A stretch of 59,818 bases of DNA from Methanobacteriota archaeon (GTDB lineage Archaea > Halobacteriota > Syntropharchaeia > Alkanophagales > Methanospirareceae). Location of the stretch: NCBI GenBank assembly GCA_034660015.1, contig JAYEII010000142.1, positions 1 to 59,818 of the forward strand, in the 5' to 3' direction. Position numbers and translations under genes: made by a program. Below are positions 1 through 59,818 of the stretch, one piece after another; position 1 is the first letter of the stretch, and each line of letters opens with the position of its first letter. The notes beneath the pieces were generated by a model. It was not told the origin of the DNA. It worked only from the letters and a program-made list of their open reading frames with translations, and did no database searches.

Positions 1-27
1 CAGATGAAGACAAGTTCTCGATATAGT

Positions 28-139
28 CAGGATTCAGGATACAAGATGCAGGATGCAGGATGCAGGATGCAGGATGCAGGATACAGGATACAGGATACAG
101 GATACAGGATACAGGATACAGGATGCAGGATACAAGATA
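28..139. repeat. 16 tandem copies of heptamer CAGGATR (CAGGATG/CAGGATA/CAAGATG variants); 5' arm of an imperfect inverted repeat enclosing the four-helix-bundle gene
   Basis: Read directly from 28-139. A complementary arm lies at 534-567. The first ~50 codons of track ORF 4..534 are only this array translated. Confidence 0.9.
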
Positions 140-153
140 CAGGGAGGAGGAGG

Positions 154-534
154 ATGATGGCTTTTCAGACGTATAAGGATTTGGAAATATATCAGTTAAG
201 TCATGATTTGGCAATTGAAATGCATAAGGTAAGCCTCAGCTTGCCGAAATTCGAGTTATATGAAGAAGGGAGCCAACTGAGGAGATCTGCTAAGGCAATT
301 CCTGTGAATATCGTTGAGGGATTTGGACGCCGCCGATATAAAAAAGAATTTATCCGATTTCTTACATTTGCTCTGGCATCCTGCGATGAAACAAAGGAGC
401 ATCTTAAAATCTTGTATGAGACAGAGGCAGTCAATGATGACGATATTTTTAATAGCTTTATCAGGAGGTATGAAGATTTAGGACGGAAAATCCACAATTT
501 CATTAAAGCTGTGGAATCTGGTCATAAATCATAA
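154..534 (+). CDS. four-helix-bundle protein of the '23S rRNA intervening sequence protein' family
   Basis: GGAGG-rich RBS at 142-153, then ATG at 154. Family-like segments YQLSHDLAIEMHKV, GSQLRRSAKAIPVNIVEGFGRR and ASCDETKEHL. About 126 aa, the typical size. Confidence 0.75.
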   Translation: MMAFQTYKDLEIYQLSHDLAIEMHKVSLSLPKFELYEEGSQLRRSAKAIPVNIVEGFGRRRYKKEFIRFLTFALASCDETKEHLKILYETEAVNDDDIFNSFIRRYEDLGRKIHNFIKAVESGHKS

Positions 535-567
535 TCCTGTATCATGTATCTTGCATCATGCATCTTG
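534..567. repeat. 3' arm (AATCCTGTATCATGTATCTTGCATCATGCATCTTG) complementary to the CAGGATR array
   Basis: Its reverse complement reads CAAGATGCATGATGCAAGATACATGATACAGGATT, a degenerate CAGGATR/CAAGATR array. It starts at the stop codon of the enclosed gene. Confidence 0.7.
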
Positions 568-584
568 GAACCTGGTGATTAAAA

Positions 585-1139
585 ATGGGCTTCGGAACTA
601 TATTCGCTACCATTGCTATGGTCGTGATAATTGGTATTTCCTCTTACCTGTTCATGACAGGCGCTCTGTTCACCATGGATACGTTATCCAGCTCACTAAA
701 AATAGCGAATGAAATAGATAATGAACAGCTAAAAACAGAAATAGAAATTGGGGATGTGGTTGTAAAAACATCAAACCCTGGCTCAGGAAGTTCCGATATA
801 AATGTTTCTATCAATAACACTGGCTCCACGAAGATATTAAAGTCCGAGTTCGAGCATATAGACGTGTTCGTCTATTATCATAACTACACGTCAGCCGGGG
901 AAAATATCACCATCCACCGGGGGATACCTTACAATGATACTAATTATAGTGCATTGCAGGGTAACGAATGGACCGTGGTGGACATCACGCCGGATCTGAT
1001 AAACCCGCGAATATTTGACCCTGATGAGCAGATGAAAATCGTGATACGGGTTGAACCTGCGATAAACAGCACGATGCAGAACGGGAACTGGACAAAAATA
1101 GTTATGCCAAACGCAGTTTCGGCTTCCAAATATTTCTAA
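585..1139 (+). CDS. archaellum accessory protein, FlaF/FlaG (ArlF/ArlG) family
   Basis: N-terminal TM helix (FATIAMVVIIGISSYLFMTG) followed by a beta-rich soluble domain, about 184 aa. It lies upstream of flaH-flaI-flaJ. The sequence alone does not distinguish F from G. Confidence 0.6.
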   Translation: MGFGTIFATIAMVVIIGISSYLFMTGALFTMDTLSSSLKIANEIDNEQLKTEIEIGDVVVKTSNPGSGSSDINVSINNTGSTKILKSEFEHIDVFVYYHNYTSAGENITIHRGIPYNDTNYSALQGNEWTVVDITPDLINPRIFDPDEQMKIVIRVEPAINSTMQNGNWTKIVMPNAVSASKYF

Positions 1140-1148
1140 ATATTTATA

Positions 1149-1248
1149 GACACAGATTAACACAGATTAACGCAGATGAAAAAATAACATAGCTAAACAT
1201 GGTAGTAGTATAACAATAAATCCGTGTAAATCTGTGTAAATCAGTGTC
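1149..1248 (+). repeat. A-type hairpin element (left arm GACACAGATTAACACAGATTAACGCAGATG, right arm AAATCCGTGTAAATCTGTGTAAATCAGTGTC)
   Basis: Arms built from 10-nt units are reverse-complementary apart from recurrent mismatches. First of three tandem copies. Confidence 0.9.
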
Positions 1249-1275
1249 TTAAAAAAGAACCAATTAAATTTTATA

Positions 1276-1337
1276 GACACAGATTAACACAGATTAACGC
1301 AGATGAATAAATTAATAAATCCGTGTAAATCCGTGTC
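1276..1337 (+). repeat. A-type hairpin element, short-loop copy
   Basis: GACACAGATTAACACAGATTAACGCAGATG ... AAATCCGTGTAAATCCGTGTC. Confidence 0.9.
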
Positions 1338-1364
1338 TTTCAAGAAAACAGAAAATAAATTACA

Positions 1365-1453
1365 GACACAGATTAACGCAGATTAACACAGATGATAAGA
1401 ACCAACACGGTTAAACTAAAATAAATCTGCGTAAATCCGTGTAAATCTGTGTC
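1365..1453 (+). repeat. A-type hairpin element with canonical loop (ATGATAAGAACCAACACGGTTAAACTAAAATAA)
   Basis: Preceded by the conserved flank AAGAAAACAGAAAATAAATTACAG. The right arm ends GTGTC, 20 nt before ATG 1474. Confidence 0.9.
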
Positions 1454-1473
1454 TTAAAAAAGCCGATTTAAAA

Positions 1474-1860
1474 ATGCCGATGAAAAGTTACAAATATAGG
1501 GCGATAACTGAGAAGATAATTGGAGCAGCCCAAAAAGTACACAATACGCTTGGTTATGACTTTTTAGAGAAAGTATATCAAAATGCGCTCGTTATTGAAC
1601 TTCGAACGCTGGGATTTGATGTGGAAGTGGAACAGCCCATAGCAGTTCAGTATAGAGATGAAATCGTTGGTAATTATGTCGCCGATATTGTCGTCGAAGG
1701 AAAAGTCATTCTCGAAATAAAAGCCGTAAAAGAATTGTCAGAAATTCACGAGGTTCAGCTCGTCAATTATCTTAAAGCAACCGGTATTGAAGTGGGTCTT
1801 CTAATTAACTTTGGTAGGTCTGTAACTGTGAAACGCCGTGTGATGGACAAGAAAAAATAA
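1474..1860 (+). CDS. GxxExxY family protein (PD-(D/E)XK nuclease fold)
   Basis: LGYDFLEKVYQNAL near the N-terminus, ADIVVEGKVILEIKA (D..ExK-type core), QLVNYLKATG and GLLINFG. About 128 aa, the typical size. Confidence 0.85.
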   Translation: MPMKSYKYRAITEKIIGAAQKVHNTLGYDFLEKVYQNALVIELRTLGFDVEVEQPIAVQYRDEIVGNYVADIVVEGKVILEIKAVKELSEIHEVQLVNYLKATGIEVGLLINFGRSVTVKRRVMDKKK

Positions 1861-1866
1861 ATTATT

Positions 1867-1945
1867 GACACAGATTAACGCAGATTAACACAGATGATAA
1901 GAATCAACAATGTTAAACTTAAATAAATCCGTGTAAATCCGTGTC
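1867..1945 (+). repeat. A-type hairpin element
   Basis: GACACAGATTAACGCAGATTAACACAGATG...AAATCCGTGTAAATCCGTGTC. It starts 7 nt after the stop of the GxxExxY gene. Confidence 0.9.
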
Positions 1946-1972
1946 TTAAAAAAGAACCAATTAAATTTTATA

Positions 1973-2112
1973 GACGCGGATTAACACAAACCTTTTTGCA
2001 AGCAAAAAGCTTTACCAAAAAAAATCGTACGTGTTTAGATAACATCTCTGTTTTTCTTTTAGCACAGGTTTTCTTTTTTCTAAAAAGAAAAAGTGTTGTG
2101 TAAATCAGTGTC
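1973..2112 (+). repeat. B-type (long) hairpin element: A-type arms with an inserted low-complexity multi-hairpin core
   Basis: The core ACACAAACCTTT...GCTTTACCAAA...CTTTTAGCACAGGTTTTCTTTTTT..AAAAAGAAAAAGTGTTG is shared with 12088-12225, 26256-26397 and 30559-30736. Confidence 0.85.
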
Positions 2113-2232
2113 TTAAAGAATATTTCCATTCATTCGTTAATAAAACTCTAAATGTTTGTTAAAAGAATTTGATTCGACAAAAGCCTTTTATCTACCCCCT
2201 TACATATCGGGATTAATAGAGGATGAAATAAA

Positions 2233-2976
2233 ATGGGAGAAGAAAAGGACGATGAAGAAATAAGCCTCGCTTCTGTTTTTGGCAGTAAAGAGGTACTTAC
2301 CAGCGGGAACAGAGAGATGGACGGGAAGATGGGGGGTGGAATACCCGCCGGCTCGCTTACCCTTATCGAGGGTGGAAACGATACGGGGAAAAGTGTTTTA
2401 ACGCAACAGTTAATGTGGGGGGCACTGCAGCAGGGCTTTAGCCTGGCTACCTATACCACGGAGAACACCATAAAAAGCATGTTGAAACAAATGGACAGTT
2501 TATCCTTAGGCGTATCCGATTATTTCATATTTGGAAACCTCAAAATATATCCCATTCATTTGGAGGGCGTAGAATGGACTGGAACCGTTCCTTTTCTCAA
2601 TTACATCGCCAGTTACGTAAAAGCTAAGTCCATGGAGGTAATACTCATTGATTCTCTTACTGTTTTCGTCTCTGACGCTTCAGATGCAGCGATTCTCAAT
2701 TTCTTCGCATCTTGTAAAAATATATGCGATTCCGGGAAGACAATCCTGATAACTGCTCACACGTTTGCTTTCCCGGAGGAAGTGCTGACCCGCGTGAGGT
2801 CAATATGCGACGCGCACCTCAGCCTGAAGAAAGAAGAGGTGGGGGATAAACTGGTAAGAACGATGGAGGTTGCAAAGGTAAGAGGCGCCCAGAAGACCAC
2901 GGGCAACGTAGTCGCATTTGAAGTCGAGCCAGCATTTGGCTTGCGAATAATTCCCATTTCCAGAGTAAAAGCATAA
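2233..2976 (+). CDS. flaH: archaellum protein FlaH (ArlH), KaiC/RecA-like ATPase
   Basis: Walker A GGNDTGKS and a RecA-like fold, about 247 aa. Its stop lies 1 nt before the flaI start. Confidence 0.85.
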   Translation: MGEEKDDEEISLASVFGSKEVLTSGNREMDGKMGGGIPAGSLTLIEGGNDTGKSVLTQQLMWGALQQGFSLATYTTENTIKSMLKQMDSLSLGVSDYFIFGNLKIYPIHLEGVEWTGTVPFLNYIASYVKAKSMEVILIDSLTVFVSDASDAAILNFFASCKNICDSGKTILITAHTFAFPEEVLTRVRSICDAHLSLKKEEVGDKLVRTMEVAKVRGAQKTTGNVVAFEVEPAFGLRIIPISRVKA

Positions 2977-2977
2977 A

Positions 2978-4789
2978 ATGCCAAGCATAGAACTGCCTTT
3001 TGAGCATAATAAAGTAGATATTAATGAAGACCCGCATGACCTGACGCGGTGTGGGTTATACCAGCTATTGCCATCCGAGGGTAAGAAACACGTTGAGGAA
3101 AGCAAACACGTTCTCCAGTATTTACACATGCTTCCTTCGGAAAACATTGGAACACCAAAATTCTATCCGAAACTTACGCGGAAAATGAAGGCTATAAAGC
3201 GACCAAATTTAGTCTATCCCGTAAATGAAGACATATCCGTGCATATATGCCCTGACAAAGAGGATTCGAGGGACTATTACATTCCTATCGAGCCTGTTGT
3301 TTTCAATAGCTTTGATGGCTTGATTGAAGAGGTAGAGAGAAAAATATCGGTACTGGTGGATACATACGATGAGCCGGAAAACGCCGAGCAGAAAAGGGTT
3401 ATTCTTACGAGCTGCATAGATGAGGTGTGCGAAATAAATACAGAGCCAAACGGGGGGGGTAATGGTAAGTGGAATGGTAATGGTAATGGTAATGGTAATG
3501 GTAATGGTAATGGTAATGGTAAAATCCAGAAGCTTATATCTAAATTCTGGGGTAGCTATGGAAATGGTAAAAAAGTATCTGTAACTCCTTTCGAGCTTAA
3601 GGCAATAAAATACCTTATGATAAGGGATAAAGTGGGGTTAGGCGTTTTGGAGCCTTTTATGCATGACCCGAACATCGAGGATATATCCTGCTCCGGGTTA
3701 GGGAACATATTCATAGAGCATAAGATATTCGAGTCGTTAAAAGCACCGGTAAAGTTTGTAGATAAAAAGGACTTAGACGCATTCGTCATAAAAATGTCGG
3801 AGAAGATAGGAAAACCAATCTCTTACTTCAATCCAATTATGGATGCCGTTCTGCCTGATGGTTCACGTATAAACATCATACTTGGAGAAGACATATCGAA
3901 GAAAGGGTCGAATTTTACCATACGGAAATTCGCCGAAACTCCTCTCAGCGTCCTTCAACTGATAGAATTTGGCACGTTTGATTACGTAATGGCGGCGTAT
4001 TTCTGGATGTGTCTTAGTTCGGGGCTGAATTGTTTCATTGCAGGAGAGACCGCATCAGGAAAAACAACCACAATGAACGCTATTACTACTTTCATCCCTC
4101 CCAGGGCGAAGATAGTGTCCATCGAGGAAACCCCCGAACTCCAGGTTCCACATCACAACTGGATACGAGAAATTACAAGACCCGTGCAGGGTAAGGGAGA
4201 AGGAGAAGGGTCGAGAGTAGAAATGTTCGACCTGCTGAAGGCTTCCTTGAGACAGCGTCCAAACGAGATAATTGTGGGTGAGATACGGGGTCAGGAAGGG
4301 CTGATAGTATTCCAGGGAATGCAGACCGGGCATCCCGCCATGTCCACTTTCCACGCCGCGAACGTCGAGAAGCTCATTCAAAGGCTTACCGGAGACCCCA
4401 TAAATGTCCCTAAGACTTATGTGGACAACTTGCATTTCGTCGTCATGCAAAATGCCGTAAAAGGTCCTGACGGCAGAATGATGAGAAGAATAACGAACGT
4501 AAGTGAAATAGTAGGATATGACCCTTATACCGAAAGTTTCAATTTTATCGAAGTTTTCAGGTGGAATGCGGAAAATGACCTCTTTGAATTCACCGGAAAC
4601 ATGAATTCGTATCTGCTGGAGCGAATAATAGCACCGAAAAAAGGTATTCCCGCGGGTAACGTGCGAAAGATATATAAGGAGCTGGAGAAGCGCGCGAGGA
4701 TGCTGAAGAAAATAAACGATTCCGGAGTTACGGGCTTCTACGAGCTCTTCGCCGTACTATCCAAGATGGACGCCGAGGGGGTGCTGTAA
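2978..4789 (+). CDS. flaI: archaellum assembly/motor ATPase FlaI (ArlI), type II/IV secretion ATPase superfamily
   Basis: Walker A GETASGKTT, plus SIEETPEL, IVGEIRG and FQGMQTGH motifs. About 603 aa. Translationally coupled to flaH and flaJ. Confidence 0.92.
   Translation: MPSIELPFEHNKVDINEDPHDLTRCGLYQLLPSEGKKHVEESKHVLQYLHMLPSENIGTPKFYPKLTRKMKAIKRPNLVYPVNEDISVHICPDKEDSRDYYIPIEPVVFNSFDGLIEEVERKISVLVDTYDEPENAEQKRVILTSCIDEVCEINTEPNGGGNGKWNGNGNGNGNGNGNGNGKIQKLISKFWGSYGNGKKVSVTPFELKAIKYLMIRDKVGLGVLEPFMHDPNIEDISCSGLGNIFIEHKIFESLKAPVKFVDKKDLDAFVIKMSEKIGKPISYFNPIMDAVLPDGSRINIILGEDISKKGSNFTIRKFAETPLSVLQLIEFGTFDYVMAAYFWMCLSSGLNCFIAGETASGKTTTMNAITTFIPPRAKIVSIEETPELQVPHHNWIREITRPVQGKGEGEGSRVEMFDLLKASLRQRPNEIIVGEIRGQEGLIVFQGMQTGHPAMSTFHAANVEKLIQRLTGDPINVPKTYVDNLHFVVMQNAVKGPDGRMMRRITNVSEIVGYDPYTESFNFIEVFRWNAENDLFEFTGNMNSYLLERIIAPKKGIPAGNVRKIYKELEKRARMLKKINDSGVTGFYELFAVLSKMDAEGVL
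3458..3522 (+). repeat. hexanucleotide microsatellite (AATGGT)n inside flaI, encoding a (Asn-Gly)n tract
   Basis: By my count there are 8 perfect AATGGT units at 3473-3520, preceded by degenerate GGTAATGGTAAGTGG. The repeat is in frame. Confidence 0.9.
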
Positions 4790-4790
4790 A

Positions 4791-6341
4791 ATGCAAAATG
4801 CGAAGAAGCGCAAATTGAAAAAGAAGAATTCAATACATATTGATATTGGGGCTCAAATAAAAGAGGACCAGGCAATGATGCTTGACCTTCTTAACATACT
4901 CACCTATATGTCATCCATTGCAACTTCGAATGTAAGCAGGGATAAGATCTTCGAGTTAGCTGCCCAACAAGAGGGAATTACGGCGAAATCAATGAAAAAA
5001 ATACACCTGTTAGCGAATAATTACGGATATGATTATTCGCACGCAAGCAAGTTGGCTGCGGATGAGGCGCATCATCCTGATCTTAAAGACTTCCTTACCC
5101 GGCTCTCGAACGCATTAGGGCTGGGGGAGGAGGAAGAGAAATTCTTTCGCGACGAAACGGAAAGAATGGTAGAAGTGTACACAAATAAATACCAGAGCGA
5201 TGTAGAAACACTGAAGAAGTGGACGGATGGATATGCTGCGCTGCTCGTATCGGTAATACTGGTCATTGCCGTAGTCCTTATAAGCACCATGCTGTTCAAT
5301 ATGGGCGATACAGTTACTACGTCTATTATAGCGGGCGCTTTATTTTGCTTCATTGCTTTTTTCGGCGTTTATGTGCTCTACCGGTCAGCTCCTTACGAGC
5401 TAACGGCGCATTCACTGGAGATAAAATCGAAGGAGCAGGAATTAGCGAGAAAGATGAGCATGATTCTTCTACCCACGACCGGTATTACCGCACTTATTTT
5501 AGTGGTGATAGGCGTGGAACCCTGGATAATATTTCTTGTGGTCGCAGCTTTGCTTGCACCGGTAGGTGTGGTTGGAATAATGGACGAGAAGAAGATAGAA
5601 AGAAGGGACTACGACATATCAACGTTTTTAAAGAGCCTTGGTTCTACTGCTGGAACCGTGGGGGCTACGCTTGCTGTGGCACTGGAGCATCTGGATAAGA
5701 AATCCGTTGCTTCGTTAGAGGAACCTGTAGGTAGGCTGCAGAGACGATTAGTTAACGGAATAAATCCGAAGGTATGCTGGCGTTATTTCTCAGGAGAAAC
5801 GGGGTCCGAATTAATAAACAAATATACAAACGTGTTCTTAGATGCGACAGACCTTGGAGGCAATCCGACAAAGATAGGCGAAATAGTTGCTCACTCTTCA
5901 TTGGGAATAGCCATATTAAGAGCGAAAAGAAAGCTTGTATCCACCGGGTTCATGAATCTTGTAATACCTCTGCATGCGGCGATGGCAGGTATTCTCATGT
6001 TCATATACCGGATAATGTTTTCGTTCAATAATTCAGTAGCAGCGATGATGGAGGAGAAATCAGCAGAGGTCGGGGGAGCGGGGGGGAGTATGCCGACAGG
6101 CATGGGCTTCTTTAATATCGGCGGGACCACTGACCTCGCTTTCATCGCAAATTACGTGACTGTCATTATCCTCATAATAACGATTGCCAATGTGTTTGCG
6201 ACGAAGTTCGCAGTCGGTGGTAGCAACTACACGCTGTGCTTCTATGCTTCTATTTTATTCTTCGTCTCCGCAATCGTTCTGTTCACCATCCCAATAATGG
6301 CAGATAGCATTTTCGGAATACAAATGGGTGCTGGTGGATAA
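4791..6341 (+). CDS. flaJ: archaellum membrane platform protein FlaJ (ArlJ)
   Basis: Polytopic membrane protein of about 516 aa with two TadC/GspF-like halves. Its start is 1 nt after the flaI stop. Confidence 0.85.
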   Translation: MQNAKKRKLKKKNSIHIDIGAQIKEDQAMMLDLLNILTYMSSIATSNVSRDKIFELAAQQEGITAKSMKKIHLLANNYGYDYSHASKLAADEAHHPDLKDFLTRLSNALGLGEEEEKFFRDETERMVEVYTNKYQSDVETLKKWTDGYAALLVSVILVIAVVLISTMLFNMGDTVTTSIIAGALFCFIAFFGVYVLYRSAPYELTAHSLEIKSKEQELARKMSMILLPTTGITALILVVIGVEPWIIFLVVAALLAPVGVVGIMDEKKIERRDYDISTFLKSLGSTAGTVGATLAVALEHLDKKSVASLEEPVGRLQRRLVNGINPKVCWRYFSGETGSELINKYTNVFLDATDLGGNPTKIGEIVAHSSLGIAILRAKRKLVSTGFMNLVIPLHAAMAGILMFIYRIMFSFNNSVAAMMEEKSAEVGGAGGSMPTGMGFFNIGGTTDLAFIANYVTVIILIITIANVFATKFAVGGSNYTLCFYASILFFVSAIVLFTIPIMADSIFGIQMGAGG

Positions 6342-6350
6342 TAAAGTATT

Positions 6351-6439
6351 GACACAGATTAACACAGATGATAAAAATCAACAATGTTAACGTAAATTTA
6401 ACGTAAATAAATCTGCGTAAATCCGTGTTAATCCGTGTC
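6351..6439 (+). repeat. A-type hairpin element plus conserved tail
   Basis: GACACAGATTAACACAGATG...AAATCTGCGTAAATCCGTGTTAATCCGTGTC followed by TTAAATAGGAGGCAGTCGGATATACTTTATGCACAAT. Confidence 0.9.
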
Positions 6440-6500
6440 TTAAATAGGAGGCAGTCGGATATACTTTATGCACAATAAGAAAGAAAAGGAGGAACGTAAA

Positions 6501-6929
6501 ATGGGGTATCTAAAAAAAATTGGGGATGCGAGTAAGAAGCGGGATATTTTAGCGTCTTCGCATCCTGAAGAGGAAAAGAGCGAGGGGATAGGTATGGGTG
6601 ACAATATAGAAGGAGCAGAAATATTCGAGGATTTCGATAAGGAAAAAGATAAAGTAGGCGAGTGGTGGTTACAAAAAGGAGTGGAGGAGGCAGTAGAAGA
6701 GGAACCCGAAGAAGAGGAGGAGGAATGGGGAGAGGAGGCAGAGGGAGAGAAAGAAGAGGATAAGGATGATTTGATATACAGTTTAAGAGAGGAAGACGAA
6801 GAGGAGGAGGTGGATATGGCGTTGAAGTCCGTGATGGACGAGATAGGAAGTGCGAGTGCAGAGGAATTATTAGAATTGGGAAGAACGGCTTTGCGTGAGA
6901 TGGGGGAAGGGAGTGGGGATGGAGAATGA
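6501..6929 (+). CDS. hypothetical, extremely acidic (Glu/Asp-rich) low-complexity protein
   Basis: ATG 6501 is preceded by the RBS AAGGAGGA. The track start at 6468 lies inside the repeat tail. EEEPEEEEEEWGEEAEGEKEEDKDD. Confidence 0.5.
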   Translation: MGYLKKIGDASKKRDILASSHPEEEKSEGIGMGDNIEGAEIFEDFDKEKDKVGEWWLQKGVEEAVEEEPEEEEEEWGEEAEGEKEEDKDDLIYSLREEDEEEEVDMALKSVMDEIGSASAEELLELGRTALREMGEGSGDGE

Positions 6930-6963
6930 GGTGATGGTTCCCCCCGTCAATGTATAGGTAAAA

Positions 6964-7200
6964 ATGGTAAAAGACGTTTTCTCTTTTGCGCTTGTAACCG
7001 TGGGCATCTTATCCCTGGTAGTTGGCTTCTGGGGCATCTACATCACGGCAATAATGACGCGAGAAGTCCTCCTTCGTCTATCGATGCAGGGGTATGTTAG
7101 CGAATTGGGAGTTGTATTCTGGAATGTTATATTGTTTGCCGCACTTATAGCCGCGGGTGGTATTGCAATTGGCTATGCCGTGGGCAAAAAATACGCTTAA
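6964..7200 (+). CDS. hypothetical small membrane protein (2 TM helices)
   Basis: Two hydrophobic helices (FALVTVGILSLVVGFWGIYI and VILFAALIAAGGIAIGYAV). Confidence 0.45.
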   Translation: MVKDVFSFALVTVGILSLVVGFWGIYITAIMTREVLLRLSMQGYVSELGVVFWNVILFAALIAAGGIAIGYAVGKKYA

Positions 7201-7210
7201 AATCTTTAAA

Positions 7211-7427
7211 GACACGGATTAACGCAGATTAACACAGATGATAAGAATCAACACGGTAAAACTAAATCACAGTAACAAGAAAGAATAATTTTTGATAATC
7301 GGACGCAGATGAACGCAGATAATCAGGATTTTAAACTTAATTTTGGCACTAAACCGGAAGTTAAACGTAAGGCATTTGATAATTTGAGGAAATAGTTTTC
7401 TGCGTAAATCCGTGTAAATCTGCGTCC
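7211..7427 (+). repeat. composite element: A-type left arm followed by a complete C-type hairpin (7301-7427)
   Basis: GACACGGATTAACGCAGATTAACACAGATG..., then GGACGCAGATGAACGCAGATAATCAGGATTTTAAA...TTCTGCGTAAATCCGTGTAAATCTGCGTCC. The same C-type unit occurs at 18115-18215 and 57989-58081. Confidence 0.85.
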
Positions 7428-7586
7428 TAAATAGGTAGAAGTTATACTTTAAAATTGCAAATGTTGTAAATTTATTTTGTAATATTTAAAATTTTTTATT
7501 GTATTATTCCTTGCTGCACTAAAGAACTACTTATAGCGGTTTTATGAAGGAATAGAAGGCAAATATCGCTTAAAAAAACCGAAAAA

Positions 7587-7596
7587 CTTATATACT
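7587..7596 (+). promoter_or_regulatory. candidate TATA box (ACTTATATAC) for the 7617/7620 gene
   Basis: Its centre is about 27-28 nt upstream of GTG 7617 / ATG 7620, consistent with a leaderless archaeal transcript. Confidence 0.35.
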
Positions 7597-7616
7597 TCCT
7601 TTTCTAATATATCACT

Positions 7617-7946
7617 GTGATGAACTACCCAAATAGAATGTTTGTATTTTCCATCCCATACTTCGTGCTCAACTTACTTGACCTTATCACCACACGAGTA
7701 GCGCTTGCAAGCACTGAAAACCTATACGAACTAAATCCCTTTTATCATCACCCTTATTCCGTGCCTTTGAAGATATTCGCACCGATTCTCCTGCTCGTCT
7801 TTTATCTCACCCTATACTACTTTAATAAATCAGAGCAAGGGAAAAGGACAATAGGGAAATATGGATTGTGTTGCGTAATTGCACTGACAATCTTATATTC
7901 AATTATTTGTATTAATAACGTATGCCAATGGGCATTTGTGGTCTGA
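7617..7946 (+). CDS. small polytopic membrane protein, DUF5658-like
   Basis: NLLDLITTRVAL...ELNP motif and 3-4 TM helices. The start is either GTG 7617 or ATG 7620. Confidence 0.5.
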   Translation: MMNYPNRMFVFSIPYFVLNLLDLITTRVALASTENLYELNPFYHHPYSVPLKIFAPILLLVFYLTLYYFNKSEQGKRTIGKYGLCCVIALTILYSIICINNVCQWAFVV

Positions 7947-7970
7947 TGCAACAAGAAAAAATAAATTATT

Positions 7971-8042
7971 GACACAGATTAACGCAGATTAACACAGATG
8001 AAAAAATAAATAAATCCGCGTAAATCAGTGTTAATCCGTGTC
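7971..8042 (+). repeat. A-type hairpin element plus tail
   Basis: GACACAGATTAACGCAGATTAACACAGATG...AAATCCGCGTAAATCAGTGTTAATCCGTGTC, then TTAAATAGAAGGCAGTTATCCTTTATGTACAAT. Confidence 0.9.
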
Positions 8043-8081
8043 TTAAATAGAAGGCAGTTATCCTTTATGTACAATAAAAAA

Positions 8082-8360
8082 ATGGAAGAAGAGAAAGAGA
8101 AAATATGGGCTTGGCTAATGCCAAGCGGGAAGATATATAAGGTGGTGACAAACCCGGAGGACGGAACAATAAGCGTTTACAATCCAAACGGGGAGTTGGT
8201 GAAAAAAGATGAGAACCTGAGTGATGCGGCAGTAAGCCTAATAGAGAAGAATTTTCTCGAAACTGTGGCAACGATGGTAGAGGAGAAGGAAGTGGGAACG
8301 GAAACGGGAAAAGAAACCGGAAATGAGCTAGCGGATGAGATAGGGATGTATATAAGATAG
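8082..8360 (+). CDS. small conserved hypothetical protein (paralog of 35318..35590)
   Basis: MEEEKEKIWAWLMPSGKIYKVVTNPEDGTISVY aligns with MEEEKEKTWAWLMPSGKIYKVVTNPGEGTIDVY. Both also end in the related MYIR tail. The track start 8028 is inside the repeat. Confidence 0.65.
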   Translation: MEEEKEKIWAWLMPSGKIYKVVTNPEDGTISVYNPNGELVKKDENLSDAAVSLIEKNFLETVATMVEEKEVGTETGKETGNELADEIGMYIR

Positions 8361-8407
8361 CTCATCAAAAATTCTGTCTGAACAAAAAGAAAAATAAATT
8401 ATTTATT

Positions 8408-8486
8408 GACACAGATTAACGCAGATTAACACAGATGATAAAACTCAACAATGTTAAACTAAAATAAATCCGCGTAAATCCGTGTC
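8408..8486 (+). repeat. A-type hairpin element plus tail
   Basis: GACACAGATTAACGCAGATTAACACAGATGATAAAACTCAACAATGTTAAACTAAAATAAATCCGCGTAAATCCGTGTC. Confidence 0.9.
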
Positions 8487-8619
8487 TTAAATAGAAGGCA
8501 CTAAGTTATACTTTATGTACAATAAAAAGCAAATACAGATAGTTATTTTTCAGATATTGATAAATTATTTTTTTGCTATACATAACTATTTATGTCATAT
8601 TTAAGAGAATCATATTAAT

Positions 8620-10185
8620 ATGCGAAAACTAATTCATGTGTTTGTGCTGCTTTTAATAATCCTTAGTCCGGGAGTGGCATTGATCCTGGCACCCGTGTCG
8701 GGACTGGATCCACTGAAAACGGACACCGATGGCGATGGCATACCTGATGGTTGGGAAGATGAACATGGGCTGAATCCAAATGATGCAACAGATGCAAGTT
8801 TTGATTATAACCACAATGGACTGACGAATTTTCAAGAATACGAAAACGATAATTCTGACCCCTGGGATATGGACTCGGATGATGATGGGATATCAAATTA
8901 TGCAGAATGTTTCGGTTTATTCGGCTTTTTTACCGACCCCTTCGCATCAGACACGGATGAAGATGGATTAAGCGATTTGGAAGAAATTTGCACGTACATT
9001 AATACGGGTGATGAGACACAGATGAAGGAGATATACCCGGATAAAACTGATAGAGCGAGTGTAAGGGAGGATATAATCAGTCTGAGGGGGGTGTATCCAT
9101 ACAAACTCGACCCCACCACGAATTCAGATAGCGATGGCGATGGGCTACGTGATGTCGACGAGATTTCCAAAGGCACCAACCTCAATCATGTGGATTCTGA
9201 TTACGATGGGTTAAGCGATGGTGATGAAGTTCACGAATATGAAACAGATCCAACGAAACGGGATACGGATGGAGATGGGCTGTTGGACTCAGAAGAAGTA
9301 TTTGGAACATACGGAGTTGTAACAGACCCAACGAAGGTGGATACGGATGGAGACGGGATAAGCGACGGAGAAGAGATATTAGGATTTGGATTCGTCCCCA
9401 TTGAACCCAGCGAGCATGCACTGACCTACGAGGAGTTCATAAGTGGCGCGTATGGCTGTGAATACATCACGTTGAAGGCAAAGGTGGAGAAGATGAGGTA
9501 TCATCCAGATCTAAAGAGTTATCTGGTATTTTTAAAACCGTTGGAATCGGTGGATGGCGGCGGGGGGGAAAGGGGCGTTGCAATAGTTAATAGTTCATGG
9601 CGTTACGATTTTTATCTTGGCGAGATGATGCATGTAGATAGTCGTTTTAATTTCAATCTCCGTGAACGGGACACGATAGTAGTAGTTGGTAAAGCAGGGA
9701 AATTCAGGGGCAGCACTCGTGAAATCGCGGTTGATAGCGGAGGTAAAATGTACCTCATATTAAGTCCAGAGGAGGCAAAAGAGCGATGGCTGCCTTCGAA
9801 GGACTATATTAAGATAATATCTGATAGTAAAACGCAAGCTTCAGCTCAAACCACAAATTCAACTACTGCGGTAAATTCTTCTTCAACTTTAAATCGAACA
9901 TCTACACCCACTCCTTTGCCCTCGCCTGTGAACACAATGAACGGGACAAATGAAACGAACGCAACGAACGCAACTGCTGCGGAGGTTGAATCCAAAGGCA
10001 GAGGCATATTTGGCCTGCTTGGCTATGTAGCGATTGGAATTGTGATCATTGTTGCAGCTCTCTTTTTGTACACTAAGTTTGGCAAGCGTATACAAATTAG
10101 GAAAGGGCAGAAAGAAGGCGAAGGTGATAGCCCTCCAGTGGAAATGTCGAGCATGCCGAGTGGGACAAAAAAGGAGTGGGGTTAG
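8620..10185 (+). CDS. secreted, C-terminally membrane-anchored surface protein with thrombospondin type-3-like Ca-binding repeats
   Basis: Signal peptide, many DxDxDGxxDxxE units (TDTDGDGIPDGWE, DSDGDGLRDVDE, DTDGDGLLDSEE, DTDGDGISDGEE), an N-x-S/T-rich linker and a C-terminal TM helix followed by basic residues. Confidence 0.75.
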   Translation: MRKLIHVFVLLLIILSPGVALILAPVSGLDPLKTDTDGDGIPDGWEDEHGLNPNDATDASFDYNHNGLTNFQEYENDNSDPWDMDSDDDGISNYAECFGLFGFFTDPFASDTDEDGLSDLEEICTYINTGDETQMKEIYPDKTDRASVREDIISLRGVYPYKLDPTTNSDSDGDGLRDVDEISKGTNLNHVDSDYDGLSDGDEVHEYETDPTKRDTDGDGLLDSEEVFGTYGVVTDPTKVDTDGDGISDGEEILGFGFVPIEPSEHALTYEEFISGAYGCEYITLKAKVEKMRYHPDLKSYLVFLKPLESVDGGGGERGVAIVNSSWRYDFYLGEMMHVDSRFNFNLRERDTIVVVGKAGKFRGSTREIAVDSGGKMYLILSPEEAKERWLPSKDYIKIISDSKTQASAQTTNSTTAVNSSSTLNRTSTPTPLPSPVNTMNGTNETNATNATAAEVESKGRGIFGLLGYVAIGIVIIVAALFLYTKFGKRIQIRKGQKEGEGDSPPVEMSSMPSGTKKEWG

Positions 10186-10260
10186 CACAGATTTCAAAAA
10201 TTGCCAAAATTTCAAAAATTGCCAAAATTGGGTTACCATAACTAAATTTTTGAAATTTGT
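10186..10260. repeat. F-type hairpin (CAAAAATTGCCAAAATTT units / AAATTTTTGAAATTTG)
   Basis: CACAGATTTCAAAAATTGCCAAAATTTCAAAAATTGCCAAAATTGG GTTACCATAAC TAAATTTTTGAAATTTG. It belongs to the same family that flanks the 52591..52965 gene. Confidence 0.8.
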
Positions 10261-10262
10261 TG

Positions 10263-10733
10263 TTACTGAGATTCCAGCAGTCTCAGTTTGTTTTTTTCTC
10301 TTTTTAATGTGTTATTTTTAACAATAACCCCTGTGATAAGAGACGTTATCTTAAAGCCAACTATATACACTACAATAAAAACAAGGGGTGGCACCAGACT
10401 TAACACCGGAGCAAAGTTAAAACCAAAGTTCTCTAACGCTTTAAATACCTCAGTCTGCCCCAGAATACCCGCCACGATAGCCAGGGCAAAACCGAGTGCA
10501 AACATCGCTGGAAGTAGGGGTAAAAAAACGGAAATTACGCCGCTTATCTTTGATTCCCGGAACAGCCACGAAGCGCCAATCCGGGTCGCTTCAAGGTCGT
10601 GTATTTTCAATTTTTGTGTTTCGATCTCTCTTAAAAGCTCCGATTCAGAGACAGAATTGAGCTTCTCTTTCAAATATTCAACCTCTTTTTTTAGTGATGC
10701 GACCTCATCCTCTGTCTTGCCCTTATCTGTCAT
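10263..10733 (-). CDS. hypothetical membrane protein with an N-terminal coiled coil
   Basis: Heptad-like N-terminus (LKKEVEYLKEKLNSV) followed by 3 predicted TM helices. Confidence 0.5.
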   Translation of the reverse strand: MTDKGKTEDEVASLKKEVEYLKEKLNSVSESELLREIETQKLKIHDLEATRIGASWLFRESKISGVISVFLPLLPAMFALGFALAIVAGILGQTEVFKALENFGFNFAPVLSLVPPLVFIVVYIVGFKITSLITGVIVKNNTLKREKNKLRLLESQ

Positions 10734-10761
10734 TTCAAGTTTGATACCTCTGTTTTGTCAT

Positions 10762-11178
10762 CTACGTAGATATTTTCTTAGTGAAAGCAGTAATGCGGTC
10801 TATTATAGTAACGGCGCTGTCTATCAAATCAGTCATAGTGTTAATTAATTGCTCAATCCCTGAGATCATTGCCTCAAAGTCATCAATAATGCTGGAATTC
10901 CTACCAGATGCGTTTTTAGCCTCTGCATACTCCGTTTGAGATTGATTAAGCATTTCTTCCGATTGAGAAGTCATATTTTTTAGCAGTTCTTTCGCCTCGT
11001 CAAGACTCGTATTGCCGCTCGCCGTGGTTTCGTTTGTTTGCCGTACGAATTCAAAGAGGTTACCTATGCTATCTTCATCAGGTGAATTGGGCTCAGCCAG
11101 TCCAGGAACAGGCAAACACGCTAAAAATACCATGAGGATCACACCCAACACCGGAATATTTCGCATTTTCGTCCTCAT
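10762..11178 (-). CDS. hypothetical secreted helical protein
   Basis: Start moved to MRTKMRNIPVLGVILMVFLACLPVPGLA (signal peptide), which is preceded by the RBS GAGGTGA. N-glycosylation sequons are present. Confidence 0.5.
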   Translation of the reverse strand: MRTKMRNIPVLGVILMVFLACLPVPGLAEPNSPDEDSIGNLFEFVRQTNETTASGNTSLDEAKELLKNMTSQSEEMLNQSQTEYAEAKNASGRNSSIIDDFEAMISGIEQLINTMTDLIDSAVTIIDRITAFTKKIST

Positions 11179-11384
11179 CTCGGATTTCACCTCTCTATTA
11201 TAACTTAGGTTCCAGAGCATATAAAAAAGTTTCGACTGTTGATAAAAAAATTGCAAATATTTGATAAAAAGATTCATTATTCCAAAACTTTTTAATACCA
11301 AATAGACAGTTAGGATATAATATCCCATTCAAAAATTGAATGGGTAGAGCATAAAAAAACAAAAAGGAGGTGCAAAGAAAAAAA

Positions 11385-11582
11385 ATGGATTGCCCATATT
11401 TGGACGCCTGTCCTATATTTGCCAAATTCAGTAGTGAAGGAATGGCAAATATATGGATTAGTGGCTACTGCAAGAAAAACGAGGGAGGAGATTGTGAGAG
11501 GAAGAAACTAAAGGACGGAGGGAAAGAAGTGCCCATAACACTGCTGCCAAACGGTACACAGTTGGAAAGTCTGGCAAAATAA
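11385..11582 (+). CDS. small Cys-rich hypothetical protein (putative metal-binding)
   Basis: MDCPYLDACPIF...YCKKNEGGDCERK carries 4 Cys. The RBS AAGGAGGTG lies 12 nt upstream of ATG 11385. Confidence 0.45.
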   Translation: MDCPYLDACPIFAKFSSEGMANIWISGYCKKNEGGDCERKKLKDGGKEVPITLLPNGTQLESLAK

Positions 11583-11686
11583 GTGACACCAGCCGGTACA
11601 ATCGCTTAGCAGCAAGTATCTTCCTGTACACGCTAAGGATGGGCAAAGGGCTTACCTTTGCCTTTTATCTTTTTAATTTTAATAAC

Positions 11687-12073
11687 ATGCTAAGAATAAG
11701 CTATAAGCCAAGATATACGTCTGGGAATCCGAGAAAATTCGGTGGAACCTATATCCTGCATGATAAACGAGGAGGAGACGGGAAGCAGGTAGGGCATATT
11801 GATGCCGAATTTGTGCATGAAGATAAAAGGTACTATAATGGATTGGTACCCAGGAGGACCGCCAGGATTATCTATATTGCCATCAAAGATGATTTTCAAG
11901 GTATGGGATACGGGAGAGAGCTGGTTGAATACGTGGAAAGCGAAGGTAAACGTTACGGAATGAGAAGGTCCTATGCAAACAACGCTATGCAGCAATCAGT
12001 GGGGTTTTGGAAGAGAATGGGATATGAAGAACTGATAAGAGAAAGGGGGATATGGATAAAAAAGCTGTGCTAA
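11687..12073 (+). CDS. GNAT family N-acetyltransferase
   Basis: Acetyl-CoA motif A QGMGYGRELVEYVE and a C-terminal FWKRMGY. The start is uncertain (11639 or 11687). Confidence 0.7.
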   Translation: MLRISYKPRYTSGNPRKFGGTYILHDKRGGDGKQVGHIDAEFVHEDKRYYNGLVPRRTARIIYIAIKDDFQGMGYGRELVEYVESEGKRYGMRRSYANNAMQQSVGFWKRMGYEELIRERGIWIKKLC

Positions 12074-12087
12074 AAAAATAAATTTTT

Positions 12088-12225
12088 GACACAGATTAAC
12101 GCAGATTAACACAAACCTTTCTTTCAAAAAGAAAGCTTTACCAAAGAAATTTGTTTTTCTTTTAGCACAGGTTTTCTTTTTTTGAAAAAGAAAAAGTGTT
12201 GCGTAAATCAGTGTAAATCCGTGTC
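12088..12225 (+). repeat. B-type (long) hairpin element plus tail
   Basis: GACACAGATTAACGCAGATTAACACAAACCTTTCTTTCAAAAAGAAAG...AAAAAGTGTTGCGTAAATCAGTGTAAATCCGTGTC. Confidence 0.9.
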
Positions 12226-12281
12226 TCAAATAGAAGGGGGTTATACTTTATATACAATGAAAAAGCAAAGGGGTGAACAAA

Positions 12282-12893
12282 ATGGCATTTACATTTTTCT
12301 TTCGGGATAGGGACACATTAGACCTGGTTTGTGAACTCATATTACCGAAGTTACGCGACAAAAAATATATCAATATATGGGATGCCGGTTGCGCGGATGG
12401 ACCCGAACCATACACTATAGCGATTATGCTTAGAGAGAACATGGGCAATTTCGGGTTCAGGAATATTCGGATATACGCATCGGACATTGATGAGTCAGGC
12501 GATTTTGGAAACGTGGTAAATAAGGGTATATATCCAAATGATGCGATTACACGAGTAGATAAGCGGATATTTGAGAAGTATTTTCTGCCGGTAAACGAAG
12601 ATTTGTGCAGAGTAAAAGAAGAGGTAAGGAAAAGAGTAAGTTATCAGAAGCACAACCTCTTAACTTATGAACCAATAAGGGAAGGATTGAGCCTGATAGT
12701 ATGCAAGAATGTTCTATTGCACTTCAAAGCAGAAGAAAGGATTGAGGTGATAAAAATGTTTCACAAATCTCTGGCTGATTCGGGATTCTTTGTGACGGAA
12801 CAGACACAGAAATTGCCTGATGAGGTCAGTGACCTTTTCACGCCAATAACAAGAAAAGGGCAATTGTTCCAGAAAACAGAAAATAAATTATAG
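12282..12893 (+). CDS. CheR-type SAM-dependent methyltransferase domain protein (lacks the CheR N-terminal helical domain)
   Basis: FFFRDRDTL and WDAGCADGPEPYTIAIML (SAM-binding motif). The last codons ...ENKL* and the TAG stop come from the repeat flank. Confidence 0.7.
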   Translation: MAFTFFFRDRDTLDLVCELILPKLRDKKYINIWDAGCADGPEPYTIAIMLRENMGNFGFRNIRIYASDIDESGDFGNVVNKGIYPNDAITRVDKRIFEKYFLPVNEDLCRVKEEVRKRVSYQKHNLLTYEPIREGLSLIVCKNVLLHFKAEERIEVIKMFHKSLADSGFFVTEQTQKLPDEVSDLFTPITRKGQLFQKTENKL

Positions 12894-12951
12894 ACACAGA
12901 TTAACACAGATGATAAGAATCAATATGGTTAAACTAAAATAAATCTGCGTC
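12893..12951 (+). repeat. A-type hairpin element, single-unit arms
   Basis: GACACAGATTAACACAGATGATAAGAATCAATATGGTTAAACTAAAATAAATCTGCGTC. Confidence 0.85.
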
Positions 12952-12982
12952 TTAAATAGAAGGAAGTTATACTTTGGGTACT
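12951..12982 (+). promoter_or_regulatory. conserved element tail with TATA-like CTTAAATAG; candidate promoter for a leaderless 12983 gene
   Basis: CTTAAATAGAAGGAAGTTATACTTTGGGTACT is followed by ATG. The centre of TTAAATA lies about 27 nt upstream of the ATG. Confidence 0.4.
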
Positions 12983-13573
12983 ATGAAAATAATAAATTTA
13001 ACTGCGCATTCGCGTATATACACCTGCAACGTGTACCTGGTGCGGGGGGATCATAACGCTCTGGCTGACGTTAACACGTTAATTGATGTCGGCAGAGACC
13101 TGGGGGCAATAAGTAACTTGAAGGAAGCATCTACGGGTGTGGGGAAGAAACGGGTTGAACAGGTAATTATAACACACGAGCATTATGACCATGCAGGACT
13201 ATTAGCAGAAATAAAGCGCGAATTCCAACCTCGCGTGTATGCATATAAAAAATCCAAATATGTGGATTACACGGTAAAAGGAGGTGAAAAATTGAAGGTT
13301 GGCGACGGTGAATGTGAGATAATACACTCGCCGGGACATAGCCATGATTCGATTTGCATCTATTGTGAATCAGAGGGTATATTATTCTCTGGCGATACCT
13401 CGTTAGATATAATAACTCCGGGTTGCTACGAGGAATATTACATAAGAACGTTAGAAGAGTTATGCAAAAAGGATATAAGAGTTATTTATCCGGGTCATGG
13501 AGAACCTATGTTTAAAGGAGTGAGGAAAAAGATTCGAGATTCACTGAAAAACGTGACAATGAAATCATTTTAA
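12983..13573 (+). CDS. MBL-fold metallo-hydrolase
   Basis: Contains the HEHYDH metal-binding motif plus downstream His/Asp ligands (SPGHSHD, PGHG). Confidence 0.8.
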   Translation: MKIINLTAHSRIYTCNVYLVRGDHNALADVNTLIDVGRDLGAISNLKEASTGVGKKRVEQVIITHEHYDHAGLLAEIKREFQPRVYAYKKSKYVDYTVKGGEKLKVGDGECEIIHSPGHSHDSICIYCESEGILFSGDTSLDIITPGCYEEYYIRTLEELCKKDIRVIYPGHGEPMFKGVRKKIRDSLKNVTMKSF

Positions 13574-13744
13574 TGTAGCCATTTAAACTTCTCATTTGGA
13601 TATTTTATATGAGCTTCGTCTTAACGGTAACAGAATAGAATACCCCCGGGGTTGCTGTCAAACGTTCTATATAACAACTTTTGGTGATTCTCCGGTATGC
13701 AATCATGTCAGTCCAAAGACGAGCGAAAATAAACATTAATAAAT

Positions 13745-13872
13745 AACCACAGATTACACAGATTAACACAGATGAGGCACAGTCGAATTTTATAGTGAAA
13801 TTGCTAAATCCTTAAATTCCACCGCAGAGCAAGCACACAGAGAACTAAAATAAATCTGCGTAAATCAGTGTC
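13745..13872 (+). repeat. A-type variant whose left arm starts AACCACAGATTACACAGATTAACACAGATG, with inserted loop modules
   Basis: The loop carries the ATAGTGAAATTGCTAAATCC...CCACCGCAGAGCA module, also found at 22364-22425 and 57925-57965. The right arm is AAATCTGCGTAAATCAGTGTC. Confidence 0.8.
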
Positions 13873-13931
13873 TTAAATAGAAAGAGGATATACTTTATAT
13901 ACAAGGATAAAAAGAAATATAAAGTTATAAG

Positions 13932-14669
13932 ATGGCTAAAGCAAAGCAAAGGTATATGGAAATAGTAGAAGAATTCCCGATTGAGTTCCACAAGCCCCTG
14001 CTCCGGCTTGCAGATGCTATAATGGAGCGGATAAGGACGGAGTTCGCGGTCAGGCGAGAAGATTTTGACGAATTAAGAAGTGCGATTGCTGAGTTAGCAC
14101 AGGCGCAGAAGAGGACTGAGGAGCGTGTTGAGGAATTAGCACAGGCGCAGAAGAGGACTGAGGAGCGTGTTGAGGAATTAGCACAGGCGCAGAAGAGGAC
14201 TGAGGAGCGTGTTGAGGATTTATTCAATATTCAGAAAAGGTTTGAGAAGCATTTTGATATGCAAATTGGTGCCTTGGGTAGCAGAGGGGGTTTAAAGACC
14301 GAAGAGAGCTTTCGTGCTGCGGCAGAAGGTATTCTCGGCGAAGATTTTGGAATGCACGTAGAGCGATACCTGACTTATGACGAGGAGGGAGAGGTATTTG
14401 GGCGCCCTGATCAGGTTGAGATAGACATATTGATACGAGACGGTAAGATTACCGCCATTGAAATCAAATCTTCTATGAGCAAATCAGACGTCTATACCTT
14501 TGACAAGAAAGTTTCATTCTACGAGAAACGGCATCAGGTGAAGATAGACCGCAAACTCATCATTACTCCCATGCTGGACCCACGAGCTACCGAGCTGGTA
14601 AAGACCCTGGGAATGAAAGTTTACACTTCGTGTTATGATTGGGGTGACGAAGAACTAAAGTATCAATGA
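13932..14669 (+). CDS. coiled-coil plus PD-(D/E)XK-like nuclease-fold protein (DUF3782-like)
   Basis: N-terminal heptad repeats. The C-terminus has [10 protein letters not shown]...ITAIEIKSS (D...ExK). Confidence 0.6.
14094..14219 (+). repeat. perfect 42-nt tandem repeat x3 within the CDS ([14 protein letters not shown] x3)
   Basis: TTAGCACAGGCGCAGAAGAGGACTGAGGAGCGTGTTGAGGAA is repeated three times with no substitution until the last two bases. Confidence 0.95.
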
Positions 14670-14735
14670 AAAAGCTTTTAAAGAGATAGGTAGCTATACA
14701 TATACAAAAGCTTAAAAGATAGGAGGTATGATAAA

Positions 14736-14924
14736 ATGCCAAATGCAACGATAGACTGACCAAAAATTGAAGATGTAGAAATAAAAAGAGTGTTAGTCAA
14801 GGAAATTACGGATGCTCTTGAAAAAGCTTACAAGATTCCAAGAGAGGCGTATGTGGTGTTGATAAAGGAAAACTCGCCTGAGAATGTTGGTGTTGGCGGT
14901 AAGCTAATCATAGATAAATCATAA
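14736..14924 (+). pseudogene. 4-oxalocrotonate tautomerase family gene with an in-frame TGA at codon 8
   Basis: MPNATID*PKIEDVEIKRVLVKEITDALEKAYKIPREAYVVLIKENSPENVGVGGKLI. It has the N-terminal Met-Pro and the typical ~62-codon length. The TGA is at 14757-14759. Confidence 0.6.
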
Positions 14925-15058
14925 AATATTCGAAAGTTTTTGATAGAATTCTTGTGGATTGTCAATCATCATAAAATGCCCACTATTAGGAATTTGCATT
15001 TTTGGGGCATTATCGAGTATTTTTAATTCAATCTTCTCTTCCACGGGATATATATTGA
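14919..15058 (-). pseudogene. C-terminal remnant of an alpha/beta hydrolase
   Basis: The minus strand reads LNIYPVEEKIELKILDNAPKMQIPNSGHFMMIDNPQEFYQKLSNIL* (catalytic-His region GHF..E/DNP). There is an upstream in-frame stop and no N-terminal part. Confidence 0.5.
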
Positions 15059-15169
15059 GAGCTATATAAGAGCGGTTTGAAAAGGTGGATGAACAATTTG
15101 CACTAAAAAGTTTTATACGTTTGCTATATAATAAATATCGAAAGAAGGAAGTGTGAATGGTATAATATA

Positions 15170-18034
15170 ATGGTTGAACAAAAAGAAAAATACAAAATTA
15201 TGGTAATAGCTATCCTTTTAGCTGGCGCCTGCTTTCTCACTTTTTATTTCCATGTGACACGTGAAACCGGCACTGTTTTCACTCACTTCTTTTATGTTCC
15301 TATTATCTTAGCCGCCTTGTGGTGGAGAAGAAAAGGTTTGGTGGTGGCGATATTTTTAGCGGCATTGCTGGTTCTTAGCCACCACACTTTTCCTAGAGAG
15401 TATGTGGACCCTGCCAATGATTATCTTCGAGCTATTATGTTTATAGTTATTGCTGGGGTAGTTGCTGCGTTAAGTGAGAGGATTGCAAAGGCACAAGTGA
15501 AAGTTACCCATCTTAATCTCATCCTGCGCTCAATACGAAACGTCAACCAGCTCATAGCCATGGAGAAGAACCGCGATAGGCTGCTTAAAGGCGCTTGCGA
15601 GAGGCTCACAGAGACTCGCGGCTATCATAACGTCTGGATTGCTCTGTTAGATGAGTCAGTAGGACTTGTGACGACCGCCGAAGCCGGTTTGGGCGAGGAC
15701 TTCTTGCCCATGGTCGAGCGGCTGAAGCGTGGCGAGCTGCCCGCTTGCGGGCAGAGGGCACTGAGTGAACCGGGTATTGTGGTCACCCAAGACCCGCTCT
15801 CCACCTGCACTGACTGCCCACTGGCGGGGAAGTATGACGACAGGTGGGCGATGACCATCAGGTTGGAACACGGTGGAACGCTCTACGGTCTGTTGTGTGT
15901 CTCCATCCCCGGAGAGCTTACCGCAGATGAGGAAGAGCGAGCATTGTTCAAAGAGGTTGCCAGCGACCTTGCCTTCGCACTGCACAGTATAGAACAGGAG
16001 GAAGAGCGCAAGAAGGCGGAGGAGGAACTAAAAAAAGAGAAGAAATTCTCAGAAAATATTATAACCACCGTCCCGGATTCTTTGATCGTTGTAGATAAGG
16101 ATTTGCGGATAAAGACAGCGAATCTATCCTTCTACCAGGTATTTCAACTGGACCCGGAAAAGGTAGTAGGATGCAGCATAACCGATATTCTGGGAGATGA
16201 GGGAGGAAAACTCAGCACTGAACTGACTAAATTGCTCGGAACCAAAACTTCAGTAGAGAACCTTGAGCTGCATTATCATTCAGAAAAGTCGGGTGAGCGG
16301 ATATTCAGTATCTCTGCGAGAGGAATAATAGTTACCGAAGGAGAAGGAGAAGAGGAAGAAGTATTGGTTGTGATAGGAGATGTCACGAGGCGCAAGCATA
16401 CGGAGGATGCGCTGCTGGAATCGGAAGAGAAATATAGGACCCTTTCAGAGTCACTACCTGACCCGGTATTCGAGATAGATTCGGCAGGAAAAGTCATCTA
16501 TTTAAATAGGGCTGCTCTCGATACCTTCGGTCGTTCCGGGGAAGAAATCCTTAGCGGTGGTGTTCGGCTAAACAATGTGATAGCTGAAAGTGAGTTGGAA
16601 GCTGCAAGAACGAATCTCGGCGAAATTATAAAAGGAAAGAGCCACGTGGGAGAAAGAACTTTTGTCCGTAAGGATGGGAGTAGATTTGTTGGCGAGGTTC
16701 ATGCCGGTCCCCTCTACAAGGGAAAGAGGATTATTGGAGCAAGAGGTGTTATCAGAGACATCACCGAGCGGAAGAAAATGGAGGAGGCGCTGCGTCGGTT
16801 CAGCGAAGAGCTGGAATTGAAGGTAGAAGAGCGAACGGAAGAATTAAAGAAAGAGCGAGACTACACACGCCATTTGATGGAGTCCTCGCCAGATTTTCAA
16901 TTGACGGTGGATAAAGAAGGAAAGATAATGGATGTGAATGAGGCATTTGAGAATGTTGTTGGTAAGAGTCGTGATATTATTATTGGTTGCTCTATTTACG
17001 AATATCTACCGAAGGAGGAGACTGAGAAGGCGATTGCAGAGATATTTGAGAAGAAAAAGGTCAGGGATATAGAATTAACGGCAAATATACCGGAAAAGGG
17101 AGTTTTAATCTGGAACGTCTCGGGCACGGTATTTACCTCGCAGGAAGGAGAGAACAGTATTTATATCACAGGCAGGGATTTGACAGAGCGGAGACGGGCG
17201 GAAGAGGAATTGAGAGCAAAAGAGATGCAGCTTGTTCATGCAGGAAGACTGTCTTCTCTTGGCGAGATGGCTACGGGAATAGCTCATGAGATAAACCAGC
17301 CTTTAACCGTAATCTCTATGGCTGCGGAAGGCACATTAAGAGATATAGAGAAAAAACGAGTGGATATGAGTGCGCTTCCTAAGGACTTGGAAGACATAAT
17401 GAAAAATGTAAAGCGAATAGACAAGATTATCACACACATGCGCACTTTTGCGAGGAAGACAGTGGAAATAAGAGCTGTAAAACCCGAAGAAGTGCTGAAC
17501 AATGCTTTTATCTTGCTTGGCGAGCAGTTCAAGACACATGCCATTTTAGTCGCTCAAGAAATAGCTACGAATTTGCCTCACATCATGGTGGACTCGAATC
17601 AATTAGAGCAGGTATTTATAAATATATTGACAAATGCGAGGCAAGTGTTAGATGAGCGAGAAGAGGAAGCAAAAAAGGAGGGAGAGACTTTTAAGAAAAG
17701 ATTGGTATGCAGAATTTCAAGAGAAAGAGAAAAAGAAAAAGAACACGAGTGGGTGGTGTATGAATTTGCAGATAATGCTTATGGCGTGCCGGAAGAGCTA
17801 AAAACGAGAGTGTTTGAACCTTTCTTTACGACAAAAGAGATTGGCGAAGGCACGGGTTTGGGACTTTCTATCGCTTATGGCATTGTAACTCGTTCGTTGA
17901 GGGGAAAGATATGGGTAGAGGATAATGAAGCAGGAGGAGCAAGTTTTAAGGTCGCGATACCGGTAGCGAATAAAGAAACCACAAGATTACACAAGATTAA
18001 CACAGAAGAAAGAAAACAAGAAAATAGAAAATAA
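15170..18034 (+). CDS. membrane-associated GAF/PAS multi-domain sensor histidine kinase
   Basis: N-terminal TM helices, a GAF-like region and about 3 PAS domains separated by D(I/V)T(E/R)RK linkers. HisKA box HEINQPL and HATPase_c (GEGTGLGLSIAYGIV). The last ~20 codons are repeat-derived. Confidence 0.85.
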   Translation: MVEQKEKYKIMVIAILLAGACFLTFYFHVTRETGTVFTHFFYVPIILAALWWRRKGLVVAIFLAALLVLSHHTFPREYVDPANDYLRAIMFIVIAGVVAALSERIAKAQVKVTHLNLILRSIRNVNQLIAMEKNRDRLLKGACERLTETRGYHNVWIALLDESVGLVTTAEAGLGEDFLPMVERLKRGELPACGQRALSEPGIVVTQDPLSTCTDCPLAGKYDDRWAMTIRLEHGGTLYGLLCVSIPGELTADEEERALFKEVASDLAFALHSIEQEEERKKAEEELKKEKKFSENIITTVPDSLIVVDKDLRIKTANLSFYQVFQLDPEKVVGCSITDILGDEGGKLSTELTKLLGTKTSVENLELHYHSEKSGERIFSISARGIIVTEGEGEEEEVLVVIGDVTRRKHTEDALLESEEKYRTLSESLPDPVFEIDSAGKVIYLNRAALDTFGRSGEEILSGGVRLNNVIAESELEAARTNLGEIIKGKSHVGERTFVRKDGSRFVGEVHAGPLYKGKRIIGARGVIRDITERKKMEEALRRFSEELELKVEERTEELKKERDYTRHLMESSPDFQLTVDKEGKIMDVNEAFENVVGKSRDIIIGCSIYEYLPKEETEKAIAEIFEKKKVRDIELTANIPEKGVLIWNVSGTVFTSQEGENSIYITGRDLTERRRAEEELRAKEMQLVHAGRLSSLGEMATGIAHEINQPLTVISMAAEGTLRDIEKKRVDMSALPKDLEDIMKNVKRIDKIITHMRTFARKTVEIRAVKPEEVLNNAFILLGEQFKTHAILVAQEIATNLPHIMVDSNQLEQVFINILTNARQVLDEREEEAKKEGETFKKRLVCRISREREKEKEHEWVVYEFADNAYGVPEELKTRVFEPFFTTKEIGEGTGLGLSIAYGIVTRSLRGKIWVEDNEAGGASFKVAIPVANKETTRLHKINTEERKQENRK

Positions 18035-18040
18035 ATTATA

Positions 18041-18215
18041 GACACAGATTAACGCAGATTAACACAGATGAAAAAAATCAACAATGTTAAAGAACAAGAA
18101 AATTTTTGATGATCGGACGCAGATGACCGCAGATAATCAGGATTTTAAATATAAGGCATTTGATTGATAATTTGAGGAAATAGTTTTCTGCGTAAATCCG
18201 CGTAAATCTGCGTCC
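18041..18215 (+). repeat. composite element: A-type left arm plus complete C-type hairpin (18115-18215) plus tail
   Basis: GACACAGATTAACGCAGATTAACACAGATG..., then GGACGCAGATGACCGCAGATAATCAGGATTTTAAA...TTCTGCGTAAATCCGCGTAAATCTGCGTCC. Confidence 0.85.
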
Positions 18216-18437
18216 TAAATAGGTAGAAGTTATACTGTATATACAAAAATAAATCCGTGTAATCTGTGGTTAATAAGATTAACAAAAATAGATAATTAAA
18301 TTTCAATTACTTGTAATTTTCTTTCAACTATTTAGCAATATTTTTGGGATTATAAAAAAGTTTTTAAGAGAAGTTAGCAATATTTTCACTAAGCCTTGTG
18401 TAAAAACCTGTGTAATCGGTGTAATCTGTGGTCGAAA

Positions 18438-19238
18438 ATGAAAATACTAATTGTGGATGACGAAATTGCAATTTGTCTGCGTTTACAGCGAGAACTGGAG
18501 AAAGAAGGTCATGAAGTTTACTATGAGACCTCGCCTCTCGGTGTCCTGGAAGAATTAAAGAGAGCAAGGAGAGAAAACAAGCCATACGATCTTTTGCTCC
18601 TTAACATCCAGATGCCCGGGATGAATGGACTCACCTTGTTTTCTCGCATCCGAGAAGAGCGTTTGGGCGTTGAAGCTATCATTATGACCGGGTATCAAGA
18701 CGAGCAGGTAGTAATCGAGGCTATTCGGTTGAGTGTAAAAGACTACCTGAACAAGCCCATTTCCTTACAGGAACTCTATGCTTCGGTGTCTCGTGCAGAA
18801 GAGAAGTTAATCGAGGCAAATTTTAATAACGGAAAGCATCGGATACTGGTAATAGATGATGAGAGGGAGTTATGCACGAGGATAAAGCGAGAGTTAGATA
18901 AGGAAGGGTATAAGGTAGTAGTAGCTTATAATGGGCAGGACGGTCTGGATTACTTTGAACGTCACCATGTGGACATGTTGATTGTGGACGTTAGAATGCC
19001 GGTGATGAGTGGTTTAGAGTTGATAGAGAAATGCAGGCAGCGTACCGATGATTTCGTTTCTATTATCATCACAGGTCATGGAGACCATGAGATAGCGAAA
19101 GAGGCGTTGAAACTGGGTGTTTATGATTATTTGAAAAAACCGATTTCATTGGACAAACTCATTACTTCAGTGAAGAAAGGGATTGAGCAATTAAATGTTC
19201 GGCGTGGCGGCAGGGAAAAGGCATTCGAGAAAAAATAA
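18438..19238 (+). CDS. tandem double-receiver (REC-REC) response regulator
   Basis: Two CheY-like domains (MKILIVDDE...LLNIQMPGMNG...KP and HRILVIDDE...VDVRMPVMSG...KP). It is a paralog of the N-terminus of 19694..22300. Confidence 0.85.
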   Translation: MKILIVDDEIAICLRLQRELEKEGHEVYYETSPLGVLEELKRARRENKPYDLLLLNIQMPGMNGLTLFSRIREERLGVEAIIMTGYQDEQVVIEAIRLSVKDYLNKPISLQELYASVSRAEEKLIEANFNNGKHRILVIDDERELCTRIKRELDKEGYKVVVAYNGQDGLDYFERHHVDMLIVDVRMPVMSGLELIEKCRQRTDDFVSIIITGHGDHEIAKEALKLGVYDYLKKPISLDKLITSVKKGIEQLNVRRGGREKAFEKK

Positions 19239-19244
19239 TTTATA

Positions 19245-19353
19245 GACACAGATTAACGCAGAGGCACTATCTAAAAATATAGTGATTTATCACCGCGGAG
19301 AGCGCAGAGTTTTAAAATCCTCTAAACTCGCTTAATCCGTGTTAATCCGCGTC
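19245..19353 (+). repeat. A-type hairpin element with an S-type loop module
   Basis: GACACAGATTAACGCAGAGGCACTATCTAAAAATATAGTGATTTATCACCGCGGAGAGCGCAGAGTTTTAAAA...TTAATCCGTGTTAATCCGCGTC. Confidence 0.8.
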
Positions 19354-19412
19354 TTAAATAGAAGGAAGTTATACTTTATGTTACGATAAATAAGAACTAA
19401 TTATATATAGTC

Positions 19413-19600
19413 CACTAAATAGGAATCAATAAATTTATTTAGTTAAGTAAACAAAAAAGAGAATTAAAGGGCTTGCTGAAAGCAATGGGAGAGTTCAAGC
19501 TAAAGCAGGGGTTTGTAATAACAGAAGATTATGAAGGAGAAGAGAGGATGGATGACAAGACGATCAAGTTCATTACCCTGTGTAGCTGGCTATTGCGTCA
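19413..19600 (+). pseudogene. internally deleted DUF4143-type ATPase gene, retaining only the 5' leader and the last ~50 codons
   Basis: 19413-19455 matches the leader at 30744-30785. 19455-19600 matches 31958-32100 (KAMGEFKLKQGFVITEDYEGEERMDDKTIKF). The junction lies in AAAGAGAGA-like microhomology. Confidence 0.75.
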
Positions 19601-19693
19601 TAATACAGAAACCACAAGATTACACAGATTAACACAGAAGAAAAAATAGAAAATTATATAATTATGAAAAATTATCAATAGGGAGAGTTGAAA

Positions 19694-22300
19694 ATGCGAG
19701 TCCTGATAGTTGATGACGAAGAGGAAATATGCAAACGATTGCAGGGAGAACTACGAAAGGAAGGATATGCGGTTGATTATACCACTTCATCAGTTGGCGT
19801 TCCGGGGAAGCTAAAGGAAGCGAAAAAGAGGGGAAAGGCTTACGAGCTCCTCCTTCTTGACCTCAGAATGCCAGGGGCAGATGGCTTTGAGGTACTGAAA
19901 GAAATTCGTGATGCAAGACTTGATTTAGACGTCATTATTATCACCGGGTATGGAGACGAGGATAAAGCGGTAGAGGCGATTCGCCTTGGTGCGATAGATT
20001 ATCTGCGTAAGCCGATTTCATTAGAGGAACTCCACACGGCATTATTCCGTGTTCGAAAGAAGCGAGCCGGGAAAGAAAAAAAAACGCTGAAGCACCGCAT
20101 TCTGGTAGTAGATGACGAGAAAGAGTTATGTACGAGAATCAAGCGCGAGTTAGATAAGGAAGGATATGAGGCAGCAGTTGCTTACGATGGCATTGAAGGC
20201 ATGGAATACTTCAAAAACAACCGTGTGGACGTGGTGATTGCCGACATAAAAATGCCGGGGATGAATGGTTTGGAGATGCTGGAGAAATGCCGTGCAATTA
20301 ATCATGATTTTGTCCCCATTATCATTACAGGTTTCGGCGACCAGGAGAAAGCCATTACAGCGTTACGATTGGGTGCTTTCGAGTATTTGAGAAAGCCGAT
20401 CTCACTGGAAGAGCTTATTTCTCTGATAGACAGAGGAATTGAACAGATAGAATCTCGCAGAGGTCTTTCTGCTCGCAAACGCGAATTAGAAATAGAAACT
20501 ACGTTGAAAACGCAATACGCAGAACGGATTGAACGTGAGAAGAGATTTTCAGAAAATGTGATAAATACTATCCCTGATTCTTTGCTTGTTCTCGATTCCG
20601 AGTTGAGGATAAAGAGTGCAAATCAAACATTCTATAAAACGTTTCAAACAGAACCCGAAGAGGTAAGGGGCAGCGGCATAGCCGATATAATGCACGATAA
20701 AGCGGGAACACTCAGCACTGCACTAACTGAACTATTTGGAACGGAAGATATGCTGGAGAACTTTGAGCTGCGTTATCAATCAGAAAAGCTGGGTGAGCGG
20801 ATATTCAATATCAGAGCGCGGGGAATGTTGATTGCAGAAGAAGAAGAAGAAGAAGAAGAAGAAGTGGTTGTGGTGGAAGACGTCACTGAGCGCAAGCGTG
20901 CGGAGGAGGCACTGCGTAACGCTGAGCAAGATTGGCGTAATTCATTCAATTCGTTGGAAGACGTTATGCTGATAATTGACAGAGATTACAATATAGAAAA
21001 CATAAATGAGATTGGATTGAAACTTCTTGGAAAGAGCAAGGAGGAAGTAATAGGGAAAAAATGTTATCAAATCATTAGCGGTGTGGATAGTCCGAGTGAG
21101 GATTGTCCTTGCAGGAACTCATTAGAAACCAAAAAGGTAGAATCCGTCGACCAGTATGAAGAGAGATTTGGCAAGTACTTTTCTATAAAGAGTTCTCCGA
21201 TATTTGATGAAAATGGAGAGATAATAAAATTTGTGGATTTACGGAGAAACATCACCGAGCGCAAGCAGGCAGAGGAGAAGCTCAAGGAGAGCGAAGAGCG
21301 TTTCCGGGCTTTGATAGAAAACTCATCAGATATTATCCAAATCGTCGATTCGGAAGGTGTTATTCGCTATGTAAGCCCATCTATTCAGCGGATACTGGGA
21401 TACACACCGGAAGAAGTAATTGGCAGATTAAGCGTTGATTTTGTTCATCCGGACGACTTTCCTATAGTTGCCAAGGGTTTTGAAAAAGCAATTCAAGAAC
21501 CCGATGTGCCTGTAATTACGGAGTGTCGATGCAAACATAAAGACGACACATGGCGGATTATCAGAGGTGTCGGCGTGAATCGCCTCGATGACCCTTCTCT
21601 AAAAGGATTCATCTCAAATATGCACGACATCACCGAGCGCAAGCGTGCGGAGGAGCAAATAAAAGCATCCCTGAAAGAAAAAGAGGTGTTGTTGCGGGAG
21701 ATACATCATCGCGTAAAGAACAATCTTCAGGTCGTGTCAAGCATGCTCAGTATACAAGCACGAGCTGCCAAAGATAAAGACACGATTGATATGCTCTCGG
21801 AATCGAGGAACAGGATAAATGCTATGGCGCTCATTCATACGCAATTATATGAAAGCAGTGACCTATCGGAGATAAATATGAAGGGGTTTTTAGATAAGTT
21901 GTTACGGCAATTGCTCCAGAGTTATCCTGTTCGAGATACGAAAATCACTCCGATAATTCACATAGTGGATTATCCGTTTCCTCTATCTACGGCAGTGCCT
22001 GTCGGATTAATCGTTAATGAACTGTTATCAAACGCGTTGAAACATGCTTTTGTAAACAGAAAAGAAGGTAAGATTGAGGTCAGGCTCAGTGCATCGGAAA
22101 CAGGTAATACCAGTCTGACGGTCAGCGATGACGGTGTTGGATTGCCAGAAGGGTTGGATATTAATGCAACCAGAACACTGGGTCTGCGTCTGGTAAAAAT
22201 TCTGGCAGAAGATCAGTTACAAGGAAACTTAGAGGTCACCAGTAAAGAAGGAACGACCTTTAAGATAGAATTTGACATAGAGACTAACGGGAGAGGTTGA
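19694..22300 (+). CDS. REC-REC-PAS(x3-4) hybrid sensor histidine kinase of the HisKA_2/HWE type
   Basis: Two receiver domains, PAS domains with DVTERKRAEE-type linkers, H-box HHRVKNNLQVVSSML and a C-terminal ATPase (DDGVGLPEG). Contains a (GAA)n poly-Glu tract at about 20838-20862. Confidence 0.85.
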   Translation: MRVLIVDDEEEICKRLQGELRKEGYAVDYTTSSVGVPGKLKEAKKRGKAYELLLLDLRMPGADGFEVLKEIRDARLDLDVIIITGYGDEDKAVEAIRLGAIDYLRKPISLEELHTALFRVRKKRAGKEKKTLKHRILVVDDEKELCTRIKRELDKEGYEAAVAYDGIEGMEYFKNNRVDVVIADIKMPGMNGLEMLEKCRAINHDFVPIIITGFGDQEKAITALRLGAFEYLRKPISLEELISLIDRGIEQIESRRGLSARKRELEIETTLKTQYAERIEREKRFSENVINTIPDSLLVLDSELRIKSANQTFYKTFQTEPEEVRGSGIADIMHDKAGTLSTALTELFGTEDMLENFELRYQSEKLGERIFNIRARGMLIAEEEEEEEEEVVVVEDVTERKRAEEALRNAEQDWRNSFNSLEDVMLIIDRDYNIENINEIGLKLLGKSKEEVIGKKCYQIISGVDSPSEDCPCRNSLETKKVESVDQYEERFGKYFSIKSSPIFDENGEIIKFVDLRRNITERKQAEEKLKESEERFRALIENSSDIIQIVDSEGVIRYVSPSIQRILGYTPEEVIGRLSVDFVHPDDFPIVAKGFEKAIQEPDVPVITECRCKHKDDTWRIIRGVGVNRLDDPSLKGFISNMHDITERKRAEEQIKASLKEKEVLLREIHHRVKNNLQVVSSMLSIQARAAKDKDTIDMLSESRNRINAMALIHTQLYESSDLSEINMKGFLDKLLRQLLQSYPVRDTKITPIIHIVDYPFPLSTAVPVGLIVNELLSNALKHAFVNRKEGKIEVRLSASETGNTSLTVSDDGVGLPEGLDINATRTLGLRLVKILAEDQLQGNLEVTSKEGTTFKIEFDIETNGRG

Positions 22301-22324
22301 GAATAAAAAGAAAAATAATTTATA

Positions 22325-22699
22325 GACACAGATTAACGCAGATTAACACAGATAAACACAGATAGTGAAATTGCTATATCCCCAAAATTCACCGCAGAGC
22401 ACACGGAGACCGCAAAGGCAAAACAAAAAAATAAATTGTTGACACAGATTAACGCAGATTAACACAGATGATAAAAATCAACAATATCAAACTTAAATAA
22501 GTCCGCGTAAATCAGTGTAAATCTGTGTCTTAAATAGAAGGAAGTTATACTTTATATACAACCAGAAAGCCTAAACAATGATTGGAACCGTCTTAAAACT
22601 CTGCGTACTCTGCGCTCTCCGCGGTGATAAATCACTTGATTTTTAGACTGTGCCCGTTCAACGTAAGTAAATCTGCGTAAATCAGTGTTAATCCGTGTC
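22325..22699 (+). repeat. nested mosaic of repeat modules (outer A-type arms enclosing a complete inner A-type element at 22441-22529 plus T- and S-type modules)
   Basis: Left arm at 22325-22360, T module at 22364-22425, complete element with tail at 22441-22563, reversed S module at 22588-22655, right arm at 22667-22699. Confidence 0.8.
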
Positions 22700-22747
22700 T
22701 TAAATAGAAGGTAGTTATACAGAACAATATTATATCATTATTGTACT

Positions 22748-24109
22748 ATGATAGAGATAATCAGAACAATCCTTGGTGAATGGAAAGGCAGAGAATTACC
22801 CGAAGTTATTGAACGAAGTGTAGATTTGCTGGATTATAGCCATATAGAACCATGTAAAATAATCGTAATCACCGGATTCAGGAGAACAGGAAAGACCTAT
22901 CTTGCTTATCATCTTATCAAAAGATTATTAGAAGCAGAAGGAAAGAGCCGGGAACAGGTGGTTTATGTTAACTTTGAAGACGAGCGGATACCATTAGAAA
23001 CAACATTTCTAACCACTCTGCTCCCTACGATAAAGAAGACACACACCGAGCAGTTGGAGTTCCTGTTCCTGGACGAAATCCAGAACATCCCGAATTGGAG
23101 CAGATGGCTACGGAGAGTTTATGATACAGAGAAAATACGATTTTTCGTCACCGGGTCATCCTCTAAGATGTCAAGCAGAGAAATCCCTACCGAGCTGCGA
23201 GGACGGTTTCTGGAGGTAAAAATATTCCCTTTAAGCTTCAGAGAGTTCCTCCAATTTAAAGATATAAATATCAATGAAGAAACAGTAGCGTACTCCGAAG
23301 ATGAAAAGGCAAAACTGATGGGTGCCCTGAGGGAGTACTTGGAATTTGGGGGCATGCCAGAGGTGGTCCTGGCAAGCGAAGGGGAAAAATCAGAGCTAAT
23401 TCATAGTTATTACAATACCGTTGTCCGGCGGGACATCATTGAGCGATTCAAGATAAGGAATGAGGAAAGTTTGAAAGCGTTACTAAGGCTGTTACTTAAT
23501 TCAACGAGCTATACCATCAGTAAGTTATACAACAACCTGAAGAGTTTGAATTATGAAGTAGGAAAAGGCACTATACAGAGCTATTTGAGCTATATCGAGG
23601 ATTCATATTTTATATACAGCCTTCCCCTGTTCTCATTTAAAATCAAGAATCAGTTGCAATACGCCCGGAAGGTATATTTTATTGACACCTCATTTCTAAA
23701 TCTATTGTCTGCACGATTCACAAAAAACAGCGGCAGGCTGTATGAAAATCTCGTTTTTATTGAATTAAAAAGAAGACAGGCAAACGACCCAAACCTGGAG
23801 ATATACTATTGGAGGTCTGCGCAGAAAGAGGAGGTTGATTTTGTGCTTAAGCACGGATTAAAAGTCGAGCAGCTAATTCAGGTCTGCTACGATATTAACG
23901 ATTATGACACGAAGAGGAGGGAGACAAAAGCGTTACTTAAAGCGAGCAAAGAGCTTAAATGCAATAACCTGTTTGTCATTACCGAGGATTATGACGCCTT
24001 TGAGGAGATAAAGAGAAAGCGAATAGTGTACATTCCATTGTGGAGATGGATTTTGCAAAACAAGATAAATTATAGACACAGATTAACACAGACAGATGAT
24101 AAGAATTAA
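22748..24109 (+). CDS. AAA+ ATPase with a DUF4143-type C-terminal domain
   Basis: Walker A GFRRTGKT, Walker B FLFLDEIQ, SSSKMSS and a C-terminal EVDFVL...QVCY region. The C-terminal 15 codons run through the repeat left arm. Confidence 0.85.
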   Translation: MIEIIRTILGEWKGRELPEVIERSVDLLDYSHIEPCKIIVITGFRRTGKTYLAYHLIKRLLEAEGKSREQVVYVNFEDERIPLETTFLTTLLPTIKKTHTEQLEFLFLDEIQNIPNWSRWLRRVYDTEKIRFFVTGSSSKMSSREIPTELRGRFLEVKIFPLSFREFLQFKDININEETVAYSEDEKAKLMGALREYLEFGGMPEVVLASEGEKSELIHSYYNTVVRRDIIERFKIRNEESLKALLRLLLNSTSYTISKLYNNLKSLNYEVGKGTIQSYLSYIEDSYFIYSLPLFSFKIKNQLQYARKVYFIDTSFLNLLSARFTKNSGRLYENLVFIELKRRQANDPNLEIYYWRSAQKEEVDFVLKHGLKVEQLIQVCYDINDYDTKRRETKALLKASKELKCNNLFVITEDYDAFEEIKRKRIVYIPLWRWILQNKINYRHRLTQTDDKN

Positions 24110-24137
24110 CACGGTTAAACTAAAATAAATCTGCGTC
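24075..24137 (+). repeat. A-type hairpin element (single-unit arms), overlapping the 3' end of the ATPase ORF
   Basis: GACACAGATTAACACAGACAGATGATAAGAATTAACACGGTTAAACTAAAATAAATCTGCGTC. Confidence 0.85.
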
Positions 24138-24168
24138 TAAAATAGAAGGAAGCTATGCTTTATATACA
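24137..24168 (+). promoter_or_regulatory. conserved element tail (CTAAAATAGAAGGAAGCTATGCTTTATATACA); candidate promoter for a leaderless 24169 gene
   Basis: The centre of the TATA-like AAAATAG lies about 27 nt upstream of ATG 24169. There is no room for a Shine-Dalgarno sequence. Confidence 0.4.
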
Positions 24169-26256
24169 ATGACAAAAGTAAGAATTTTAATCGTGGAAGA
24201 CGAAGCCATCGTAGCCGAAGACCTGGCGATGGCGATTACCGATATTGGTTACGAAGTGGTGGGGCGTGCTGGCAGCGCAGAGGAAGCCGTAAAAAAGGCT
24301 GTTGAACTCAAGCCGGATTTGATATTGATGGATATTGTTCTTAGAGGGCGAGAAAACGGCATAGGCACTTCTCATGAGATAAAAGAGAAGATGGATATTC
24401 CCATTATATTTCTTACCGCATTTTCGGATAGAGAGTTATTAGATAGAGCCAAAAGCGTCGAGCCGTATGCTTACATTGTTAAACCGTTCCAGGAGCGGCA
24501 GCTTTTCGCATCCATAGAAATGGCTCTTCACAAAAACAGGATGGAGAAGAAATTAAAAGAGAGTGAGAAATTTAGTTCCAGCCTGCTGAGCAATTCGCCC
24601 AATCCCATAATAGTTGTCAATCCAGATACTTCAGTAAGATATGTGAATCCTGCTATGGAAAAGCTAACCGACTTTTCTGCTGCCGAGCTCGTTGGCAAAA
24701 AAGCGCCATATCCCTGGTGGACGGAAGAAACGCTGCCGCAGACCAGTAAGGACCTGAAAGAAGCTATGCAGAAGGGGGTGACGCAACTTGAGGAGCTTTT
24801 TCAGAAGAAGAACGGGGAGCGTTTCTGGGCTGAGATAACTTCTACACCCGTGAAAAGCAATGGCGAGTTCAAGTATTACCTGTCAAACTGGGTTGACATC
24901 ACCGAGCGCAAGCGTGCGGAGGCGAAGATAAGGAAATTAAGTTCCGCGGTTGAGCAGGCGATTGACGGTATAGCGATGTATGACTTAGAACAAAAACTGA
25001 GCTATGTGAACGATGCTTTTGCACTGATGCACGGTTATTCACCGGAAGAGATGATAGGAATGAAAGTAGAGAATCTACATGATGAGGAACGGATGAATGA
25101 ATACAGGAGTGGTATGAACCAGATAATGACACAGGGTTCATGGGCAGGAGAAACATGGCATCTCAAAAAAGACGGCACACTTTTTCCCGCATTCATGAGC
25201 GTTAGTTTATTGAAAGGCGATGATGGAAACCACCCGGGGATCCTGGCAGTTGCAAGAGACATCACCAAGCAGAAGCGAGCGGAGGTGAGACTGCAGGAAA
25301 GAGAAGCACAATATCGCGGCATCTTTAATTCTGCTACCGATTCATTACTTATCTTCGATTATTACGGTAATATTGAAGAGGTAAATCCTCAAGCATGTGA
25401 AATGTATGGTTATCTTTATGAGGAGTTGATAACACTATCGGGCAAGGATATCGTTCATCCCGATTATTATCATATTTTTGAACAATTCAAACGAGACGTT
25501 CAGACCACCGGTGAATTTCACGCGGAATCGGTAGACGTCCGTAAGGATGGCACTCCATTTAATATCGAACTCGGAGGAGCGGGATTTAATTATAAGGGGG
25601 AACCACATTTGTTGGCTATCGTAAGAGACATCACCGAGCGGAAGAAGGCGGAGGAAGAAGTAAAGAGATCCCATGAGTTCCTTGCGACTATCATTGATAA
25701 CATTCCTGATATAGTCACCATTAAGGACCTGCAGTACCGCCTCGTATTGGTCAATCAGGCATATTGTAACATAACAGGGCATACGAAGGAGGAAGTAATT
25801 GGGAAAAAAGCCTACTGGGAAAAAGATAAGGAAATATTTCAAACAGGGAAAGGGTTGGACCTCCCTGAACAGTCTTATACTGACCTTGAAAGTATGTGCC
25901 ATTATATATCTGTTAAAAAAGCGCCATTAACAGACGAATCAGGAAAACCAACTCATGTTCTGACAATAAGTCGTGACTTCACCAAGCGTAAGCATGCGGA
26001 GGAGAAGGCGAAAGAGGCTTATAGACTAAGAGAACACTTTCTAAAAGAAACGTCACATAGAATTATCACCCCGGTGACTATCATCGGAGGAAACGCAGAA
26101 TTACTGCTTGATTCCCGCAATCTCGGCGAAGCCCAAAAAGCGAGAATCAGGACTATACGAGAGAAGAACGATGAAGTCCAGAAACTGGTGATGGACGCGC
26201 TGGCGGGAAGGTATTTAAAGGAAGAGGAAGGTGAGGAACAAGAAGATAAATTATAG
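24169..26256 (+). CDS. REC-PAS(x4)-DHp protein: receiver plus PAS sensor with a HisKA-like phosphoacceptor region but no ATPase domain
   Basis: REC (ILIVEDE...LMDIVL...KPF), four PAS modules with DITERK linkers, and H-box LKETSHRIITPVTIIGGNAELL. The ORF stops at the TAG of the next repeat element. Confidence 0.8.
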   Translation: MTKVRILIVEDEAIVAEDLAMAITDIGYEVVGRAGSAEEAVKKAVELKPDLILMDIVLRGRENGIGTSHEIKEKMDIPIIFLTAFSDRELLDRAKSVEPYAYIVKPFQERQLFASIEMALHKNRMEKKLKESEKFSSSLLSNSPNPIIVVNPDTSVRYVNPAMEKLTDFSAAELVGKKAPYPWWTEETLPQTSKDLKEAMQKGVTQLEELFQKKNGERFWAEITSTPVKSNGEFKYYLSNWVDITERKRAEAKIRKLSSAVEQAIDGIAMYDLEQKLSYVNDAFALMHGYSPEEMIGMKVENLHDEERMNEYRSGMNQIMTQGSWAGETWHLKKDGTLFPAFMSVSLLKGDDGNHPGILAVARDITKQKRAEVRLQEREAQYRGIFNSATDSLLIFDYYGNIEEVNPQACEMYGYLYEELITLSGKDIVHPDYYHIFEQFKRDVQTTGEFHAESVDVRKDGTPFNIELGGAGFNYKGEPHLLAIVRDITERKKAEEEVKRSHEFLATIIDNIPDIVTIKDLQYRLVLVNQAYCNITGHTKEEVIGKKAYWEKDKEIFQTGKGLDLPEQSYTDLESMCHYISVKKAPLTDESGKPTHVLTISRDFTKRKHAEEKAKEAYRLREHFLKETSHRIITPVTIIGGNAELLLDSRNLGEAQKARIRTIREKNDEVQKLVMDALAGRYLKEEEGEEQEDKL

Positions 26257-26397
26257 ACACGGATTAACGCAGATTAACACAAACCTTTCTTTCAAAAAGA
26301 AAGTTAACTTTACCAAAGAAATTTGTTTTTCTTTTAGCACAGGTTTTCTTTTTTTGAAAAAGAAAAAGTGTTGTGTAAATCAGTGTAAATCAGTGTC
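26256..26397 (+). repeat. B-type (long) hairpin element
   Basis: GACACGGATTAACGCAGATTAACACAAACCTTTCTTTCAAAAAGAAAG...AAAAAGTGTTGTGTAAATCAGTGTAAATCAGTGTC. Confidence 0.9.
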
Positions 26398-26434
26398 TTA
26401 AATAGAAGGAAGCTATACTGTATATACAATAAAA
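26397..26434 (+). promoter_or_regulatory. conserved element tail (CTTAAATAGAAGGAAGCTATACTGTATATACAATAAAA); candidate promoter
   Basis: ATG 26435 lies 38 nt after the first C, which predicts a leader of about 6 nt. Confidence 0.35.
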
Positions 26435-26827
26435 ATGGAATATACTATTTTGCTGGTGGATGATGAAGAGTCGCTTCACGAATTACTGCCTATTTTTCTG
26501 GCGAGGGACAAGAAGCACACGTTGTTCACGGTGCACTCTGCCATGAACGGAGAGGCAGGAGTTGAAATGTACGGCAAACTGGCAAGAGAAGGACATAAAC
26601 CGGATCTCGTGCTGATGGACCTCCGAATGCCAGTGATGAACGGTGTTGAGGCGACCATAAGGATAATTAAAAATGACCCAAAAGCGAATATTTACCTGTT
26701 CACCGCCTACACCGGAACAGAGGTAGAAATAGATGCACTCGAGGCTGGCGCAAAAGGGACAATAAGCAAAATCGCTGATTGGAATAAGACGGTGGAAATA
26801 ATTATAAATATTCTGGAATCTCGATAA
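26435..26827 (+). CDS. single-domain response regulator (CheY-like receiver)
   Basis: LLVDDEE...VLMDLRMPVMNG...FTAY...K. Confidence 0.85.
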   Translation: MEYTILLVDDEESLHELLPIFLARDKKHTLFTVHSAMNGEAGVEMYGKLAREGHKPDLVLMDLRMPVMNGVEATIRIIKNDPKANIYLFTAYTGTEVEIDALEAGAKGTISKIADWNKTVEIIINILESR

Positions 26828-26831
26828 TATA

Positions 26832-26954
26832 GACACAGATTAACACAGATGATAAAAATCAACAATGTTGAGCGTAAATTATAGTTATTCCAGTAATCTT
26901 GTGGTTATTTTTCGGAAAAACGATAATCCGCGTAAATCCGTGTTAATCTGTGTC
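26832..26954 (+). repeat. A-type hairpin element with an extended loop
   Basis: GACACAGATTAACACAGATGATAAAAATCAACAATG...CCAGTAATCTTGTGGTTA...AATCCGCGTAAATCCGTGTTAATCTGTGTC. Confidence 0.85.
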
Positions 26955-26968
26955 TTAAAAAAAAAGAG

Positions 26969-27364
26969 CTAAAGGCATCGGGTTAGGGCTTTTTCTATTG
27001 CATCCATGAGTCTTTTAATGGTAAACGGTTTTTCGATAAAATCTACAACCTGTTGTGAAGCAACCAAACCTTCTTCCTCCGCCTCAGGCAGATGAACTGC
27101 GGTAAGGAAAATAATTTTTACACTCGATAATCTACTGTCTTTTTCTATTGCCCTTAGTATTTCCTTAGTTGTCACTCCAGGCATCATTATATCAAGCAGA
27201 ATGACATCAGGAATTTCGTCGTGTTTTAATTTGTTCAAGCACTCTTGCCCATCTTTTGATTTAATTGTTTTAAAATTGTTCGCAACTAAAATTTGCGCGA
27301 GCTTGTTCAACACATCTGGTTCATCATCTACAACCATAACGGTTTTAGTTTCAGTATTAGTCAT
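26969..27364 (-). CDS. single-domain response regulator (CheY-like receiver)
   Basis: VMVVDDEPD...ILLDIMMPG...FLTA...KPF. Confidence 0.85.
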   Translation of the reverse strand: MTNTETKTVMVVDDEPDVLNKLAQILVANNFKTIKSKDGQECLNKLKHDEIPDVILLDIMMPGVTTKEILRAIEKDSRLSSVKIIFLTAVHLPEAEEEGLVASQQVVDFIEKPFTIKRLMDAIEKALTRCL

Positions 27365-27369
27365 TGTTT

Positions 27370-27442
27370 AACCACCAGATTACACAGATTTACACGGATT
27401 TATTTATTTTATCATCTGTGTTAATCTGCGTTAATCTGTGTC
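27370..27442 (-). repeat. A-type hairpin element in minus orientation, immediately upstream of the minus-strand receiver gene
   Basis: The minus strand reads GACACAGATTAACGCAGATTAACACAGATGATAAAATAAATAAATCCGTGTAAATCTGTGTAATCTGGTGGTT, then AAACA, then the ATG. Confidence 0.9.
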
Positions 27443-27468
27443 TATAAAATTTAATTGTTTTTTTTTAA

Positions 27469-27540
27469 GACACTGATTTACACAGATGTACACGGATTTA
27501 TTTATTTTATCATCTGTGTTAATCTGCGTTAATCTGTGTC
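27469..27540 (-). repeat. A-type hairpin element in minus orientation (second tandem copy; a partial third copy lies at 27565-27584)
   Basis: The minus strand reads GACACAGATTAACGCAGATTAACACAGATGATAAAATAAATAAATCCGTGTACATCTGTGTAAATCAGTGTC. Confidence 0.9.
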
Positions 27541-27710
27541 TATAAAATTTAATTGTTTTTTTAAGACACTGATTTACACAGATTTTTTCTTTTCTTTGTT
27601 TGCTTAGGGTACTTTTAACGGTATGCTTTCTGAAGTAGGTTAAGTATAATTAACATAAAATCTATTATAGGTTAAATACAAATTTAAATTTAAATATACA
27701 AAACTAAAAC

Positions 27711-28991
27711 ATGGCAAAAATTAAGGATGTGTTGCGGGATTTAAATCCCTGGTGGAAGGGAGAATTTGGGATAGAATATAAGCAGCGAGAAATTTACGAA
27801 CAAATAAAAAAATTCATGCCGTTGCCGCAGATAATTGCACTTACGGGTTTAAGAAGAGTTGGAAAAACGACTTTAATGCGGAAAATCATAGAAGACGCGA
27901 TAGAAAATGGCTTCGATCCGCGGAATATAATTTACTTCTCCTTTGACGAATTCCGCGAAGCAGAAATAAGAGAGGTTATGAGGGGATATGAGGAACTAAT
28001 GGAAAAGGACTTCCGTGGACGACGAGGAAAATATCTGCTCTTGCTCGATGAGATACAAAAGCTAAGCAATTGGGAAAATCAATTAAAGAGCATATATGAC
28101 CTATTCGGGAAAAAAGTTAAGATAATAATATCGGGTTCAGAATCGTTATTTATAAGAAAAAAGACAAAAGAAACGCTTGCCGGGAGAATATTTGAGTTCA
28201 AAGTCGAGCTGCTCTCATTCGGCGAATTCCTTCGGTTCAAAGAAGTTGATTTCGAGCCCATCGGCATTTATGAGCGGGAATTAGCCAAGTTGTTCGGCGA
28301 ATTCACCTTGACCGTCGGCTTTCCTGAATTGGTAAACATCAAAGAGAAAGACGTGGTGAAGAAATATGTAAAAGAAAGCATAGTAGAAAAGGTTGTTTAC
28401 AGGGACATACCGGGATTGTTTAAGATTAGAGACATATCAGTAATAGAATCACTACTTAACGTAATTATGGAAGAGCCGGGGCAACTCATAGAAGTTTCAG
28501 AATTGTCAAAGGAGTTGAAAATGTCAAGACAAACGATTTCAAATTACCTGTCGTATCTCGAGGAATCGTTTCTCATTAAAAAAATGTACAACTATTCAAG
28601 AAGTAGGAGGAAGACGGAAAGGAAACTAAAAAAATATTATCCCGCGATAATCTCTACCGAGCTCCTGTTCAGAGAAGATGAGCATTCTAAATCGCGCGTA
28701 TTTGAGTGGTTGGTAGTAAATCAACTTAACGCGGAATTCTTCTGGCGCGACCCGTACAAGAATGAAGTTGACGTAGTGATGACAAACGGAGAACCAGTGC
28801 CAATCGAGGTAAAATATGGGAAAACCGATACGAAAGGATTGCTTGCGTTTATGAACAGGTTCAAAGTAGAGCAGGGTTACGTAATTTCGCGGGATAAGGA
28901 GGAGACGCAAAAAAGTGGTGGAAAACGTATTTCGATAGTTCCGGCATTTAAGTTTTTCCTCGTTAATTTAATTGTTTTTTTAAGACACTGA
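27711..28991 (+). CDS. AAA+ ATPase with a DUF4143-type C-terminal domain
   Basis: Walker A GLRRVGKTT, Walker B LLLLDEIQ, GSESL and a C-terminal EVDVVM...IEVKYG. The last codons overlap repeat-derived sequence. Confidence 0.85.
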   Translation: MAKIKDVLRDLNPWWKGEFGIEYKQREIYEQIKKFMPLPQIIALTGLRRVGKTTLMRKIIEDAIENGFDPRNIIYFSFDEFREAEIREVMRGYEELMEKDFRGRRGKYLLLLDEIQKLSNWENQLKSIYDLFGKKVKIIISGSESLFIRKKTKETLAGRIFEFKVELLSFGEFLRFKEVDFEPIGIYERELAKLFGEFTLTVGFPELVNIKEKDVVKKYVKESIVEKVVYRDIPGLFKIRDISVIESLLNVIMEEPGQLIEVSELSKELKMSRQTISNYLSYLEESFLIKKMYNYSRSRRKTERKLKKYYPAIISTELLFREDEHSKSRVFEWLVVNQLNAEFFWRDPYKNEVDVVMTNGEPVPIEVKYGKTDTKGLLAFMNRFKVEQGYVISRDKEETQKSGGKRISIVPAFKFFLVNLIVFLRH

Positions 28992-29013
28992 TTTACACAG
29001 ATTTACACGGATT
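28984..29013 (-). repeat. isolated A-type right arm (minus orientation) with the adjoining CCGTTAGCCCAGTCCAACAAAAAAG module
   Basis: The minus strand reads AAATCCGTGTAAATCTGTGTAAATCAGTGTC. The neighbouring module is repeated at 37445-37480. Confidence 0.7.
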
Positions 29014-29053
29014 TTTTTCTTTTTTGTTGGACTGGGCTAACGGTCTCGCGGTT

Positions 29054-30505
29054 CTAAGGTTTTACGACAGCGACTAATTGAAGGGGTCCTTTTTTGCCTA
29101 TTACTAAAGAAGCTGATAGCCGAATATTGAATTCTGAACCGTCTTTTCTCACACCCGTCAATTCTCCTTCCCAGCTCCCCTTTCCCTGCACCATACGTAG
29201 AATATCTTTTCCTCTTTGTTCCCAGAATGCTGTGCAGGAGCGTCCTAACACTTCCTTTTCACTATTATAGCCCCAAAGGTTCAAGAATGCCGGGTTCACA
29301 TACGTTAAGTTACCTCTATTGTCAGCCATAAAAATTGGGTCAATAGAAATTTCGATAGCATTAGCTTTGAGTCTTAACTCTTCTTCGAGCTTAATTTTTG
29401 CAATACCACCGGCAATCTCTTCTGATACACCATCAAGTAAACTCCTCTCTTCTTTTGATAGCACTCTACCCGCCATAAGAATTAATAGTGCACCGTGAAG
29501 CTCTCCTTTTGTCTTTAGAGGAATCGTATATATTTCCTGAAGATTGTATACGTCAGCCAGGAAAAAAGCATGGCTATCGCGGACAAGCTCATTCTTATTC
29601 TTAAACGTAAAATCGAAAAGAAGGGGTTTTTTAGAAAGAATTGCCGTGGTCGCAACGCCTTTTTTCCATTCTTCCACTTCTTGACGGCGATTTTTTTCCC
29701 CGCTGAACTCATCTCCCAAGTTTAAAGGATAACCTATCTGTGCAGTGGCATAAAGCACATTATTTTCGGGATTGTAAATCAATATATCACCCATATCATA
29801 GTCAATTATATCACGCAGGTTTTCGAGAACGCTTGAACATAGTTGGTCAATTGTATATGACCTGTTAACTGACTCGCCAAGCAACCGGTGCAGTTCAGAA
29901 AGATTTTTAATAGTCTCTTCTCTTCTAACTTTTTCAGAAACGTCGCTAACGAGTGCAATAATAGAGAAAGAGCGGTCGGGATTTTCCACTTTTCTTGCTT
30001 TGATATTCAATATTCTTCCTTCTTTATCGTTTGCCTGCGTCTCAACTTCTTCCGTCCCGGCTTCAATAATCGCATCTATTTCGCTCTTATTTTGATCCTT
30101 TTGAATGCCAAAGATAGCGTGATAATATTTCTGTCCGATATGGGGCCCATAAAGAGCAATCAAATAGTTATTCATGAACAGGATATTGGAATCAAAATCA
30201 AGAACAAGGACACCACCAGGCATATCAGCTAAAATGCGTGAGAAAATGCGCTCGGTATATGTTTTTTCGGCTTCGCTCAATCGGGAGAGGGGTTGCAAGG
30301 GCGCTCTGCTCACGAACCATACCTTTGCTCTTCCTATTTGTTTGTATGAGATGCGTCCATCTGCTCTCAAGCGGTTCAAGTATTTAGATAACGTATGCCT
30401 TTCTAAAGGCACGAGTTTCGAGAGTTCGTCAATAGTAGCTCCCGTTTCACCTATGTTCTGTATAGCGCCGATGATTTTATTGTATGTTGCTTCTTCTGCT
30501 TCCAT
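29054..30505 (-). CDS. wHTH-PAS-GAF-PAS putative transcriptional regulator/sensor
   Basis: N-terminal winged helix (ATIDELSKLVPLERHTLSKYLNRLRADGRISYKQIGRAKVW), followed by PAS-like, GAF-like and C-terminal PAS regions. Confidence 0.7.
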   Translation of the reverse strand: MEAEEATYNKIIGAIQNIGETGATIDELSKLVPLERHTLSKYLNRLRADGRISYKQIGRAKVWFVSRAPLQPLSRLSEAEKTYTERIFSRILADMPGGVLVLDFDSNILFMNNYLIALYGPHIGQKYYHAIFGIQKDQNKSEIDAIIEAGTEEVETQANDKEGRILNIKARKVENPDRSFSIIALVSDVSEKVRREETIKNLSELHRLLGESVNRSYTIDQLCSSVLENLRDIIDYDMGDILIYNPENNVLYATAQIGYPLNLGDEFSGEKNRRQEVEEWKKGVATTAILSKKPLLFDFTFKNKNELVRDSHAFFLADVYNLQEIYTIPLKTKGELHGALLILMAGRVLSKEERSLLDGVSEEIAGGIAKIKLEEELRLKANAIEISIDPIFMADNRGNLTYVNPAFLNLWGYNSEKEVLGRSCTAFWEQRGKDILRMVQGKGSWEGELTGVRKDGSEFNIRLSASLVIGKKGPLQLVAVVKP

Positions 30506-30558
30506 TTTAATAGTATGAATAAAAATGAGAGAAGGGGATATAAAAAAACTATATCATA

Positions 30559-30736
30559 GACACTGATTAACGCAGATTAACACAAACCTTTCTTTAAACC
30601 TTTTAAGAAAAGGTTTATCAAAAACGCTTCGCGAAAAGAAAGTTAACTTTACCAAAGAAATTTGTTTTTCTTTTAGCACAGGTTTTCTTTTTTTGAAAAA
30701 GAAAAAGTGTTGCGTAAATCAGTGTAAATCTGTGTC
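30559..30736 (+). repeat. B-type (long) hairpin element with an extra inserted hairpin
   Basis: GACACTGATTAACGCAGATTAACACAAACCTTTCTTTAAACCTTTTAAGAAAAGGTTT...AAAAAGTGTTGCGTAAATCAGTGTAAATCTGTGTC. Confidence 0.85.
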
Positions 30737-30797
30737 TTGTTCACTAAATAAAAATTAATGAATTTATTTAGTTAAGTAAATAAAGAGAGAGAGAAAT

Positions 30798-32120
30798 ATG
30801 GAGAAAAAAGAATTGCTAGAGATTTTGCACGACTGGAATTTTTGGAAAAAAGAATTAGATACCGGCAAAGAAAGGAGAGCATACCTTGAGAAATGTTTGA
30901 GTTTTCTCGAAACAAATGTCGTTGCTGCGATTATTGGCGTCAGGAGAGCAGGTAAATCATATCTTATGAGACAGGCAATAAAAAAATTGATTGAAAAAGG
31001 AGTGAAAAGGGAAAACATATTGATGGTGAATTTTGAAGATGGAAGATTTGCAGAGTTATATCCAAAATTGCTCGATGAGATTTATGAAACTTATCTTGAA
31101 TTTTTAAACCCAGAAGAAAAACCATTTATTTTCCTTGATGAGATTCATAATGTACCAAAATGGGAAAGAGGGGTAAGAACAATGCAGGAGCTAGGAAAAG
31201 CAAAAATAATTGTTTCTGGCTCTTCTTCTAAACTTCTTGCGGGTGAACTGGCAACCGTCTTAACAGGAAGGCATCTTGATGTTTTTGTTTTCCCTCTCAG
31301 CTTTGAAGAATTTCTTTATTTTAAAGGTCTGGAGATAAAAGATGAGCTTGATTTAATAGCAAGGAGAATAGAAATAAGGAGGGCTTTTAATGAATATTTT
31401 GAATTTGGTGGCTTCCCGGAAGTTATCCTGAGTGAGGAGAAAAAACAATTACTCCTAACCTATTTTGATGATATACTTACGAAAGACATAGAGAAGAGAT
31501 ATAGGTTAAAGAAAGGCGAAAAATTAAGGGCTTTGGCACGATTTTATTTGACAAATATCTCCTTTCCCATCACTTTTAATTCATTAAAAAAGTCGCTGGA
31601 TACAACCACGAATACGATAGAAAAATACTCTTCATATCTGGAAGAAGCAGGCATGATTTTCTTTGTAAAACGCTTTTCTTTTAAAGTCAAAGAGCAGGAG
31701 AAGGCGGCAAGAAAAATTTACGCAATTGACGTTGGTTTGGCTAATGCCATCGGATTCAGGTTCAGTTCAAATCTTGGCAGAGTTGCGGAAAACATTGTGG
31801 CTATTGAATTAATGAAGAAGAGCAAATTGAACCCAAACATGGAAGTTTATTACTGGCGAGACCCTACGGGAAAGGAAGTTGATTTTATTATCAAGGAAGG
31901 ATTAAAAGTAAAACAATTAATACAAGTTTGTTGGGATATTGGAGACATGGGTACCAAAAAGAGAGAATTAAAGAGCTTGCAGAAAGCGATGGAGGAGTTC
32001 AAGTTAAAGCAGGGGTTTGTAATAACAGAAGATTATGAAGGAGAAGAGAGGTTGGATGACAAGACCATCAAGTTCATGCCCCTATCCAGGTGGCTATTGT
32101 TTGTGATTTGGTTCTTATGA
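30798..32120 (+). CDS. AAA+ ATPase with a DUF4143-type C-terminal domain
   Basis: Walker A GVRRAGKSY, Walker B FIFLDEIH, GSSSKLL and a C-terminal EVDFII...QVCW. Confidence 0.85.
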   Translation: MEKKELLEILHDWNFWKKELDTGKERRAYLEKCLSFLETNVVAAIIGVRRAGKSYLMRQAIKKLIEKGVKRENILMVNFEDGRFAELYPKLLDEIYETYLEFLNPEEKPFIFLDEIHNVPKWERGVRTMQELGKAKIIVSGSSSKLLAGELATVLTGRHLDVFVFPLSFEEFLYFKGLEIKDELDLIARRIEIRRAFNEYFEFGGFPEVILSEEKKQLLLTYFDDILTKDIEKRYRLKKGEKLRALARFYLTNISFPITFNSLKKSLDTTTNTIEKYSSYLEEAGMIFFVKRFSFKVKEQEKAARKIYAIDVGLANAIGFRFSSNLGRVAENIVAIELMKKSKLNPNMEVYYWRDPTGKEVDFIIKEGLKVKQLIQVCWDIGDMGTKKRELKSLQKAMEEFKLKQGFVITEDYEGEERLDDKTIKFMPLSRWLLFVIWFL

Positions 32121-32276
32121 AGTGATTTGTCACTCACCGCGGAGAGCGCCGAGTACGCAGAGTTTTAAGACTGTTTCAATCTATGCTTAGTTTTTTCTAT
32201 CGCAATTTCACTGAAAAATTCGACAGTGCCGTTGATTTTTATCATCTGTCCGTGTTAATCTGCGTTAATCTGTGTC
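32121..32276 (-). repeat. reversed mosaic: S- and T-type modules plus an A-type left arm, in minus orientation
   Basis: CACCGCGGAGAGCGCCGAGTACGCAGAGTTTTAAGAC...ATCATCTGTCCGTGTTAATCTGCGTTAATCTGTGTC. It is one of the few copies oriented against both flanking genes. Confidence 0.75.
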
Positions 32277-32456
32277 TATAATTTATTTCACTATATATGC
32301 AAATTATTTTAAAACACTTGTAATTTTTTTTGGTATAATAGGAAAATTTATATAGGGTCTATTTATAAACTCTTTTTACGGTTACCAAAAATGGTTACCA
32401 TAAAGGGAAACAATAAGTGAGGGAAAAACTAAAAAGGAGGTGTAGAGAAAAAAAAA

Positions 32457-34568
32457 ATGAAATTGGGAAACATGAAAGTTGGACCGAAATTGTTTGCGGG
32501 CTTTGGCATCGTGCTGGTATTGACGGCAGCACTGGGAATAGTTGCATTTTTGCAAATAGGTACCATGTCCGACCAAAGCGACATGATGGGAAGCGCGGCA
32601 GACCTGAAGGCGGAAATGAAAACGGTCAGGCAGCAGGAAAAGAACTATATAATGAGGGAAGACCAGGCGAGCATTGACAAGAACAACGAAGCCCTGGCAA
32701 AGGTAAAGAGCCTGGCAACTGAGCTTGCAGGAATGGTGCAAACCGTGGAAAGCAAAGCGGCAGTAGAGGAAGTCAAGACAACGATTCCGAAGTATGAGAG
32801 TGCCTTTGATGAGCTTCAGGCACTTACAGACACCAAAGAGGAGCAAATAGCAGCCGTCAGAGGCAATGCACGCGATTTAGAGAGTATAATAAGAGGCAGT
32901 TCCGCCGACCAGGCGACCAAAGATGCGATGATAATCAATATGTTAACTATCAGGCGAGCGAGAAAGGACTACATAATAAAAGGGGACGAGAAATATGTTA
33001 CACAAGTATCTGAAGAGCTAAACAACTTGAAGGCAGATGCCGATGCAGCTGCGATTACGGAAGCGGAAAAGAGTGCAATCAAAACCGGAGCAGATAAATC
33101 TCTGAAGCTTTTCTCGGCATACGTGAGCACCACGAAAGACGTTGCTGAGATCCAGTCAACCGACGGTCCGCTGGTGCAGTCAGGACGTGGGATAGATGCA
33201 GCGGCAACTACTCTGCTTGGGAATGCAGAGGCAGACTCAGCAAAGGCAGCGTCAACAGCCACTATGTTTGTGATAGCATTTATTATCGCAGCGATCGCAG
33301 TGGGCGTAGGAATCGCAGTTGTCGTTACCAGATCAATCGTCGGACCAGTTACCGAAGTGGTAAGAGTGATGAAGAATTTTGCGGCTGGTAAACTCGGCAC
33401 GAGAGCGGAGACAAAAGCATCAGGCGAACTCCTCGAAATGACCAACACCTTGAACCGGTTCGGAGACGATTTGCAGGGTATTATCAAAGACATCGGTAAA
33501 GTGACGGGGAACATGGCAGCAGGGGACTTGAACGCAGATTTCACCGCAGAGACACCCGGGGAATTCAATGAGATAAGGGACAACATCAACCAGGCAAACG
33601 CGAGTTTATCGGATTTGATCGGTGAGCTGGGAGGCGCGGTGGAGAACGTCGCATCGGTAGGCAAAGAATCTGCTTCCTCTGTCGAGCAGGTGAATTCCGG
33701 TATGCAGCAGATTTCTTCAGCATCGCAGCAAATAGCAAAAGGCGCTCAGGAAACTTCGGGCACCGTAAACGAATCGGCAAAGGAGATTAAGGATACGAAC
33801 GCAGTGTTACAACAGGTGCAGTCGCATGCAGAAGAATCCAACAAGTTCGCCGTGGAGAGTGCGGAAAACGCAAAAGAGATGAATGAAGCAGCTAAGAAAT
33901 CAGCAGAAGGAATGAAGGAGATACAGGAAGCTATCGGTGATACTGTGGAGGTAATTAAGAACCTGGGCAGTTCATTAGAGCAAGTAGGAAAGACCACAGA
34001 GATGATAGAAAGCATTGCCGACCAGACGAATCTATTAGCGTTGAACGCGGCGATAGAAGCCGCACGTGCCGGAGAACATGGACGTGGTTTTGCGGTCGTT
34101 GCCGAAGAAGTGCGAAAACTGGCAGAGAACTCTAGGCAGTCCACCGCAGAAATTGATACAATGATAAGTAGCTTACAAGAGGAGATGGAAAAAGTCATAA
34201 AAGCTACGGACAGCGTCACGCAGCGTGCCGACGTAGGTCGTGAGGACCTCGACAAAGTGGTGGAAAGTGTAGAAAAAACCGCAGGCATGATCAGGGACAT
34301 CAAGGGCAGGATGGGGCAAATCACCGAGGGTGCGAGAAAGGGTGCGGAAAGCATAGACAAAGTATCAAAGGGCGTGGACGAGATTGCAAGCTCTTCCGAG
34401 GAGAGCGCATCATCATCAGAAGAAAGCTCTTCCGCAGTAGAGGAGCAAACGGCAGCCATAGAACAGCTCAGCGGCGGCATGCAGAAACTTTCGGAAATTG
34501 CTGACCAGGCAACGGAGATGATTGGGAAATTCAAATTGAATGAGAACGGGGGCAAGAAACAGGAATAA
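32457..34568 (+). CDS. transmembrane methyl-accepting chemotaxis protein (4-helix-bundle sensor, HAMP, MCP signalling domain)
   Basis: Two TM helices, HAMP regions, the conserved hairpin-tip region [39 protein letters not shown], and a [20 protein letters not shown] tail. Confidence 0.92.
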
Positions 34569-34572
34569 AGGA

Positions 34573-34682
34573 GGGACTAGGGACTAGGGACTAGGCAATA
34601 GGGGTAAGGGTTTAGTCCCTTGTCCCTATTGGCTATTGGCTACGTGGCTATGTGGCTATTCGCTACTTGGCTATTCGCTATT
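34573..34682. repeat. G-type hairpin: (GGGACTA)n/(GGCAATA) arm against a (CTATTGG/CTATTCG/CTATGTGG)n arm
   Basis: GGGACTAGGGACTAGGGACTAGGCAATAGGGGTAAGGGTTTAGTCCCTTGTCCCTATTGGCTATTGGCTACGTGGCTATGTGGCTATTCGC..., followed directly by TTTTAGGAGGAGGTGAG (RBS) and cheW. Confidence 0.85.
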
Positions 34683-34705
34683 TTAGGAGGAGGTGAGAAA
34701 TAAAA

Positions 34706-35242
34706 ATGGAAGAAAAAATGGGAATGGGAATGGGAATGGAAAAAGAGGAAGTAAAAGAAAAAGCAGAAGTAGAAGGAAGTGGGGTAAACCAGCAGCAATT
34801 AGTGGTCTTCAAGCTCGGTGGCGAGGATTTCGGCGTTGACATCAATCAAGTGCGCGAGATAATAAGAAAAGGGGCTGCTACGGTGGTTCCAAACGCTCCT
34901 GGGTACGTTAAAGGTGTGATAAATCTCAGGGGGGTGATAACAACGATTATAGACCTGAGAAGAAAGTTAGGGTTGGCAGAGAAGGAAGCGGGTGATGAGC
35001 AACAAGAGCGCGTAATCGTGGTTGAGGTGAACAAAAATACCGTCGGGATGGCTGTTGACGCTGTGACAGAGGTAACCTATCTCTCAGAAAGCGACATAGA
35101 CGAAGTGCCGGCAATGGTAAAAGAGAATATAGGGACGGAGTATCTAAGGGGAGTAGGAAAACTGCCGGATAAACTGCTCATCCTGATAGACCTGAAGCGC
35201 GTGCTAAACGGAGAGGAAATGAATGTGCTGCAACCCGCATAG
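34706..35242 (+). CDS. cheW: chemotaxis coupling protein CheW
   Basis: CheW domain (LVVFKLGGEDFGVDINQVREI...VKGVINLRG...IDL). About 93% identical to the 45071..45604 product. Confidence 0.92.
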   Translation: MEEKMGMGMGMEKEEVKEKAEVEGSGVNQQQLVVFKLGGEDFGVDINQVREIIRKGAATVVPNAPGYVKGVINLRGVITTIIDLRRKLGLAEKEAGDEQQERVIVVEVNKNTVGMAVDAVTEVTYLSESDIDEVPAMVKENIGTEYLRGVGKLPDKLLILIDLKRVLNGEEMNVLQPA

Positions 35243-35317
35243 CAACATGAGAAATCACATCTCAAATCTATAAAAAGTTTGGAATTTGGGATTTTCTGAT
35301 AGGAGTTGAGAATAAAA

Positions 35318-35590
35318 ATGGAAGAAGAAAAAGAAAAAACATGGGCCTGGCTAATGCCGAGCGGGAAGATATATAAAGTGGTGACAAACCCGGGGGAGGG
35401 AACGATAGACGTCTATGATGAAGACAGAAAGTTGGTGAGTAAAGAAGAGAAACTGAGCGAAGAGGCGATAAGCCTCCTTGAGAAAATCTTTCTCGAAACC
35501 GCAGCATCAGAAGTTGGAGGGAAAGAAAAAGGAATGGAAAAGGGAGAAGGAACTGAAAACGAGCTTGGGATTGCGATGTACATACGATAA
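35318..35590 (+). CDS. small conserved hypothetical protein (paralog of 8082..8360)
   Basis: MEEEKEKTWAWLMPSGKIYKVVTNPGEGTIDVYDEDRKLV...IFLET...MYIR. Confidence 0.65.
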   Translation: MEEEKEKTWAWLMPSGKIYKVVTNPGEGTIDVYDEDRKLVSKEEKLSEEAISLLEKIFLETAASEVGGKEKGMEKGEGTENELGIAMYIR

Positions 35591-35629
35591 GAAGTAACTG
35601 CTCAATCTTCAGTTGACTTATAGGTTAGG

Positions 35630-35710
35630 TTCCAAATGGGTGCATTACGCTACAGGATTGCCTTACCTCAATTCTGCATGTTTTCCTCCTTAGTAATGCA
35701 CCCTTTGGAA
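35630..35710. repeat. unique 18-bp-stem hairpin (TTCCAAATGGGTGCATTAC ... GTAATGCACCCTTTGGAA) with a ~44-nt loop
   Basis: The arms are complementary with a single-base bulge. The 8-nt word TGCTCAAT occurs on both sides (35599-35606 and 35721-35728). Confidence 0.6.
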
Positions 35711-35767
35711 TTTTTGTAATTGCTCAATATCTAAGGGGTATAAAATTCTAAGCACTAAACTCTAAAT

Positions 35768-35810
35768 AAGCCCCTACTGGGCTTGCGGGGTTACCGGGGC
35801 AGAGCCCCTG
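35768..35810 (+). repeat. H-type GC-rich double-hairpin module (AAGCCCCTACTGGGCTTGCGGGGTTACCGGGGCAGAGCCCCTG)
   Basis: Related copies at 35886-35927, 45731-45772 and 54917-54957. Confidence 0.7.
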
Positions 35811-35885
35811 TCTAAACAAACTCCAATATCTAAACTCAAAATTCAAACAAACCTTTCTTTTGGGATTTTGGTATTGTTTAGGATT

Positions 35886-35927
35886 AAACCCTTTCAGGGC
35901 TTGCGGGGACGTGGGCAGAGCCCACGA
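35886..35927 (+). repeat. H-type GC-rich double-hairpin module (AAACCCTTTCAGGGCTTGCGGGGACGTGGGCAGAGCCCACG)
   Basis: CGTGGGC-AGA-GCCCACG forms a perfect 7-bp stem. It abuts a reversed single-unit A-arm (GTTAATCTGTGTC). Confidence 0.7.
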
Positions 35928-35980
35928 GCGTTAATCTGTGTCAACAATATATTTACTATTTTCTTGTGGAATCACCCTTT

Positions 35981-36229
35981 TCATTCCTCCAAATACGCCA
36001 TACCTGAACTGATATTGAAGCAAATCGTGAATCTTTCGAGCAAACGCTTGAAACCAAGAATCAAAGGAACTCTATCGCCAATCGCACAAAACGCATAGAA
36101 TTCAACCTCTTTCGTACGATTCAAATCCTCATCAAAAAGCATTCCTTTAATAACGCTCACTTTCACTGGCAGACTGCATTCCTTCTTGGCAACAATCCCA
36201 CGAATCGAATGTTTCGCCTTCTCTTCCAC
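35981..36229 (-). CDS. hypothetical protein; the C-terminus resembles the end of retropepsin-like aspartyl protease domains (weak)
   Basis: AIGDRVPLILGFKRLLERFTICFNISSGMAYLE. The reading frame stays open upstream as far as the TAG that ends the 36308..36532 ORF, so the true start is unclear. Confidence 0.35.
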   Translation of the reverse strand: MEEKAKHSIRGIVAKKECSLPVKVSVIKGMLFDEDLNRTKEVEFYAFCAIGDRVPLILGFKRLLERFTICFNISSGMAYLEE

Positions 36230-36307
36230 TTGAATCCCCTCCCAGATATATTTTGGAATTTTAAATCCAATTCCGGGTCTATCAGTTTCTTTATCCGAAT
36301 TCGCAAC

Positions 36308-36532
36308 CTAATAGACATTTGCTCCACTTTCTACGAAAATTACTGGAATTTCCTCTCTATTCTTCCCAGTAAGCTTTGATGCTTTCTCTTTCACATATTT
36401 TAAGTCATCACCTGCCACAATGACCTCCCTGTTCATTATTGCAACCCATAGATCTCTGAACTTCAGTTGCAGGCTTTTATAATTGTCGAGACCCCACTTC
36501 ATATCTTCCATGAAAGTCTTTTGGATTTCCAT
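36308..36532 (-). CDS. small DUF5678-like protein
   Basis: KFRDLWVAIMNREVIVAGDDLKYVKEKASKLTGKNREEIPVIFVE fits the ~70-aa archaeal family pattern. Confidence 0.55.
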   Translation of the reverse strand: MEIQKTFMEDMKWGLDNYKSLQLKFRDLWVAIMNREVIVAGDDLKYVKEKASKLTGKNREEIPVIFVESGANVY

Positions 36533-36649
36533 TTTCCCTCACTCTAATATTATCTAATTGCATTCCTTATATAAATAGATTCATTCATCAATGCTATATT
36601 TAACTCCCTCTATATGTTCTCGAATAATTTTTACAGCTTCGAGTGTTTT

Positions 36650-36689
36650 CATCTGCGTTAATCTGTGTTAATCTGCGTTAATCTGTGTC
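36650..36689 (-). repeat. A-type left arm (three units) in minus orientation, at the 3' end of the decayed ATPase gene
   Basis: The minus strand reads TAG-ACACAGATTAACGCAGATTAACACAGATTAACGCAGATG. The TAG is the stop codon of the ORF. Confidence 0.85.
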
Positions 36690-37345
36690 TATAATTTATT
36701 TTCTATTTTCTTGTCATGCCCTAACAGCCACTTCCAGAGCGGCACAAAACGTATTTTTTTACCTTTTATTTCCTCCTCTTCCTCATAGTCCCATGTGATA
36801 ACGAGCAAATCAGTGCATTTTAACTCTTTGCTTGCTTTTATCAATTTACCAATATTCTCCGAGAACCTGAATCCCCGCACATAATAGAATCCCGTATCTA
36901 TTATATAGACTTTTCTTACAGACCGGATTTGCTTAAAAGCAGAGTATCCAAACTTTTTTTTTCCAATTTCTCTATCTCTCTTATCCCAAATCTCCTTACT
37001 ATGTCTTTTGCAGTTATATCCTCGAAATAATTCGTTAAGAGCGCTCTTTTTCTTGTGGGTGAATCAGAGAGCACCACTTCGGGGAATCCACCATATTTCA
37101 AATAGATGTCAAACAGGCTAAGTATTTTTATTCTGTTTTTAAATTGTTAACGTACAAATAAGCGATGGATGATTTCCCTGCTCTTCTCACGCCAGATAAA
37201 ACAAGAGCTACTTTGGCACCAAATAAACTTTTCATTCTGGTTAGATATGCGGGTCTATCAATCAGTTTTTCATCGAAATTCCCCCAGAAGTTTCAATCTA
37301 CTAATATTTCCAATATCTCTCTTTCGTTCATATTAAATATATTTG
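36689..37345 (-). pseudogene. decayed DUF4143-type AAA ATPase gene (fragments in several frames, internal deletions)
   Basis: C-terminal fragment KASKELKCTDLLVITWDYEEEEEIKGKKIRFVPLWKWLL, middle fragment GGFPEVVLSD...YFEDITAKDIVRRF, and an N-terminal fragment with a Walker A remnant read antisense to 37165..37350. Confidence 0.75.
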
Positions 37346-37434
37346 CATAGAAATACTTAAAGTTTATCGGTCAAATGTAATAAAAACTTACCGATGTATT
37401 TTCACTTTCATCTCCATAGTATATAAGATAACAA

Positions 37435-37520
37435 GACACTGATGGATTTTTTCTTTTTTTGTTGGACTGGGCTAACGGCATTGCTCTTTTTATCTGCGTT
37501 AATCAGTGTTAATCTGTGTC
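37435..37520 (-). repeat. A-type element (degenerate right arm) in minus orientation, upstream of the decayed ATPase gene
   Basis: The minus strand reads GACACAGATTAACACTGATTAACGCAGAT...CCGTTAGCCCAGTCCAACAAAAAAAGAAAAAATCCATCAGTGTC. Confidence 0.75.
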
Positions 37521-37530
37521 TATAAAATTT

Positions 37531-37603
37531 AATTTTTATTTCAAATATCTTCAATAAAATTACAAATAACAGATAAAAAATTTTATCCCTACGAAAGGTT
37601 TTT
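37531..37603 (+). promoter_or_regulatory. conserved ~73-bp upstream block shared with 41082-41157; contains the inverted repeat GATAAAA-AA-TTTTATC
   Basis: AATTTTTATTTCAAATATCTTCAATAAAATTACAAATAACAGATAAAAAATTTTATCCCTACGAAAGGTTTTT is about 90% identical to the block upstream of the poly-HAMP MCP. Confidence 0.5.
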
Positions 37604-37652
37604 ATCCACTATTCAACTGTCAGAATTAATAAGCGCTATTCAAATACAATTC

Positions 37653-39980
37653 ATGAGCAGCAAAGCAGACGAGGGGAAGAGGAAAAAGCGAGAAAAAGGC
37701 TTTAAATTCGGGATTAGAGAGAAGATATTGATTATATTTTTGATAATTATTACGATATCCACGGCTGTTACGGGATACCTCGGTTCGAACACACTCGACA
37801 GTGCAGACAAGGCTGCCGTTTCCATAACGAGAGACGAATTAACATCAAGTGCAGAAACAGATCTTATGTTTTTAGCGGAAGATAAGGCACATGAGGTCGG
37901 CGAGTTCTGCTCCGAAGTTGCCCGTGACACGGCAGGTTCGGCATCTTATGTGTATCACGCCTTTACAGACGATACCTATGCGGATCTCACCTACAAGGGG
38001 GACCTATACGCTAACTTTGGCTACGCCGACTGGAAGCACGAGGCTAACAGGAACAGGATAAACGGGATTCTGGATGGAACTATCACTGACCCAATGTACG
38101 ACGAACTATTAGCTATATGTGATGATGCAAACGATACGAAGCTGAACACTGCCCTCAGGACGTTAGCAGCGGGCAGTTATGCGGAGCGACCAGCGAGCCA
38201 TAAGAAGGCATCCAGGATAAACGGCACTTTGTGGTCAAAGTTGATGAGTGTAAATACGTTAGTGAAGGTGAATAGCAAGAAAGGCACTTGCGACCAGTTC
38301 CTGTTGTACAACTTCATGTACGGGCTGCTGACAAAAGAGGCACAAAATGAGATTGACCAGTCTTTAATTGCCGAGGTGACAATAAGGAGTCAAATAGACA
38401 GCCATGATGATTATGATATGGTGAGGCTTGACTATTGGGGGAACACAACGTATTCTACGTCATTAATTTACTCGAAGAAGCCCATTATAATTCCACTGCC
38501 TTTTCATAATATATACTACTGTCCTAAGAACAAAGCGGTAAGAGAAAAAGGAGAAGGATTGGGACCCGTCTGGACAGTAATTGGGTGTACGGGGGAGCCG
38601 AGCATGACTTGCACCGTTCCGGTCTGCCGAGCCCCTCTTGAACCACTGAGCGAAGAAAATAAGATGGTTGGTGCCGTAACTTATTGGACCGACCTGACGA
38701 CACTGTCCGCGCGTATCGCAAGCATAACGGTGGAGGAGACGGGGTATGCGTTTATGGTAAATGATAAAGGATTAGCGATTGCACATCCAGACGCTCGCAT
38801 GCTGGAGATAGACCTCACAGCAGGCGAAACGGAGTTTAACACCGCGGTGAAGAAGATGGTGGAAGGAAGGAGCGGAATCGAACGGATTACGCATGAGGGA
38901 AAACCGTTTTACATCGCGTATGCACCGGTAGATATTACGGGCTGGAGCATTGCTCTGATGGCTCCTTTTGAAGAGGTTATTCAACCTGCGGTGGACGTGG
39001 CGAGTGAAATGGACGAGAAAACAAATACGCTGTATCTGTATCTCAGTACAGCAACGATATTGATTATAATGCTCGCAGCACTCGTAGGATATGTCGTTGC
39101 CAGTACGCTAACAAAACCCATAACAGATTTGGCAGAGGGCACAAAAGCCATTTCAAAGGGTGACCTTTCCCACAGGATTGAGATAGACCGAAAAGATGAG
39201 TTCGGCGAGCTGGCGACGGCATTTAACCACATGACCGTTTCATTGCAAGAACATATAGAAAAGCTCAAGGAAAGAACGGCAGAAGTGGAAAAACTCCTCA
39301 GGCATAAAGATGAATTTATAACCCAGTTAGGGCACGATTTAAAGACACCGTTAGCACCACTTGTGTCCTTGCTTCCCATGGTAGAGAAACGAGAAAAAGA
39401 CCCTAAATCGAAGGAACTGTTAGAAGTAACTATTCACAGTGTCAATTATATGAAAGACCTGGTTATTAAAACCTTACAGATCGCAAGGCTTTCTTCCCCT
39501 GATGTAGAGCGTAATATCGAAGATATAAATCTCTTGCAGGGGGCCAATAATGTTATCGGAAGTGAAAAATACATTGTTAAGGAGAAAGGCATCAAGATAG
39601 AAAATAAAATCAACGACAAAATCAGTGTCAAAGCAGATAAACAAAGATTTGAAGAACTATTTGGCAATATTGTTACTAATGCCGTAAAATTCACGCCGGA
39701 TGGCGGTGGCACTATTACCATTGATGCGAAGGAAGATAAAGATTTTATTACCGTATCAGTTAAGGATACAGGCATTGGCATAACCGGGGAACAATTAGAA
39801 CATATCTTTGACGAGTTTTACAAGGCTGACGAATCCCGGCATGAACTGGACTCTTCAGGTCTTGGGCTTTCTATCTGTAAGCGTATTGTGGAACAGCATG
39901 GAGGAAAGATAAGGGCAGAAAGCCAGGGGCAGGGTATGGGCACCACCATTTATTTCACGCTTAAATCCGGTGATGAATGA
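37653..39980 (+). CDS. transmembrane sensor histidine kinase (large extracytoplasmic Cache-like domain, HAMP, HisKA, HATPase_c)
   Basis: TM1, a ~400-aa outside domain, TM2, HAMP (PITDLAEGTKAISKGDLSHRIEIDRKDEFGELATAFNHM), H-box ITQLGHDLKTPL, and G-boxes DTGIGI and GLGLSICKRIV. Confidence 0.88.
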   Translation: MSSKADEGKRKKREKGFKFGIREKILIIFLIIITISTAVTGYLGSNTLDSADKAAVSITRDELTSSAETDLMFLAEDKAHEVGEFCSEVARDTAGSASYVYHAFTDDTYADLTYKGDLYANFGYADWKHEANRNRINGILDGTITDPMYDELLAICDDANDTKLNTALRTLAAGSYAERPASHKKASRINGTLWSKLMSVNTLVKVNSKKGTCDQFLLYNFMYGLLTKEAQNEIDQSLIAEVTIRSQIDSHDDYDMVRLDYWGNTTYSTSLIYSKKPIIIPLPFHNIYYCPKNKAVREKGEGLGPVWTVIGCTGEPSMTCTVPVCRAPLEPLSEENKMVGAVTYWTDLTTLSARIASITVEETGYAFMVNDKGLAIAHPDARMLEIDLTAGETEFNTAVKKMVEGRSGIERITHEGKPFYIAYAPVDITGWSIALMAPFEEVIQPAVDVASEMDEKTNTLYLYLSTATILIIMLAALVGYVVASTLTKPITDLAEGTKAISKGDLSHRIEIDRKDEFGELATAFNHMTVSLQEHIEKLKERTAEVEKLLRHKDEFITQLGHDLKTPLAPLVSLLPMVEKREKDPKSKELLEVTIHSVNYMKDLVIKTLQIARLSSPDVERNIEDINLLQGANNVIGSEKYIVKEKGIKIENKINDKISVKADKQRFEELFGNIVTNAVKFTPDGGGTITIDAKEDKDFITVSVKDTGIGITGEQLEHIFDEFYKADESRHELDSSGLGLSICKRIVEQHGGKIRAESQGQGMGTTIYFTLKSGDE

Positions 39981-40044
39981 GATAGCTAAGTATAGAGTGG
40001 TATATAAAGATTTGGAGGAAAAATATGGTAAGGAGGAAAGGCAG

Positions 40045-40434
40045 ATGAAGAAAAAGGTTATGATAGTGGACGACGAGTACCCTATCCGGTTTATTGTAAG
40101 AGAAATTTTTGAACCTGAAGGGTTTGAAGTGGTTACTGCCGGTAGTGGAAGAGAATGCCTTGAAGAGCTGGAAAAAGGATTCAAGGGCGTGATACTCATG
40201 GACATCATGATGCCGCAGATGGATGGATGGGATACAATAAGAGCGATAGTTGATAGAGGATTTATCGAAGGGAATATAATTGCTATGCTCACGGCAAAAG
40301 ACGTGCCAGACCAAAAAATGGAGGGGCTGCAAGAATATGTGATAGATTATATAACAAAACTATTTGAGCCCGATGAACTCGTAGCTACCGTTGAAGAATA
40401 TTTCTCATGCCTAAATCTAAACACAAAAGAATAA
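40045..40434 (+). CDS. single-domain response regulator (receiver)
   Basis: The RBS AAGGAGGA precedes ATG 40045. VMIVDDE...ILMDIMMPQMDG...LTAK...ITK. Confidence 0.85.
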   Translation: MKKKVMIVDDEYPIRFIVREIFEPEGFEVVTAGSGRECLEELEKGFKGVILMDIMMPQMDGWDTIRAIVDRGFIEGNIIAMLTAKDVPDQKMEGLQEYVIDYITKLFEPDELVATVEEYFSCLNLNTKE

Positions 40435-40449
40435 AGAGGGGTAATAACA

Positions 40450-41022
40450 ATGCAGACAAAAAACACAGTTGTAATAATAGGTGCCTCCACCGGTGGATTT
40501 AAGATAGTGAGGAAAATATTTTCTGGTTTACCCGTGCTGAATGCAGGTATAATAATAGTTCAACACATGCTCTGGAGCGTCAATGGGGCATTTAAAGAAA
40601 AATTGAACGGAAACGCAGGGATGGAAGTAAAAATAGCTGACGATGGAGATGGTATCGAAGCAGGGAAGGCATATATAGCTCCAAGCGGGCTTCATCTACG
40701 ACTAAAAAATAATACAAAAATACGTTTATTCGACGATGGGAAAGTAAACGCCGTCCGTCCGTCAATTGACGTAACAATGAAATCTCTTAAAAGCGGACCC
40801 GAAGGCGGGATTATAGGTGTAATTCTCACGGGTATGGGGAAAGACGGAGTAGAGGGTATAAGTCATATTAAGAGCATCGGAGGAATTACAATCGCTCAAG
40901 ATAGAGACACAAGTGCAATTTACGGGATGCCAAAGGCAGCCGTTGAAACAGGAGACGTTGATTTTGCTCTAACACCAGAAGAAATAAGCGATAAACTAAT
41001 TGAAGTGTGTGGCGTGGCATAA
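40450..41022 (+). CDS. stand-alone CheB-type methylesterase catalytic domain (no receiver domain)
   Basis: The catalytic triad contexts are intact: GASTGG (Ser), VQHM (His) and GMGKDG (Asp). It is about 190 aa, whereas the full-length CheB at 47332..48426 is 364 aa. Confidence 0.85.
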   Translation: MQTKNTVVIIGASTGGFKIVRKIFSGLPVLNAGIIIVQHMLWSVNGAFKEKLNGNAGMEVKIADDGDGIEAGKAYIAPSGLHLRLKNNTKIRLFDDGKVNAVRPSIDVTMKSLKSGPEGGIIGVILTGMGKDGVEGISHIKSIGGITIAQDRDTSAIYGMPKAAVETGDVDFALTPEEISDKLIEVCGVA

Positions 41023-41081
41023 TGGAAAAATATATCCACATTTTATTGAGCACGTCCATCTCAACTTCACCTTAATAACCC

Positions 41082-41157
41082 AATTTTTATTTCAATTATC
41101 TGCAATAAAATTACAAATAGTGGATAATAAATTTTATCCTTACGAAAGGTTTTTTAA
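41082..41157 (+). promoter_or_regulatory. second copy of the conserved upstream block (see 37531-37603)
   Basis: AATTTTTATTTCAATTATCTGCAATAAAATTACAAATAGTGGATAATAAATTTTATCCTTACGAAAGGTTTTTT. Confidence 0.5.
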
Positions 41158-41219
41158 GTAACTACTGAAACATCATTACGTAGGTAAGGCAAAAAATAAA
41201 ACCAAAAAGAGGAGGAAAT

Positions 41220-44090
41220 ATGTCAGAAGTAGAAAAGAACAGGGGAATTGGTGAAGGGGTCATTACGCCGGCAACCAGCGATGTAAACCAGTTTACAAAA
41301 GCGCAGTTGCAAAGCGAACTCGATAGAAAGGAACAGGAGTTACGAGAACTCCAACAGGACATGGATAATTTGGTAAGCGAGGCTGAAATGCTTACCAAAG
41401 CAGCAGTCGAGGGGAAATTAGATACAAGAGGTGACGTGACGAAGTTCAAAGGTGGGTCAGCGGAAATAGTGCAGGGCGTGAACGACACGCTCGATGCCGT
41501 AATAGGACCGTTGAATGTAGCGGCGGAATACGTGGACAGGATATCAGCGGGGGACATCCCGGCGGAGATAACGGACGAATACAAGGGCGACTTCAACGAG
41601 ATAAAGAACAACCTGAACAAGGTCATCATCTCTTTGAACGCACTGGTAGCAGAAGCGGGAATGCTTAACGAAGCAGCAGTGGGAGGTAAACTGGACACGA
41701 GAGGAGACGCGAGCAAGTTCAAGGGCGATTATGCGGGAATAGTGCAGGGCATGAACGAGACGCTGGACGCGGTTATAGGACCGCTGAACGTGGCGGCGGA
41801 ATACATGGACCGAATATCAGCGGGGGACATCCCGGCAGAGATAACGGATGAATACAAAGGCGACTTCAACGAGATCAAGAACAACCTGAACAAGGTCATC
41901 ATCTCTTTGAACAGCTTAGTGGCGGAAGCGGGAATGCTAAACGAAGCCGCAGTGGAAGGTAAACTGGACACGAGAGGAGACGTGAGCAAGTTCAAGGGCG
42001 ATTACGCGGGGATAGTGCAGGGCATAAACGAGACGCTGGATGCCGTTATCGGGCCGTTGAACATGACCGCGGAATACGTGGACCGAATATCAGCGGGGGA
42101 CATCCCGGCGGAGATAACGGACGAATATAAAGGTGACTTCAACGAGGTGAAGAACAACCTGAACAAGGTCATCCGGTCTTTGAATGGCTTGCTGGAAGAG
42201 ACAGGGACGCTTGCCAATGCCACAGTGGAAGGCAAACTGGAGGCGAGAGGCGACGTGACGAAGTTCAAAGGCGGGTATGCGAAATTGGTACAGGGCATAA
42301 ACGAGACGCTGGATGCCGTTATCGGGCCGTTGAACATGACCGCGGAATACGTGGACCGAATATCAGCGGGGGACATCCCGGCGGAGATAACGGACGAATA
42401 TAAAGGTGACTTCAACGAGGTGAAGAACAACCTGAACAAGGTCATCCGGTCTTTGAATGGCTTGCTGGAAGAGACAGGGACGCTTGCCAATGCCACAGTG
42501 GAAGGCAAACTGGAGGCGAGAGGCGACGTGACGAAGTTCAAAGGCGGGTATGCGAAATTGGTACAGGGCATAAACGAGACGCTGGATGCCGTTATCGGGC
42601 CGTTGAACATGACCGCGGAATACGTGGACCGAATATCAGCGGGGGACATCCCGGCGGAGATAACGGACGAATACAAAGGTGACTTCAACGAGGTGAAGAA
42701 CAACCTGAACAAGGTCATCCGGTCTCTGAATGGCTTGCTGGAAGAAGTAGGAATGGTTGGAGAAGCCGCGGTGGAAGGAAAACTGGAGACGAGGGGAGAC
42801 GTGACAAAGTTCAAAGGCGAGTATGCGAAATTAGTGCAGGGGGTAAACGATATGGTAGATGCTGTGGCAAGTCCTATCCAGGAGGTTATCCGAATGTGCG
42901 ACGCACTTGCTGAAGGGGATCTTTCAGAGCGGATAAAAATAGAAGCACAGGGGGATTTCCTGAAACTGACCGAGACATTGAATAATTTCGGGGAGGAGTT
43001 GCAAACGATTATCAATGACATCAGTAAAGTAGCACAGAACATGGCAGCAGGGAACCTGAGCACAGATTTCACTTCCGAGACACCAGGAGAATTCAATGCG
43101 ATACGCGAGAACATCAACCAGGCAAATGCGAGTTTATCGGATTTAATCGGTGAGCTGCAAGGCACAGTGCAGGATGTCGCATTAATAGGTAAAGAATCTG
43201 CATCATCCGTAGAGCAGGTGAATTCAGGCATGCAGCAGATTTCTTCTGCATCGCAGCAAATAGCAAAGGGCGCTCAGGAAACCTCGGGCACCGTAAACGA
43301 ATCGGCAAAGGAGATTAAGGAGACAAACGCAGTGTTACAACAGGTGCAGTCAAATGCAGAAGAATCGAATAAGTTCGCCGTGGAGGGTGCAGAAAGCGCA
43401 AAAGAGACGAATGAAGCGGCTGAGAAATCATCAGAAGGGATGAAGGAAATACAGGAGGCTATTGGCAGTACTGTGGAGGTAATAAAAAACCTCGGCAGTT
43501 CGTTAGAGCAAGTAGGAAAAGCAACAGATATGATAGAGGGCATTGCCGACCAGACGAATCTGCTTGCTTTGAATGCCGCGATAGAAGCTGCACGTGCCGG
43601 AGAACATGGACGTGGCTTTGCCGTCGTTGCCGAAGAAGTGCGAAAACTGGCAGAGAACTCAAAGCAGTCCACCGCAGAGATAGATACAATGATAAAGGGC
43701 TTGCAAGTGGAGATGGACAAAGTAATAAAAGCCACAGACAGCGTCACGCAGCGTGCCGATGTAGGTCGTGAAGACCTCGAAAAAGCGGTAACGAGTGTAG
43801 AAAAAACAGCAGGCATGATCGAAGACATCAAGAACAGAATGCTGCAGATTACTGAGGGTGCAAGAAAAGGAGCAGAAAGCATAGAAAGAGTATCGAAGGG
43901 TGTGGACGAGATTGCAAGCTCTTCAGAAGAGAGTGCATCGTCATCAGAAGAAAGCTCTTCTGCCGTAGAGGAGCAAACGGCAGCCATAGAACAGCTCAGC
44001 GGTGGCATGCAGAAACTATCGGAAATCTCCGACCAGGCAATAGAGATGATTGGGAAATTCAAACTAAGGGAGGGCGAGAAACAGGTGTAA
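41220..44090 (+). CDS. soluble (no TM) methyl-accepting chemotaxis protein with an N-terminal array of ~91-aa HAMP-like repeats
   Basis: No hydrophobic helices. About 5.5 repeats of ...[63 protein letters not shown]. The C-terminal MCP signalling domain is nearly identical to that of 32457..34568. Confidence 0.9.
41405..42870 (+). repeat. 273-bp tandem repeat array (~5.5 units) inside the MCP gene; the units from ~42025 to ~42700 are essentially identical
   Basis: For example GTGGAAGGCAAACTGGAGGCGAGAGG occurs at 42225 and again at 42498 (period 273 nt = 91 codons). Long stretches recur base-for-base. Confidence 0.9.
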
Positions 44091-44215
44091 AAGAGCCGTA
44101 TTTGTTTACCGCCGAGATCACGGAGAGCGCGGAGATGACGAAAAAGACTCTCTGTGTTCTCTGCGGGCTCAGCGGTAAACTATTTTCTATTTTAGGAGGA
44201 GGTGAGAGAAAAAAA

Positions 44216-44515
44216 ATGAGTGGTAAAAGCTTGGTAAACATGCAAATAGTGGTAGAAAAAGTAGAAAACATGGATGAGTTTCTTGTCAGAGGAGGATATT
44301 ATGGAAGCGGAATCGACATGGAACACTTAGTTCTGGATGTTCTCCTATCAATAGACGAGTTATTTCATCGATCAGTGGGCCTTGAGGTAAAAGAACTAAC
44401 AGAAAAGAAAACAAAGGGGAAAATCGTGGTAAACATGCAGATAGCGGCAGAAGAAATAGAAACTTTAGGTGGGCTTCCAGAGGAGGATTTTATCCCGGTG
44501 TGGAGCTGCGTATAA
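44216..44515 (+). CDS. uncharacterised small protein, copy 1 of a tandem pair inside the che operon
   Basis: A strong RBS (TAGGAGGAGGTGAG) precedes ATG 44216. MSGKSLVNMQIVVEKVENMDEFLVRGGYYGSGIDMEHLVLDVLLSIDELFH...GKIVVNMQIAAEEIETLGG shows an internal N/C repeat. Confidence 0.5.
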   Translation: MSGKSLVNMQIVVEKVENMDEFLVRGGYYGSGIDMEHLVLDVLLSIDELFHRSVGLEVKELTEKKTKGKIVVNMQIAAEEIETLGGLPEEDFIPVWSCV

Positions 44516-44519
44516 AAGA

Positions 44520-44606
44520 GGCAATAGGGATTGGGCAATAGGCAATAGGCAATAGGGCAGGGCAATAGCTGCCTATTGGCTATTCGCTATTTGGCTATTG
44601 GCTATT
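44520..44606. repeat. G-type hairpin ((GGCAATA)n against (CTATTGG/CTATTCG)n)
   Basis: GGCAATAGGGATTGGGCAATAGGCAATAGGCAATAGGGCAGGGCAATAGCTGCCTATTGGCTATTCGCTATTTGGCTATTGGCTATT, followed by TTAGAAGGAGGTGA (RBS). Confidence 0.85.
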
Positions 44607-44626
44607 TTAGAAGGAGGTGATAAAAA

Positions 44627-44962
44627 ATGAGTGGTAAAAGCATGGTAAACATGCAAATAGTGGTAGAAAAAGTAGAAAACATGGATGAGTTTCTTGTCAG
44701 AGGAGGATATTATGGAAGCGGAATCGACATGGAACACTTAGTTCTGGATGTTCTCCTATCAATAGACGAGTTATTTCATCAATCCGTAGGTCTTGAGGTA
44801 GAAGAACTAACAGAAAAGAAAACAAAGGGTAAAATCGTGGTAAACATGCAGATAGCGGCAGAAGAAATAGAAACCTTAGGTGGGCTTAGGTGGGCTTCAA
44901 GGGGAGGATTTTATCCCAGTGTGGAGCTGCGTATAAAAGAGGCAATAGGCATTGGGCAATAG
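44627..44962 (+). CDS. uncharacterised small protein, copy 2 of the tandem pair
   Basis: The first ~85 codons are nearly identical to copy 1. A 10-nt duplication (GGTGGGCTTA GGTGGGCTTC) shifts the frame of the tail into the G-type repeat. Confidence 0.5.
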   Translation: MSGKSMVNMQIVVEKVENMDEFLVRGGYYGSGIDMEHLVLDVLLSIDELFHQSVGLEVEELTEKKTKGKIVVNMQIAAEEIETLGGLRWASRGGFYPSVELRIKEAIGIGQ

Positions 44963-45047
44963 GCAAATAGGGACTAGGCAATAGGGGTAAGGGTTTAGTT
45001 TAGTCCCTTGTCCCTATTGGCTATGTGGCTATGTGGCTATTCGCTAT
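44941..45047. repeat. G-type hairpin (GGCAATA/GGGACTA arm against CTATTGG/CTATGTGG arm)
   Basis: GGCAATAGGCATTGGGCAATAGGCAAATAGGGACTAGGCAATAGGGGTAAGGGTTTAGTTTAGTCCCTTGTCCCTATTGGCTATGTGGCTATGTGGCTATTCGC, followed by the RBS and cheW. Confidence 0.85.
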
Positions 45048-45070
45048 TTTAGAAGGAGGTGAGAATAAAA

Positions 45071-45604
45071 ATGAAAGAAAAAATGGAAATGGGAATAGAA
45101 ATGGAAAAAGAGGAAGTAAAAGAAAAAACAGAATCGAGCGGGGTAAACCAGCAGCAATTAGTGGTCTTCAAGCTCGGCGGTGAGGATTTCGGCGTTGACA
45201 TCAATCAAGTCCGCGAGATAATAAGAAAAGGGACTACTACGGTGGTTCCAAACGCTCCTGAGTTCGTTAAAGGGGTGATAAATCTCAGAGGGCAGATAAC
45301 AACGATTATAGACCTGAGAAGAAAGTTAGGGTTGGCAGAGAAGGAAGATGGCGATGAGCAACAAGAAAGGATAATCGTAGTTGAGGTGAACAAAAATACT
45401 GTGGGGATGGCTGTTGACGCCGTGACAGAGGTAACGTATCTTTCAGAAAGCGACATAGACGAAGTGCCGACAATGGTAAAAGAGAATATAGGGACGGAGT
45501 ATCTCAAGGGAGTAGGAAAACTGCCTGATAAACTGCTCATCCTGATAGACCTGAAACGTGTGCTGAACGGAGAGGAAATGAACGTGCTGCAACAACCAGC
45601 ATAA
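45071..45604 (+). CDS. cheW: chemotaxis coupling protein CheW
   Basis: CheW domain. ATG 45071 follows the RBS GAAGGAGGTGAG. Confidence 0.92.
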   Translation: MKEKMEMGIEMEKEEVKEKTESSGVNQQQLVVFKLGGEDFGVDINQVREIIRKGTTTVVPNAPEFVKGVINLRGQITTIIDLRRKLGLAEKEDGDEQQERIIVVEVNKNTVGMAVDAVTEVTYLSESDIDEVPTMVKENIGTEYLKGVGKLPDKLLILIDLKRVLNGEEMNVLQQPA

Positions 45605-45730
45605 AAACACGAAAAATCCCAAATTCCCAAAAAGAAACCACGAGATTTCACAACACTTTTTTTTTTTTACAAAAAGAAAACCTGTGCTAAAAGAAAAACT
45701 AAGGGAATGTTTTTAGTCAAGGTTTTTACT

Positions 45731-45772
45731 AAGCCCTTACAGGGCTTGCGGGGTCGTGGGGTGGAACCCCAC
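45731..45772 (+). repeat. H-type GC-rich double-hairpin module
   Basis: AAGCCCTTACAGGGCTTGCGGGGTCGTGGGGTGGAACCCCAC. It is preceded by a reversed fragment of the B-type core (45650-45715). Confidence 0.7.
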
Positions 45773-45844
45773 ATAGGTAAAAAAGTTGTGTGAAAATCTG
45801 TGTAATCTTGTGGTTAAAATCAGTTCAGGGGGTGTAAAAAGAAA

Positions 45845-46762
45845 GTGCGGTTCGCTTTGCCAGGAGAGGATACATGGAGAGAAGGAAAGATAGCGCTCGA
45901 AAACGAGGGCTTATACTTCGGCAGCAACGAGCAATCCAAGCGCTCCTTCCTCTCCCTTCCTTTTCTGAAAAAAAACAAAGAAACTGGCTTCTTCATTCTA
46001 CTAAGGAGTATGAAAGACGTGATACGAGAGGAACGGGGTATCCTGACCATAAAACACACGGGCAATGCCACCTCGCTTGCACAAGAACCGGGCTCTGAGT
46101 CGGAGCTGCTGCTTTCGACACAACTCGCTGCAGACGAGCAGGTGCTGAACGAGGTGGAACGGGAGCTGATAATGAGCATGGACGCATACAAGTTCAACGT
46201 TTACTTTACGCATGCGGGCGAAGGGGGTGTTCTATCAATGGAAAAGAACGTAGAGCTGGAAAAAGGGCTGTTGAAGATTTCTAACAACGCGTTGTGGATA
46301 ATCGGACGGAACAACCACAAGCGAATCACATGGGACGATATAGTAAACGTGGAGCAGAAAAAAAGGAGCAGATATAAAGGGACTGAATTTGGTGCGGTTT
46401 CTATTGACTATTTCAGTGAGGGAAGCACAAACAACGTGGTAGAATCCACCATCGTCATCACCAAAGGCAACACCATTGAGGTATTAAAACGACATGTCAT
46501 GGAACTGCTGAGTGCATATAAAATGGAGGAAAAACTTCCAGACATGGAAAACCAGATACTGTCAATGATGTATGCCGGTGCTTTGGACTTGTCCGCACTT
46601 GCATCAACTGCTGAAGCCTTTGGGCTGAGCGAGGAAGAGCTGAAAAATCAGTTAGAACACATGAGTGAGCTGGGCATACTTGACGCGGCGAATCAAACAC
46701 TGACGAAGAAAGGCATTAAATACGTGATGGACCTGTCGAAAAACGGCACTTTCGGTGGTTAA
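45845..46762 (+). CDS. cheF: archaeal chemotaxis protein CheF-like (DUF439), the adaptor between CheY and the archaellum
   Basis: About 305 aa and located between cheW and cheY. The C-terminal region has a wHTH-like DMENQILSMMYAGALDLSALA...LSEEELKNQLEHMSELGILD. The GTG start is preceded by GGGGGTG. The call rests mainly on context, size and architecture. Confidence 0.6.
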   Translation: MRFALPGEDTWREGKIALENEGLYFGSNEQSKRSFLSLPFLKKNKETGFFILLRSMKDVIREERGILTIKHTGNATSLAQEPGSESELLLSTQLAADEQVLNEVERELIMSMDAYKFNVYFTHAGEGGVLSMEKNVELEKGLLKISNNALWIIGRNNHKRITWDDIVNVEQKKRSRYKGTEFGAVSIDYFSEGSTNNVVESTIVITKGNTIEVLKRHVMELLSAYKMEEKLPDMENQILSMMYAGALDLSALASTAEAFGLSEEELKNQLEHMSELGILDAANQTLTKKGIKYVMDLSKNGTFGG

Positions 46763-46830
46763 AAGGGAAGGTGAAAGAAACCACGAGATAATCTTGTGGT
46801 TAATAAAAAAGGGGGTGAGATAGAAAAGAA

Positions 46831-47193
46831 ATGGCGAAAGTATTGGTTGTAGATGATGCCGCTTTCATGCGGATGATGGTGAAGAACATTTTGGGTGCAA
46901 ACGGACACGAAATAGTGGGTGAAGCAGAGAACGGAGTACAAGGGTTGGAAAAATACGCGCAGTTGAAGCCGGACCTTGTAACTATGGACATAGTAATGCC
47001 GGAGTTGGACGGAATTGAAACTACGAAAGAGATTATACGGAGCCATCCAGAAGCAAGAATAGTAATGTGCACCGCAGTGGGACAACAGGCAAAAGTACTG
47101 GAAGCGATGAAAGCAGGAGCAAGAGGTTACATAATAAAACCTTTCCAGGCTCCGAAGGTGCTAGAGGAGATAAATAAGGTGTTGGGCTCTTAG
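46831..47193 (+). CDS. cheY: chemotaxis response regulator CheY
   Basis: VLVVDDAAFMR...VTMDIVMPELDG...CTA...KPF, 120 aa. Confidence 0.92.
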   Translation: MAKVLVVDDAAFMRMMVKNILGANGHEIVGEAENGVQGLEKYAQLKPDLVTMDIVMPELDGIETTKEIIRSHPEARIVMCTAVGQQAKVLEAMKAGARGYIIKPFQAPKVLEEINKVLGS

Positions 47194-47218
47194 AGAGATG
47201 AACAAGAAATAAATTATT

Positions 47219-47302
47219 GACACAGATTAACACAGATGATAAAAGTCAACAATGTCTGTCAAACTAAAATAAATCTGCGTAAATCCGTGTTAATCTGCGT
47301 CC
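47219..47302 (+). repeat. A-type hairpin element inside the che operon (between cheY and cheB)
   Basis: GACACAGATTAACACAGATGATAAAAGTCAACAATG...AAATCTGCGTAAATCCGTGTTAATCTGCGTCC, followed by TAAATAGAAGG. ATG 47332 lies 30 nt after the hairpin. Confidence 0.9.
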
Positions 47303-47331
47303 TAAATAGAAGGATGGGATTTTGAAGAGGA

Positions 47332-48426
47332 ATGACGATGGAAGAAAAGAGAGAAACAGGAAACGAGAAGATAAAGGTGCTTGTGGTAGACGATTCAGCA
47401 TTTATGCGCGTGGTTATTTCAGACATGCTTAATGCCAGTCCCGGGATAGAGGTGGCAGGTGTGGCAAGGAACGGTATAGAAGGTGTAGAAAAAGCGAAGG
47501 CACTTTCTCCTGACGTGATAACGATGGACGTCGAGATGCCTAAGATGAACGGTATCGAGGCGGTACGGCAGATAATGGCAGAAAAGCCAACGCCAGTCGT
47601 GATGCTAAGCGGCATCACGAAGAAAAACGCAGACGTTACGTTAGAAGCATTGGCTAACGGTGCTTTTGACTTCGTCACAAAACCTTCCGGCACTCTATCC
47701 TTAGACATAGATAAAGTAAAGGAAGAAATTATAGCGAAGATAAAGAGTGCGTATGCGTCTGCGGGAAAAATTTGCACGGGCACGAGTCATGGCATGAAAC
47801 GATTACACGGTGCGGGAGAATATGCTCATATACGTGCGTTGCAGGCAGAAGCGGGAAGAATAAGCAAAAGGGTAGTGGTCATCGGCTCTTCCACCGGAGG
47901 TCCGAAAGCACTTGACGAGATATTTTCCGCACTTCCCGATGGCATCCCTGCTGGAATGCTCGTGGTTCAGCACATGCCTCCCTACTTTACTAAATCGCTT
48001 GCAGAACGACTGGACAAACACTCCCCTGTTCACGTCCGGGAAGGAAAAGAAGAAGATAAGATAACCAACGGCTTTGCACTCGTTGCTCCCGGTGATTATC
48101 ACATGGCAGTAAACAACGGAAAGATACACATGAACAAAGAACCGCCTGTGAACGCCATTAGACCTTCGGTTGACGTTACCATGCTGTCCATAGCCAAAAC
48201 TTACGGTTCAAACACGGTCGGCGTAATACTTACCGGTATGGGGAGAGATGGTGCGGATGGAATGAAAGCGATAAAAGAAATGGGTGGTAAAACGATAGCC
48301 TGTGATGAGGAAACATCTATAATCTTTGGTATGCCAAAAGAGGCGATAAAGCTCGGCTGCATAGATAAAATCGTTCCTTTGCACGAGATTGCAGATGCGA
48401 TTATGAAAAGCCTGGAGGTTAATTAA
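47332..48426 (+). CDS. cheB: chemotaxis methylesterase/deamidase CheB (REC plus catalytic domain)
   Basis: REC (VLVVDDSAFMR...ITMDVEMPKMNG) and a catalytic domain with GSSTGGP, VQHMP and GMGRDG. Confidence 0.93.
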   Translation: MTMEEKRETGNEKIKVLVVDDSAFMRVVISDMLNASPGIEVAGVARNGIEGVEKAKALSPDVITMDVEMPKMNGIEAVRQIMAEKPTPVVMLSGITKKNADVTLEALANGAFDFVTKPSGTLSLDIDKVKEEIIAKIKSAYASAGKICTGTSHGMKRLHGAGEYAHIRALQAEAGRISKRVVVIGSSTGGPKALDEIFSALPDGIPAGMLVVQHMPPYFTKSLAERLDKHSPVHVREGKEEDKITNGFALVAPGDYHMAVNNGKIHMNKEPPVNAIRPSVDVTMLSIAKTYGSNTVGVILTGMGRDGADGMKAIKEMGGKTIACDEETSIIFGMPKEAIKLGCIDKIVPLHEIADAIMKSLEVN

Positions 48427-48509
48427 AGAAATGTTCAGTAAAGCGCGTAAAATTAGTTTTTCGGATTTAGTATTTAGTATTTCAGAGCAAGTACAGGGAG
48501 GTGTTTCAG

Positions 48510-50549
48510 ATGGATATTGACGTTTCACAATACCTGAATGTGTTTCTGGAAGAGACAAAAGAGCACTTACAGACGTTTACGCAAGCTCTGATAGACCTCG
48601 AGGGTTCAGATGCCGAACGTGCTACCGAAGCGTTAAACGAGGCTTTTCGCGCTGCGCACACGATAAAAAGTATGTCAGCTTCGATGGACTTCAGGAACAT
48701 GGAGCATTTATGCCATTCCACGGAAGACGTGATGGACGAGCTGAGAAGTGGCAGCCGCAGCGTAACGCCGGAGATAATTGACTTGCTATTGGAATGTTCC
48801 ACGAAGTTAGAAGAACTGACCAGCAGTATTGAGGGAAACGGAAACGATGACATTGACGTCTCCGCGGTGCTATTAGCGCTCAAGAGTTTGATGACGGGGG
48901 AAAAGGAAAAGGAAGAAGGAGGACCAGTGCAAAAGAAAAAGAGCAAAGCGAAAAAAGGAAAGCGCAAAGTGCAAAAAAGAAAAGGCAAAATAGATAAGAA
49001 GGTGATGGGAGGACGTAAAACATACGAGATAAAAGTTTCATTGGACAAAAGTTGTGATTTTAAGGGTGCAAGAGGTTTCTTAGCGTTAAATAACCTTGCG
49101 GAAATAGGAGAAATTATCAAAACGGTTCCATCGCAGGGAGATATAGAAAATGAGAAATTTGATTTTGATTTTGAGGTTGTTCTGGCGACGGATGCAAATG
49201 AAGAGAACGTGAAGAAGGTTCTCGCGTCGGTTGCGGACATAGAAAAAGTGGATATATTTAGCGAAGAGAATTTGGAAAAAGTAGAAGTAGAGGCTGAAGC
49301 AGGAGCACGTGCAGAAGTTGTTGCAGGTGTGAAATCGGAAGGAGGCAAGAGCAAGGATAATTTAGGTAAAGGTAAAGAAACAGCGGTGAAAAGCGTTCGT
49401 ATAAGCATAGACAAGCTGGATACCGTAGTTAACTTCGTGGGCGAGCTCGTGATACACAAGAGCAGGCTCATCCAGATAGGCAAGGAGCACGAAATAGAAG
49501 AACTGAGCGGCACGATGGCTGTCGTCGAAAGAACGATAAGTGACCTGCAATACGAGGTGACGCAGATGAAGATGATCCCGGTGGAACACGTGTTTAACAG
49601 ATTCCCGAAACTCGTTCGCGACCTTTACCGGGCTCAGGGGAAAGAAGTTGAATTCATAATCGAGGGAAAGGAGATAGAGCTGGACAGGACAGTTTTGGAT
49701 GAGGTAGTAGATCCCATAGTCCATTTGTTAAGAAACTCCGTTGACCATGGGATAGAGCTGCCGGAAGAGCGAGCCCGGAAAGGAAAAAGCAGGGAAGGCA
49801 GGATAAAGCTGGTAGCACGGCGTGAAACGGGACACGTAACGATAAGCGTGGAGGACGATGGAAAGGGTATGAATGCGGATAAACTAAGGGAGAAAGCAGT
49901 TAGCAAGGGACTCAAGTCAGCAAAAGAAGCTTCTATACTCTCTGATGAGGACGCTTTTAAACTCATCTTCGCGTCAGGATTCAGCACGACGGAAAAAACT
50001 ACTGAGGTATCGGGACGCGGTGTCGGGATGGGTGTGGTGAAGACGAAGGTAGAAGCACTGGGCGGTTTGGTGGATATTCAGTCCGAAATGGATATGGGGA
50101 CAGGAATAATGTTGAAGTTACCGCTTACCACCGCCATCATTCAAGCACTGCTCGTGGACGTCTGCAACAAAGCTTATGCCATCCCGTTATCAAATGTGAG
50201 AGAGATTATAAGCGTGTCCAGGGACGCGGTAGAAACGATACAGGGTGCAAAGGTGATAACGCTCCGTGGTTCCATACTGCCGCTTGTTATGCTGCAATCA
50301 GTCTTTGGGCTCTTCGGTAGCGACAACAATGGCAACCACAATCATAAGGATAAATTCGTGGTGGTCGTGGTGGAAAGGAGCGAAGGTCGGATGGGTTTAG
50401 TCGTGGACGCTGCCCTGGAACAGCAGGAGATAGTGGTAAAGCCGCCGGATGAACGCTTGCAGGGTGCCACGGGAGTTGGCGGCTTCACCATTCTCGGTGA
50501 CGGTAACGTCATCCCAATACTTGACGTCGCTACGTTAACTCTGGCTTGA
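48510..50549 (+). CDS. cheA: chemotaxis histidine kinase CheA
   Basis: Hpt (FRAAHTIKSMSASM), a dimerisation domain, HATPase (DHGIE...DDGKGM...GRGVGMGVV) and a C-terminal CheW-like domain. The RBS GGGAGGTG precedes ATG 48510. Confidence 0.93.
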   Translation: MDIDVSQYLNVFLEETKEHLQTFTQALIDLEGSDAERATEALNEAFRAAHTIKSMSASMDFRNMEHLCHSTEDVMDELRSGSRSVTPEIIDLLLECSTKLEELTSSIEGNGNDDIDVSAVLLALKSLMTGEKEKEEGGPVQKKKSKAKKGKRKVQKRKGKIDKKVMGGRKTYEIKVSLDKSCDFKGARGFLALNNLAEIGEIIKTVPSQGDIENEKFDFDFEVVLATDANEENVKKVLASVADIEKVDIFSEENLEKVEVEAEAGARAEVVAGVKSEGGKSKDNLGKGKETAVKSVRISIDKLDTVVNFVGELVIHKSRLIQIGKEHEIEELSGTMAVVERTISDLQYEVTQMKMIPVEHVFNRFPKLVRDLYRAQGKEVEFIIEGKEIELDRTVLDEVVDPIVHLLRNSVDHGIELPEERARKGKSREGRIKLVARRETGHVTISVEDDGKGMNADKLREKAVSKGLKSAKEASILSDEDAFKLIFASGFSTTEKTTEVSGRGVGMGVVKTKVEALGGLVDIQSEMDMGTGIMLKLPLTTAIIQALLVDVCNKAYAIPLSNVREIISVSRDAVETIQGAKVITLRGSILPLVMLQSVFGLFGSDNNGNHNHKDKFVVVVVERSEGRMGLVVDAALEQQEIVVKPPDERLQGATGVGGFTILGDGNVIPILDVATLTLA

Positions 50550-50576
50550 AATGAAAAAAAAGGAAAAGAAGAAAAA

Positions 50577-51236
50577 ATGGATGAAAAGGGAGAGAATATA
50601 AGTGAGGACTCAATGCTTGAGCTAAGCCCTTTTCTAAAGGACGCACTGAATGAGCTTGGTAACATAGCCTCGTGTCATGCCGTAACGGCTCTGGCAGAGA
50701 TGACGGGAATGACAATAAATATAGAAGTGCCGACGGTGGATGTAGTCACAATAGGTGATGCGGAAAAACTGGTAGAGGTAGAGAGAATAGTTGCAGGGGA
50801 CTTGGTTAAGCTTGACGGCGGATTCTCTGGCTACTTACAGGTTCTGTTCCCGGAGAGAAGCGCTTTTTTAATCGTTGACCTTCTCCTCGGTAGGACACCC
50901 GGAGAGACGAAGAGCATAGAGACAGAAATGGAGGAATCGGCGTTAACGGAAACAGGAAATATATTAGCTTCTTCGTTCTGCAGTGCCATAGCGGACCTTC
51001 TTCAGTTTACGCTGATGCCATCCCCGCCCTCTTTCGCTTTTGATATGGCGGGTGCAATGGTGGAATATGCGATAATTGCCGTGGCACAAGAACACGGAAC
51101 TGAGCACATCATCCTGTTCAAGTGTGACTTTCAGGAAAACGAGAAGGACATCTACGGCTATATCCTCCTGTTTCCACACCCTGACAGTCTAAAAGGCTTG
51201 CTATCTACTCTTGAGGCGAAAGTAGGAGTGAACTAA
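50577..51236 (+). CDS. cheC: CheC-family CheY-P phosphatase
   Basis: Two CheC motifs: DALNELGNIASCHAVTALAEM and ESALTETGNILASSF. Confidence 0.88.
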   Translation: MDEKGENISEDSMLELSPFLKDALNELGNIASCHAVTALAEMTGMTINIEVPTVDVVTIGDAEKLVEVERIVAGDLVKLDGGFSGYLQVLFPERSAFLIVDLLLGRTPGETKSIETEMEESALTETGNILASSFCSAIADLLQFTLMPSPPSFAFDMAGAMVEYAIIAVAQEHGTEHIILFKCDFQENEKDIYGYILLFPHPDSLKGLLSTLEAKVGVN

Positions 51237-51258
51237 AAAGGTTAAGGAGGAAAAGAAA

Positions 51259-51918
51259 ATGAGCAAAAAAGAAGAACAAGGGGATTTAGAGTTTGAGCTA
51301 AGCGCTTTTCAGAAGGATGCACTGAATGAGCTTGGTTACAGAGCCTCACATCATGCAGTGACCTCTCTGGCAGCGATGGCGGGAGTGAAAATAAATATAG
51401 ACGTGCCGACTGTGGATGTAGTGCCGATAGAGGATGCGAAAAAACTGATAGATGCAGAGAAAAGAGTTGCAGGACTCTTACTTCAGCTTGACGGCGGATT
51501 CTCTGGGTACTTACAGGTTTTATTCCCAGAGAGGAGTGCTTTCAGTCTCGTTGACATCCTCATGGGCAAAATGCCCGGGGAGACGAAGAGCATAGAGACA
51601 GAAATGGAGGTATCGGCGTTAACGGAAACAGGAAACATATTAGCTTCTTCGTTCTGTGATGCCATTGCGGACTTTCTTAAGTTTTCCCTGCTGCCCTCTC
51701 CACCATCTTTTGCTTTTGATATGGCAGGCGCAGTGGTGGAAAATGTAATAACGGCAGTGGCACAAGCACAAGCACAAGTAACAACAGAGCGCATAATACT
51801 GTTCAAATGCGATTTTAAGGAGGAACCCTCGGAAGGAATCTACGGCTATATCATGCTGTTTCCACACCACGAAAGTCTAAAAAACCTGCTGTCCTCGCTT
51901 GATGCGAAAGTGAAATAA
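51259..51918 (+). CDS. cheC: CheC-family CheY-P phosphatase (second paralog)
   Basis: DALNELGYRASHHAVTSLAAM and VSALTETGNILASSF. It is a close paralog of the preceding gene. Confidence 0.88.
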   Translation: MSKKEEQGDLEFELSAFQKDALNELGYRASHHAVTSLAAMAGVKINIDVPTVDVVPIEDAKKLIDAEKRVAGLLLQLDGGFSGYLQVLFPERSAFSLVDILMGKMPGETKSIETEMEVSALTETGNILASSFCDAIADFLKFSLLPSPPSFAFDMAGAVVENVITAVAQAQAQVTTERIILFKCDFKEEPSEGIYGYIMLFPHHESLKNLLSSLDAKVK

Positions 51919-51930
51919 AAGAGAAATGAA

Positions 51931-52446
51931 ATGGTTATTGAACAATCTAAGTCGGAATCGGAAGGTGAGGTGGGAAGGTACTATGCAGGTATAGGAGAAA
52001 TGCAGGTAGCGCATAATCCACACCAGTTGATAATAATGGGGCTTGGCTCCTGCATAGGACTTGCTCTTTATGACAGGAATGCAAGAGTGGGCGGGATAGC
52101 ACATATAATGCTTCCTGATGGTAAAGGCGACGGCGACAATACGGGAAAGTGCTGTAAGTTTGCAGACCGCGCTGTTCCTGTGCTGTTAAAGGAAATGTTG
52201 CGATGGAAGAATGCTAAGAAGGAGCGGATAGTAGCGAAGATAGCGGGTGGTGCTTCCATGTTCTCGGCGATGGACACGCTACGAATAGGGGAGCGGAACA
52301 CGGAAGTGGTCAAGGAAGCGCTGAAGAAGGAAAGAATAAGGCTCGTTGCAGAAGACATCGGCAGGAACTGTGCCAGGACTGTTACACTGGATACGTGCAC
52401 TGGAGAATTTAGTGTGAAGACGAAAGAAGGGGTGAAAAGGATTTGA
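51931..52446 (+). CDS. cheD: chemoreceptor glutamine deamidase CheD
   Basis: GLGSCIGLALYD...GGIAHIMLP signature, about 171 aa. Confidence 0.9.
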   Translation: MVIEQSKSESEGEVGRYYAGIGEMQVAHNPHQLIIMGLGSCIGLALYDRNARVGGIAHIMLPDGKGDGDNTGKCCKFADRAVPVLLKEMLRWKNAKKERIVAKIAGGASMFSAMDTLRIGERNTEVVKEALKKERIRLVAEDIGRNCARTVTLDTCTGEFSVKTKEGVKRI

Positions 52447-52590
52447 GTTCAAAAATTGCTAAAATTGCCGGAATTTCAAAGATTGCCTAAAAGTTCAAAA
52501 ATTGCCGGAATTTCATTGAGTTCAAAAATTGCTAAAATTGGCTTAACATAACTTTATGAATTCTTTGAAATTTATGAAATTTATGAATTC
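52447..52590. repeat. F-type repeat block and hairpin (TTCAAAAATTGC / CCGGAATTTCA units against TTTATGAATTCTTTGAAATTTATGAAATTT)
   Basis: GTTCAAAAATTGCTAAAATTGCCGGAATTTCAAAGATTGCC...GTTCAAAAATTGCTAAAATTGG CTTAACATAAC TTTATGAATTCTTTGAAATTTATGAAATTTATGAATTC. The loop resembles that of 10186-10260. Confidence 0.8.
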
Positions 52591-52965
52591 TCACTCATAG
52601 TTTGATCTCTTGGAAGTGCTGTAAGAGGAAGTGAAAATTGCAAGGAGTTCACTGCATTCTTTATATACCTGTTTGACATCTGTCTGGGGGAGCATCTCAG
52701 CTTCGACAGCAACCTCAAGCCAGTACTGGGTTTCACTTGCTTCTTTCATGCATATGCTAATCTTGTTCCTGAAATCCGCTTTCGACACGGACCGATTTGC
52801 TTCACGATAATTCGCACCAACGGAAGTTCCTGCTTTAACCATTTGGTACTTAACGACCTTCCCGGCTTCCTTATTCGGCAATTTACCCGCGAGTTTGATA
52901 ATCTGAACCGCAAATTGCTTTGTCCGCTTTTCAAGCTCTTTACCCTTCTCTTTTCTGCTAACCAT
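52591..52965 (-). CDS. four-helix-bundle protein of the '23S rRNA intervening sequence protein' family
   Basis: Start taken at MVSRKEKGKELEKRTKQFAV. VVKYQMVKAGTSVGANYREANRSVSKADFRNKISICMKEASETQYWLEV is a family hallmark. Confidence 0.8.
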   Translation of the reverse strand: MVSRKEKGKELEKRTKQFAVQIIKLAGKLPNKEAGKVVKYQMVKAGTSVGANYREANRSVSKADFRNKISICMKEASETQYWLEVAVEAEMLPQTDVKQVYKECSELLAIFTSSYSTSKRSNYE

Positions 52966-53025
52966 TCTAATTCCCAATTTTTGAAATTTATGCAATTTTT
53001 GAATTCTTTGAAATTTTCTTATAGA
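52966..53025. repeat. F-type repeat arm upstream of the four-helix-bundle gene, overlapping the 3' end of cheR
   Basis: AATTTTTGAAATTTATGCAATTTTTGAATTCTTTGAAATTTTC. On the minus strand it encodes the last cheR codons, YKKISKNSKIA*. Confidence 0.75.
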
Positions 53026-53836
53026 TCCTCTCTCTTGTATTAACGCACGTAAATTTCTCTCTCGCTTCTCCGATCATTGTCTCGGTCCTGCCTATGATCA
53101 AGTACCCTCCTTCATGTAAAGCATCGTAAAAGTCGAGAAGCAACCTGCTTTGAAGTTCTTTCCCAAAGTATATGAAGACGTTCCGGCAAAAGATGATGTC
53201 GAAGTGCGAGAACTTCTTGCCCGATATAAGGTCGTGTTGCTGGAACCTCACAAGATGCTTCACATTGTCTTTTATCCGGTACTTGTCATTCTCATCCACC
53301 GCATCAAAATATTTAGATACCATGTATTTTTTAAGTTTTTTCAGCGCTGGTGCATCATAAACACCCGCTCTGGCGACACTTAGAGCTTTTACGTCTATAT
53401 CTGTTGCGTGTATCGAAACGAGGAAGTTATTTAGCTCGGGACCAAGTTTTTCGTGCAGAATAATGCCTATCGTATACGGCTCTTCACCAATGGAACACGC
53501 AGCACTCCATATCCGCACTATCTTGCTGTTTCGCTTTCTCTTCTCGGAGAGCAGTTGAGGTAATACCTCGTTTTTGAAGGCGTCAAACACCTCCAGGTCC
53601 CTGAAAAACTCCGTAACGTTTATTGTTATTCCGTCAAGAAGAGACTTGTATTCATCGTGATTTTTTTCTAAAAATCGGTAGTATTCGTTGTAAGAAGAAC
53701 CAATACCTATTGCTTTCATCCTCAGGTCTATTCTTCGTTTTAGGTAGTTATCCTTGTATTTACTGCAATCTACACCCGTTCTATCCCATATCTTCTTCTT
53801 TAGAAGATTAAAGCTGGATTCATCGTTCAATCCCAT
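52988..53836 (-). CDS. cheR: chemotaxis protein methyltransferase CheR
   Basis: TEFFRD motif, SAM-binding WSAACSIGEEPYTIGIIL and CRNVFIYF. Confidence 0.92.
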   Translation of the reverse strand: MGLNDESSFNLLKKKIWDRTGVDCSKYKDNYLKRRIDLRMKAIGIGSSYNEYYRFLEKNHDEYKSLLDGITINVTEFFRDLEVFDAFKNEVLPQLLSEKRKRNSKIVRIWSAACSIGEEPYTIGIILHEKLGPELNNFLVSIHATDIDVKALSVARAGVYDAPALKKLKKYMVSKYFDAVDENDKYRIKDNVKHLVRFQQHDLISGKKFSHFDIIFCRNVFIYFGKELQSRLLLDFYDALHEGGYLIIGRTETMIGEAREKFTCVNTRERIYKKISKNSKIA

Positions 53837-53955
53837 AGTATACCTCGTGCATTAAGAGATAAGAAACCAATGTTGATATAAAAAACTATCTTATATAGGA
53901 ATATTTTTTACAAATAAACCCTTTGAACAAAAAACAAAAAGAAAAATAATTTATT

Positions 53956-54044
53956 GACACAGATTAACGCAGATTAACACAGATGATAAAAATTAACAAT
54001 GTTCAACGTAAATAAATCCGCGTAAATCCGTGTTAATCAGTGTC
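53956..54044 (+). repeat. A-type hairpin element plus variant tail
   Basis: GACACAGATTAACGCAGATTAACACAGATGATAAAAATTAACAATG...AAATCCGCGTAAATCCGTGTTAATCAGTGTC, then TTAAATAGAAGGCAGTAATCTGTGAAATCTGTGGTTATAAA and ATG 54086. Confidence 0.9.
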
Positions 54045-54085
54045 TTAAATAGAAGGCAGTAATCTGTGAAATCTGTGGTTATAAA

Positions 54086-54772
54086 ATGAAAGCGATTATA
54101 CCATTTAAGAAGGAAAGAGCAAAATCGAGATTAGGCGGAGTTTTAAGCGAAAAGGAACGAGAAGAATTCGCTGTAAGAATGTTAGGGGATGTTTTAGTTG
54201 CACTGTCGGAATCCGAGATAGAAGAAGTCGAGATAATCTCAACGTGCTCAGAGGAAGAAATAAAGGAAGATTTGAACAGGGGGTTGAACTTAGAGTTAAA
54301 CTTAAAGCTGACCGTCAGAGAGGATGGGCGAGGGCTGAACGAAGTGCTAAATGAAGCGATAAAGGATGAAAAGGAGCCGGTGCTGATAATAATGGCTGAC
54401 GTTCCACTGGCAACGCCTGAAAGTATAAACGAAATTATCAGCCGCGAAGAGGACGTAGTGATAACACCGGGGAGAGAAGGGGGCACAAACGCTTTGTTCC
54501 TCCGTAAACCGTACAAATTCGCGGTTTCTTATTATGGTATTAGCTGTTTGAAGCATATAGAAACGGCGAAGAGGCGGGATTTGAGCTATGCCATTCACGA
54601 TTCTTTTTTTATCAGTACGGATATAGACGAGGTAGATGATTTAATCGAATTATTGATTCACGGTAGGAGTAGGGGTAGGAGTTTCTCAGCGGAATATCTA
54701 CGTGGAATCGGCGTTTCTATTCATGCAGATAACAATTCGAAAATGCGTGCAAAGGTAAAGGTGGGCAGATGA
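54086..54772 (+). CDS. cofC: 2-phospho-L-lactate guanylyltransferase (CofC, F420 biosynthesis)
   Basis: N-terminal IIPFKKERAKSRL...EREEFAVRMLGDVL and GGTNAL motifs, about 228 aa. Confidence 0.75.
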   Translation: MKAIIPFKKERAKSRLGGVLSEKEREEFAVRMLGDVLVALSESEIEEVEIISTCSEEEIKEDLNRGLNLELNLKLTVREDGRGLNEVLNEAIKDEKEPVLIIMADVPLATPESINEIISREEDVVITPGREGGTNALFLRKPYKFAVSYYGISCLKHIETAKRRDLSYAIHDSFFISTDIDEVDDLIELLIHGRSRGRSFSAEYLRGIGVSIHADNNSKMRAKVKVGR

Positions 54773-54916
54773 GCACCTTCACTTGGTCTCGGCACAGTCT
54801 AAAAAACAAGTGATTTATCACCGCCGAGAGCGCAGAGACCACAGAGTTTTTTTTAGACGGTTTTATAGCCAATAGAGTGCCTAAATCTGATTACCATTAT
54901 TCCTCTCTCGTGGAAT

Positions 54917-54957
54917 AAACCCTTTCCAGGTTTTTGGGGACGTAGGTGGAGCCCACG
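54917..54957 (+). repeat. H-type GC-rich double-hairpin module (degenerate copy)
   Basis: AAACCCTTTCCAGGTTTTTGGGGACGTAGGTGGAGCCCACG. Confidence 0.55.
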
Positions 54958-55120
54958 ATGCGTAATCTGAGGGGTTATAAAACGACTTCATATTTTTAGA
55001 ATTTTAAAAAGGTCTTTTCTAATGTCTTCATTGCCTATTATGTCCTCAATAGTGAAGAAATTGGACGAAGCGAAGCGTAGTCATTTACTGTGTTAGGTGA
55101 GGTCCAGAAACCAAATGGTT

Positions 55121-55252
55121 TTAATATTTGATTTCCTCACTGTGGGAGTCATACTTTGGCATTCTTTGCAGATAAATCCACTGGTCAAAAGTAGATTTTG
55201 GAATATTCAAAGCATTCATTATCTCCTCTCTTGAAGCACCTCTCCTTCTCAT
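55121..55252 (-). CDS. short HTH-like ORF (43 aa), possibly a remnant of an IS or regulator
   Basis: MRRRGASREEIMNALNIPKSTFDQWIYLQRMPKY resembles a helix-turn-helix. It is below the track length cutoff and is weak. Confidence 0.25.
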   Translation of the reverse strand: MRRRGASREEIMNALNIPKSTFDQWIYLQRMPKYDSHSEEIKY

Positions 55253-55353
55253 CTCCAAAGCTTGTAAAATCTGCCACGAGTTCTTACCTTAAAGTTTACA
55301 TTGATTTTATTTTTTACACACGGCTTATAACCTGACTTTCAGAGTTGTATAGG

Positions 55354-56303
55354 CTACAACCCGAAAAGCATATCCGCAAACCCCAACTTTTCGATAATCT
55401 CCTTTTGCTCTTTAGTGAGAACGGAAATTTTATCATGCCGTTCGCCCCCAACATCAAGCGTAGTTTTTCGTATTCTGCCCAGTTCATCCAGACTATCTTC
55501 AACACCTTCCCAACCCGTAACGCCTAAATGATGCTTGTACAGCGCCAGAACCAGATATGCAAGATAGCAGATAAAAATATAAATTTCGTCAATGTTTCCT
55601 TCCTCAAAATGCCTTACCGGCTGCATATCTAACCCGTTTTTGAAGCAATCGAATATCTTTTTCAATCGTGCCGTGCGTTCTCTCTCAAGATCGCTGTGAT
55701 TGAAGCAAATAATCGCCCTGCCAGGAATGTCAAACAGCGATGTAGCGATGTCTTCGTAATAGATTAGACCTAAGGGACGCATTAACTCATTTTCTTCGGA
55801 TATATCCCCCACTACAAGCTCTTTAGCCTCATTGGACGTTAAAGGGATGCCACCAATTATTTTCAGGCCATCTCCATCCAGCTTTATTAAATTATTCCTT
55901 GACGCCATCCCACGATCAAGAATTATCGCATCAATGCGGAAGTCTATCCGTTTAACATCTGCAACAAGTTGTTCTACCGTCCTCACATCCGTTACATTTC
56001 CCTCATACGTCCTGAAAAGGACGGGTAGACCTTTGTTCTTTGTTGCGACCAATCCGATGTTTATCTGGGGTCATCCCGGTTGTATCCGAGTCACGCTTTA
56101 GGCAATTTTGTCGAATAAAAATACGTGGAGGTGATGTCATAGATCAAGGTGCTCGTTTCTGTCTCAAGATGCTTTATTCTGTTGAACAGCTCAACGCACA
56201 CGTCCACGATACCTCCGGAGCCTATTTTACTGCCGGTCTTCATGACCGCACCAAGATTGCTGGAGTTTAGTTTCTCGGGAGTGATGCCGATGAGTTCTTG
56301 CAT
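55354..56303 (-). mobile_element. degraded IS4/IS1634-like DDE transposase gene (frameshifted and truncated)
   Basis: Fragment 56091..56303 carries LIYDITSTYFYS (first D region). Fragment 55354..56052 carries AIILDRGMASRNN (second D region). They are in different frames and together are much shorter than a full transposase. No inverted ends were identified. Confidence 0.6.
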
Positions 56304-56352
56304 TTCATGGGGAGGAGGATAAGGGAATAAGTTCCCCGATATTCATTGAGTA

Positions 56353-56889
56353 TCAACCCGAAATGTTCTGTTTTTCAATTTGACCATTCTTAAGGAAGGC
56401 ATGAACTATTTTTACTTCTACATTTTTCATTACCACACTGAAAAAGTGAAGCCTCTCTTTGTAATTCCCTCTATATTTATCTATGTGGGTATGAAGTGTC
56501 CCTATATTAATGAAAATGCCAAGAGGATACTCTAATTCTTTAAACATAACGTCTAACTTATAAAAATCTTCCCCTACTTTCTTTAATGTTGCATTCTTCT
56601 TGAATGCAAATACAACAAGGTTGTTTTTAGAAGTATTGGCTAATCCACTGATTTCTGTAGGTATATGAACTATAAGATCTGGTCGTTGTCCCGTTCCGTG
56701 TTCATTCAGTCTCTTTTGATATTCCTCTTCGAGGATTGCATCATCTGGAAATATTCCCTTATCATCCATAACCTCATACATAGCACAGGCAAATCGACCT
56801 TGATATCCTCTCTCGGTTTTAAAGAAACGTGGATTGTTCACTTTCTTCAATGCTTCAATTATAATCTCAATTACAATATTTGTGTCCAT
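56353..56889 (-). CDS. hypothetical protein (AT-rich cassette, downstream gene)
   Basis: 178 aa with no family I can name. QRPDLIVHIP ... NLVVFAFKKN weakly resembles a PD-(D/E)XK core. Confidence 0.4.
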   Translation of the reverse strand: MDTNIVIEIIIEALKKVNNPRFFKTERGYQGRFACAMYEVMDDKGIFPDDAILEEEYQKRLNEHGTGQRPDLIVHIPTEISGLANTSKNNLVVFAFKKNATLKKVGEDFYKLDVMFKELEYPLGIFINIGTLHTHIDKYRGNYKERLHFFSVVMKNVEVKIVHAFLKNGQIEKQNISG

Positions 56890-56927
56890 TTATACTATCT
56901 CTCTTTTTCGCCCTGTCCGCGCCACAC

Positions 56928-57410
56928 TCAGACTAAAAGTCCGAGTATCCGTTTCAGACTCCTTTTTTTTTGATACACACCAAAAAGTTGTTTGAACTTA
57001 TTTTCAAAATCTTCTTGTTCTATCTCCTTATTAAAATATTTGCCTAAAGCAATTACTATTTGTTTAAATTTGTCCGGCGGAAGCTTACTTTTTATTTGGT
57101 TAATGAGATATAAGGAAACAACAAGGCAAGAAGTAGGATCTTCAGGATTTTCATGGTCAATTGTCAATACAAGAGCATCTTCCAAAGGATCTATAACTAC
57201 TTTATTTTCAGGGTTGAATTTACTCGTAATGCCTGTGTAAAAGCATTTAAAACAGCTTTCTTTTTTCTCCTTGTCTTTATGAGAATACGCTTTTTTTAAT
57301 GCTTTTCTAACTTCTTTCATTGAGTATCTTGTATCATTCTGATATTTACTTACAACTTTATTACATGCTTCACAAGATAGAGTCTCTAAAAAAAATGTTC
57401 TCCTCCGCAT
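56928..57410 (-). CDS. putative HNH-like (beta-beta-alpha-Me, zinc-finger) nuclease (AT-rich cassette, upstream gene)
   Basis: Two CxxC pairs (CEAC, CFKC), LTIDHENPED and LINQIKSK fit a Cys4 HNH pattern. The assignment is tentative. Confidence 0.4.
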   Translation of the reverse strand: MRRRTFFLETLSCEACNKVVSKYQNDTRYSMKEVRKALKKAYSHKDKEKKESCFKCFYTGITSKFNPENKVVIDPLEDALVLTIDHENPEDPTSCLVVSLYLINQIKSKLPPDKFKQIVIALGKYFNKEIEQEDFENKFKQLFGVYQKKRSLKRILGLLV

Positions 57411-57549
57411 ATATCTCCCTCATTCATCTTCACTCTTTTTCCACACCTGTTATTCCAACCACTTTAGAACCTGCATTATGTTGTTGACATAACGATACAT
57501 AAAATCTTTTTGATTCCCGATTTTGTTAATACCACAATAGAAGAAGAAA

Positions 57550-57915
57550 ATGGCAATAAGTTTTCAGGTAATCTACGTGCTGTGGCTCAGAGAGATGAAA
57601 GGGATGTGGAGAACAAAGAGCAGAGTTGTTGGTGCGTTAGGAATGCCGATATTCTTCCTCGCGTTTCTCGGATTAGGTTTTGGGCATGCATCTATTCCGG
57701 GAATACCGGCAGGGATAAACTATATCGAGTTTCTCACACCCGGGATAATAGGGATGACCATACTTTTCAGTTCGATGTTCGCAGGCATTTCCGTTCTCGA
57801 GGATAAGGAGTTTGGATTTCTTAAGGAGGTGATGGTGGCACCGGTATCGAGAGTTTCTATTGGAATGGTAAGCATAAGTTCTTATTTATTCGCGAGTACT
57901 GAGGTGGAAAGATAA
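57550..57915 (+). pseudogene. N-terminal fragment of an ABC-2 type transporter permease
   Basis: VLWLREMKGMWRTKSRVVGALGMPIFFLAFLGLGF...LTPGIIGM...LEDKEFGFLKEVMVAPVSR is typical of the first ~105 aa. The frame then degenerates and stops. There is no cognate ATPase gene upstream. Confidence 0.65.
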
Positions 57916-57988
57916 ATCTATTTGTTAAATTCCACCGCAGAGCACACGGAGACCGCAAAGGCACCAGAAAGAATAATTTTTGATAATC

Positions 57989-58081
57989 GGACGCAGATGA
58001 ACGCAGATAATCAGGATTTTAAAGTTAAATGTAAGGCATTTGATAATTTGAGGAAATAGTTTTCTGCGTAAATCGGCGTCC
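57989..58081 (+). repeat. C-type hairpin element
   Basis: GGACGCAGATGAACGCAGATAATCAGGATTTTAAAGTTAAATGTAAGGCATTTGATAATTTGAGGAAATAGTTTTCTGCGTAAATCGGCGTCC. It is preceded by a T-type module at 57925-57965. Confidence 0.85.
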
Positions 58082-58830
58082 TAAATATTTCCGTGGCATT
58101 CCGTTTTTGCCCGGATGCCTTTTCTGTTCCTAACCGCTTTTGTAATTCTGGTTTGCAGCCTGTTAACACATTTTCCAACCTTCTTCCAGTCGACATCAGT
58201 CCACTGGAGTTTTGATCGAATGTCTGTAAGTCTCTCGCCTTTTAGCGGCGTAATTGAACTACTTACATTCACAGGTTTGCCTCCGTTCATACAATGAAAC
58301 ACCATTCGGTAAGTCAGCACCCTTTCGAGTTAGGGCAAATTTTGAACCCCTATACGCCTCATTACAAGATGTCATTCGCTTTTTACCGATTCCTCTACCC
58401 TCTATGCCATCGTTTACCCTTACGAGGTCCCTACCCGGCAATTTCGGGAGCATATAGGGCTTACCAAGTTCTACATCGCAGATAACTATGAACGCCTTAG
58501 AAGCCATCTGTGAGCCGAGAACCGTTTGTCCATTCCCCATTACGTCCAAGTAACCGTTATGGTCTGATTCCGCACCTTTTGGTCTAAGCGTATCAACCCA
58601 ATTTCGCTTATTCTAATTTACGACTCTTACAATGGTTCGCATTACACTCTTCATAGCGTTCTTATCCTGGCAGTTGATCTGAGCTGGGTTCTCAGATTTT
58701 CCCACGTTGTCCTGCGAGCATACCACGCAAGCGTTACCCCCGGCGTGTTCCGCAGTAGGATTACCACGAATGGATGTGGTAGCCACAAAAGGGCAATCCG
58801 CGATGCAACTTCTTGTCAACAGACTTGATT
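58081..58830 (-). mobile_element. 5' portion of a group II intron (ribozyme domains plus the first ~40 codons of the RT ORF), truncated
   Basis: The minus-strand ORF start reads ...LQWTDVDWKKVGKCVNRLQTRITKAV, a typical N-terminus for a group II intron reverse transcriptase. The upstream ~500 nt is structured non-coding sequence containing GTGCGG. The RT is cut off where the C-type repeat begins. The 5' boundary is uncertain. Confidence 0.55.
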
Positions 58831-58850
58831 TTTAGACTGTGCCCTTTTCC

Positions 58851-59818
58851 TCACTCAGAACTTTTTTCTGAAACACCTGCTTCTTCAAATGTAGCCATCT
58901 CACGTAGTACTTTACACGACGCATCCACGAGGCTTATTCCCAATGCGGCTCCCGTTCCTTCCCCGAGTCGCATATTCAGATTGAATAAAGGTTCGAGTCC
59001 GATGTAATCCAAAATAGCTTGATGACCTGATTCAACGGATAGATGCGATGCAATGAGATAATCCTTTAACTTCGGACTGATTTCGTATGCGATAAGTGCT
59101 GCGGCACCGGAAATAAAACCATCAACGACAACGGGAATTCGGTGTGACGCAGCAGCGAGCATCACGCCAGCCATGCCGCCTATCTCAAACCCGCCTAATT
59201 TTGATAATATATCTATTGCGTCATCTCTATCGGGTTTATTAACCTCTAAAGCATTTTTTATCGTCTCCACCTTCATCTTTAACCCCGCGTCATCCAGACC
59301 CGTTCCACGCCCGGTTACGAACTCAACTGGCTTGTCTGTGATGAACGCGGCAATAGCACTACTGGCTGCTGTATTTCCTATTCCCATGTCACCCACACCC
59401 ACGATGTCCATGCCGCGCTCTATCTCATTCTCCAGAACGTCTATCCCCGCTTCTATTGTCCTTTTCGCATCGTCATAACTCATTGCCGCTCCTTTTGCCA
59501 TGTTAGCGGTTCCATAACCGATTTTCCTGTCTATGAACCCTCCTGCATGCTCTTGTGTGCGTTCAATATCCGCAGCCACGCCCATGTCCACGACCACAAC
59601 CCGTCCACCGGCATGTCTTGCAAGCACGTTTATTCCCGCACCGCCGCTTAAGAAATTATAAACCATTTGCGATGTTACATCCCTTGGATACGCACTCACG
59701 CCTTCATCTACAATGCCATGGTCACCCGCCATTGTTATTATTACCTTGTCGTTTATCTTAGGTATGTAATTCCCGGTAATGCCGGCGATTTTCACCGAGA
59801 GGTCTTCCAGAACGCCCA
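58851..59818 (-). CDS. cobT: nicotinate-nucleotide--dimethylbenzimidazole phosphoribosyltransferase CobT (N-terminus beyond the window)
   Basis: [14 protein letters not shown] signature and [10 protein letters not shown]. The frame remains open upstream of the track GTG (…[15 protein letters not shown]) to the window edge. Confidence 0.9.

Follow-up and report, generated by a model that had tools for sequence, protein, structure and literature searches.

A gene for a small four-helix-bundle (FHB) protein was found between inverted arrays of heptanucleotide repeats at the head of the DNA stretch analysed here (the window; 59,818 nucleotides of archaeal contig JAYEII010000142.1). Comparison with relatives identifies the gene and its arrays as an insertion between two archaellum genes. 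Close homologues with the same arrays occupy several other operon sites, and inverted heptamer arrays accompany genes of this family in archaea and several bacterial phyla. We consider it fairly likely that positions 27-580 constitute a mobile promoterless cassette in which the repeat arms are the cis part and the FHB protein is the trans partner.

Anatomy of the cassette

The features are listed in Table 1. The initial annotation had described 16 CAGGATR heptamers on the 5' side of the gene and a complementary array beginning at its stop codon, and both were recovered at those positions by TRF and as an inverted repeat. For the left arm, TRF reported a period of 7, 16.6 copies, 91% matches and a score of 169, with the consensus CAGGATA. 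The family-wide form of this unit is CNNGATR in sense orientation, which also occurs upstream of FHB homologues. The units of the right arm read, in order, ATCCTGT ATCATGT ATCTTGC ATCATGC ATCTTGG AACCTGG (534-575), and the final A of the TAA stop codon (532-534) is at the same time the first base of this arm. Three consecutive CNNGATR units gave 17 matches in the 59.8-kb window compared to 0.05 expected. All were located at 28-139 on the plus strand or 533-567 on the minus strand, and 14 of them belonged to the left arm.

Table 1. Features of the window and other sites occupied by homologous cassettes
Feature	Position	Strand	Evidence or remark
Upstream archaellum stator gene (ArlF/ArlG-like), 3' end ...DEDKFSI, stop TAG 24-26	1..26	+	Host gene, cut by window edge
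Left arm, CAGGATR heptamers x16.6 (variants CAAGATG, CAGGATT)	28..143	+	TRF, direct-repeat families, pattern matches
Shine-Dalgarno (SD) run GGGAGGAGGAGG of the cassette gene	142..153	+	Read from sequence; 3-6 nt before ATG 157
FHB gene, 125 aa, S23p / 23S_rRNA_IVP / Avd-like	157..534	+	Profiles, fold; alternative ATG 154
Right arm, six heptamers, reverse complement of left-arm unit	534..575	+	TRF rows 541-567, inverted repeat, duplex
GGTGAT (574-579) with 5-nt spacer, SD for downstream host gene	574..584	+	Supplied by right end of the insertion
Downstream ArlF/ArlG-like archaellum stator gene, right border of insertion	585..1139	+	PF01917 E 9.6e-9
Second cassette, other subfamily	52447..53020	-	FHB gene 52591..52965; PF05635 E 4.6e-21
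Second cassette, upstream 9-mer arrays AAATTTCAA/AAATTGCAT	52966-53020	-	TRF row 52976-53017
Second cassette, downstream same-sense 9-mers (52553-52590), then complement (52447-52540)	52447-52590	-	TRF rows 52450-52587
Other site 1, between ABC transporter and rpoK			
Other site 2, between radical SAM and methyltransferase-mcrBGA			
Other site 3, between cheX and cheB			

The best inverted repeat (I1) joins 56-96 with 534-574 (41 nt, 85% complementary). When the arms alone were folded as RNA, 48-90 was predicted to pair with 533-575 in a duplex of 37 bp and -59.9 kcal/mol, compared to -24.8 +/- 3.6 for shuffled arms (z -9.6) and -38.9 kcal/mol for the best among 580 other segments of the window. 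The predicted fold of positions 1-600 retained this long-range stem (z -4.87). The arms are very unequal in length (16.6 and 6 units), so that the bulk of the left arm is unable to pair. Mismatches in the predicted stem are all 1x1, and no bulge-helix-bulge motif of archaeal splicing was found in it. The arms matched no Rfam family, chance sub-threshold matches being located solely on neighbouring 10-mer hairpins, and no transposase or recombinase is encoded in the cassette unit.

The strong ribosome-binding site that had been noted between the array and the ATG was confirmed. The run GGGAGGAGGAGG precedes both ATG 154 and ATG 157, and GGAGG or GGAGGGG stands at the equivalent position in archaeal homologues. 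Most homologues begin with MAFQTY, the N-terminus corresponding to the residue encoded at 157. The proposed assignment to the four-helix-bundle family was upheld by two profiles, both above their cut-offs over window 154-531: PF05635 (96.4 bits, cut-off 33.8, E 1.5e-27) and TIGR02436 (101 bits, cut-off 24, E 4e-29). An AF2 model of the monomer showed four long helices with a pLDDT of 92, and Foldseek aligned it to 2GSC and 2RLD with TM scores of 0.86 and 0.74, respectively. The protein also matched 2GSC in a phmmer search (E 2.4e-6). The Avd structures 4DWL and 8UBE gave TM scores of 0.74-0.76 to the model at a sequence identity to Avd of 11-12%. XCC0516, the protein in 2GSC, is a homopentamer (Lin et al. 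2006, as summarised in PMC4990558). The dN/dS among cassette copies was 0.07-0.21, values that indicate purifying selection on the FHB protein. No relatives of the protein were found in IMG/VR with a single-sequence or an alignment query, and three viral contigs with four consecutive CAGGATR units had no FHB gene nearby.

Insertion between archaellum genes

The gene had been placed at the head of the archaellum region, just upstream of flaF/G. The archaellum setting was correct, but the cassette has one ArlF/ArlG-like stator gene on each side and is not upstream of both. An interrupted gene, which had been expected upstream, was not found: the insertion is intercistronic, therefore no gene is interrupted, and the stop codon of the preceding stator gene is located at 24-26. 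Window 1-26 matches the C-terminus of ORF 858..1337 (...SDEDKFSI*) of survey locus L092 and of other relatives, and the upstream gene was named through these orthologous loci. Matches to the ArlG and ArlF profiles were below cut-off for the L092 ORF as well as for the product of 585..1139, whose orthologues in L092-L107 are 55-89% identical.

The junction is empty in six relatives (L092, L100, L101, L102, L105 and L107). At the L092 junction, the upstream stop codon is followed by 2 nt and then by the start of the 585 orthologue, and the empty sites of L092, L102 and L107 consist of TAA-AA-ATG alone, without an SD. The filled site reads ...ATATAG T, then the cassette, GATTAAAA and ATG, compared to ...ATATAA AA ATG at the empty site. 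TA or TAA could be duplicated at most, and a clear target-site duplication was not seen between the filled and the empty archaellum junction. These comparisons show that the hairpin together with the FHB gene is an insertion at the archaellum junction.

Other genes near the cassette include a GxxExxY gene, a KaiC-like ATPase (flaH position) and FlaI. A GxxExxY gene was also found at the same junction in relatives. No reverse transcriptase was present among the named neighbouring genes and no integrase among the neighbouring genes. Positions 1-2200 gave no rRNA match and the flanks of the cassette are protein-coding, so its location is not that of a 23S rRNA insert.

Copies at other sites and a second cassette

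Homologues 85-94% identical to the FHB protein were found at three other operon sites (Table 1), each flanked left and right by the heptamer family of the window copy. These copies, as well as the empty orthologous site (e.g. L092), support the earlier view of the cassette as an autonomous unit of hairpin plus ORF. Two cassette copies occurred within one MAG at L017 and L031. The arrays differ in length between orthologous cassettes, with four CAAGATG units in L006, L007, L009 and L010 and five in L008 and L011; the pairs L013/L014 and L012/L015 also differ in their arrays.

The second FHB gene of the window (52591..52965) had been said to be surrounded by a different repeat family. It does have its own arrays, made of 9-mers, but it is encoded on the minus strand. 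Its profile scores were 75.5 bits for PF05635 and 93.7 bits for TIGR02436. Paralogs lacking flanking inverted repeats had been named as a possible objection to the autonomous unit; the second copy and its relatives (L111, L113 and L115) instead have arrays of 9-mers or 7-mers of their own. ORF-less hairpins built from other repeats (a 10-mer family and AGGCAAT/CTATTGG heptamers) are common in the same window.

Association of FHB genes with heptamer arrays

The survey covered archaea and several bacterial phyla with a total of 80 genomic loci, and arrays were counted over 75 FHB genes and, as controls, 224 ORFs from the same loci. Period-7 arrays were found upstream of 40/75 FHB genes compared to 11/224 control ORFs, downstream of 29/75 compared to 11/224, and on both sides of 20/75 compared to 1/224. 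Throughout the 80-locus set the upstream units were CNNG(A/T)TR in sense and the downstream units its reverse complement. The GAT and GTT cores were never mixed inside one locus, and the choice between them mostly tracked the protein clade. The variable NN positions agreed between the two arms of one cassette (0.230, compared to 0.100 +/- 0.020 when loci were permuted); the observed value was reached in 0/2000 permutations. Some loci had one-sided arrays, or direct instead of inverted ones (L022, L026, L029, L039 and Pseudanabaena).

Matches to three consecutive CNNGATR units in the loci (approximately 640 kb of flanks) nearly all directly flanked the FHB gene. A REPIN-like element would predict solo CNNGATR arrays in dispersed positions; these were absent elsewhere in the window and few in the loci. 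The upstream neighbour was co-directional with the FHB gene in 65/73 loci and the median distance from its stop codon to the FHB ATG was 69 nt, leaving no space for a promoter.

FHB genes on cyanobacterial plasmids, 33-43% identical, were flanked likewise by other heptamers (GGAACAG/CTGTTCC, GGGTGTA/TACACCC, GGGAAGA/CTTTTCC and GGTGACA/CTGTCAC), and XCC0516 was located directly behind a GGGAATC array, which is a listed Xanthomonas array. Since unit sequences vary between subfamilies, there is no universal recognition motif. The earlier comparison with 23S rRNA intervening sequences (IVS) gained support from Azospirillum lipoferum, in whose LSU rRNA (RF02541, 627 bits) a genuine IVS has an FHB ORF between 36-nt arms (448-483 / 881-916) that consist of CAGAGGA/CGGAGGA heptamers. 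In a full-text search of a limited literature collection, no paper connected heptamer arrays with S23p/FHB genes.

RNA-level signals

The arms of 50 loci were compared in their best alignments. Mismatches that would form G.U on the sense strand numbered 56 and those that would do so on the antisense strand 48 (p 0.49), so that a strand-specific RNA signature was not found; a further 125 mismatches were transversions. In contigs of an RNA-type metagenome run, which show no more than the presence of the sequence, the word depth was approximately 200-400 over the FHB region compared to approximately 14-20 over the stator gene, a difference that paralogs or DNA may have caused. Word depth in metagenomes was also high over the heptamer array, which solo arrays and other cassettes are equally able to produce. 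The exact protein was matched in a 1072-nt Logan contig that ends within the array.

Proposed mechanism and alternative explanations

The favoured mechanism is as follows. The cassette consists of the left arm, its own SD, the FHB gene, the right arm and a new SD, GGTGAT, for the next host gene. Its site is what in relatives is a 2-nt gap between two translationally coupled archaellum stator genes. Because the cassette is placed there in the sense direction, it would lie on the stator transcript. The arms are able to pair into a stem of approximately 37 bp, looping out the ribosome-binding site and the ORF. They would act in cis: pairing in RNA or in single-stranded DNA may mark the ends of the element for its spread and maintenance, and paired arms in the transcript may separate the cassette from the host message. 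Slippage would lengthen and shorten the arrays. The FHB protein would act in trans by recognising the duplex of repeats, a role suggested because its structural relative Avd is a nucleic-acid-binding scaffold. The anatomy, the insertion, the spread to several sites and the family-wide link between FHB genes and inverted heptamer arrays are observed, whereas we infer that the cassette is transcribed with the operon, that its arms pair in the cell, that the stem is processed and that the protein has the role given here.

According to the first alternative, which appears unlikely, the cassette is a MITE-like transposon that is not autonomous. A transposase encoded at another place would bind the arrays as (sub)terminal repeats in double-stranded DNA, and the FHB gene would be cargo with an unrelated cellular role, e.g. 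in defence or counter-defence. Like a MITE, the cassette has terminal inverted repeats and shows presence/absence at an orthologous site, and it also has several insertion sites, but no transposase common to all hosts is evident and no clear target duplication was seen. ORF-less hairpins of other repeat families (10-mer; AGGCAAT/CTATTGG) are common in the window, and in relatives the junction is occupied by a GxxExxY gene; CNNGATR arrays, in contrast, are almost absent away from the FHB gene, both in the locus flanks and in the window, and this gene is the sole constant partner of the arrays in archaea and many bacterial phyla. The lack of G.U bias fits a role at the DNA level, whereas the same build works within 23S rRNA, with the stem acting in RNA.

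Slightly less credible is an IVS-like explanation at the RNA level only, in which a double-strand-specific RNase excises the cassette through its paired arms, spread occurs by recombination or horizontal transfer, and the protein is unrelated to the repeats. The build of the cassette equals that of genuine IVS, including the heptamer stem of Azospirillum, and excision of S23p IVS by RNase III is documented; to our knowledge, however, RNase III is absent from most archaea, and the archaeal host probably lacks it. The two arms co-vary, but the sense-strand G.U excess is absent, and pairing leaves unexplained both the period of 7 in nearly every subfamily and the retention of a core (e.g. GATRC) by members of one subfamily in different phyla. 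Cassettes point in the direction of their operons and have no promoter space, yet precise intercistronic insertion at several sites is hard to obtain by general recombination.

It is very improbable that the arrays are host features, i.e. intercistronic microsatellites or stabiliser hairpins, next to which the FHB gene resides by chance. Gene-less intercistronic array hairpins are numerous in the genome, and in cyanobacteria STRR hairpins are known from the space between hupS and hupL (PMC2670836), but the gene and its specific arrays are missing from the junction in six relatives and occur together at unrelated sites, and their association extends to distant phyla and to plasmids. Translation of the left array as an N-terminal extension of the QDAGYR type (ORF 4..534), which had been named as a possible objection, was rejected and has practically no chance of being correct. 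The frame does run open between ATG 4 and 534, and some gene callers ran homologues into the array, with predicted products of 134-151 aa. However, any frame of a stop-less 7-nt repeat is open, ATG 4 is internal to the upstream gene and out of its frame (stop 24-26), the strong SD immediately precedes ATG 154/157, MAFQTY is the start of most homologues, and the difference of a single 7-nt unit between orthologous cassettes (L006 vs L008) would shift the frame if the array were translated.

Relation to known elements

Among the closest known systems are the 23S IVS of Leptospira, Coxiella, Brucella and Azospirillum, in which an S23p/PF05635 ORF likewise lies in the loop of a long stem formed by terminal inverted repeats; ORF-bearing 23S IVS also occur in CPR bacteria. 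The S23p-bearing IVS of Coxiella has a 28-bp stem that is cut by RNase III (PMC4990558). The 23S IVS replace the tip of helix 9, 25 or 45 of the rRNA, whereas the cassette lies between archaeal protein-coding genes. The cassette also has a strong SD and a gene under purifying selection, in contrast to the Coxiella IVS ORF, which is reported to be decaying and untranslated.

The arrays resemble the tandem 7-nt, intergenic repeats STRR, GGGAATC and GGGGA(C/T)T (Xanthomonas, Nostoc; PMC4692102) and TAACTGA (PMC4679880). Heptanucleotide repeats and the cassette alike are located between co-directional genes, often as convergent pairs that could fold into a stem-loop, with variable copy number. CNNGATR differs in sequence from the known heptamers, and the Xanthomonas arrays were mostly reported regardless of a nearby FHB gene. 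In neither PMC4692102 nor PMC4679880 are the heptamer repeats connected with FHB genes or regarded as cassette termini.

The FHB protein shares its fold with Avd of diversity-generating retroelements (DGR), which PF05635 is said to resemble (PMC10053308), but no reverse transcriptase is among the named genes beside the cassette. The titles of entries 8UBE and 8UBB place Avd within a DGR reverse-transcriptase ribonucleoprotein. REP/RAYT (REPIN) elements, MITEs and the cassette all form short inverted-repeat hairpins after the stop codons of operon genes and show presence/absence polymorphism. In REP/RAYT, as in the cassette, a small gene lies between inverted copies of its own repeat; that gene encodes a Y1 (HUH) transposase and its repeats are single palindromes, whereas the cassette encodes a four-helix bundle and has tandem arrays that, in the window and the loci, are not dispersed away from the gene. 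Integron cassettes share with the window cassette a promoterless co-directional ORF and, in the mechanism proposed here, use of an upstream promoter and a structured recombination site. They differ in having one 3' attC, with attI beside intI, compared to two arms and scattered intercistronic sites.

Wider reading and significance

In many prokaryotes, no long simple repeats are as over-represented in the genome as tandem heptanucleotides. Genes for a 'four helix bundle protein' of obscure role are present in many copies in Bacteroidota, cyanobacteria, Planctomycetota and some archaea. More tentatively than for the cassette itself, we suggest that FHB (S23p/Avd-like) proteins and heptanucleotide arrays could be two halves of one widespread selfish system of bacteria and archaea. 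As parts of this same tentative reading, an FHB oligomer would recognise the 7-nt repeat duplex of its own subfamily, the unit would insert into transcribed harmless sites (intercistronic gaps, rRNA helix tips, cas operons), and ORF-less arrays (STRR, GGGAATC, etc.) would be decayed or non-autonomous derivatives. If true, it would account jointly for the 23S IVS ORF, the over-representation of heptamers and the abundance of paralogs named 'four helix bundle protein'.

Three long-separate puzzles, the S23p rRNA insert, the heptamer repeats and the FHB paralogs, appear to be one mobile element, and the rRNA insert would be one landing place of an operon-moving unit of gene and heptamers. Where PF05635 has been reported in 'association' with cas or defence genes, the cause may simply be a cassette that is able to enter any operon; in Anabaena sp. 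90, for example, an FHB gene lies between cas6 and cas4. ANME-type archaea have frequent, tolerated insertions in core operons (archaellum, chemotaxis and beside mcr). FHB genes are also found in culturable carriers, namely Xanthomonas campestris (XCC0516, next to bccP/XCC0517), Bacteroides thetaiotaomicron (BT_0352) and Nostoc punctiforme (on pNPUN01).

Structure of the cassette

The four-helix-bundle (FHB) gene at the head of the window was found to lie between inverted tandem heptamer arrays (see table), as the initial annotation had described. Besides its consensus unit, the left arm contained the variants CAGGATG, CAAGATG and CAGGATT, and the six heptamers of the right arm began on the last A of the FHB stop codon. 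The arms alone formed an RNA duplex of 37 bp and -59.9 kcal/mol, compared to -24.8 ± 3.6 for shuffles; among 580 other segments of the window, the most stable reached -38.9. The long-range stem was retained in the fold of 1-600 (z -4.87). Three tandem units of the family-wide form CNNGATR were matched 17 times in the window, all within the two arms, compared to 0.05 matches expected. The stem energetics and this excess clearly show that the gene and its inverted arrays are real and far beyond chance. No bulge-helix-bulge motif was found in the predicted stem, no transposase in the cassette and no clear target-site duplication at the window insertion.

Features of the window and flanks of FHB genes elsewhere (L-numbers, homologous loci from metagenome, genome and plasmid scans)
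Feature	Position or locus	Strand	Description
Left arm	28-143	+	16.6 tandem heptamers, consensus CAGGATA; TRF 91% matches, score 169
SD run	142-153	+	GGGAGGAGGAGG, directly after left array, before ATG 154 / ATG 157
FHB ORF	ATG 154 and 157, TAA 532-534	+	PF05635 / TIGR02436
Right arm	534-575	+	ATCCTGT ATCATGT ATCTTGC ATCATGC ATCTTGG AACCTGG; reverse complement of left unit
Second FHB copy	52591..52965	-	9-mer arrays
10-mer hairpins	1140-1470, 1860-1950, 6340-6440, 7210-7430, 7965-8490, 12090-12225, 18040-18215, 22320-22700, 26250-27590, 36648-36690, 47215-47300, 53950-54045		
ABC-2 permease / rpoK	L002, L013, L014		FHB cassette between
Radical-SAM gene / methyltransferase preceding mcrBGA	L003-5, L012, L015		FHB cassette between
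cheX / cheB	L006-11, L031		FHB cassette between
Nostoc edaphicum plasmid			GGAACAG ... CTGTTCC
Calothrix and N. punctiforme plasmids			GGGTGTA ... ACACCCT
Geminocystis plasmid			GGGAAGA ... CTTTTCC
Stanieria plasmid			GGCAGAA ... CCTTCTG
Anabaena sp. 90 pANA02	L132, between cas6 and cas4		GGTGACA ... CTGTCAC; GGTGACA/GGGAACA about x20
Pseudanabaena galeata pPg_01	L130, between cas6 and cas4		AAAAGCT x16

The FHB product scored 96.4 bits against PF05635 (cut-off 33.8) and 101 bits against TIGR02436 (cut-off 24). Its AlphaFold model (pLDDT 92) superposed on XCC0516 (2GSC, TM 0.86), on BT_0352 (2RLD, TM 0.74) and on the diversity-generating retroelement (DGR) protein Avd (4DWL and 8UBE, TM 0.74-0.76). 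The protein is under purifying selection, because dN/dS was 0.07-0.21 among copies 85-94% identical to the window protein. S23p/FHB proteins are already known from 23S rRNA intervening sequences (IVSs) (PMC4990558) and, as Avd, from DGRs (PMC10053308).

Insertion at the archaellum stator junction

Window positions 3-26 encode DEDKFSI followed by a stop codon (24-26). When metagenomes were scanned with the downstream protein (585-1139), 19 related loci were obtained. In an 89%-identical relative (L092), an ArlF/ArlG-like ORF ends in ...SDEDKFSI-TAA and the orthologue of the 585 gene begins 2 bases on; the same empty junction was present in five more relatives (L100, L101, L102, L105 and L107). 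The 550 bp at 27-580 therefore occupy what is otherwise a gap of 2-5 nt between the two cistrons. An interrupted gene had been expected upstream; the cassette is instead inserted between two genes, with neither disrupted. The alternative that the left array is a translated N-terminal extension (ORF 4..534) was rejected because ATG 4 lies inside the upstream gene in a different frame.

No space for an archaeal promoter is left between the upstream stop and the array at 28. At its right end the insertion supplies GGTGAT, 5 bases ahead of the downstream ATG; the empty sites are without any SD. In other relatives the junction was occupied by hairpins of the 10-mer repeat family. A distant relative, L106, carries at this junction (2780-3000) an SD-like GGAAAGGGG and CAAGATG/CAGGATA units, two to three in number, inside a 10-mer hairpin with the FHB gene absent; these may be what is left of a lost cassette.

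Copies at other sites and across the family

FHB proteins 85-94% identical to that of the window were found in Methanophagales-type contigs at three unrelated operon sites, each with CAAGATG/CAGGATA/CATGATG units and GGAGG 5' of the gene and ATCCTGC/ATCTTGG/ATCATGT units directly 3' of its stop. The ORF and the arms thus travel together, in agreement with the autonomous hairpin-plus-ORF unit proposed at the outset. Among orthologous insertions, there were four CAAGATG units in L006/7/9/10 and five in L008/L011, and arrays also differed between L013 and L014 and between L012 and L015; array length and composition thus varied while the ORF was nearly identical, which makes the arrays unstable microsatellites.

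Searching a single genome for each species yielded 80 loci (48-94% identity) from Methanophagales, Thermoplasmata, Planctomycetota, Bacteroidota, Verrucomicrobiota, Ignavibacteria, Desulfobacterota and others. Period-7 arrays were first called strictly, as 3 or more units with no less than 80% identity at lag 7, within 150 nt upstream or 120 nt downstream. Of 75 FHB genes, 40 had such an array upstream, 29 downstream and 20 on both sides, compared to 11, 11 and 1 of 224 control ORFs in the same loci. By a looser measure comparing periods 5-12, period 7 was best on both sides in most loci. Upstream units read C-N-N-G-(A/T)-T-R on the sense strand (CTCGATA, CCGGATG, CTGGATG, CGGGATA, CAGGATA; CTGGTTA in Chitinophagaceae) and downstream units matched as the reverse complement. 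GAT and GTT cores never occurred together in one locus, and the core mostly tracked the protein clade. The two arms of a cassette co-evolve: their NN agreement was 0.230 compared to 0.100 ± 0.020 with loci permuted, a value reached in 0/2000 permutations. Nearly all matches to three tandem CNNGATR units in the 80-locus set directly adjoined the FHB gene. Neighboring genes were co-directional with it upstream in 65/73 and downstream in 54/68 loci, and the spacing between the upstream stop codon and the start of the FHB gene had a median of 69 nt, mostly array. The gene-plus-arrays architecture is therefore family-wide, in both bacteria and archaea.

Three Thermoplasmata MAG loci of the same subfamily were without heptamer arrays; L044 had a unique inverted repeat of ~25 nt, L028 longer direct repeats on both sides and L050 no clear array. 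A Deltaproteobacteria MAG locus (L030, about 3850-4480) carried an FHB gene 59% identical to that of the window with the archaeal ANME-1-type CAGGATG/CAAGATG unit, which may reflect gene exchange among syntrophic partners.

Other subfamilies behave alike with other units. The second window copy has its own repeat family, as originally noted, and its relatives include L111, which shares its cheR|cheD site, L113, which lies in a polysaccharide operon and has inverted 9-mers, and L115 (70% identical) with inverted 7-mers AATTTCG / ATTCGCA. In L113 (1980-2200), the 5' 9-mer array was duplicated along with an FHB N-terminus fragment, evidence of rearrangement at the arrays. The cyanobacterial genes (see table) came from RefSeq/GenBank plasmids of cultured strains, annotated 'four helix bundle protein' or 'S23 ribosomal protein'. 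23S_rRNA_IVP is named in published cas or defence surveys; any such association may be no more than the outcome of a cassette inserting into whatever operon it meets. In a published list of Xanthomonas GGGAATC repeats, repeat #15 (X. campestris 622956-622983) is 6 nt away from bccP (XCC0517) and overlaps the start annotated for XCC0516, which is the FHB protein crystallised as 2GSC; the authors make no comment on this (PMC4692102, supplement file 2). Since units differ between subfamilies, recognition, if any, would be subfamily-specific.

Relationship to 23S rRNA intervening sequences and proposed working

An unannotated stretch of a 750-kb Azospirillum lipoferum replicon (L131) was identified as bacterial LSU rRNA (RF02541, 627 bits, model positions 765-1665) with an insert (448-916) holding an FHB ORF between 36-nt arms, 86% complementary and made of tandem heptamers (CAGAGGA CGGATGA CAGAGGA CGGAGGA ... 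/ ... TCCGTCC TCTGTCT TCTGTCA TCCGTCT). The Coxiella IVS, termed a selfish element by its authors, has a 28-bp terminal stem cleaved by RNase III and an S23p ORF in the loop (PMC4990558). The likeness to IVSs recognized initially is thus strengthened: the cassette of the window and classical ORF-bearing IVSs are one kind of element with different landing sites, the latter in rRNA, the former outside it and in an archaeon.

The unit consists of arm, SD, ORF and arm; it is inserted in sense orientation into an intercistronic gap, is present at several sites and has the same build in rRNA. It would be transcribed from the promoter of the host operon, and its arms would pair, in RNA or single-stranded DNA, thereby setting the limits of the element. 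Cleavage of the stem may occur in bacteria as it does in IVSs, and the FHB protein might be the partner recognizing the repeated duplex, because Avd belongs to the DGR reverse-transcriptase ribonucleoprotein. We lean toward this combined account. Within it, a mobile hairpin-plus-ORF cassette is very probable, whereas processing of the stem in this archaeon and binding of the arrays by FHB are each rather unlikely. Features that may weigh against the account are the very unequal arms, the absence of a transposase, of a clear target duplication and of a bulge-helix-bulge motif, and the divergence of units between subfamilies. Across 50 loci, the best alignments of the two arms showed no sense-strand G.U preference (56 vs 48 mismatches, p 0.49; 125 transversions). 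One RNA-type run contained FHB-like sequence, indicating presence only. Most archaea are not known to have RNase III.

Heptamer arrays (STRR, GGGNATC and TAACTGA repeats) are described as abundant, intergenic, often convergent pairs of unknown function (PMC4692102, PMC4679880). In full-text literature of incomplete coverage, so that an earlier description is possible, no paper was found tying S23p/FHB to heptamer arrays or describing FHB cassettes in operons or archaea. The window cassette represents an element of the IVS type that lies outside rRNA and in an archaeal genome; a general rule is hinted at, which would be of wide interest if confirmed.

Other repeats in the window

Many intergenic regions contained 10-mer hairpins (ACACAGATTA x2-4, loop, TAAATCYGTG x2-4; one A.A mismatch per unit), with at least 15 forward and at least 16 reverse arms in 60 kb; word depth in metagenome contigs was 100 to 10,000 times that of neighboring genes. 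Complete 10-mer hairpins enclose a GxxExxY / PD-(D/E)XK gene (1474-1860, +; TIGR04256, PF13366). In two relatives (L093, L098), a homologue 47% identical to it, likewise with these hairpins, occupies the stator-gene junction where the window has its FHB cassette. GxxExxY looks like a second small-gene family behaving as an array-bounded cassette.

Heptamer-array hairpins without an ORF in the loop (AGGGACT/AGGCAAT ... CTATTGG/CTATTCG) were located at 34569-34690, 44519-44610 and 44940-45052 in the chemotaxis region, placed exactly between the stop codon of one gene and the SD of the following one; two lie within a 411-nt tandem duplication repeating a small ORF (44102-44515, 44627-44962, ORF-list coordinates). 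A 956-aa ORF (41220-44090) contains 5.4 copies of a 273-nt unit (41387-42850, 89% matches), probably encoding successive 91-aa modules of a chemoreceptor-like protein. FlaI/ArlI (2978-4789) has GNGNGN... in its N-terminal part, encoded by a (GGTAAT)n hexamer run at 3458-3522.

Follow-up and report, generated by a model that had tools for sequence, protein, structure and literature searches.

The link between small GxxExxY nuclease genes and a family of hairpin repeats is real and general, and its recurrence across bacterial and archaeal phyla suggests selfish mobile DNA of a kind not described before. The whole is best read as a selfish element with autonomous and non-autonomous forms, the sole protein of which is the GxxExxY nuclease. 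The block analysed here lies in a 59,818-nucleotide stretch of archaeal DNA (the window), where an intact PF13366 gene (1474-1860) is bracketed by five hairpins in the gap between flaG and flaH. The chances are judged to be about even that this block is a copy of a compact selfish element, rearranged and with extra hairpins added, and that the proposed enzyme is the element's own nuclease.

The locus and its hairpins

The features of the locus, and further elements of the window, are as follows.

30..570, + strand: sister cassette with a PF05635 four-helix-bundle gene (154-534)
585..1139, + strand: FlaF/G-like archaellum gene, upstream host gene (archaellin fold, weak match)
1149..1248, + strand: A-type hairpin 1; left arm of 3 decamer units, loop of 38 nt, right arm of 3 units
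1276..1337, + strand: A-type hairpin 2; minimal loop, RNA fold z -4.8
1338..1364, + strand: conserved element leader TTTCAAGAAAACAGAAAATAAATTACA; AT-rich, TATA-like, directly 5' of the left arm
1365..1453, + strand: A-type hairpin 3; RNA fold z -8.1
1474..1860, + strand: GxxExxY / PDDEXK_3 nuclease gene; 128 aa, alternative start ATG at 1480 (MKSYKY)
1867..1945, + strand: A-type hairpin 4
1973..2112, + strand: B-type hairpin 5; terminal arms the same as in A-type
2233..2976, + strand: flaH, downstream host gene
2978-4789: FlaI
4791-6341: FlaJ
6346..6477, + strand: gene-less A-type element after flaJ
12078..12257, + strand: gene-less B-type element with tail TCAAATAGAAGG..TTATATACAA; AAAAA on either side

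An earlier note on this DNA had placed three hairpin copies upstream of the gene and two downstream, one of them B-type, in a block between flaF/G and flaH. Coordinates and folding agree with this description, the archaellum neighbours are those listed above, and every feature was located where it had been placed or a few bases off. The hairpins form a MITE-like family whose inverted arms are built of tandem decamers (GACACAGATTAAC...). The window contains about 22 complete copies, and in it the 17-mer CACAGATTAACRCAGAT (at most 2 mismatches) occurs 67 times against an expectation of 0.01. All five hairpins at the gene fold as RNA, with z-scores of -3.1 to -8.1 relative to dinucleotide shuffles; for hairpin 1 the energy is -28.9 kcal/mol (z -6.0). 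The hairpins matched no family in an Rfam scan at the gathering cut-offs, and no rRNA was found in the window.

Several parts of the block recur elsewhere. It was found by alignment that the leader TTTCAAGAAAACAGAAAATAAATTACA is common to the copies at the hem, rpL10 and radical-SAM loci of related archaea, and it also stands 5' of most copies in the window. The left arm of hairpin 3 and its GATGATAA junction are identical to the gene-abutting left arm of the canonical cassette. At hairpin 4, the right-arm unit that overlaps the stop codon in paralogs and in the orthologues L011 and L012 is deleted in the window, where the order of the copy is rearranged to hairpin, gene, hairpin. The loop of the B-type hairpin (~100 nt, with nested hairpins) is common to the copies at 12088, 26256 and 30559.

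The claim that the local hairpin density is highest around the gene was borne out: the gaps flanking it, with 3 and 2 complete hairpins, are the sole two of the 55 gaps in the window with more than one. The in-window excess is modest (1.5 expected in the 706 nt of intergenic DNA, P ~0.02, by a window-only density test that is partly circular), and the strong evidence comes from other loci.

Two readings of the stems as RNA signals were rejected. Judged by their mismatches, the stems pair better as minus strand (30 G.T vs 11), which does not suit a simple sense-RNA role; wobble pairs in sense RNA had been considered as support for the stems, but the mismatch pattern speaks for the antisense strand. 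An intrinsic terminator was discarded because the order of its flanking runs is reversed, with the T-run 5' and the A-run 3' of the stem.

The GxxExxY protein

The open reading frame at 1474-1860 matches PF13366 (PDDEXK_3) with an E-value of 1.4e-40 and 138.7 bits (cut-off 22), and TIGR04256 (GxxExxY) with an E-value of 6.9e-40 and 136 bits (cut-off 35). The protein of the window has every family-invariant residue (G29, E32, Y35, D71, E81, K83, Q95, N98 and Y99), and among 52 homologues G29, E32, Y35, D71, E81 and K83 are invariant or nearly so, while Q95 and Y99 do not vary. A QxxxY motif (Q95, Y99) follows ExK, as in the RecB/Cas4/lambda-exonuclease branch. An AF2 model built on a 52-sequence alignment, which included a 41-48% identical subfamily, reached a pLDDT of 85; the first model (32 sequences, at least 69% identity, pLDDT 52) was discarded. 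The closest solved folds found with Foldseek were Cas4 SSO0001 (4ic1, E 7e-4) and LHK/lambda exonucleases, with TM-scores of only ~0.5, and Cas4 profiles match the protein weakly (E 1e-3 to 4e-4). The protein is thus modelled as a minimal PD-(D/E)XK nuclease of the Cas4/RecB/lambda-exonuclease type that carries all catalytic residues.

Cas4 proper was rejected as an identity: TIGR00372 gave 18.5 against a cut-off of 65, the 128 residues hold no cysteine cluster, and no cas genes lie nearby. The PADLOC defence models gave no match beyond a weak Cas4 one (E 3.6e-4). Sequence and profile searches of the PDB returned no related structure, the hits being spurious (the CroV588 repeat protein and L-Lys oxidase). 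Look-ups with the exact sequences of the window's GxxExxY and FlaH gave no match, and an ANME-type source is assigned to the window from the names attached to near-identical homologues. When the window gene was compared with genes of ANME-2 and Desulfobacteraceae, dN/dS was 0.1-0.2 with saturated dS, which suggests that the protein is under purifying selection.

Association of gene and arms across phyla

The association was examined with 76 GxxExxY genes picked by protein similarity alone, the other open reading frames of the same loci serving as controls. The genes came from ANME-2, Methanosarcinales, Desulfobacterales, Planctomycetota, Bacteroidota, Cloacimonadota, Chloroflexota, Armatimonadota and other groups. 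Flanking inverted repeats (Smith-Waterman score at least 24) were found at 63% of the 76 loci and at 4.6% of 673 control frames (Mann-Whitney p 1e-21). Arms occur at 4.9 per kb within 200 nt of GxxExxY genes against 0.20 per kb elsewhere, and only 2 in total were found in shuffled sequence. The earlier note had proposed checking whether other GxxExxY paralogs are flanked by the hairpins, and would have counted a lack of association as refutation; arms of this kind do flank them in related archaea and at about 60 of the 76 loci from distant phyla, so the idea withstood this check, and at about a quarter of the genes no recognisable arm was found within 160 nt.

The arms share their sequence as well as their position. 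A core of GAC-AC-N-GATT-W-A, or GACAGGATTAA, is common across loci, and the arm-type patterns, both tandem and inverted, are GAC-[AG]C-N-GATT-W-A and GACAGGATT-W-A; the consensus across phyla is tTTA-GACACGGATT-W-ACACNGATT. This core is kept although synonymous sites are saturated. The arm type (10-mer or 9-mer) tracks protein similarity, and the observed difference was reached in none of 2000 permutations. In about 20 loci the right arm overlaps the stop codon or starts 0-5 nt from it.

Chance co-location would mean that a repeat common in intergenic DNA and an inserted gene that has nothing to do with it both accumulated in a permissive gap. Hairpins do already occupy 16 of the 55 gaps in the window, and the in-window P-value is marginal; the statistics across loci and phyla, together with a ~690-bp unit common to separate loci (see below), effectively refute this explanation, the probability of which is now negligible.

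Phage carriage was looked for in 50,697 phage records, where no match was found, and none of 17 IMG/VR viral contigs had a GxxExxY gene within about 5 kb of arm-like repeats. In the searchable literature on GxxExxY, PF13366, TIGR04256, PF05635 and the arm sequences, no description of the gene-hairpin association was found.

Structure, copying and mobility of the element

In its canonical form the unit has a short AT-rich leader, then a left arm in which 2-3 units of ~10 nt (GACACAGATTAAC...) stand in tandem, and a 125-aa GxxExxY gene that starts where the left arm ends and has its stop codon inside the first inverted unit of the right arm. The right arm is usually followed by a second complete hairpin and then by a TATA-box-like tail of ~35 nt (TTAAATAGAAGG..TTATATACAA). 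Canonical copies with left arm, gene and right arm were found in L001 (7028-7450 and 16898-17340), L093 and L097. Between the hem, rpL10 and radical-SAM loci, a ~690-bp unit made up of arm, gene, arm, hairpin and tail shows ~99% identity, and the flanks outside it are unrelated; the GxxExxY proteins encoded at two of these loci, both from one sample, are identical. In related archaea, paralogs are found at four or more loci, and their proteins are more than 90% identical. Gene and arms are inherited and copied together, as one unit.

The gene-less hairpins far outnumber the gene-bearing ones and have leader, arms and tail in common with them. A sample of 122 A-type left arms from metagenomes comprised 84 on gene-less hairpins and 4 in front of a GxxExxY gene; no other coding cargo was found behind any of them. 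Direct alignment showed internally deleted GxxExxY remnants within the hairpins L199 and L150, so that at least some gene-less hairpins are internal-deletion derivatives of the gene-bearing form. In most gene-less loops no remnant of the gene was detected: a blastn-short screen gave 3 hits against 3 in shuffles, and the deletion origin thus rests on these two clear intermediates and on the shared junctions.

Close strains differ in the presence of hairpins, which points to recent activity. The flanks in the window are 94-97% identical to those of L011 and L012. The element at 12078..12257 is missing at the orthologous site of L011 (20107), and the site that corresponds to 6346..6477 holds just 14-19 nt in L011 and L012, possibly a scar. 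Given the common parts, the strain polymorphism and the deletion derivatives, gene-less hairpins behave as non-autonomous copies of the MITE or REPIN kind. Presence and absence alleles are also seen at one cassette site: a divergent cassette lies between the Fe-ADH and UPF0179 genes in L001, the empty site in L004 reads TAAgATG, and divergence is raised beside one junction of the cassette. The insertion flanks are AT-rich and ambiguous (TAA/TAA at one site, AAAAA/AAAAA at another, TAA-N-ATG at two, also T-run/A-run), and no clean target-site duplication was found at the sites compared.

The elements begin 2-10 nt past stop codons, co-oriented with the genes, and their conserved TATA-like tail stands just upstream of the following start codons. 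Such placement would suit hairpins that the host has domesticated for delivering promoters, insulating transcripts or stabilising 3' ends, with GxxExxY maintaining or processing them. In about 15 genomes of Planctomycetota, moreover, the gene occupies one syntenic site and so looks like a stable resident. A domesticated system is nonetheless very improbable in view of the signatures of selfish DNA, namely several near-identical paralogs, polymorphism for presence or absence, decay of copies and patchy occurrence across domains.

Relation to known mobile systems

The earlier note had likened the arrangement to REP/RAYT systems and had proposed that the nuclease-fold protein is functionally tied to the hairpins. 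Gene and hairpins do belong together, as flanked paralogs and joint movement show; the likeness to RAYT is no more than an analogy. As in REPtrons and REPINs, abundant imperfect palindromes lie between genes, often in tandem arrays, a small associated gene has inverted repeat copies on its flanks, and the repeats far outnumber the gene and behave as non-autonomous mobile DNA. The protein, however, belongs to PF13366, a PD-(D/E)XK family of Cas4/lambda-exonuclease type, and not to the HUH Y1 transposases (PF01797); its gene is multi-copy with near-identical paralogs rather than single-copy, and in the canonical form it lies inside the hairpin and not beside it. The arms also differ, being made of tandem 9-10-nt units that lack a GTAG tag and end in GAC...GTC, and the pairing extends over Archaea and many bacterial phyla.

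With MITEs and their parent insertion sequences, the element shares terminal inverted repeats that occur on copies with and without a gene, internal-deletion intermediates, strain-polymorphic copies and an outward-facing promoter-like end. It differs from them in that it has no DDE or other recognised transposase (the parent element's sole reading frame is the PD-(D/E)XK nuclease) and has arms composed of tandem iterons; in its ambiguous flanks no clear target-site duplication is seen. The IS200/IS605 elements are similarly minimal, with a single enzyme of ~130 aa, hairpin ends, strand asymmetry of the hairpin and no obvious target-site duplication; their enzyme is an HUH tyrosine transposase, whereas GxxExxY differs in fold and chemistry, as a predicted metal-dependent hydrolase, and its arms are true inverted repeats. 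Homing endonuclease genes of the free-standing PD-(D/E)XK type resemble the element in having a small nuclease gene with intact catalytic residues, presence or absence at otherwise identical sites and raised divergence by one junction, but they have neither conserved inverted iteron flanks nor gene-less repeat families.

REP-like families usually rely on a single distant enzyme. By the same token, a transposase elsewhere, RAYT-like Y1 or of another class, might move the hairpins while GxxExxY hitch-hikes in the loop; the genomes were examined only as fragments, and a Y1_Tnp gene is present on a related contig. That gene, the only PF01797 member seen, was considered as a true RAYT and rejected: it belongs to an IS200-like element, the ends of which carry unrelated hairpins of their own and which inserted into an A-type hairpin and truncated it. 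CGTC-tagged REPs, which are likewise widespread palindromes, have been reported without a dedicated or adjacent transposase (Di Nocera et al. 2013, PMC3733652), and this again agrees with a distant enzyme. Against it, GxxExxY genes have no other recurrent neighbour family across 80 loci, and since arm and gene stay paired in Archaea and Bacteria alike, hitch-hiking would require one and the same unseen enzyme to be present throughout. This explanation is consequently regarded as quite improbable. Kinship of the GxxExxY arms with the CGTC-tagged REPs is a lead only: the arms end in G(T/C)GTC, with CGTC in a minority, and differ from those REPs in unit structure and length.

Four-helix-bundle cassettes and intervening sequences

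The sister cassette at 30..570 has its PF05635 gene between ~15 CAGGATR heptamers (30-135) and an inverted partner (535-570). The Pfam name of this four-helix-bundle family implies a link to intervening sequences (IVSs) of 23S rRNA. The IVSs with a PF05635 frame in Coxiella and Leptospira are comparable to the GxxExxY element, having terminal inverted repeats that pair into a long stem, with a frame of ~120 aa in the loop, and a sporadic, horizontally spread distribution; a PF05635 cassette even occurs 1 kb upstream, in the same operon as the GxxExxY block. In contrast to them, the GxxExxY element lies between protein-coding genes (flaG/flaH), carries a different family of reading frame and has arms of conserved sequence.

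The comparison raises another explanation, according to which the long stem, as RNA or DNA, shelters a small selfish frame in host transcripts, much as in 23S rRNA IVSs that RNase III cuts. GxxExxY would then be one cargo among several with an activity (repair, defence or anti-defence) unrelated to the arms, and movement would come from host recombination between the dispersed repeats. Four-helix-bundle genes in the window and at related loci have a like architecture with mutually unrelated arms (CAGGATR, GCAATAGG, AGAAGAT, CGAAAT), and a small unassigned frame at 44.2-45.0 kb is likewise set apart by tandem-repeat hairpins. All five hairpins fold stably, and known IVS elements carry their frame looped out from a terminal stem of 28 bp (PMC4990558). 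A purely structural stem, however, would not retain its primary sequence across phyla between which synonymous sites have reached saturation. Conserved mismatches break the arms every 4-5 bp and the antisense strand pairs better, and the sole coding cargo behind the A-type arm is GxxExxY. In archaeal copies, moreover, a TATA-like box precedes the left arm and the ATG follows it, so that the arm may not be transcribed together with the gene. A sheltered passenger of this kind is thus considered rather unlikely. To our knowledge, RNase III is absent from most archaea.

Proposed mechanism and significance

Under the preferred reading of a selfish element with autonomous and gene-less forms, the GxxExxY protein would be the element's own enzyme, and the nuclease itself may recognise or cut the arms. 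Its target would be the iterated arm units, recognised by their sequence, with a nick or cut made at the hairpin or cruciform; the break or resected end would then be repaired by host recombination. PD-(D/E)XK nucleases hydrolyse DNA and have no joining activity, so that mobility would need additional host functions. Another copy could serve as the repair template, in a homing-like copy-paste; alternatively, the element might be placed into AT-rich spacers such as TAA-N-ATG junctions. Gene-less copies would be mobilised in trans through their arms. Insertion into a tight operon could be tolerated because the tail would give the downstream host gene a promoter-like TATA box again and the long stem would isolate the insert.

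It is proposed, tentatively, that GxxExxY proteins are candidate mobilising nucleases of a super-family of iteron-armed hairpins in Bacteria and Archaea, forming a new transposable or homing class that might also explain PF05635 cassettes, IVSs with reading frames and possibly the CGTC REPs. If this were true, a minimal enzyme of Cas4/lambda-exonuclease type would take the place of a DDE, HUH or serine/tyrosine recombinase. As far as we know, the GxxExxY (PF13366/TIGR04256) and 23S-IVS four-helix-bundle families are large and widespread, have high paralog counts and lack an assigned function; the conserved DNA partner is the first concrete candidate substrate for GxxExxY, and a candidate enzyme is offered for hairpin-repeat families that have no RAYT. 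That the frame of an IVS might serve mobility is a long-standing, untested idea (PMC4990558), and comparative evidence now revives this 30-year-old notion of mobile IVS-type elements with a frame in a hairpin. For annotation, such elements account for tight operons of these archaea (archaellum, haem, ribosomal protein) that are interrupted without apparent loss of function, and the promoter-like tail suggests that the element rewires operon transcription. A sequence-directed nuclease of 125 aa with an iterated 10-bp recognition unit could also have value as a tool.

The archaellum locus and its hairpin-bracketed gene

The 5' end of the window (59.8 kb, 42% GC) carries an archaellum operon, in which the following features were located:

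585-1139, FlaF/G-like gene (profile match)
1149-1248, upstream hairpin
1276-1337, upstream hairpin
1365-1453, upstream hairpin
1474-1860, GxxExxY gene
1867-1945, downstream hairpin
1973-2112, downstream hairpin
2233-2976, FlaH (profile match)
2978-4789, FlaI (profile match)
4791-6341, FlaJ (profile match)

The gap between the FlaF/G-like gene and flaH measures 1093 nt and contains a single ORF, which matches PF13366 (PDDEXK_3, E 1.4e-40) and TIGR04256 (GxxExxY, E 6.9e-40). In each of the five hairpins the left arm is built from tandem decamers (GACACAGATTAACRCAGATTAAC...), two or three in number, and the right arm is inverted (...TAAATCYGTGTAAATCTGTGTC), with fold z values of -3.1 to -8.1 relative to shuffles. 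Coordinates and profile matches agree with the earlier note, which had described a GxxExxY gene bracketed by five hairpins inside the archaellum operon. Its statement that hairpin density is highest at this gene also holds, as the gaps on either side are the only ones in the window with more than one complete hairpin; the excess reaches only P ~0.02 in a test confined to the window, and the local count is not the main argument for a tie between gene and repeats. In the FlaI N-terminal region, a (GGTAAT)n repeat (3462-3530) gives an NGNGNG… run, and the protein has 603 aa in the window, 563 aa in L011 and 593 aa in L012, two loci of related archaea.

The hairpin repeat family

A 17-mer of the repeat family has 67 matches in the window against 0.01 expected, and the family comprises ~29 loci and ~22 complete hairpins. 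Nearly all copies are intergenic and co-oriented with the genes; they typically start 2-10 nt past the upstream stop codon, with a 5' leader, AATAAATTATW, directly before the stem. After the right arm, a 3' tail (TTAAATAGAAGGnAGTTATACTTTATATACAA) occurs in six near-exact copies, with none expected:

8043-8074, tail
12226-12257, tail
13873-13904, tail
22530-22561, tail
24138-24169, tail
26398-26429, tail

The tail includes a TTTATATA box, and the distance from its end to the next start codon is often between a few and ~25 nt. It resembles an archaeal BRE/TATA promoter brought by the element, which would in this way give the promoter back. That the hairpins are a domesticated regulatory module is considered improbable.

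Loops were classed as minimal, ~30 nt ('A') and ~100 nt ('B'), and others exist. The B-type copies have in common, inside the standard arms, a ~100-nt loop (…AACCTTTCTTTCAAAAAGAAAG…TTTTAGCACAGGTTTTCTTTTTTTGAAAAAGAAAAAGTG…) with two nested hairpins:

1973-2112, B-type copy
12088-12225, B-type copy
26256-26397, B-type copy
30559-30736, B-type copy

A further variant (7302-7426 and 18116-18214) combines GGACGCAGATGAAC arms with a loop of ~70 nt that is conserved (…AATCAGGATTTTAAA…GGCATTTGATAATTTGAGGAAATAG…). The stem shows conserved mismatches every 4-5 bp, ATTAA in the left arm standing against TAAAT in the right. Because the plus strand has 32 A.A, 30 A.C and 11 G.T non-Watson-Crick pairs in 18 copies, the minus strand is the better paired. 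No Rfam family matches these hairpins. Three paralogous AAA_14 + DUF4143 ATPase genes within 10 kb (22748-24109, 27711-28991 and 30798-32120) are each edged by hairpin elements.

Gene and arms in close archaeal relatives

Numerous homologues with 88-96% identical proteins were found on contigs that, judged by their source names, belong to Methanophagales/ANME-type archaea. The fla locus has its orthologues in L011 and L012, which are laid out as in the window; there the GxxExxY stop codon lies within a right-arm unit (TAAATCTGTGTAAATCCGTGTC) that has been lost from the window copy. A haem-biosynthesis operon (L001-L010) contains one paralog, whose protein is 93% identical; a second follows rpL10 (L093, L096) and a third stands ahead of a radical-SAM gene (L097, L098). 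The proteins of L096 and L098, two loci of the same sample, are identical. At the haem, rpL10 and radical-SAM loci a unit of ~690 bp is ~99% identical and the flanks are unrelated. It begins with the leader and a left arm of 27 nt, goes on with ATGATAATG...gene...TAA, whose stop codon falls in a right-arm unit, and closes with TTTTATA, a full hairpin and the tail. In archaeal copies the 27-nt left arm may act as the spacer from a TATA-like box to a leaderless ATG. L001 also holds a divergent GxxExxY (protein subfamily 41-48% identical) between Fe-ADH and UPF0179, whose arms adjoin the gene directly and use a different decamer (ACCACGAGATTACACCAGATTACACAG ... AAATCTGTGGAATCTTGTGGT); L004 is the empty site for this cassette, with the two neighbours one base apart (TAAgATG). 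The GxxExxY gene and its arms form one unit, inherited and copied together.

Gene and arms across distant phyla

A protein-only scan with one genome per species gave 80 loci (52-75% protein identity) from, among others, ANME-2, Methanosarcinales, Ca. Argoarchaeum, Desulfobacterales, Planctomycetota, Bacteroidota, Cloacimonadota, Chloroflexota, Armatimonadota and Verrucomicrobiota. The 120 nt upstream of each gene were compared with the reverse complement of the 120 nt downstream, and flanking inverted repeats (score >=24) were found at 63% of 76 GxxExxY genes and at 4.6% of 673 other ORFs of the same loci (Mann-Whitney p 1e-21). Chance co-location of gene and repeats is effectively excluded. 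Together with the paralogs in related archaea, this bears out the tie between gene and hairpins that the earlier note had proposed; the finding is real and broader than that note could tell.

The distant arms are tandem 9-10-nt units with a single common core (consensus tTTA-GACACGGATT-W-ACACNGATT; 9-mer form GACAGGATTAACAGGAT). Their density is 4.9 per kb up to 200 nt away from the genes and 0.20 per kb elsewhere, with two arms in total in shuffled sequence, and in ~20 loci the right arm either overlaps the stop codon or starts at a distance of 0-5 nt from it. Arm type follows protein similarity, none of 2000 permutations being as extreme as the observed difference. Between the window gene and those of ANME-2 and Desulfobacteraceae dS is saturated and the decamer in the arms is unchanged; the arm sequence is therefore under constraint. 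No recurrent neighbour family was found beside the distant genes except a housekeeping synteny block in ~15 Planctomycetota genomes, where GxxExxY looks like a long-term resident.

The GxxExxY protein

The invariant residues are G29-x-x-E32-x-x-Y35, D71, E81-x-K83 and Q95-x-x-N98-Y99, the last of which is the QxxxY motif typical of RecB/Cas4-type nucleases. Sequence searches gave no PDB relatives. An AlphaFold model (pLDDT 85, pTM 0.81) has an alpha-alpha-beta-beta-beta-alpha-beta-beta core; the structures closest to it are those of Cas4 SSO0001 and of the LHK and lambda exonucleases, with tRNA-splicing endonucleases next in rank (TM ~0.5). With dN/dS of 0.1-0.2 among copies, the gene encodes an intact predicted nuclease under purifying selection. 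Against defence-system models only a weak Cas4 match was obtained; the protein had no match among 50,697 phage records, and on plasmids it is rare.

Gene-less copies and recent change

A metagenome scan with the exact A-type left arm as query returned 122 arms, of which 84 belong to gene-less hairpins (median loop 29 nt), 4 have GxxExxY next, 9 are cut by contig ends and 25 are solo or degenerate; no other gene stands behind any of the 122. Gene-less copies have all non-coding parts in common with gene copies, outnumber them ~25:1 and are polymorphic. They would be moved in trans; an unseen transposase as the mover of the hairpins is improbable. Both junctions of the gene persist in their loops, that of the start as CAGATGATAA / ATGAAAAG and that of the end as AAATAAATC. 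Two loci are clear intermediates: L199 keeps ATGAAAATCACAAA, followed by a ~300-nt deletion and the final ~60 nt of the gene, and L150 keeps a segment coding EKVYQNSLVIEL. A systematic screen for gene remnants in gene-less loops did no better than shuffles, and an origin by deletion therefore rests on these two examples and not on statistics.

L011 and L012 were also used for strain comparison, their flanks being 94-97% identical to the window. The element at 12078-12257, with AAAAA on either side, is present in the window only, and in place of that at 6346-6477 both strains have a possible scar of 19 nt. In L011 a 97-nt half-element (11486-11581) fills precisely the space from the flaH TAA to the flaI ATG; the window reads TAAaATG at this point (2974-2980). 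The half-element comprises GGAAGGAGG, an SD-mini-ORF (MKNKKKNK*), a right arm and a tail. Hairpin number around the GxxExxY gene varies among the three strains. A 238-nt segment of the window (11453-11691), not related to hairpins, is missing from L011 (at 19722), and two small ORFs are altered. In L222, an IMG/VR contig in whose locus no GxxExxY was found, arm-type hairpins (GACACGGATTTACACTGATTTACACTG…) at 1032-1127 and 2514-2611 are situated directly upstream of a pair of large paralogous ORFs on the opposite strand and overlap the predicted N-termini of both.

Proposed mechanism and comparison with known systems

The GxxExxY nuclease would recognise the iterated arm units, and copying would begin with a nuclease-made break that is mended by host recombination. 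The element works in like manner to the REP/RAYT and MITE/IS pairs. The earlier note's comparison with REP/RAYT is no more than an analogy: the RAYT enzyme is an HUH Y1 protein and that of the present element is not, because of which the defining RAYT test came out negative. The sole Y1 gene nearby was rejected as a RAYT: it is a frameshifted Y1_Tnp within an IS200/IS605-like element (L001, 14300-14850) with CCCTGTGGCTTGCCACAGGG end hairpins, whose insertion into an A-type hairpin removed the left half of the latter; in L004 (8340-8470) this hairpin is intact. CGTC-tagged REPs occur without a transposase (PMC3733652), and the present element may be related to them. In the literature on GxxExxY family names and arm sequences no earlier account of the gene-arm association was found. 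The element was rated as a hairpin-repeat element of the autonomous/non-autonomous kind whose enzyme is unprecedented; that it constitutes a new class of mobile element is conceivable, though doubtful.

Cassettes of like design

Two four-helix-bundle genes are found in the window:

154-534, PF05635 / TIGR02436, between flaF and flaG (cassette 30-570)
52591-52995, minus strand, second gene (region 52445-53020)

Upstream of the first are ~15 tandem CAGGATR heptamers, and their inverted partner (ATCCTGTATCATGTATCTTGCATC...) begins at the stop codon; the layout at L011 8797-9198 matches. The CAGGAT core agrees with the 9-mer form of the arms found at many bacterial GxxExxY genes. The second has tandem AAATTTCAAAG / GAATTCATAAATTTC-type repeats on its flanks and a full hairpin downstream. 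Inverted tandem-repeat arms likewise occur at the four-helix-bundle genes of L011 (520-888), L028, L053 and L063, the unit sequence differing in each. An ORF-in-stem design is common to 23S rRNA intervening sequences and the present element, and the origin and mobility of the former are still unexplained (PMC4990558). The hairpins could be read as a stem of that kind holding unrelated cargo, a reading favoured by the like arm design and varied sequences of the four-helix-bundle cassettes and regarded as unlikely.

Two near-identical small ORFs lie in a chemotaxis gene cluster:

44102-44515, small ORF
44627-44962, small ORF

Neither has a Pfam or NCBIfam match, and hairpins of GGCAATAGG-type tandem units, which also flank the gene at L011 520-888, separate them (region 44100-45060). 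They may add a third cargo family to those of this design. Elsewhere in the window, a truncated IS1634-family transposase ORF (55354-56052, minus strand) and a group II intron domain D1-D4 fragment (58671-58781, minus strand; RF02012, 40 bits) were observed.

What the first reader, a model, noticed from the sequence alone, without database searches (positions are those of the whole stretch)
1149..58081. Gene-punctuating hairpin repeat family with CACAGATTAAC-type arms: about 30 copies in 60 kb
Almost every intergenic gap carries the same modular element. It has five parts. (1) A conserved 5' flank, AAAATAAATTATAGACACAG. (2) A left arm of 1-3 tandem 10-nt units (GATTAACRCA). (3) A variable loop, often ATGATAAGAATCAACAATGTTAAACTAAAATAA. 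(4) A right arm of complementary 10-nt units (GTAAATCYGT or GTTAATCYGT) ending in GTGTC. (5) A conserved non-palindromic tail, TTAAATAGAAGGNAGTTATACTTTATATACAAT. I found full or partial copies starting at 1149, 1276, 1365, 1867, 1973, 6351, 7211, 7971, 8408, 12088, 12893, 13745, 18041, 19245, 22325, 22441, 22667, 24075, 26256, 26832, 27370(-), 27469(-), 27565(-), 28984(-), 30559, 32241(-), 36650(-), 37435(-), 47219, 53956 and 57989. With about two exceptions (32121-32276 and the isolated arm at 28984) the element is co-oriented with its genes: the left arm sits next to the upstream stop codon and the tail next to the downstream start. This holds for the copies serving minus-strand genes as well. 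The density, the strict polarity and the conserved asymmetric flanks suggest a reusable terminator/insulator-plus-promoter cassette or an RNA processing signal, not a randomly decaying MITE. I do not recognise it as a described family.
Basis: seen in the sequence. Interest (0 to 1): 0.85.

Follow-up and report, generated by a model that had tools for sequence, protein, structure and literature searches.

The report
Promoter-carrying hairpin repeats in ANME-1 archaea
The window comes from a methane-oxidising ANME-1 archaeon whose gene gaps are filled with a real, undescribed family of small hairpin repeats; these look like stripped-down copies of a tiny mobile cassette that normally carries a GxxExxY nuclease gene, and many of them carry what looks like an archaeal promoter pointing at the next gene.

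Summary
About 33 full or partial copies lie in the window. All 27 covariance-model hits fall in the ~19% of the window that is non-coding. The arm motif occurs 79 times against 1.4 expected by chance.

The host is an ANME-1/Methanophagales archaeon: the window carries archaellum, chemotaxis and F420 genes. Near-identical copies occur in many ANME-1 MAGs.

Comparison with orthologous loci shows filled and empty sites, even between relatives at 98% identity. The elements are therefore gained and lost.

The same arms bracket GxxExxY (PDDEXK_3) nuclease genes in archaea and in bacteria (Planctomycetota, Anaerolineae, Desulfobacteraceae). Matching inverted unit arrays flank 33 of 76 metagenomic GxxExxY loci. 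The short loop of the window copies keeps the start and stop junctions of that ORF. I read the family as ORF-less, MITE-like derivatives of a GxxExxY mini-cassette.

The conserved tail begins with TTAAATAG. Start codons cluster 31-42 nt after the arm, which fits an archaeal TATA box driving leaderless mRNAs. This is inferred, not shown.

There is no archaeal oligo-T terminator on the sense strand (10 of 101 copies), but one is common on the antisense strand (77 of 101). This may explain the polarity. Polarity is strong in the window (22:3) and weaker elsewhere (35:20).

Verdict: a new variant of a known kind (MITE/REP/Correia-like). Interest is moderate to high.

The parts
1135..1260 (+). Copy 1: 5' flank plus hairpin 1149-1248 (3+3 units, atypical loop), followed by the hairpin-to-hairpin linker TTAAAAAAGAACCAATTAAATTTTATA
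   Evidence: model hit 87 bits
1262..1350 (+). Copy 2: hairpin 1276-1337 (3+2 units, minimal loop)
   Evidence: 74.6 bits
1351..1465 (+). Copy 3: type-A hairpin 1365-1453 (3+3 units). RNA fold -30.5 kcal/mol, z = -8.1
   Evidence: 129 bits
1474..1860 (+). GxxExxY (PDDEXK_3, TIGR04256) nuclease gene, the cargo or presumed partner of the arm family. It is bracketed by copies 3 and 4. Its last codons (GACAAGAAAAAATAA) together with the next bases (ATTATT) resemble the conserved 5' flank seen at other copies
1853..1957 (+). Copy 4: type-A hairpin 1867-1945 (3+2 units) plus linker
1973..2112 (+). Copy 5: type-B loop between degenerate arms. The right arm abuts the native sequence TTAAAGAATATTT, which is also present in L119 and L117
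6337..6478 (+). Copy 6: hairpin 6351-6439 plus full tail. The site is empty in L116 (98%), L117, L118 and L119
7211..7451 (+). Copy 7: composite of an A-type left part, a nested inner hairpin (module C, 7302-7426) and a tail cut at ...ACTTTAA. Absent in L117, L118 and L119. L116 has module D in place of the left part
7957..8081 (+). Copy 8: hairpin 7971-8042 plus tail; ATG at +40
8394..8530 (+). Copy 9: type-A hairpin 8408-8486 plus tail
12074..12258 (+). Copy 10: type-B hairpin 12088-12225 plus tail. A Shine-Dalgarno-like GGGGTG and the ATG at +57 follow
12879..12985 (+). Copy 11: hairpin 12893-12951 (2+1 units) plus tail. The upstream ORF stops at the TAG formed at the flank/arm junction. 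The downstream ATG is at +32
13745..13931 (+). Copy 12: AACCAC-type left arm, module-D loop, right arm and tail; ATG at +60
18027..18250 (+). Copy 13: composite with nested module C (18116-18214) plus tail
19231..19390 (+). Copy 14: hairpin 19245-19353 with a module-D-like loop, plus tail
22311..22420 (+). Copy 15: left arm (4 units) plus module D; no right arm
22427..22565 (+). Copy 16: type-A hairpin 22441-22529 plus full tail
   Evidence: 131 bits
22600..22735 (+). Copy 17: inverted module D, right arm (to 22699) and tail; ATG at +49
24061..24171 (+). Copy 18: hairpin 24075-24137 plus tail. The ATG of the response-regulator gene (MTKVRILIVEDE) is at +32. The upstream ORF ends inside the element
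26242..26437 (+). Copy 19: type-B hairpin 26256-26397 plus tail; ATG (MEYTILLVDDE) at +38. The upstream ORF stops at the junction TAG
26825..26966 (+). Copy 20: hairpin 26832-26954, no tail, lying between convergent genes
27359..27456 (-). Copy 21 (minus): its GTGGTT-type end lies 5 nt before the ATG of the minus-strand response-regulator gene 26969-27364
27457..27554 (-). Copy 22 (minus): in tandem with copy 21, joined by the linker
27565..27590 (-). Right-arm remnant (minus)
28984..29010 (-).
30559..30736 (+). Copy 23: long type-B hairpin, no tail
32180..32290 (-). Copy 24 (minus): left arm plus module D, anti-oriented to both neighbouring + strand genes (a true exception)
35930..35942 (-). 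Solitary left-arm unit (minus) next to a GC-rich palindromic module
36604..36703 (-). Copy 25 (minus): 5' flank plus a 4-unit left arm that runs directly into small minus-strand ORFs
37415..37534 (-). Copy 26 (minus): hairpin with a variant tail TTGTTATCTTATATACTATGG
45640..45815 (+). Degenerate composite: AACCAC...GTGGTT-type arms, inverted module B and a GC-rich palindrome.
47205..47331 (+). Copy 27: hairpin 47219-47301 plus a tail truncated after CTAAATAGAAGGAT. The cheB ATG is at +31. The site is filled in L111; L112, L114 and L115 have 17-56 nt there, with relic-like strings
53942..54085 (+). Copy 28: type-A hairpin 53956-54044, tail start and an extra GTGGTT-type unit. The cofC ATG is at +42
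   Evidence: 134 bits
57968..58092 (+). Copy 29: module-C hairpin alone (57990-58080), preceded by module D

Best explanation
The repeats are a modular family of non-autonomous, MITE-like elements of ANME-1 archaea. They derive from a minimal cassette with this layout: left arm (2-3 short tandem units), a roughly 125-aa GxxExxY PD-(D/E)XK nuclease gene, then a right arm (the inverted units).

Shown:
- The copies are intergenic.
- They are present or absent at orthologous sites, even between close relatives.
- They vary in unit number and in inner modules.
- They share their arms, and the ATG-side and stop-side junctions of the loop, with GxxExxY-bearing cassettes. Those cassettes occur in archaea and in bacteria.

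Inferred:
- The copies are spread or maintained in trans, by the GxxExxY nuclease acting on the arms or by host recombination at the hairpins.
- They are tolerated because of their design. Read in the sense direction they contain no oligo-T termination signal, so operon transcription runs through them.
- Their 20-30 bp imperfect stem sits at the 3' end of the upstream message.
- In about half of the copies, the tail supplies a TATA box (TTAAATAG, right after the right arm) that starts a leaderless or short-leader mRNA about 31 nt downstream, at or just before the next gene's ATG.
- Inverted insertions would place oligo-T tracts and an outward promoter against the host operon and would be purged. 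That would produce the observed polarity.
For: Reality and spread:
- 79 arm hits against 1.4 expected.
- About 28 model hits in the window.
- 67 or more strong hits, many near-identical (115-131 bits), in MAGs from different studies.

The host is archaeal, of the ANME-1 group: ArlH/FlaI/FlaJ, CheA, CofC, with closest named relatives Methanophagales and Ca. Methanospirareceae.

Gain and loss:
- The copy after flaJ is absent in L116 (98%), L117, L118 and L119.
- The composite at 7211-7451 is absent in L117, L118 and L119, and is rebuilt with another module in L116.
- The 1-kb cluster 1139-2111 corresponds to 22 nt in L119.
- Relatives at 77-89% identity have no model hit over 13-20 kb, whereas L116 has about 10.

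Link to GxxExxY:
- The window's only GxxExxY gene sits in the densest cluster.
- Arms bracket the gene in L100, L021, L035, L123 and L124.
- In 76 metagenomic loci with GC 0.30-0.64, 33 have at least 2 forward units upstream and at least 2 reverse units downstream. Background windows reach this in 2 of 101 cases.
- An inverted flank match of score 12 or more is found in 41 of 76 loci against 9 of 76 after permutation.
- The type-A loop reads ACACAG|ATGATAA...AAAATAA|ATC. This is the same pair of junctions as in the full-length L124 element.

Promoter:
- The tail is conserved across MAGs, and 78 of 85 distal tail modules lie next to a right arm.
- ATGs cluster at +31/32 and +38-42.
- Native promoters of relatives place TTTATATA-type boxes 21-24 nt before the ATG.

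No sense-strand terminator: T runs of 5 or more occur in 10 of 101 copies on the sense strand against 77 of 101 on the antisense strand.

Polarity and location.
Against: - No target-site duplication or precise, constant ends were found. The tail is cut at different points in different copies.
- No enzymology exists for GxxExxY, and the window has a single copy of the gene.
- At some 'empty' sites there are relic-like strings (L112, L115, L116). Some differences may therefore be deletions rather than insertions.
- The shared loop junctions are short (7 and 9 nt).
- TATA1 lacks a recognisable BRE (the native ones show CGAAA). A second, better TATA match (TTTATATA at +22-29) is too close to most ATGs.
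- There are no transcript data.
- No compensatory changes support an RNA structure: 0 covarying pairs.
- Polarity outside the window is only about 64%, measured with crude ORF calls.
Confidence: 0.6

Rival explanations
1. Domesticated regulatory cassette. The 10-nt units are binding sites for a host DNA-binding regulator, arrayed as inverted pairs just upstream of a shared promoter. The family would then be a regulon-wide control module for motility, chemotaxis and signalling genes rather than a selfish element.
For: The window's copies sit in front of archaellum, chemotaxis, response-regulator and histidine-kinase genes. The tail and arms are strongly conserved across MAGs. Single-unit relics next to a TATA-like string persist at the cheB site in relatives.
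Against: Downstream genes elsewhere are unrelated in function (cofC, a metallo-beta-lactamase, a GNAT acetyltransferase, AAA_14 ATPases). Copies stack in tandem with no gene between them (1149-1453). Unit periods in sister families are 8, 9 or 10 nt, so helical phasing is not conserved. Sites are filled or empty between 98% relatives. The same arms bracket a mobile nuclease gene in bacteria.
Confidence: 0.12
2. The element is primarily an RNA-level signal. The long imperfect stem is an RNase III-type processing or stabilising site that cuts polycistronic transcripts at gene borders, as in 23S rRNA intervening sequences and Correia elements. The DNA repeats spread because this function is useful.
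For: Stems of 20-30 bp fold well (-18 to -38 kcal/mol, z from -4.9 to -8.1). An ANME-1 relative encodes RNase III (L118 20251-20750). The window's two 23S_rRNA_IVP genes sit inside the same kind of unit-array inverted repeats. IVS stems are known RNase III substrates (PMC4990558), and CREE binds RNase III (PMC2649163).
Against: There are no compensatory substitutions. Every unit carries fixed A.A and frequent A.C mismatches on the sense strand, and the antisense strand folds slightly better. Many copies lack one arm (22325, 28984, 36657). There are no transcript data.
Confidence: 0.12
3. REP/BIME-like or IS200/IS605-derived (PATE) elements, mobilised as single-stranded hairpins by a Y1 (HUH) transposase or RAYT encoded elsewhere in the genome.
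For: The palindromes are imperfect and have a fixed strand asymmetry. The composition is mosaic and the location is intergenic. There is no target-site duplication. A-rich flanks on both sides (AATAAA) could be a target or cleavage motif. Orientation bias is typical of ssDNA transposition.
Against: No Y1_Tnp, RAYT or TnpB gene was found in the window among the ORFs scanned, nor among the called genes listed for L111-L123; the other loci were not scanned. There is no GTAG-type head. The element has true terminal inverted repeats built of tandem units, whereas IS200/IS605 ends are not inverted repeats. The gene found between the arms is a PD-(D/E)XK protein.
Confidence: 0.05
4. A chromosomal integron-like cassette array. 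The hairpins would be attC-type recombination sites (GATTAAC resembling R'' RYYYAAC, and GTTAATC resembling R' GTTRRRY) that punctuate gene cassettes, as VCRs do in Vibrio and as in the recently reported archaeal integrons.
For: The repeats are gene-punctuating, co-oriented imperfect palindromes of 60-140 nt. The cores differ from the attC consensus at only one position each. Distribution crosses the domains.
Against: No integrase was found in the window among the ORFs scanned, nor among the called genes listed for L111-L123. The 'cassettes' are syntenic core operons (flaH-I-J, cheY-B-A-C-D) that are conserved without repeats in relatives. Copies occur on dozens of separate contigs per MAG, in tandem without ORFs, and in both orientations. 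Arms have 1-3 units rather than the R-L box geometry. Cassettes in integrons are promoterless, whereas here a promoter-like tail is present.
Confidence: 0.02

Closest known systems
Correia repeat enclosed elements (CREE) of Neisseria
   Same: Both are small (about 100-150 bp), very abundant intergenic elements with terminal inverted repeats. Both can supply outward promoters to neighbouring genes and form transcript hairpins; in CREE these are bound or cut by RNase III (PMC2649163). Both show presence/absence differences between close strains.
   Different: CREE are bacterial with sigma-70 promoters, have 26-bp TIRs that are not built of tandem units, duplicate TA on insertion and carry an IHF site. 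No partner gene is known for them. The elements here are archaeal, have a TATA-type tail on one side only, show no target-site duplication, and share their arms with a nuclease-gene cassette.
REP/BIME elements with RAYT transposases (Enterobacteria, Pseudomonas)
   Same: Both are imperfect palindromes with a fixed asymmetry. Both are assembled into mosaics with other short motifs, sit just after stop codons, and have one dedicated small gene flanked by the same repeats.
   Different: REPs are 20-40 nt single palindromes with a GTAG/GTGG head, and their partner is a Y1/HUH transposase. Here the arms are arrays of 10-nt units, the stems are 20-30 bp, and the partner candidate is a PD-(D/E)XK protein. 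No RAYT was found.
BOX elements of Streptococcus pneumoniae
   Same: Both have a modular build with a variable number of an internal or arm unit. Both are intergenic and form stable transcript structures (PMC3049150).
   Different: The modules are unrelated in sequence. BOX elements are bacterial, have no associated ORF and no TATA-type tail.
23S rRNA intervening sequences carrying an S23p / four-helix-bundle ORF
   Same: Both have a small selfish ORF enclosed by inverted repeats that form a long stem; in the IVS this stem is cut by RNase III (PMC4990558). The window itself has two such ORFs (PF05635) enclosed by unit-array inverted repeats.
   Different: Classical IVSs sit inside rRNA helices. 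Here the cassettes and their ORF-less derivatives sit between protein-coding genes, the ORF is a PD-(D/E)XK nuclease, and an archaeal promoter-like tail is attached.
Archaeal MITEs (Sulfolobus SM1-SM4, Haloquadratum, Halobacterium)
   Same: Both are non-autonomous multi-copy elements of archaea, thought to arise by internal deletion of an autonomous element (review PMC10969869).
   Different: Those MITEs derive from IS elements with DDE transposases and have target-site duplications. No ANME or methanogen family of this kind is listed in the review, and the candidate parent here is not an IS.

Membership tests
MITE (miniature inverted-repeat transposable element) | Terminal inverted repeats | tested here: met
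   GACACAGATTAAC...GTWAATCYGTGTC arms; 92.6% of stem cells are paired in 13 copies
MITE (miniature inverted-repeat transposable element) | Small, non-coding, multi-copy, with insertion polymorphism | tested here: met
   60-220 nt; about 33 copies in 60 kb; filled and empty orthologous sites
MITE (miniature inverted-repeat transposable element) | Target-site duplication of fixed length | tested here: not met
   Four filled/empty comparisons show no consistent duplication. Only a possible AATAA(A)G microhomology appears at the flaJ site, and the tail ends at variable points
MITE (miniature inverted-repeat transposable element) | An autonomous parent element with the same termini that encodes a transposase | tested here: inconclusive
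   The same arms bracket GxxExxY genes, but GxxExxY is not a known transposase. The IS in the window (55354-56052) has unrelated ends
REP/BIME-RAYT system | Conserved GTAG-type head on a 20-40 nt imperfect palindrome | tested here: not met
   Arms start with GACAC and consist of 10-nt tandem units
REP/BIME-RAYT system | RAYT (Y1/HUH transposase) gene flanked by the repeats | tested here: not met
   No Y1_Tnp hit among the window ORFs scanned or among the called genes of the related loci. Only part of one genome was seen
Integron attC array | IntI tyrosine recombinase and attI next to the array | tested here: not met
   No integrase domain in any scanned ORF of the 60-kb window or of the syntenic loci
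Integron attC array | R''-L''/L'-R' box geometry with RYYYAAC / GTTRRRY cores at the outer borders | tested here: not met
   GATTAAC and GTTAATC each differ by one base from the cores, are repeated 1-3 times at 10-nt spacing, and are not outermost, because GACAC and GTGTC lie outside them
Integron attC array | Repeats delimit mobile single-gene cassettes confined to one array | tested here: not met
   The repeats flank conserved core operons and occur on dozens of contigs per MAG
IS200/IS605-derived PATE | Subterminal hairpins without terminal inverted repeats; TnpA(Y1) or TnpB partner | tested here: not met
   The element has true TIRs, and no TnpA or TnpB was found
23S-IVS-type selfish cassette | Small ORF enclosed by inverted repeats that form a long stem | tested here: met
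   Met for the full-length form: L100, L123, L124, L151, L149, L152 and L180, and 33 of 76 loci. The window copies lack the ORF
23S-IVS-type selfish cassette | Located in an rRNA helix and excised from the transcript by RNase III | tested here: not met
   All copies lie between protein-coding genes. RNase III cleavage cannot be tested here, although an rnc gene exists in the relative L118
Archaeal BRE/TATA promoter (the tail) | A/T-rich TATA box with its 3' end about 21-24 nt upstream of the start point (for leaderless genes, the ATG) | tested here: met
   TTAAATAG lies at +1..8, and ATGs cluster at +31/32 (6 cases) and +38-42 (14 cases). Native promoters show a spacing of 21-24 nt from TATA end to ATG
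Archaeal BRE/TATA promoter (the tail) | Purine-rich BRE immediately upstream of the TATA box | tested here: not met
   Upstream of TATA1 lies the arm end ATCYGTGTC. Native promoters of relatives show CGAAA(A)
Archaeal BRE/TATA promoter (the tail) | Primary transcript 5' ends at the predicted position | not testable with these tools
Archaeal intrinsic terminator | Oligo-T tract (5 or more T) on the transcribed sense strand at the gene's 3' end | tested here: not met
   Present in 10 of 101 copies (4 of 75 short copies) on the sense strand, against 77 of 101 on the antisense strand. The exceptions are mainly type-B loops

The most novel reading that the evidence does not exclude
GxxExxY (PF13366) genes, and in parallel the 23S_rRNA_IVP four-helix-bundle genes (PF05635), may be the cargo or engine of a previously unrecognised, cross-domain class of minimal selfish cassettes. 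Their ends are inverted arrays of 8-10-nt units of the (C)AC(R)GAT(T) type.

In this reading the arms form a long stem that lets the cassette sit harmlessly between genes or inside rRNA. The roughly 125-aa PD-(D/E)XK protein would act on the arms, as a structure-specific nuclease, a homing-type nuclease or a transposase, to spread the cassette.

In ANME-1 this system would have produced a burst of ORF-less miniatures. These acquired an archaeal promoter and now drive a sizeable fraction of the host's genes. Related copies in the syntrophic partner clade (Desulfobacteraceae) and in co-occurring Planctomycetota would point to exchange between the domains.
Probability: 0.3. Interest if true: 0.85.

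Novelty: new variant of a known kind. Interest (0 to 1): 0.66.

Why it matters
- ANME-1 archaea are uncultured key players in marine methane oxidation, and almost nothing is known about their promoters, operon structure or mobile DNA. In some lineages this repeat occurs about once every 2 kb. If it carries a ready-made promoter, a large share of those lineages' genes is transcribed from mobile DNA. Element gain and loss between 98% relatives would then rewire expression.
- The family also offers a handle on a function for GxxExxY/PDDEXK_3. This protein family has thousands of members, is mixed between Bacteria and Archaea (PMC3424549), and has no known role. Here it is shown to sit inside inverted unit-array cassettes in 40% or more of sampled loci.
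- On the practical side, the repeats break assemblies, because many copies lie at contig ends, and they can mislead binning across the domains.
- The tail is a candidate portable archaeal promoter.

Tried and rejected
- Rfam. At gathering thresholds only a group II intron fragment is found. In permissive mode on 1100-2250 only sub-threshold hits to eukaryotic miRNA/snoRNA-type models and a few bacterial RNA models appear; the best is mir-1954 at 28 bits against its gathering score of 99. All are consistent with chance.
- Literature. Searches for the sequence, for ANME-1 repeats, for GxxExxY and for PDDEXK_3/IVP returned nothing relevant.
- The IS as parent. The IS fragment at 55354-56052 has ends that do not resemble the arms.
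- Integron and RAYT/IS200 readings. No integrase or Y1 gene was found.
- RNA covariation. There are 0 compensatory pairs, so the test is uninformative for young repeats. The first automatic model had no base pairs and was replaced by one with a stated structure.
- AlphaFold model of the GxxExxY protein. Mean pLDDT was 55.6, too poor for a fold search. The PDB sequence search gave only a marginal hit to a CroV protein.
- Exact look-ups of window FlaI and of P0254 found no contig.
- Pfam on the 334-aa partner ORF of the bacterial two-gene cassette, and on small ORFs near elements, gave no family.
- Helical phasing of the units as evidence for a DNA-binding array was rejected, because sister families use periods of 8, 9 and 10 nt.

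Full report

Yes. Reading 1000-2300 shows five elements in a row. The arm motif GACACAGATTAAC with up to 2 mismatches occurs 79 times against 1.41 expected, and 0 of 100 shuffles reach that number. Printing all candidate loci with their flanks confirms every coordinate in the finding and the five-part anatomy.

An alignment of 13 short copies has 73% mean column identity, with invariant arms. A covariance model with a stated 25-bp stem finds 45 hits, which reduce to about 28 distinct loci: 23 on the + strand and 5 on the - strand. It separates the two strands well, for example 134 against 46 bits.

The tail is present in 15 copies. Other copies end in a recurrent 27-nt linker or abut native DNA.

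**2. Whose genome is it?**

The window encodes ArlH/FlaH, FlaI and FlaJ, a Halobacteria-type CheA, a weak CheF-arch match (E 2e-4, below the Pfam cut-off), CofC and CobT. It is therefore archaeal. The closest named homologues are 'Methanophagales archaeon' and 'Candidatus Methanospirareceae', that is, ANME-1.

Most come from ANME-1/Methanophagales MAGs and some from MAGs labelled Syntrophoarchaeum, Methanosarcinales or Methanoperedens. Fourteen come from bacterial MAGs: 13 Planctomycetota (Phycisphaerae, Pirellulales, Sedimentisphaerales) and one Anaerolineae.

In the archaeal contigs the model finds at least 67 strong copies. Many are nearly identical to the window's copies, at 115-131 bits.

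**3. Location and polarity**

About 81% of the window is coding, yet 27 of 27 model hits lie outside ORFs. In the other archaeal loci 65 of 67 do.

In the window the downstream gene is co-oriented in 22 cases against 3, and the upstream gene in 20 against 5. In the other loci the figures are 35 against 20 and 33 against 21, and 30 against 10 for copies that carry the tail. These counts use crude ORF calls. Polarity is therefore real, but it is not strict across the family.

**4. The elements come and go**

Using CheB and FlaH as anchors I fetched orthologous loci at 98, 95, 89, 87, 82, 81 and 77% protein identity.

- (a) After flaJ the window has TATT, a hairpin and a full tail. L116 (98%), L117, L118 and L119 have only 24-40 nt at that site. 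L117 reads ggataaTAAAG|AGAAAGATAAGGAGG.
- (b) The composite at 7211-7451 corresponds to 0-17 nt in L117, L118 and L119. In L116 its left part is replaced by another module.
- (c) The cheY-cheB copy is present in L111. L112, L114 and L115 have 17-56 nt there. Two of these contain relic-like strings, such as CTGTAAATCCATTAAATAGGAGA.
- (d) The 1-kb cluster between the flagellin-like gene and flaH (five hairpins plus a GxxExxY gene) corresponds to 22 nt in L119. In L117 degenerate arms bracket two unrelated small ORFs instead.

Relatives at 77-89% identity have no model hit over 13-20 kb, whereas L116 has about ten. No constant target-site duplication was seen, and the tail ends at different points in different copies.

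Unit numbers in the left and right arms vary: 3+3 in 28 copies, 3+2 in 27, 2+2 in 13 and 2+3 in 13. This is as expected from slippage.

**5. Where the arms come from**

In the bacterial loci the motif lies next to GxxExxY (PF13366/TIGR04256) genes. In L100 the gene lies between a left arm and an inverted right arm. In L021 and L035 inverted arms bracket a two-gene unit between housekeeping genes.

The window's only GxxExxY gene (1474-1860) sits in the densest cluster. It has many homologues at 88-96% identity on different contigs. It also has homologues at 75% identity in Desulfobacteraceae Eth-SRB2. That contig is genuinely bacterial and also carries ORF-less hairpins between its genes.

L123 and L124 show the full-length form with the window's own arm type.

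In 80 metagenomic loci encoding relatives at 53-93% identity, with GC 0.30-0.64:

- The two flanks share an inverted repeat of score 12 or more in 41 of 76 loci, against 9 of 76 after permutation.
- 33 of 76 loci have at least 2 forward units upstream and at least 2 inverted units downstream, against 2 of 101 background windows.

The units differ between loci (CACGGATTNA, ACAGGATNN, CGCAGATTN), but the plan is the same: TTTAGAC, 2-3 units, the ORF, 2-3 inverted units, then GTCTAAA.

The common short loop of the window copies reads ACACAG|ATG ATA AGA ... AAA TAA|ATC. It is a 10-codon remnant that shares the start-side junction (ATGATAA) and the stop-side junction (AAATAA|ATC) with L124. I therefore read the window's elements as internally deleted, ORF-less derivatives of a GxxExxY cassette. 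The junction matches are short, so this step is an inference.

**6. What the parts could do**

*Hairpin.* The RNA folds have energies of -18 to -38 kcal/mol, with z from -4.9 to -8.1. The stems are interrupted every 4-5 bp. Across 101 oriented copies the left arms read GATTAAC 183 times and GATTTAC 0 times. The right arms read GTAAATC 141 times and GTTAATC 15 times. Each unit therefore carries a fixed A.A mismatch. There are no compensatory changes, so selection on an RNA structure can be neither shown nor excluded.

*Terminator.* Archaeal intrinsic terminators are oligo-T tracts (established knowledge). Only 10 of 101 copies have a T run of 5 or more on the sense strand, against 77 of 101 on the antisense strand. 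The element is therefore not a canonical terminator for the upstream gene. It would be polar if inverted, which is a simple selective reason for the observed polarity.

*Tail.* Across MAGs the tail reads TTAAATAGAAGGAAGTTATACTTTATATACAAT(A)5-7ATG. Of 85 distal tail modules, 78 lie next to a right arm. Start codons cluster at +31/32 (for example MTKVRILIVEDE at 24169, and cheB), at +38-42, and in a minor group at +51-53.

In element-poor relatives the native promoters show (CGAAA)-TTTATATA-type boxes ending 21-24 nt before the ATG, that is, leaderless genes. TTAAATAG at +1..8 ends 23 nt before an ATG at +32, which fits. It lacks a BRE, however. The better-looking TTTATATA at +22..29 is too close to most ATGs.

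Where a native promoter remains downstream, as at flaH, the copy has no tail. The promoter function is thus well motivated but unproven.

**7. Comparison with known systems**

The family works most like Correia elements: TIRs, outward promoters and RNase III-bound hairpins (PMC2649163). It also resembles REP/BIME mosaics, and its full-length form resembles ORF-bearing 23S rRNA intervening sequences (PMC4990558).

It fails defining features of each known family:

- MITEs: no target-site duplication and no transposase.
- REP/BIME: no GTAG head and no RAYT.
- Integrons: no IntI and no R/L box geometry. The 'cassettes' are core operons that are conserved without repeats in relatives.
- IS200/IS605: no Y1 transposase or TnpB.

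A 2024 review of prokaryotic MITEs lists no ANME or methanogen family. Steczkiewicz et al. list PDDEXK_3 as of unknown function, with mixed bacterial and archaeal clades.

**8. Verdict**

It is partly wrong: there is no sense-strand terminator, and the element is MITE-like.

The most interesting by-product is the general association of GxxExxY genes, and of the window's two IVP genes, with inverted unit-array arms in both domains. This suggests a class of minimal selfish cassettes whose mechanism is unknown.

Noticed in passing
window 35-566 and 52447-53010: Two 23S_rRNA_IVP (four-helix-bundle, PF05635) genes (154-534 on +, 52591-52995 on -) are each enclosed by inverted arrays of other short units. 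The first has about 13 CAGGATRC units upstream and ATCCTGTATCATGTATC... downstream. The second has AAATTTCAAA/ATTGC-type units. The second cassette is present in L114, absent in L115 (an 8-nt gap), and reduced to a relic in L112.
   Followed up: partly
L118 20251-20750: An ANME-1 relative (FlaH 81% identical) encodes a bacterial-type RNase III (PF14622/PF00636), which is uncommon in archaea. It is relevant to possible processing of the long stems.
   Followed up: no
window 58671-58781 (-): Rfam hit to group II intron domains D1-D4 (RF02012, 40.4 bits). No full reverse-transcriptase ORF is evident nearby, so this is probably an intron fragment or an ORF-less intron.
   Followed up: no
window 55354-56052 (-): A truncated DDE_Tnp_1 transposase ORF (IS remnant). 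Its ends do not resemble the hairpin arms.
   Followed up: yes
window 22748-24109, 27711-28991, 30798-32120: Three paralogous AAA_14 + DUF4143 ATPase genes lie within 10 kb, each bordered by elements. The first reads 34 nt into the element at 24075.
   Followed up: no
window 35860-35930, 45735-45775, 54900-54960: A further repeated GC-rich palindromic module (…CCCTTTCAGGGCTTGCGGGGACGTGGGCAGAGCCCAC…) occurs three times, each time joined to arm units. It belongs to the mosaic but its origin is unknown.
   Followed up: no
L204 (IMGVR_UViG_3300031999_000182) and L205: The double-unit arm pattern occurs three times on one IMG/VR contig of 24.8 kb and once on another of 35.7 kb. No full model hit was found there. 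These could be ANME-1 viruses or plasmids carrying arms, or misclassified host DNA.
   Followed up: partly
L122 (JICM01000142.1, 'Acinetobacter sp. ETR1'): A 2.7-kb contig of an Acinetobacter assembly carries a GxxExxY gene 75% identical to the window's. It is preceded by the archaeal-type distal tail (AAGTTATACTTGATATACTATG), followed by the ANME-type right arm, and lies next to an IS110 transposase. It looks like a contaminant contig or a recent transfer.
   Followed up: no
window 41220-44090: A 956-aa methyl-accepting chemotaxis protein contains seven HAMP_2 repeats. Self-similar DNA with a period of about 273 nt gives many staggered BLAST hits to L111.
   Followed up: no
L117 7480-7565, L118 8720-8796: Even the element-poor relatives keep an older, degenerate copy upstream of the flagellin-like gene: a module-B-like palindrome plus GAGAATCTGTGTAATCTGGTGGTT. 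This suggests the family has resided in ANME-1 for a long time, with layers of different age.
   Followed up: no
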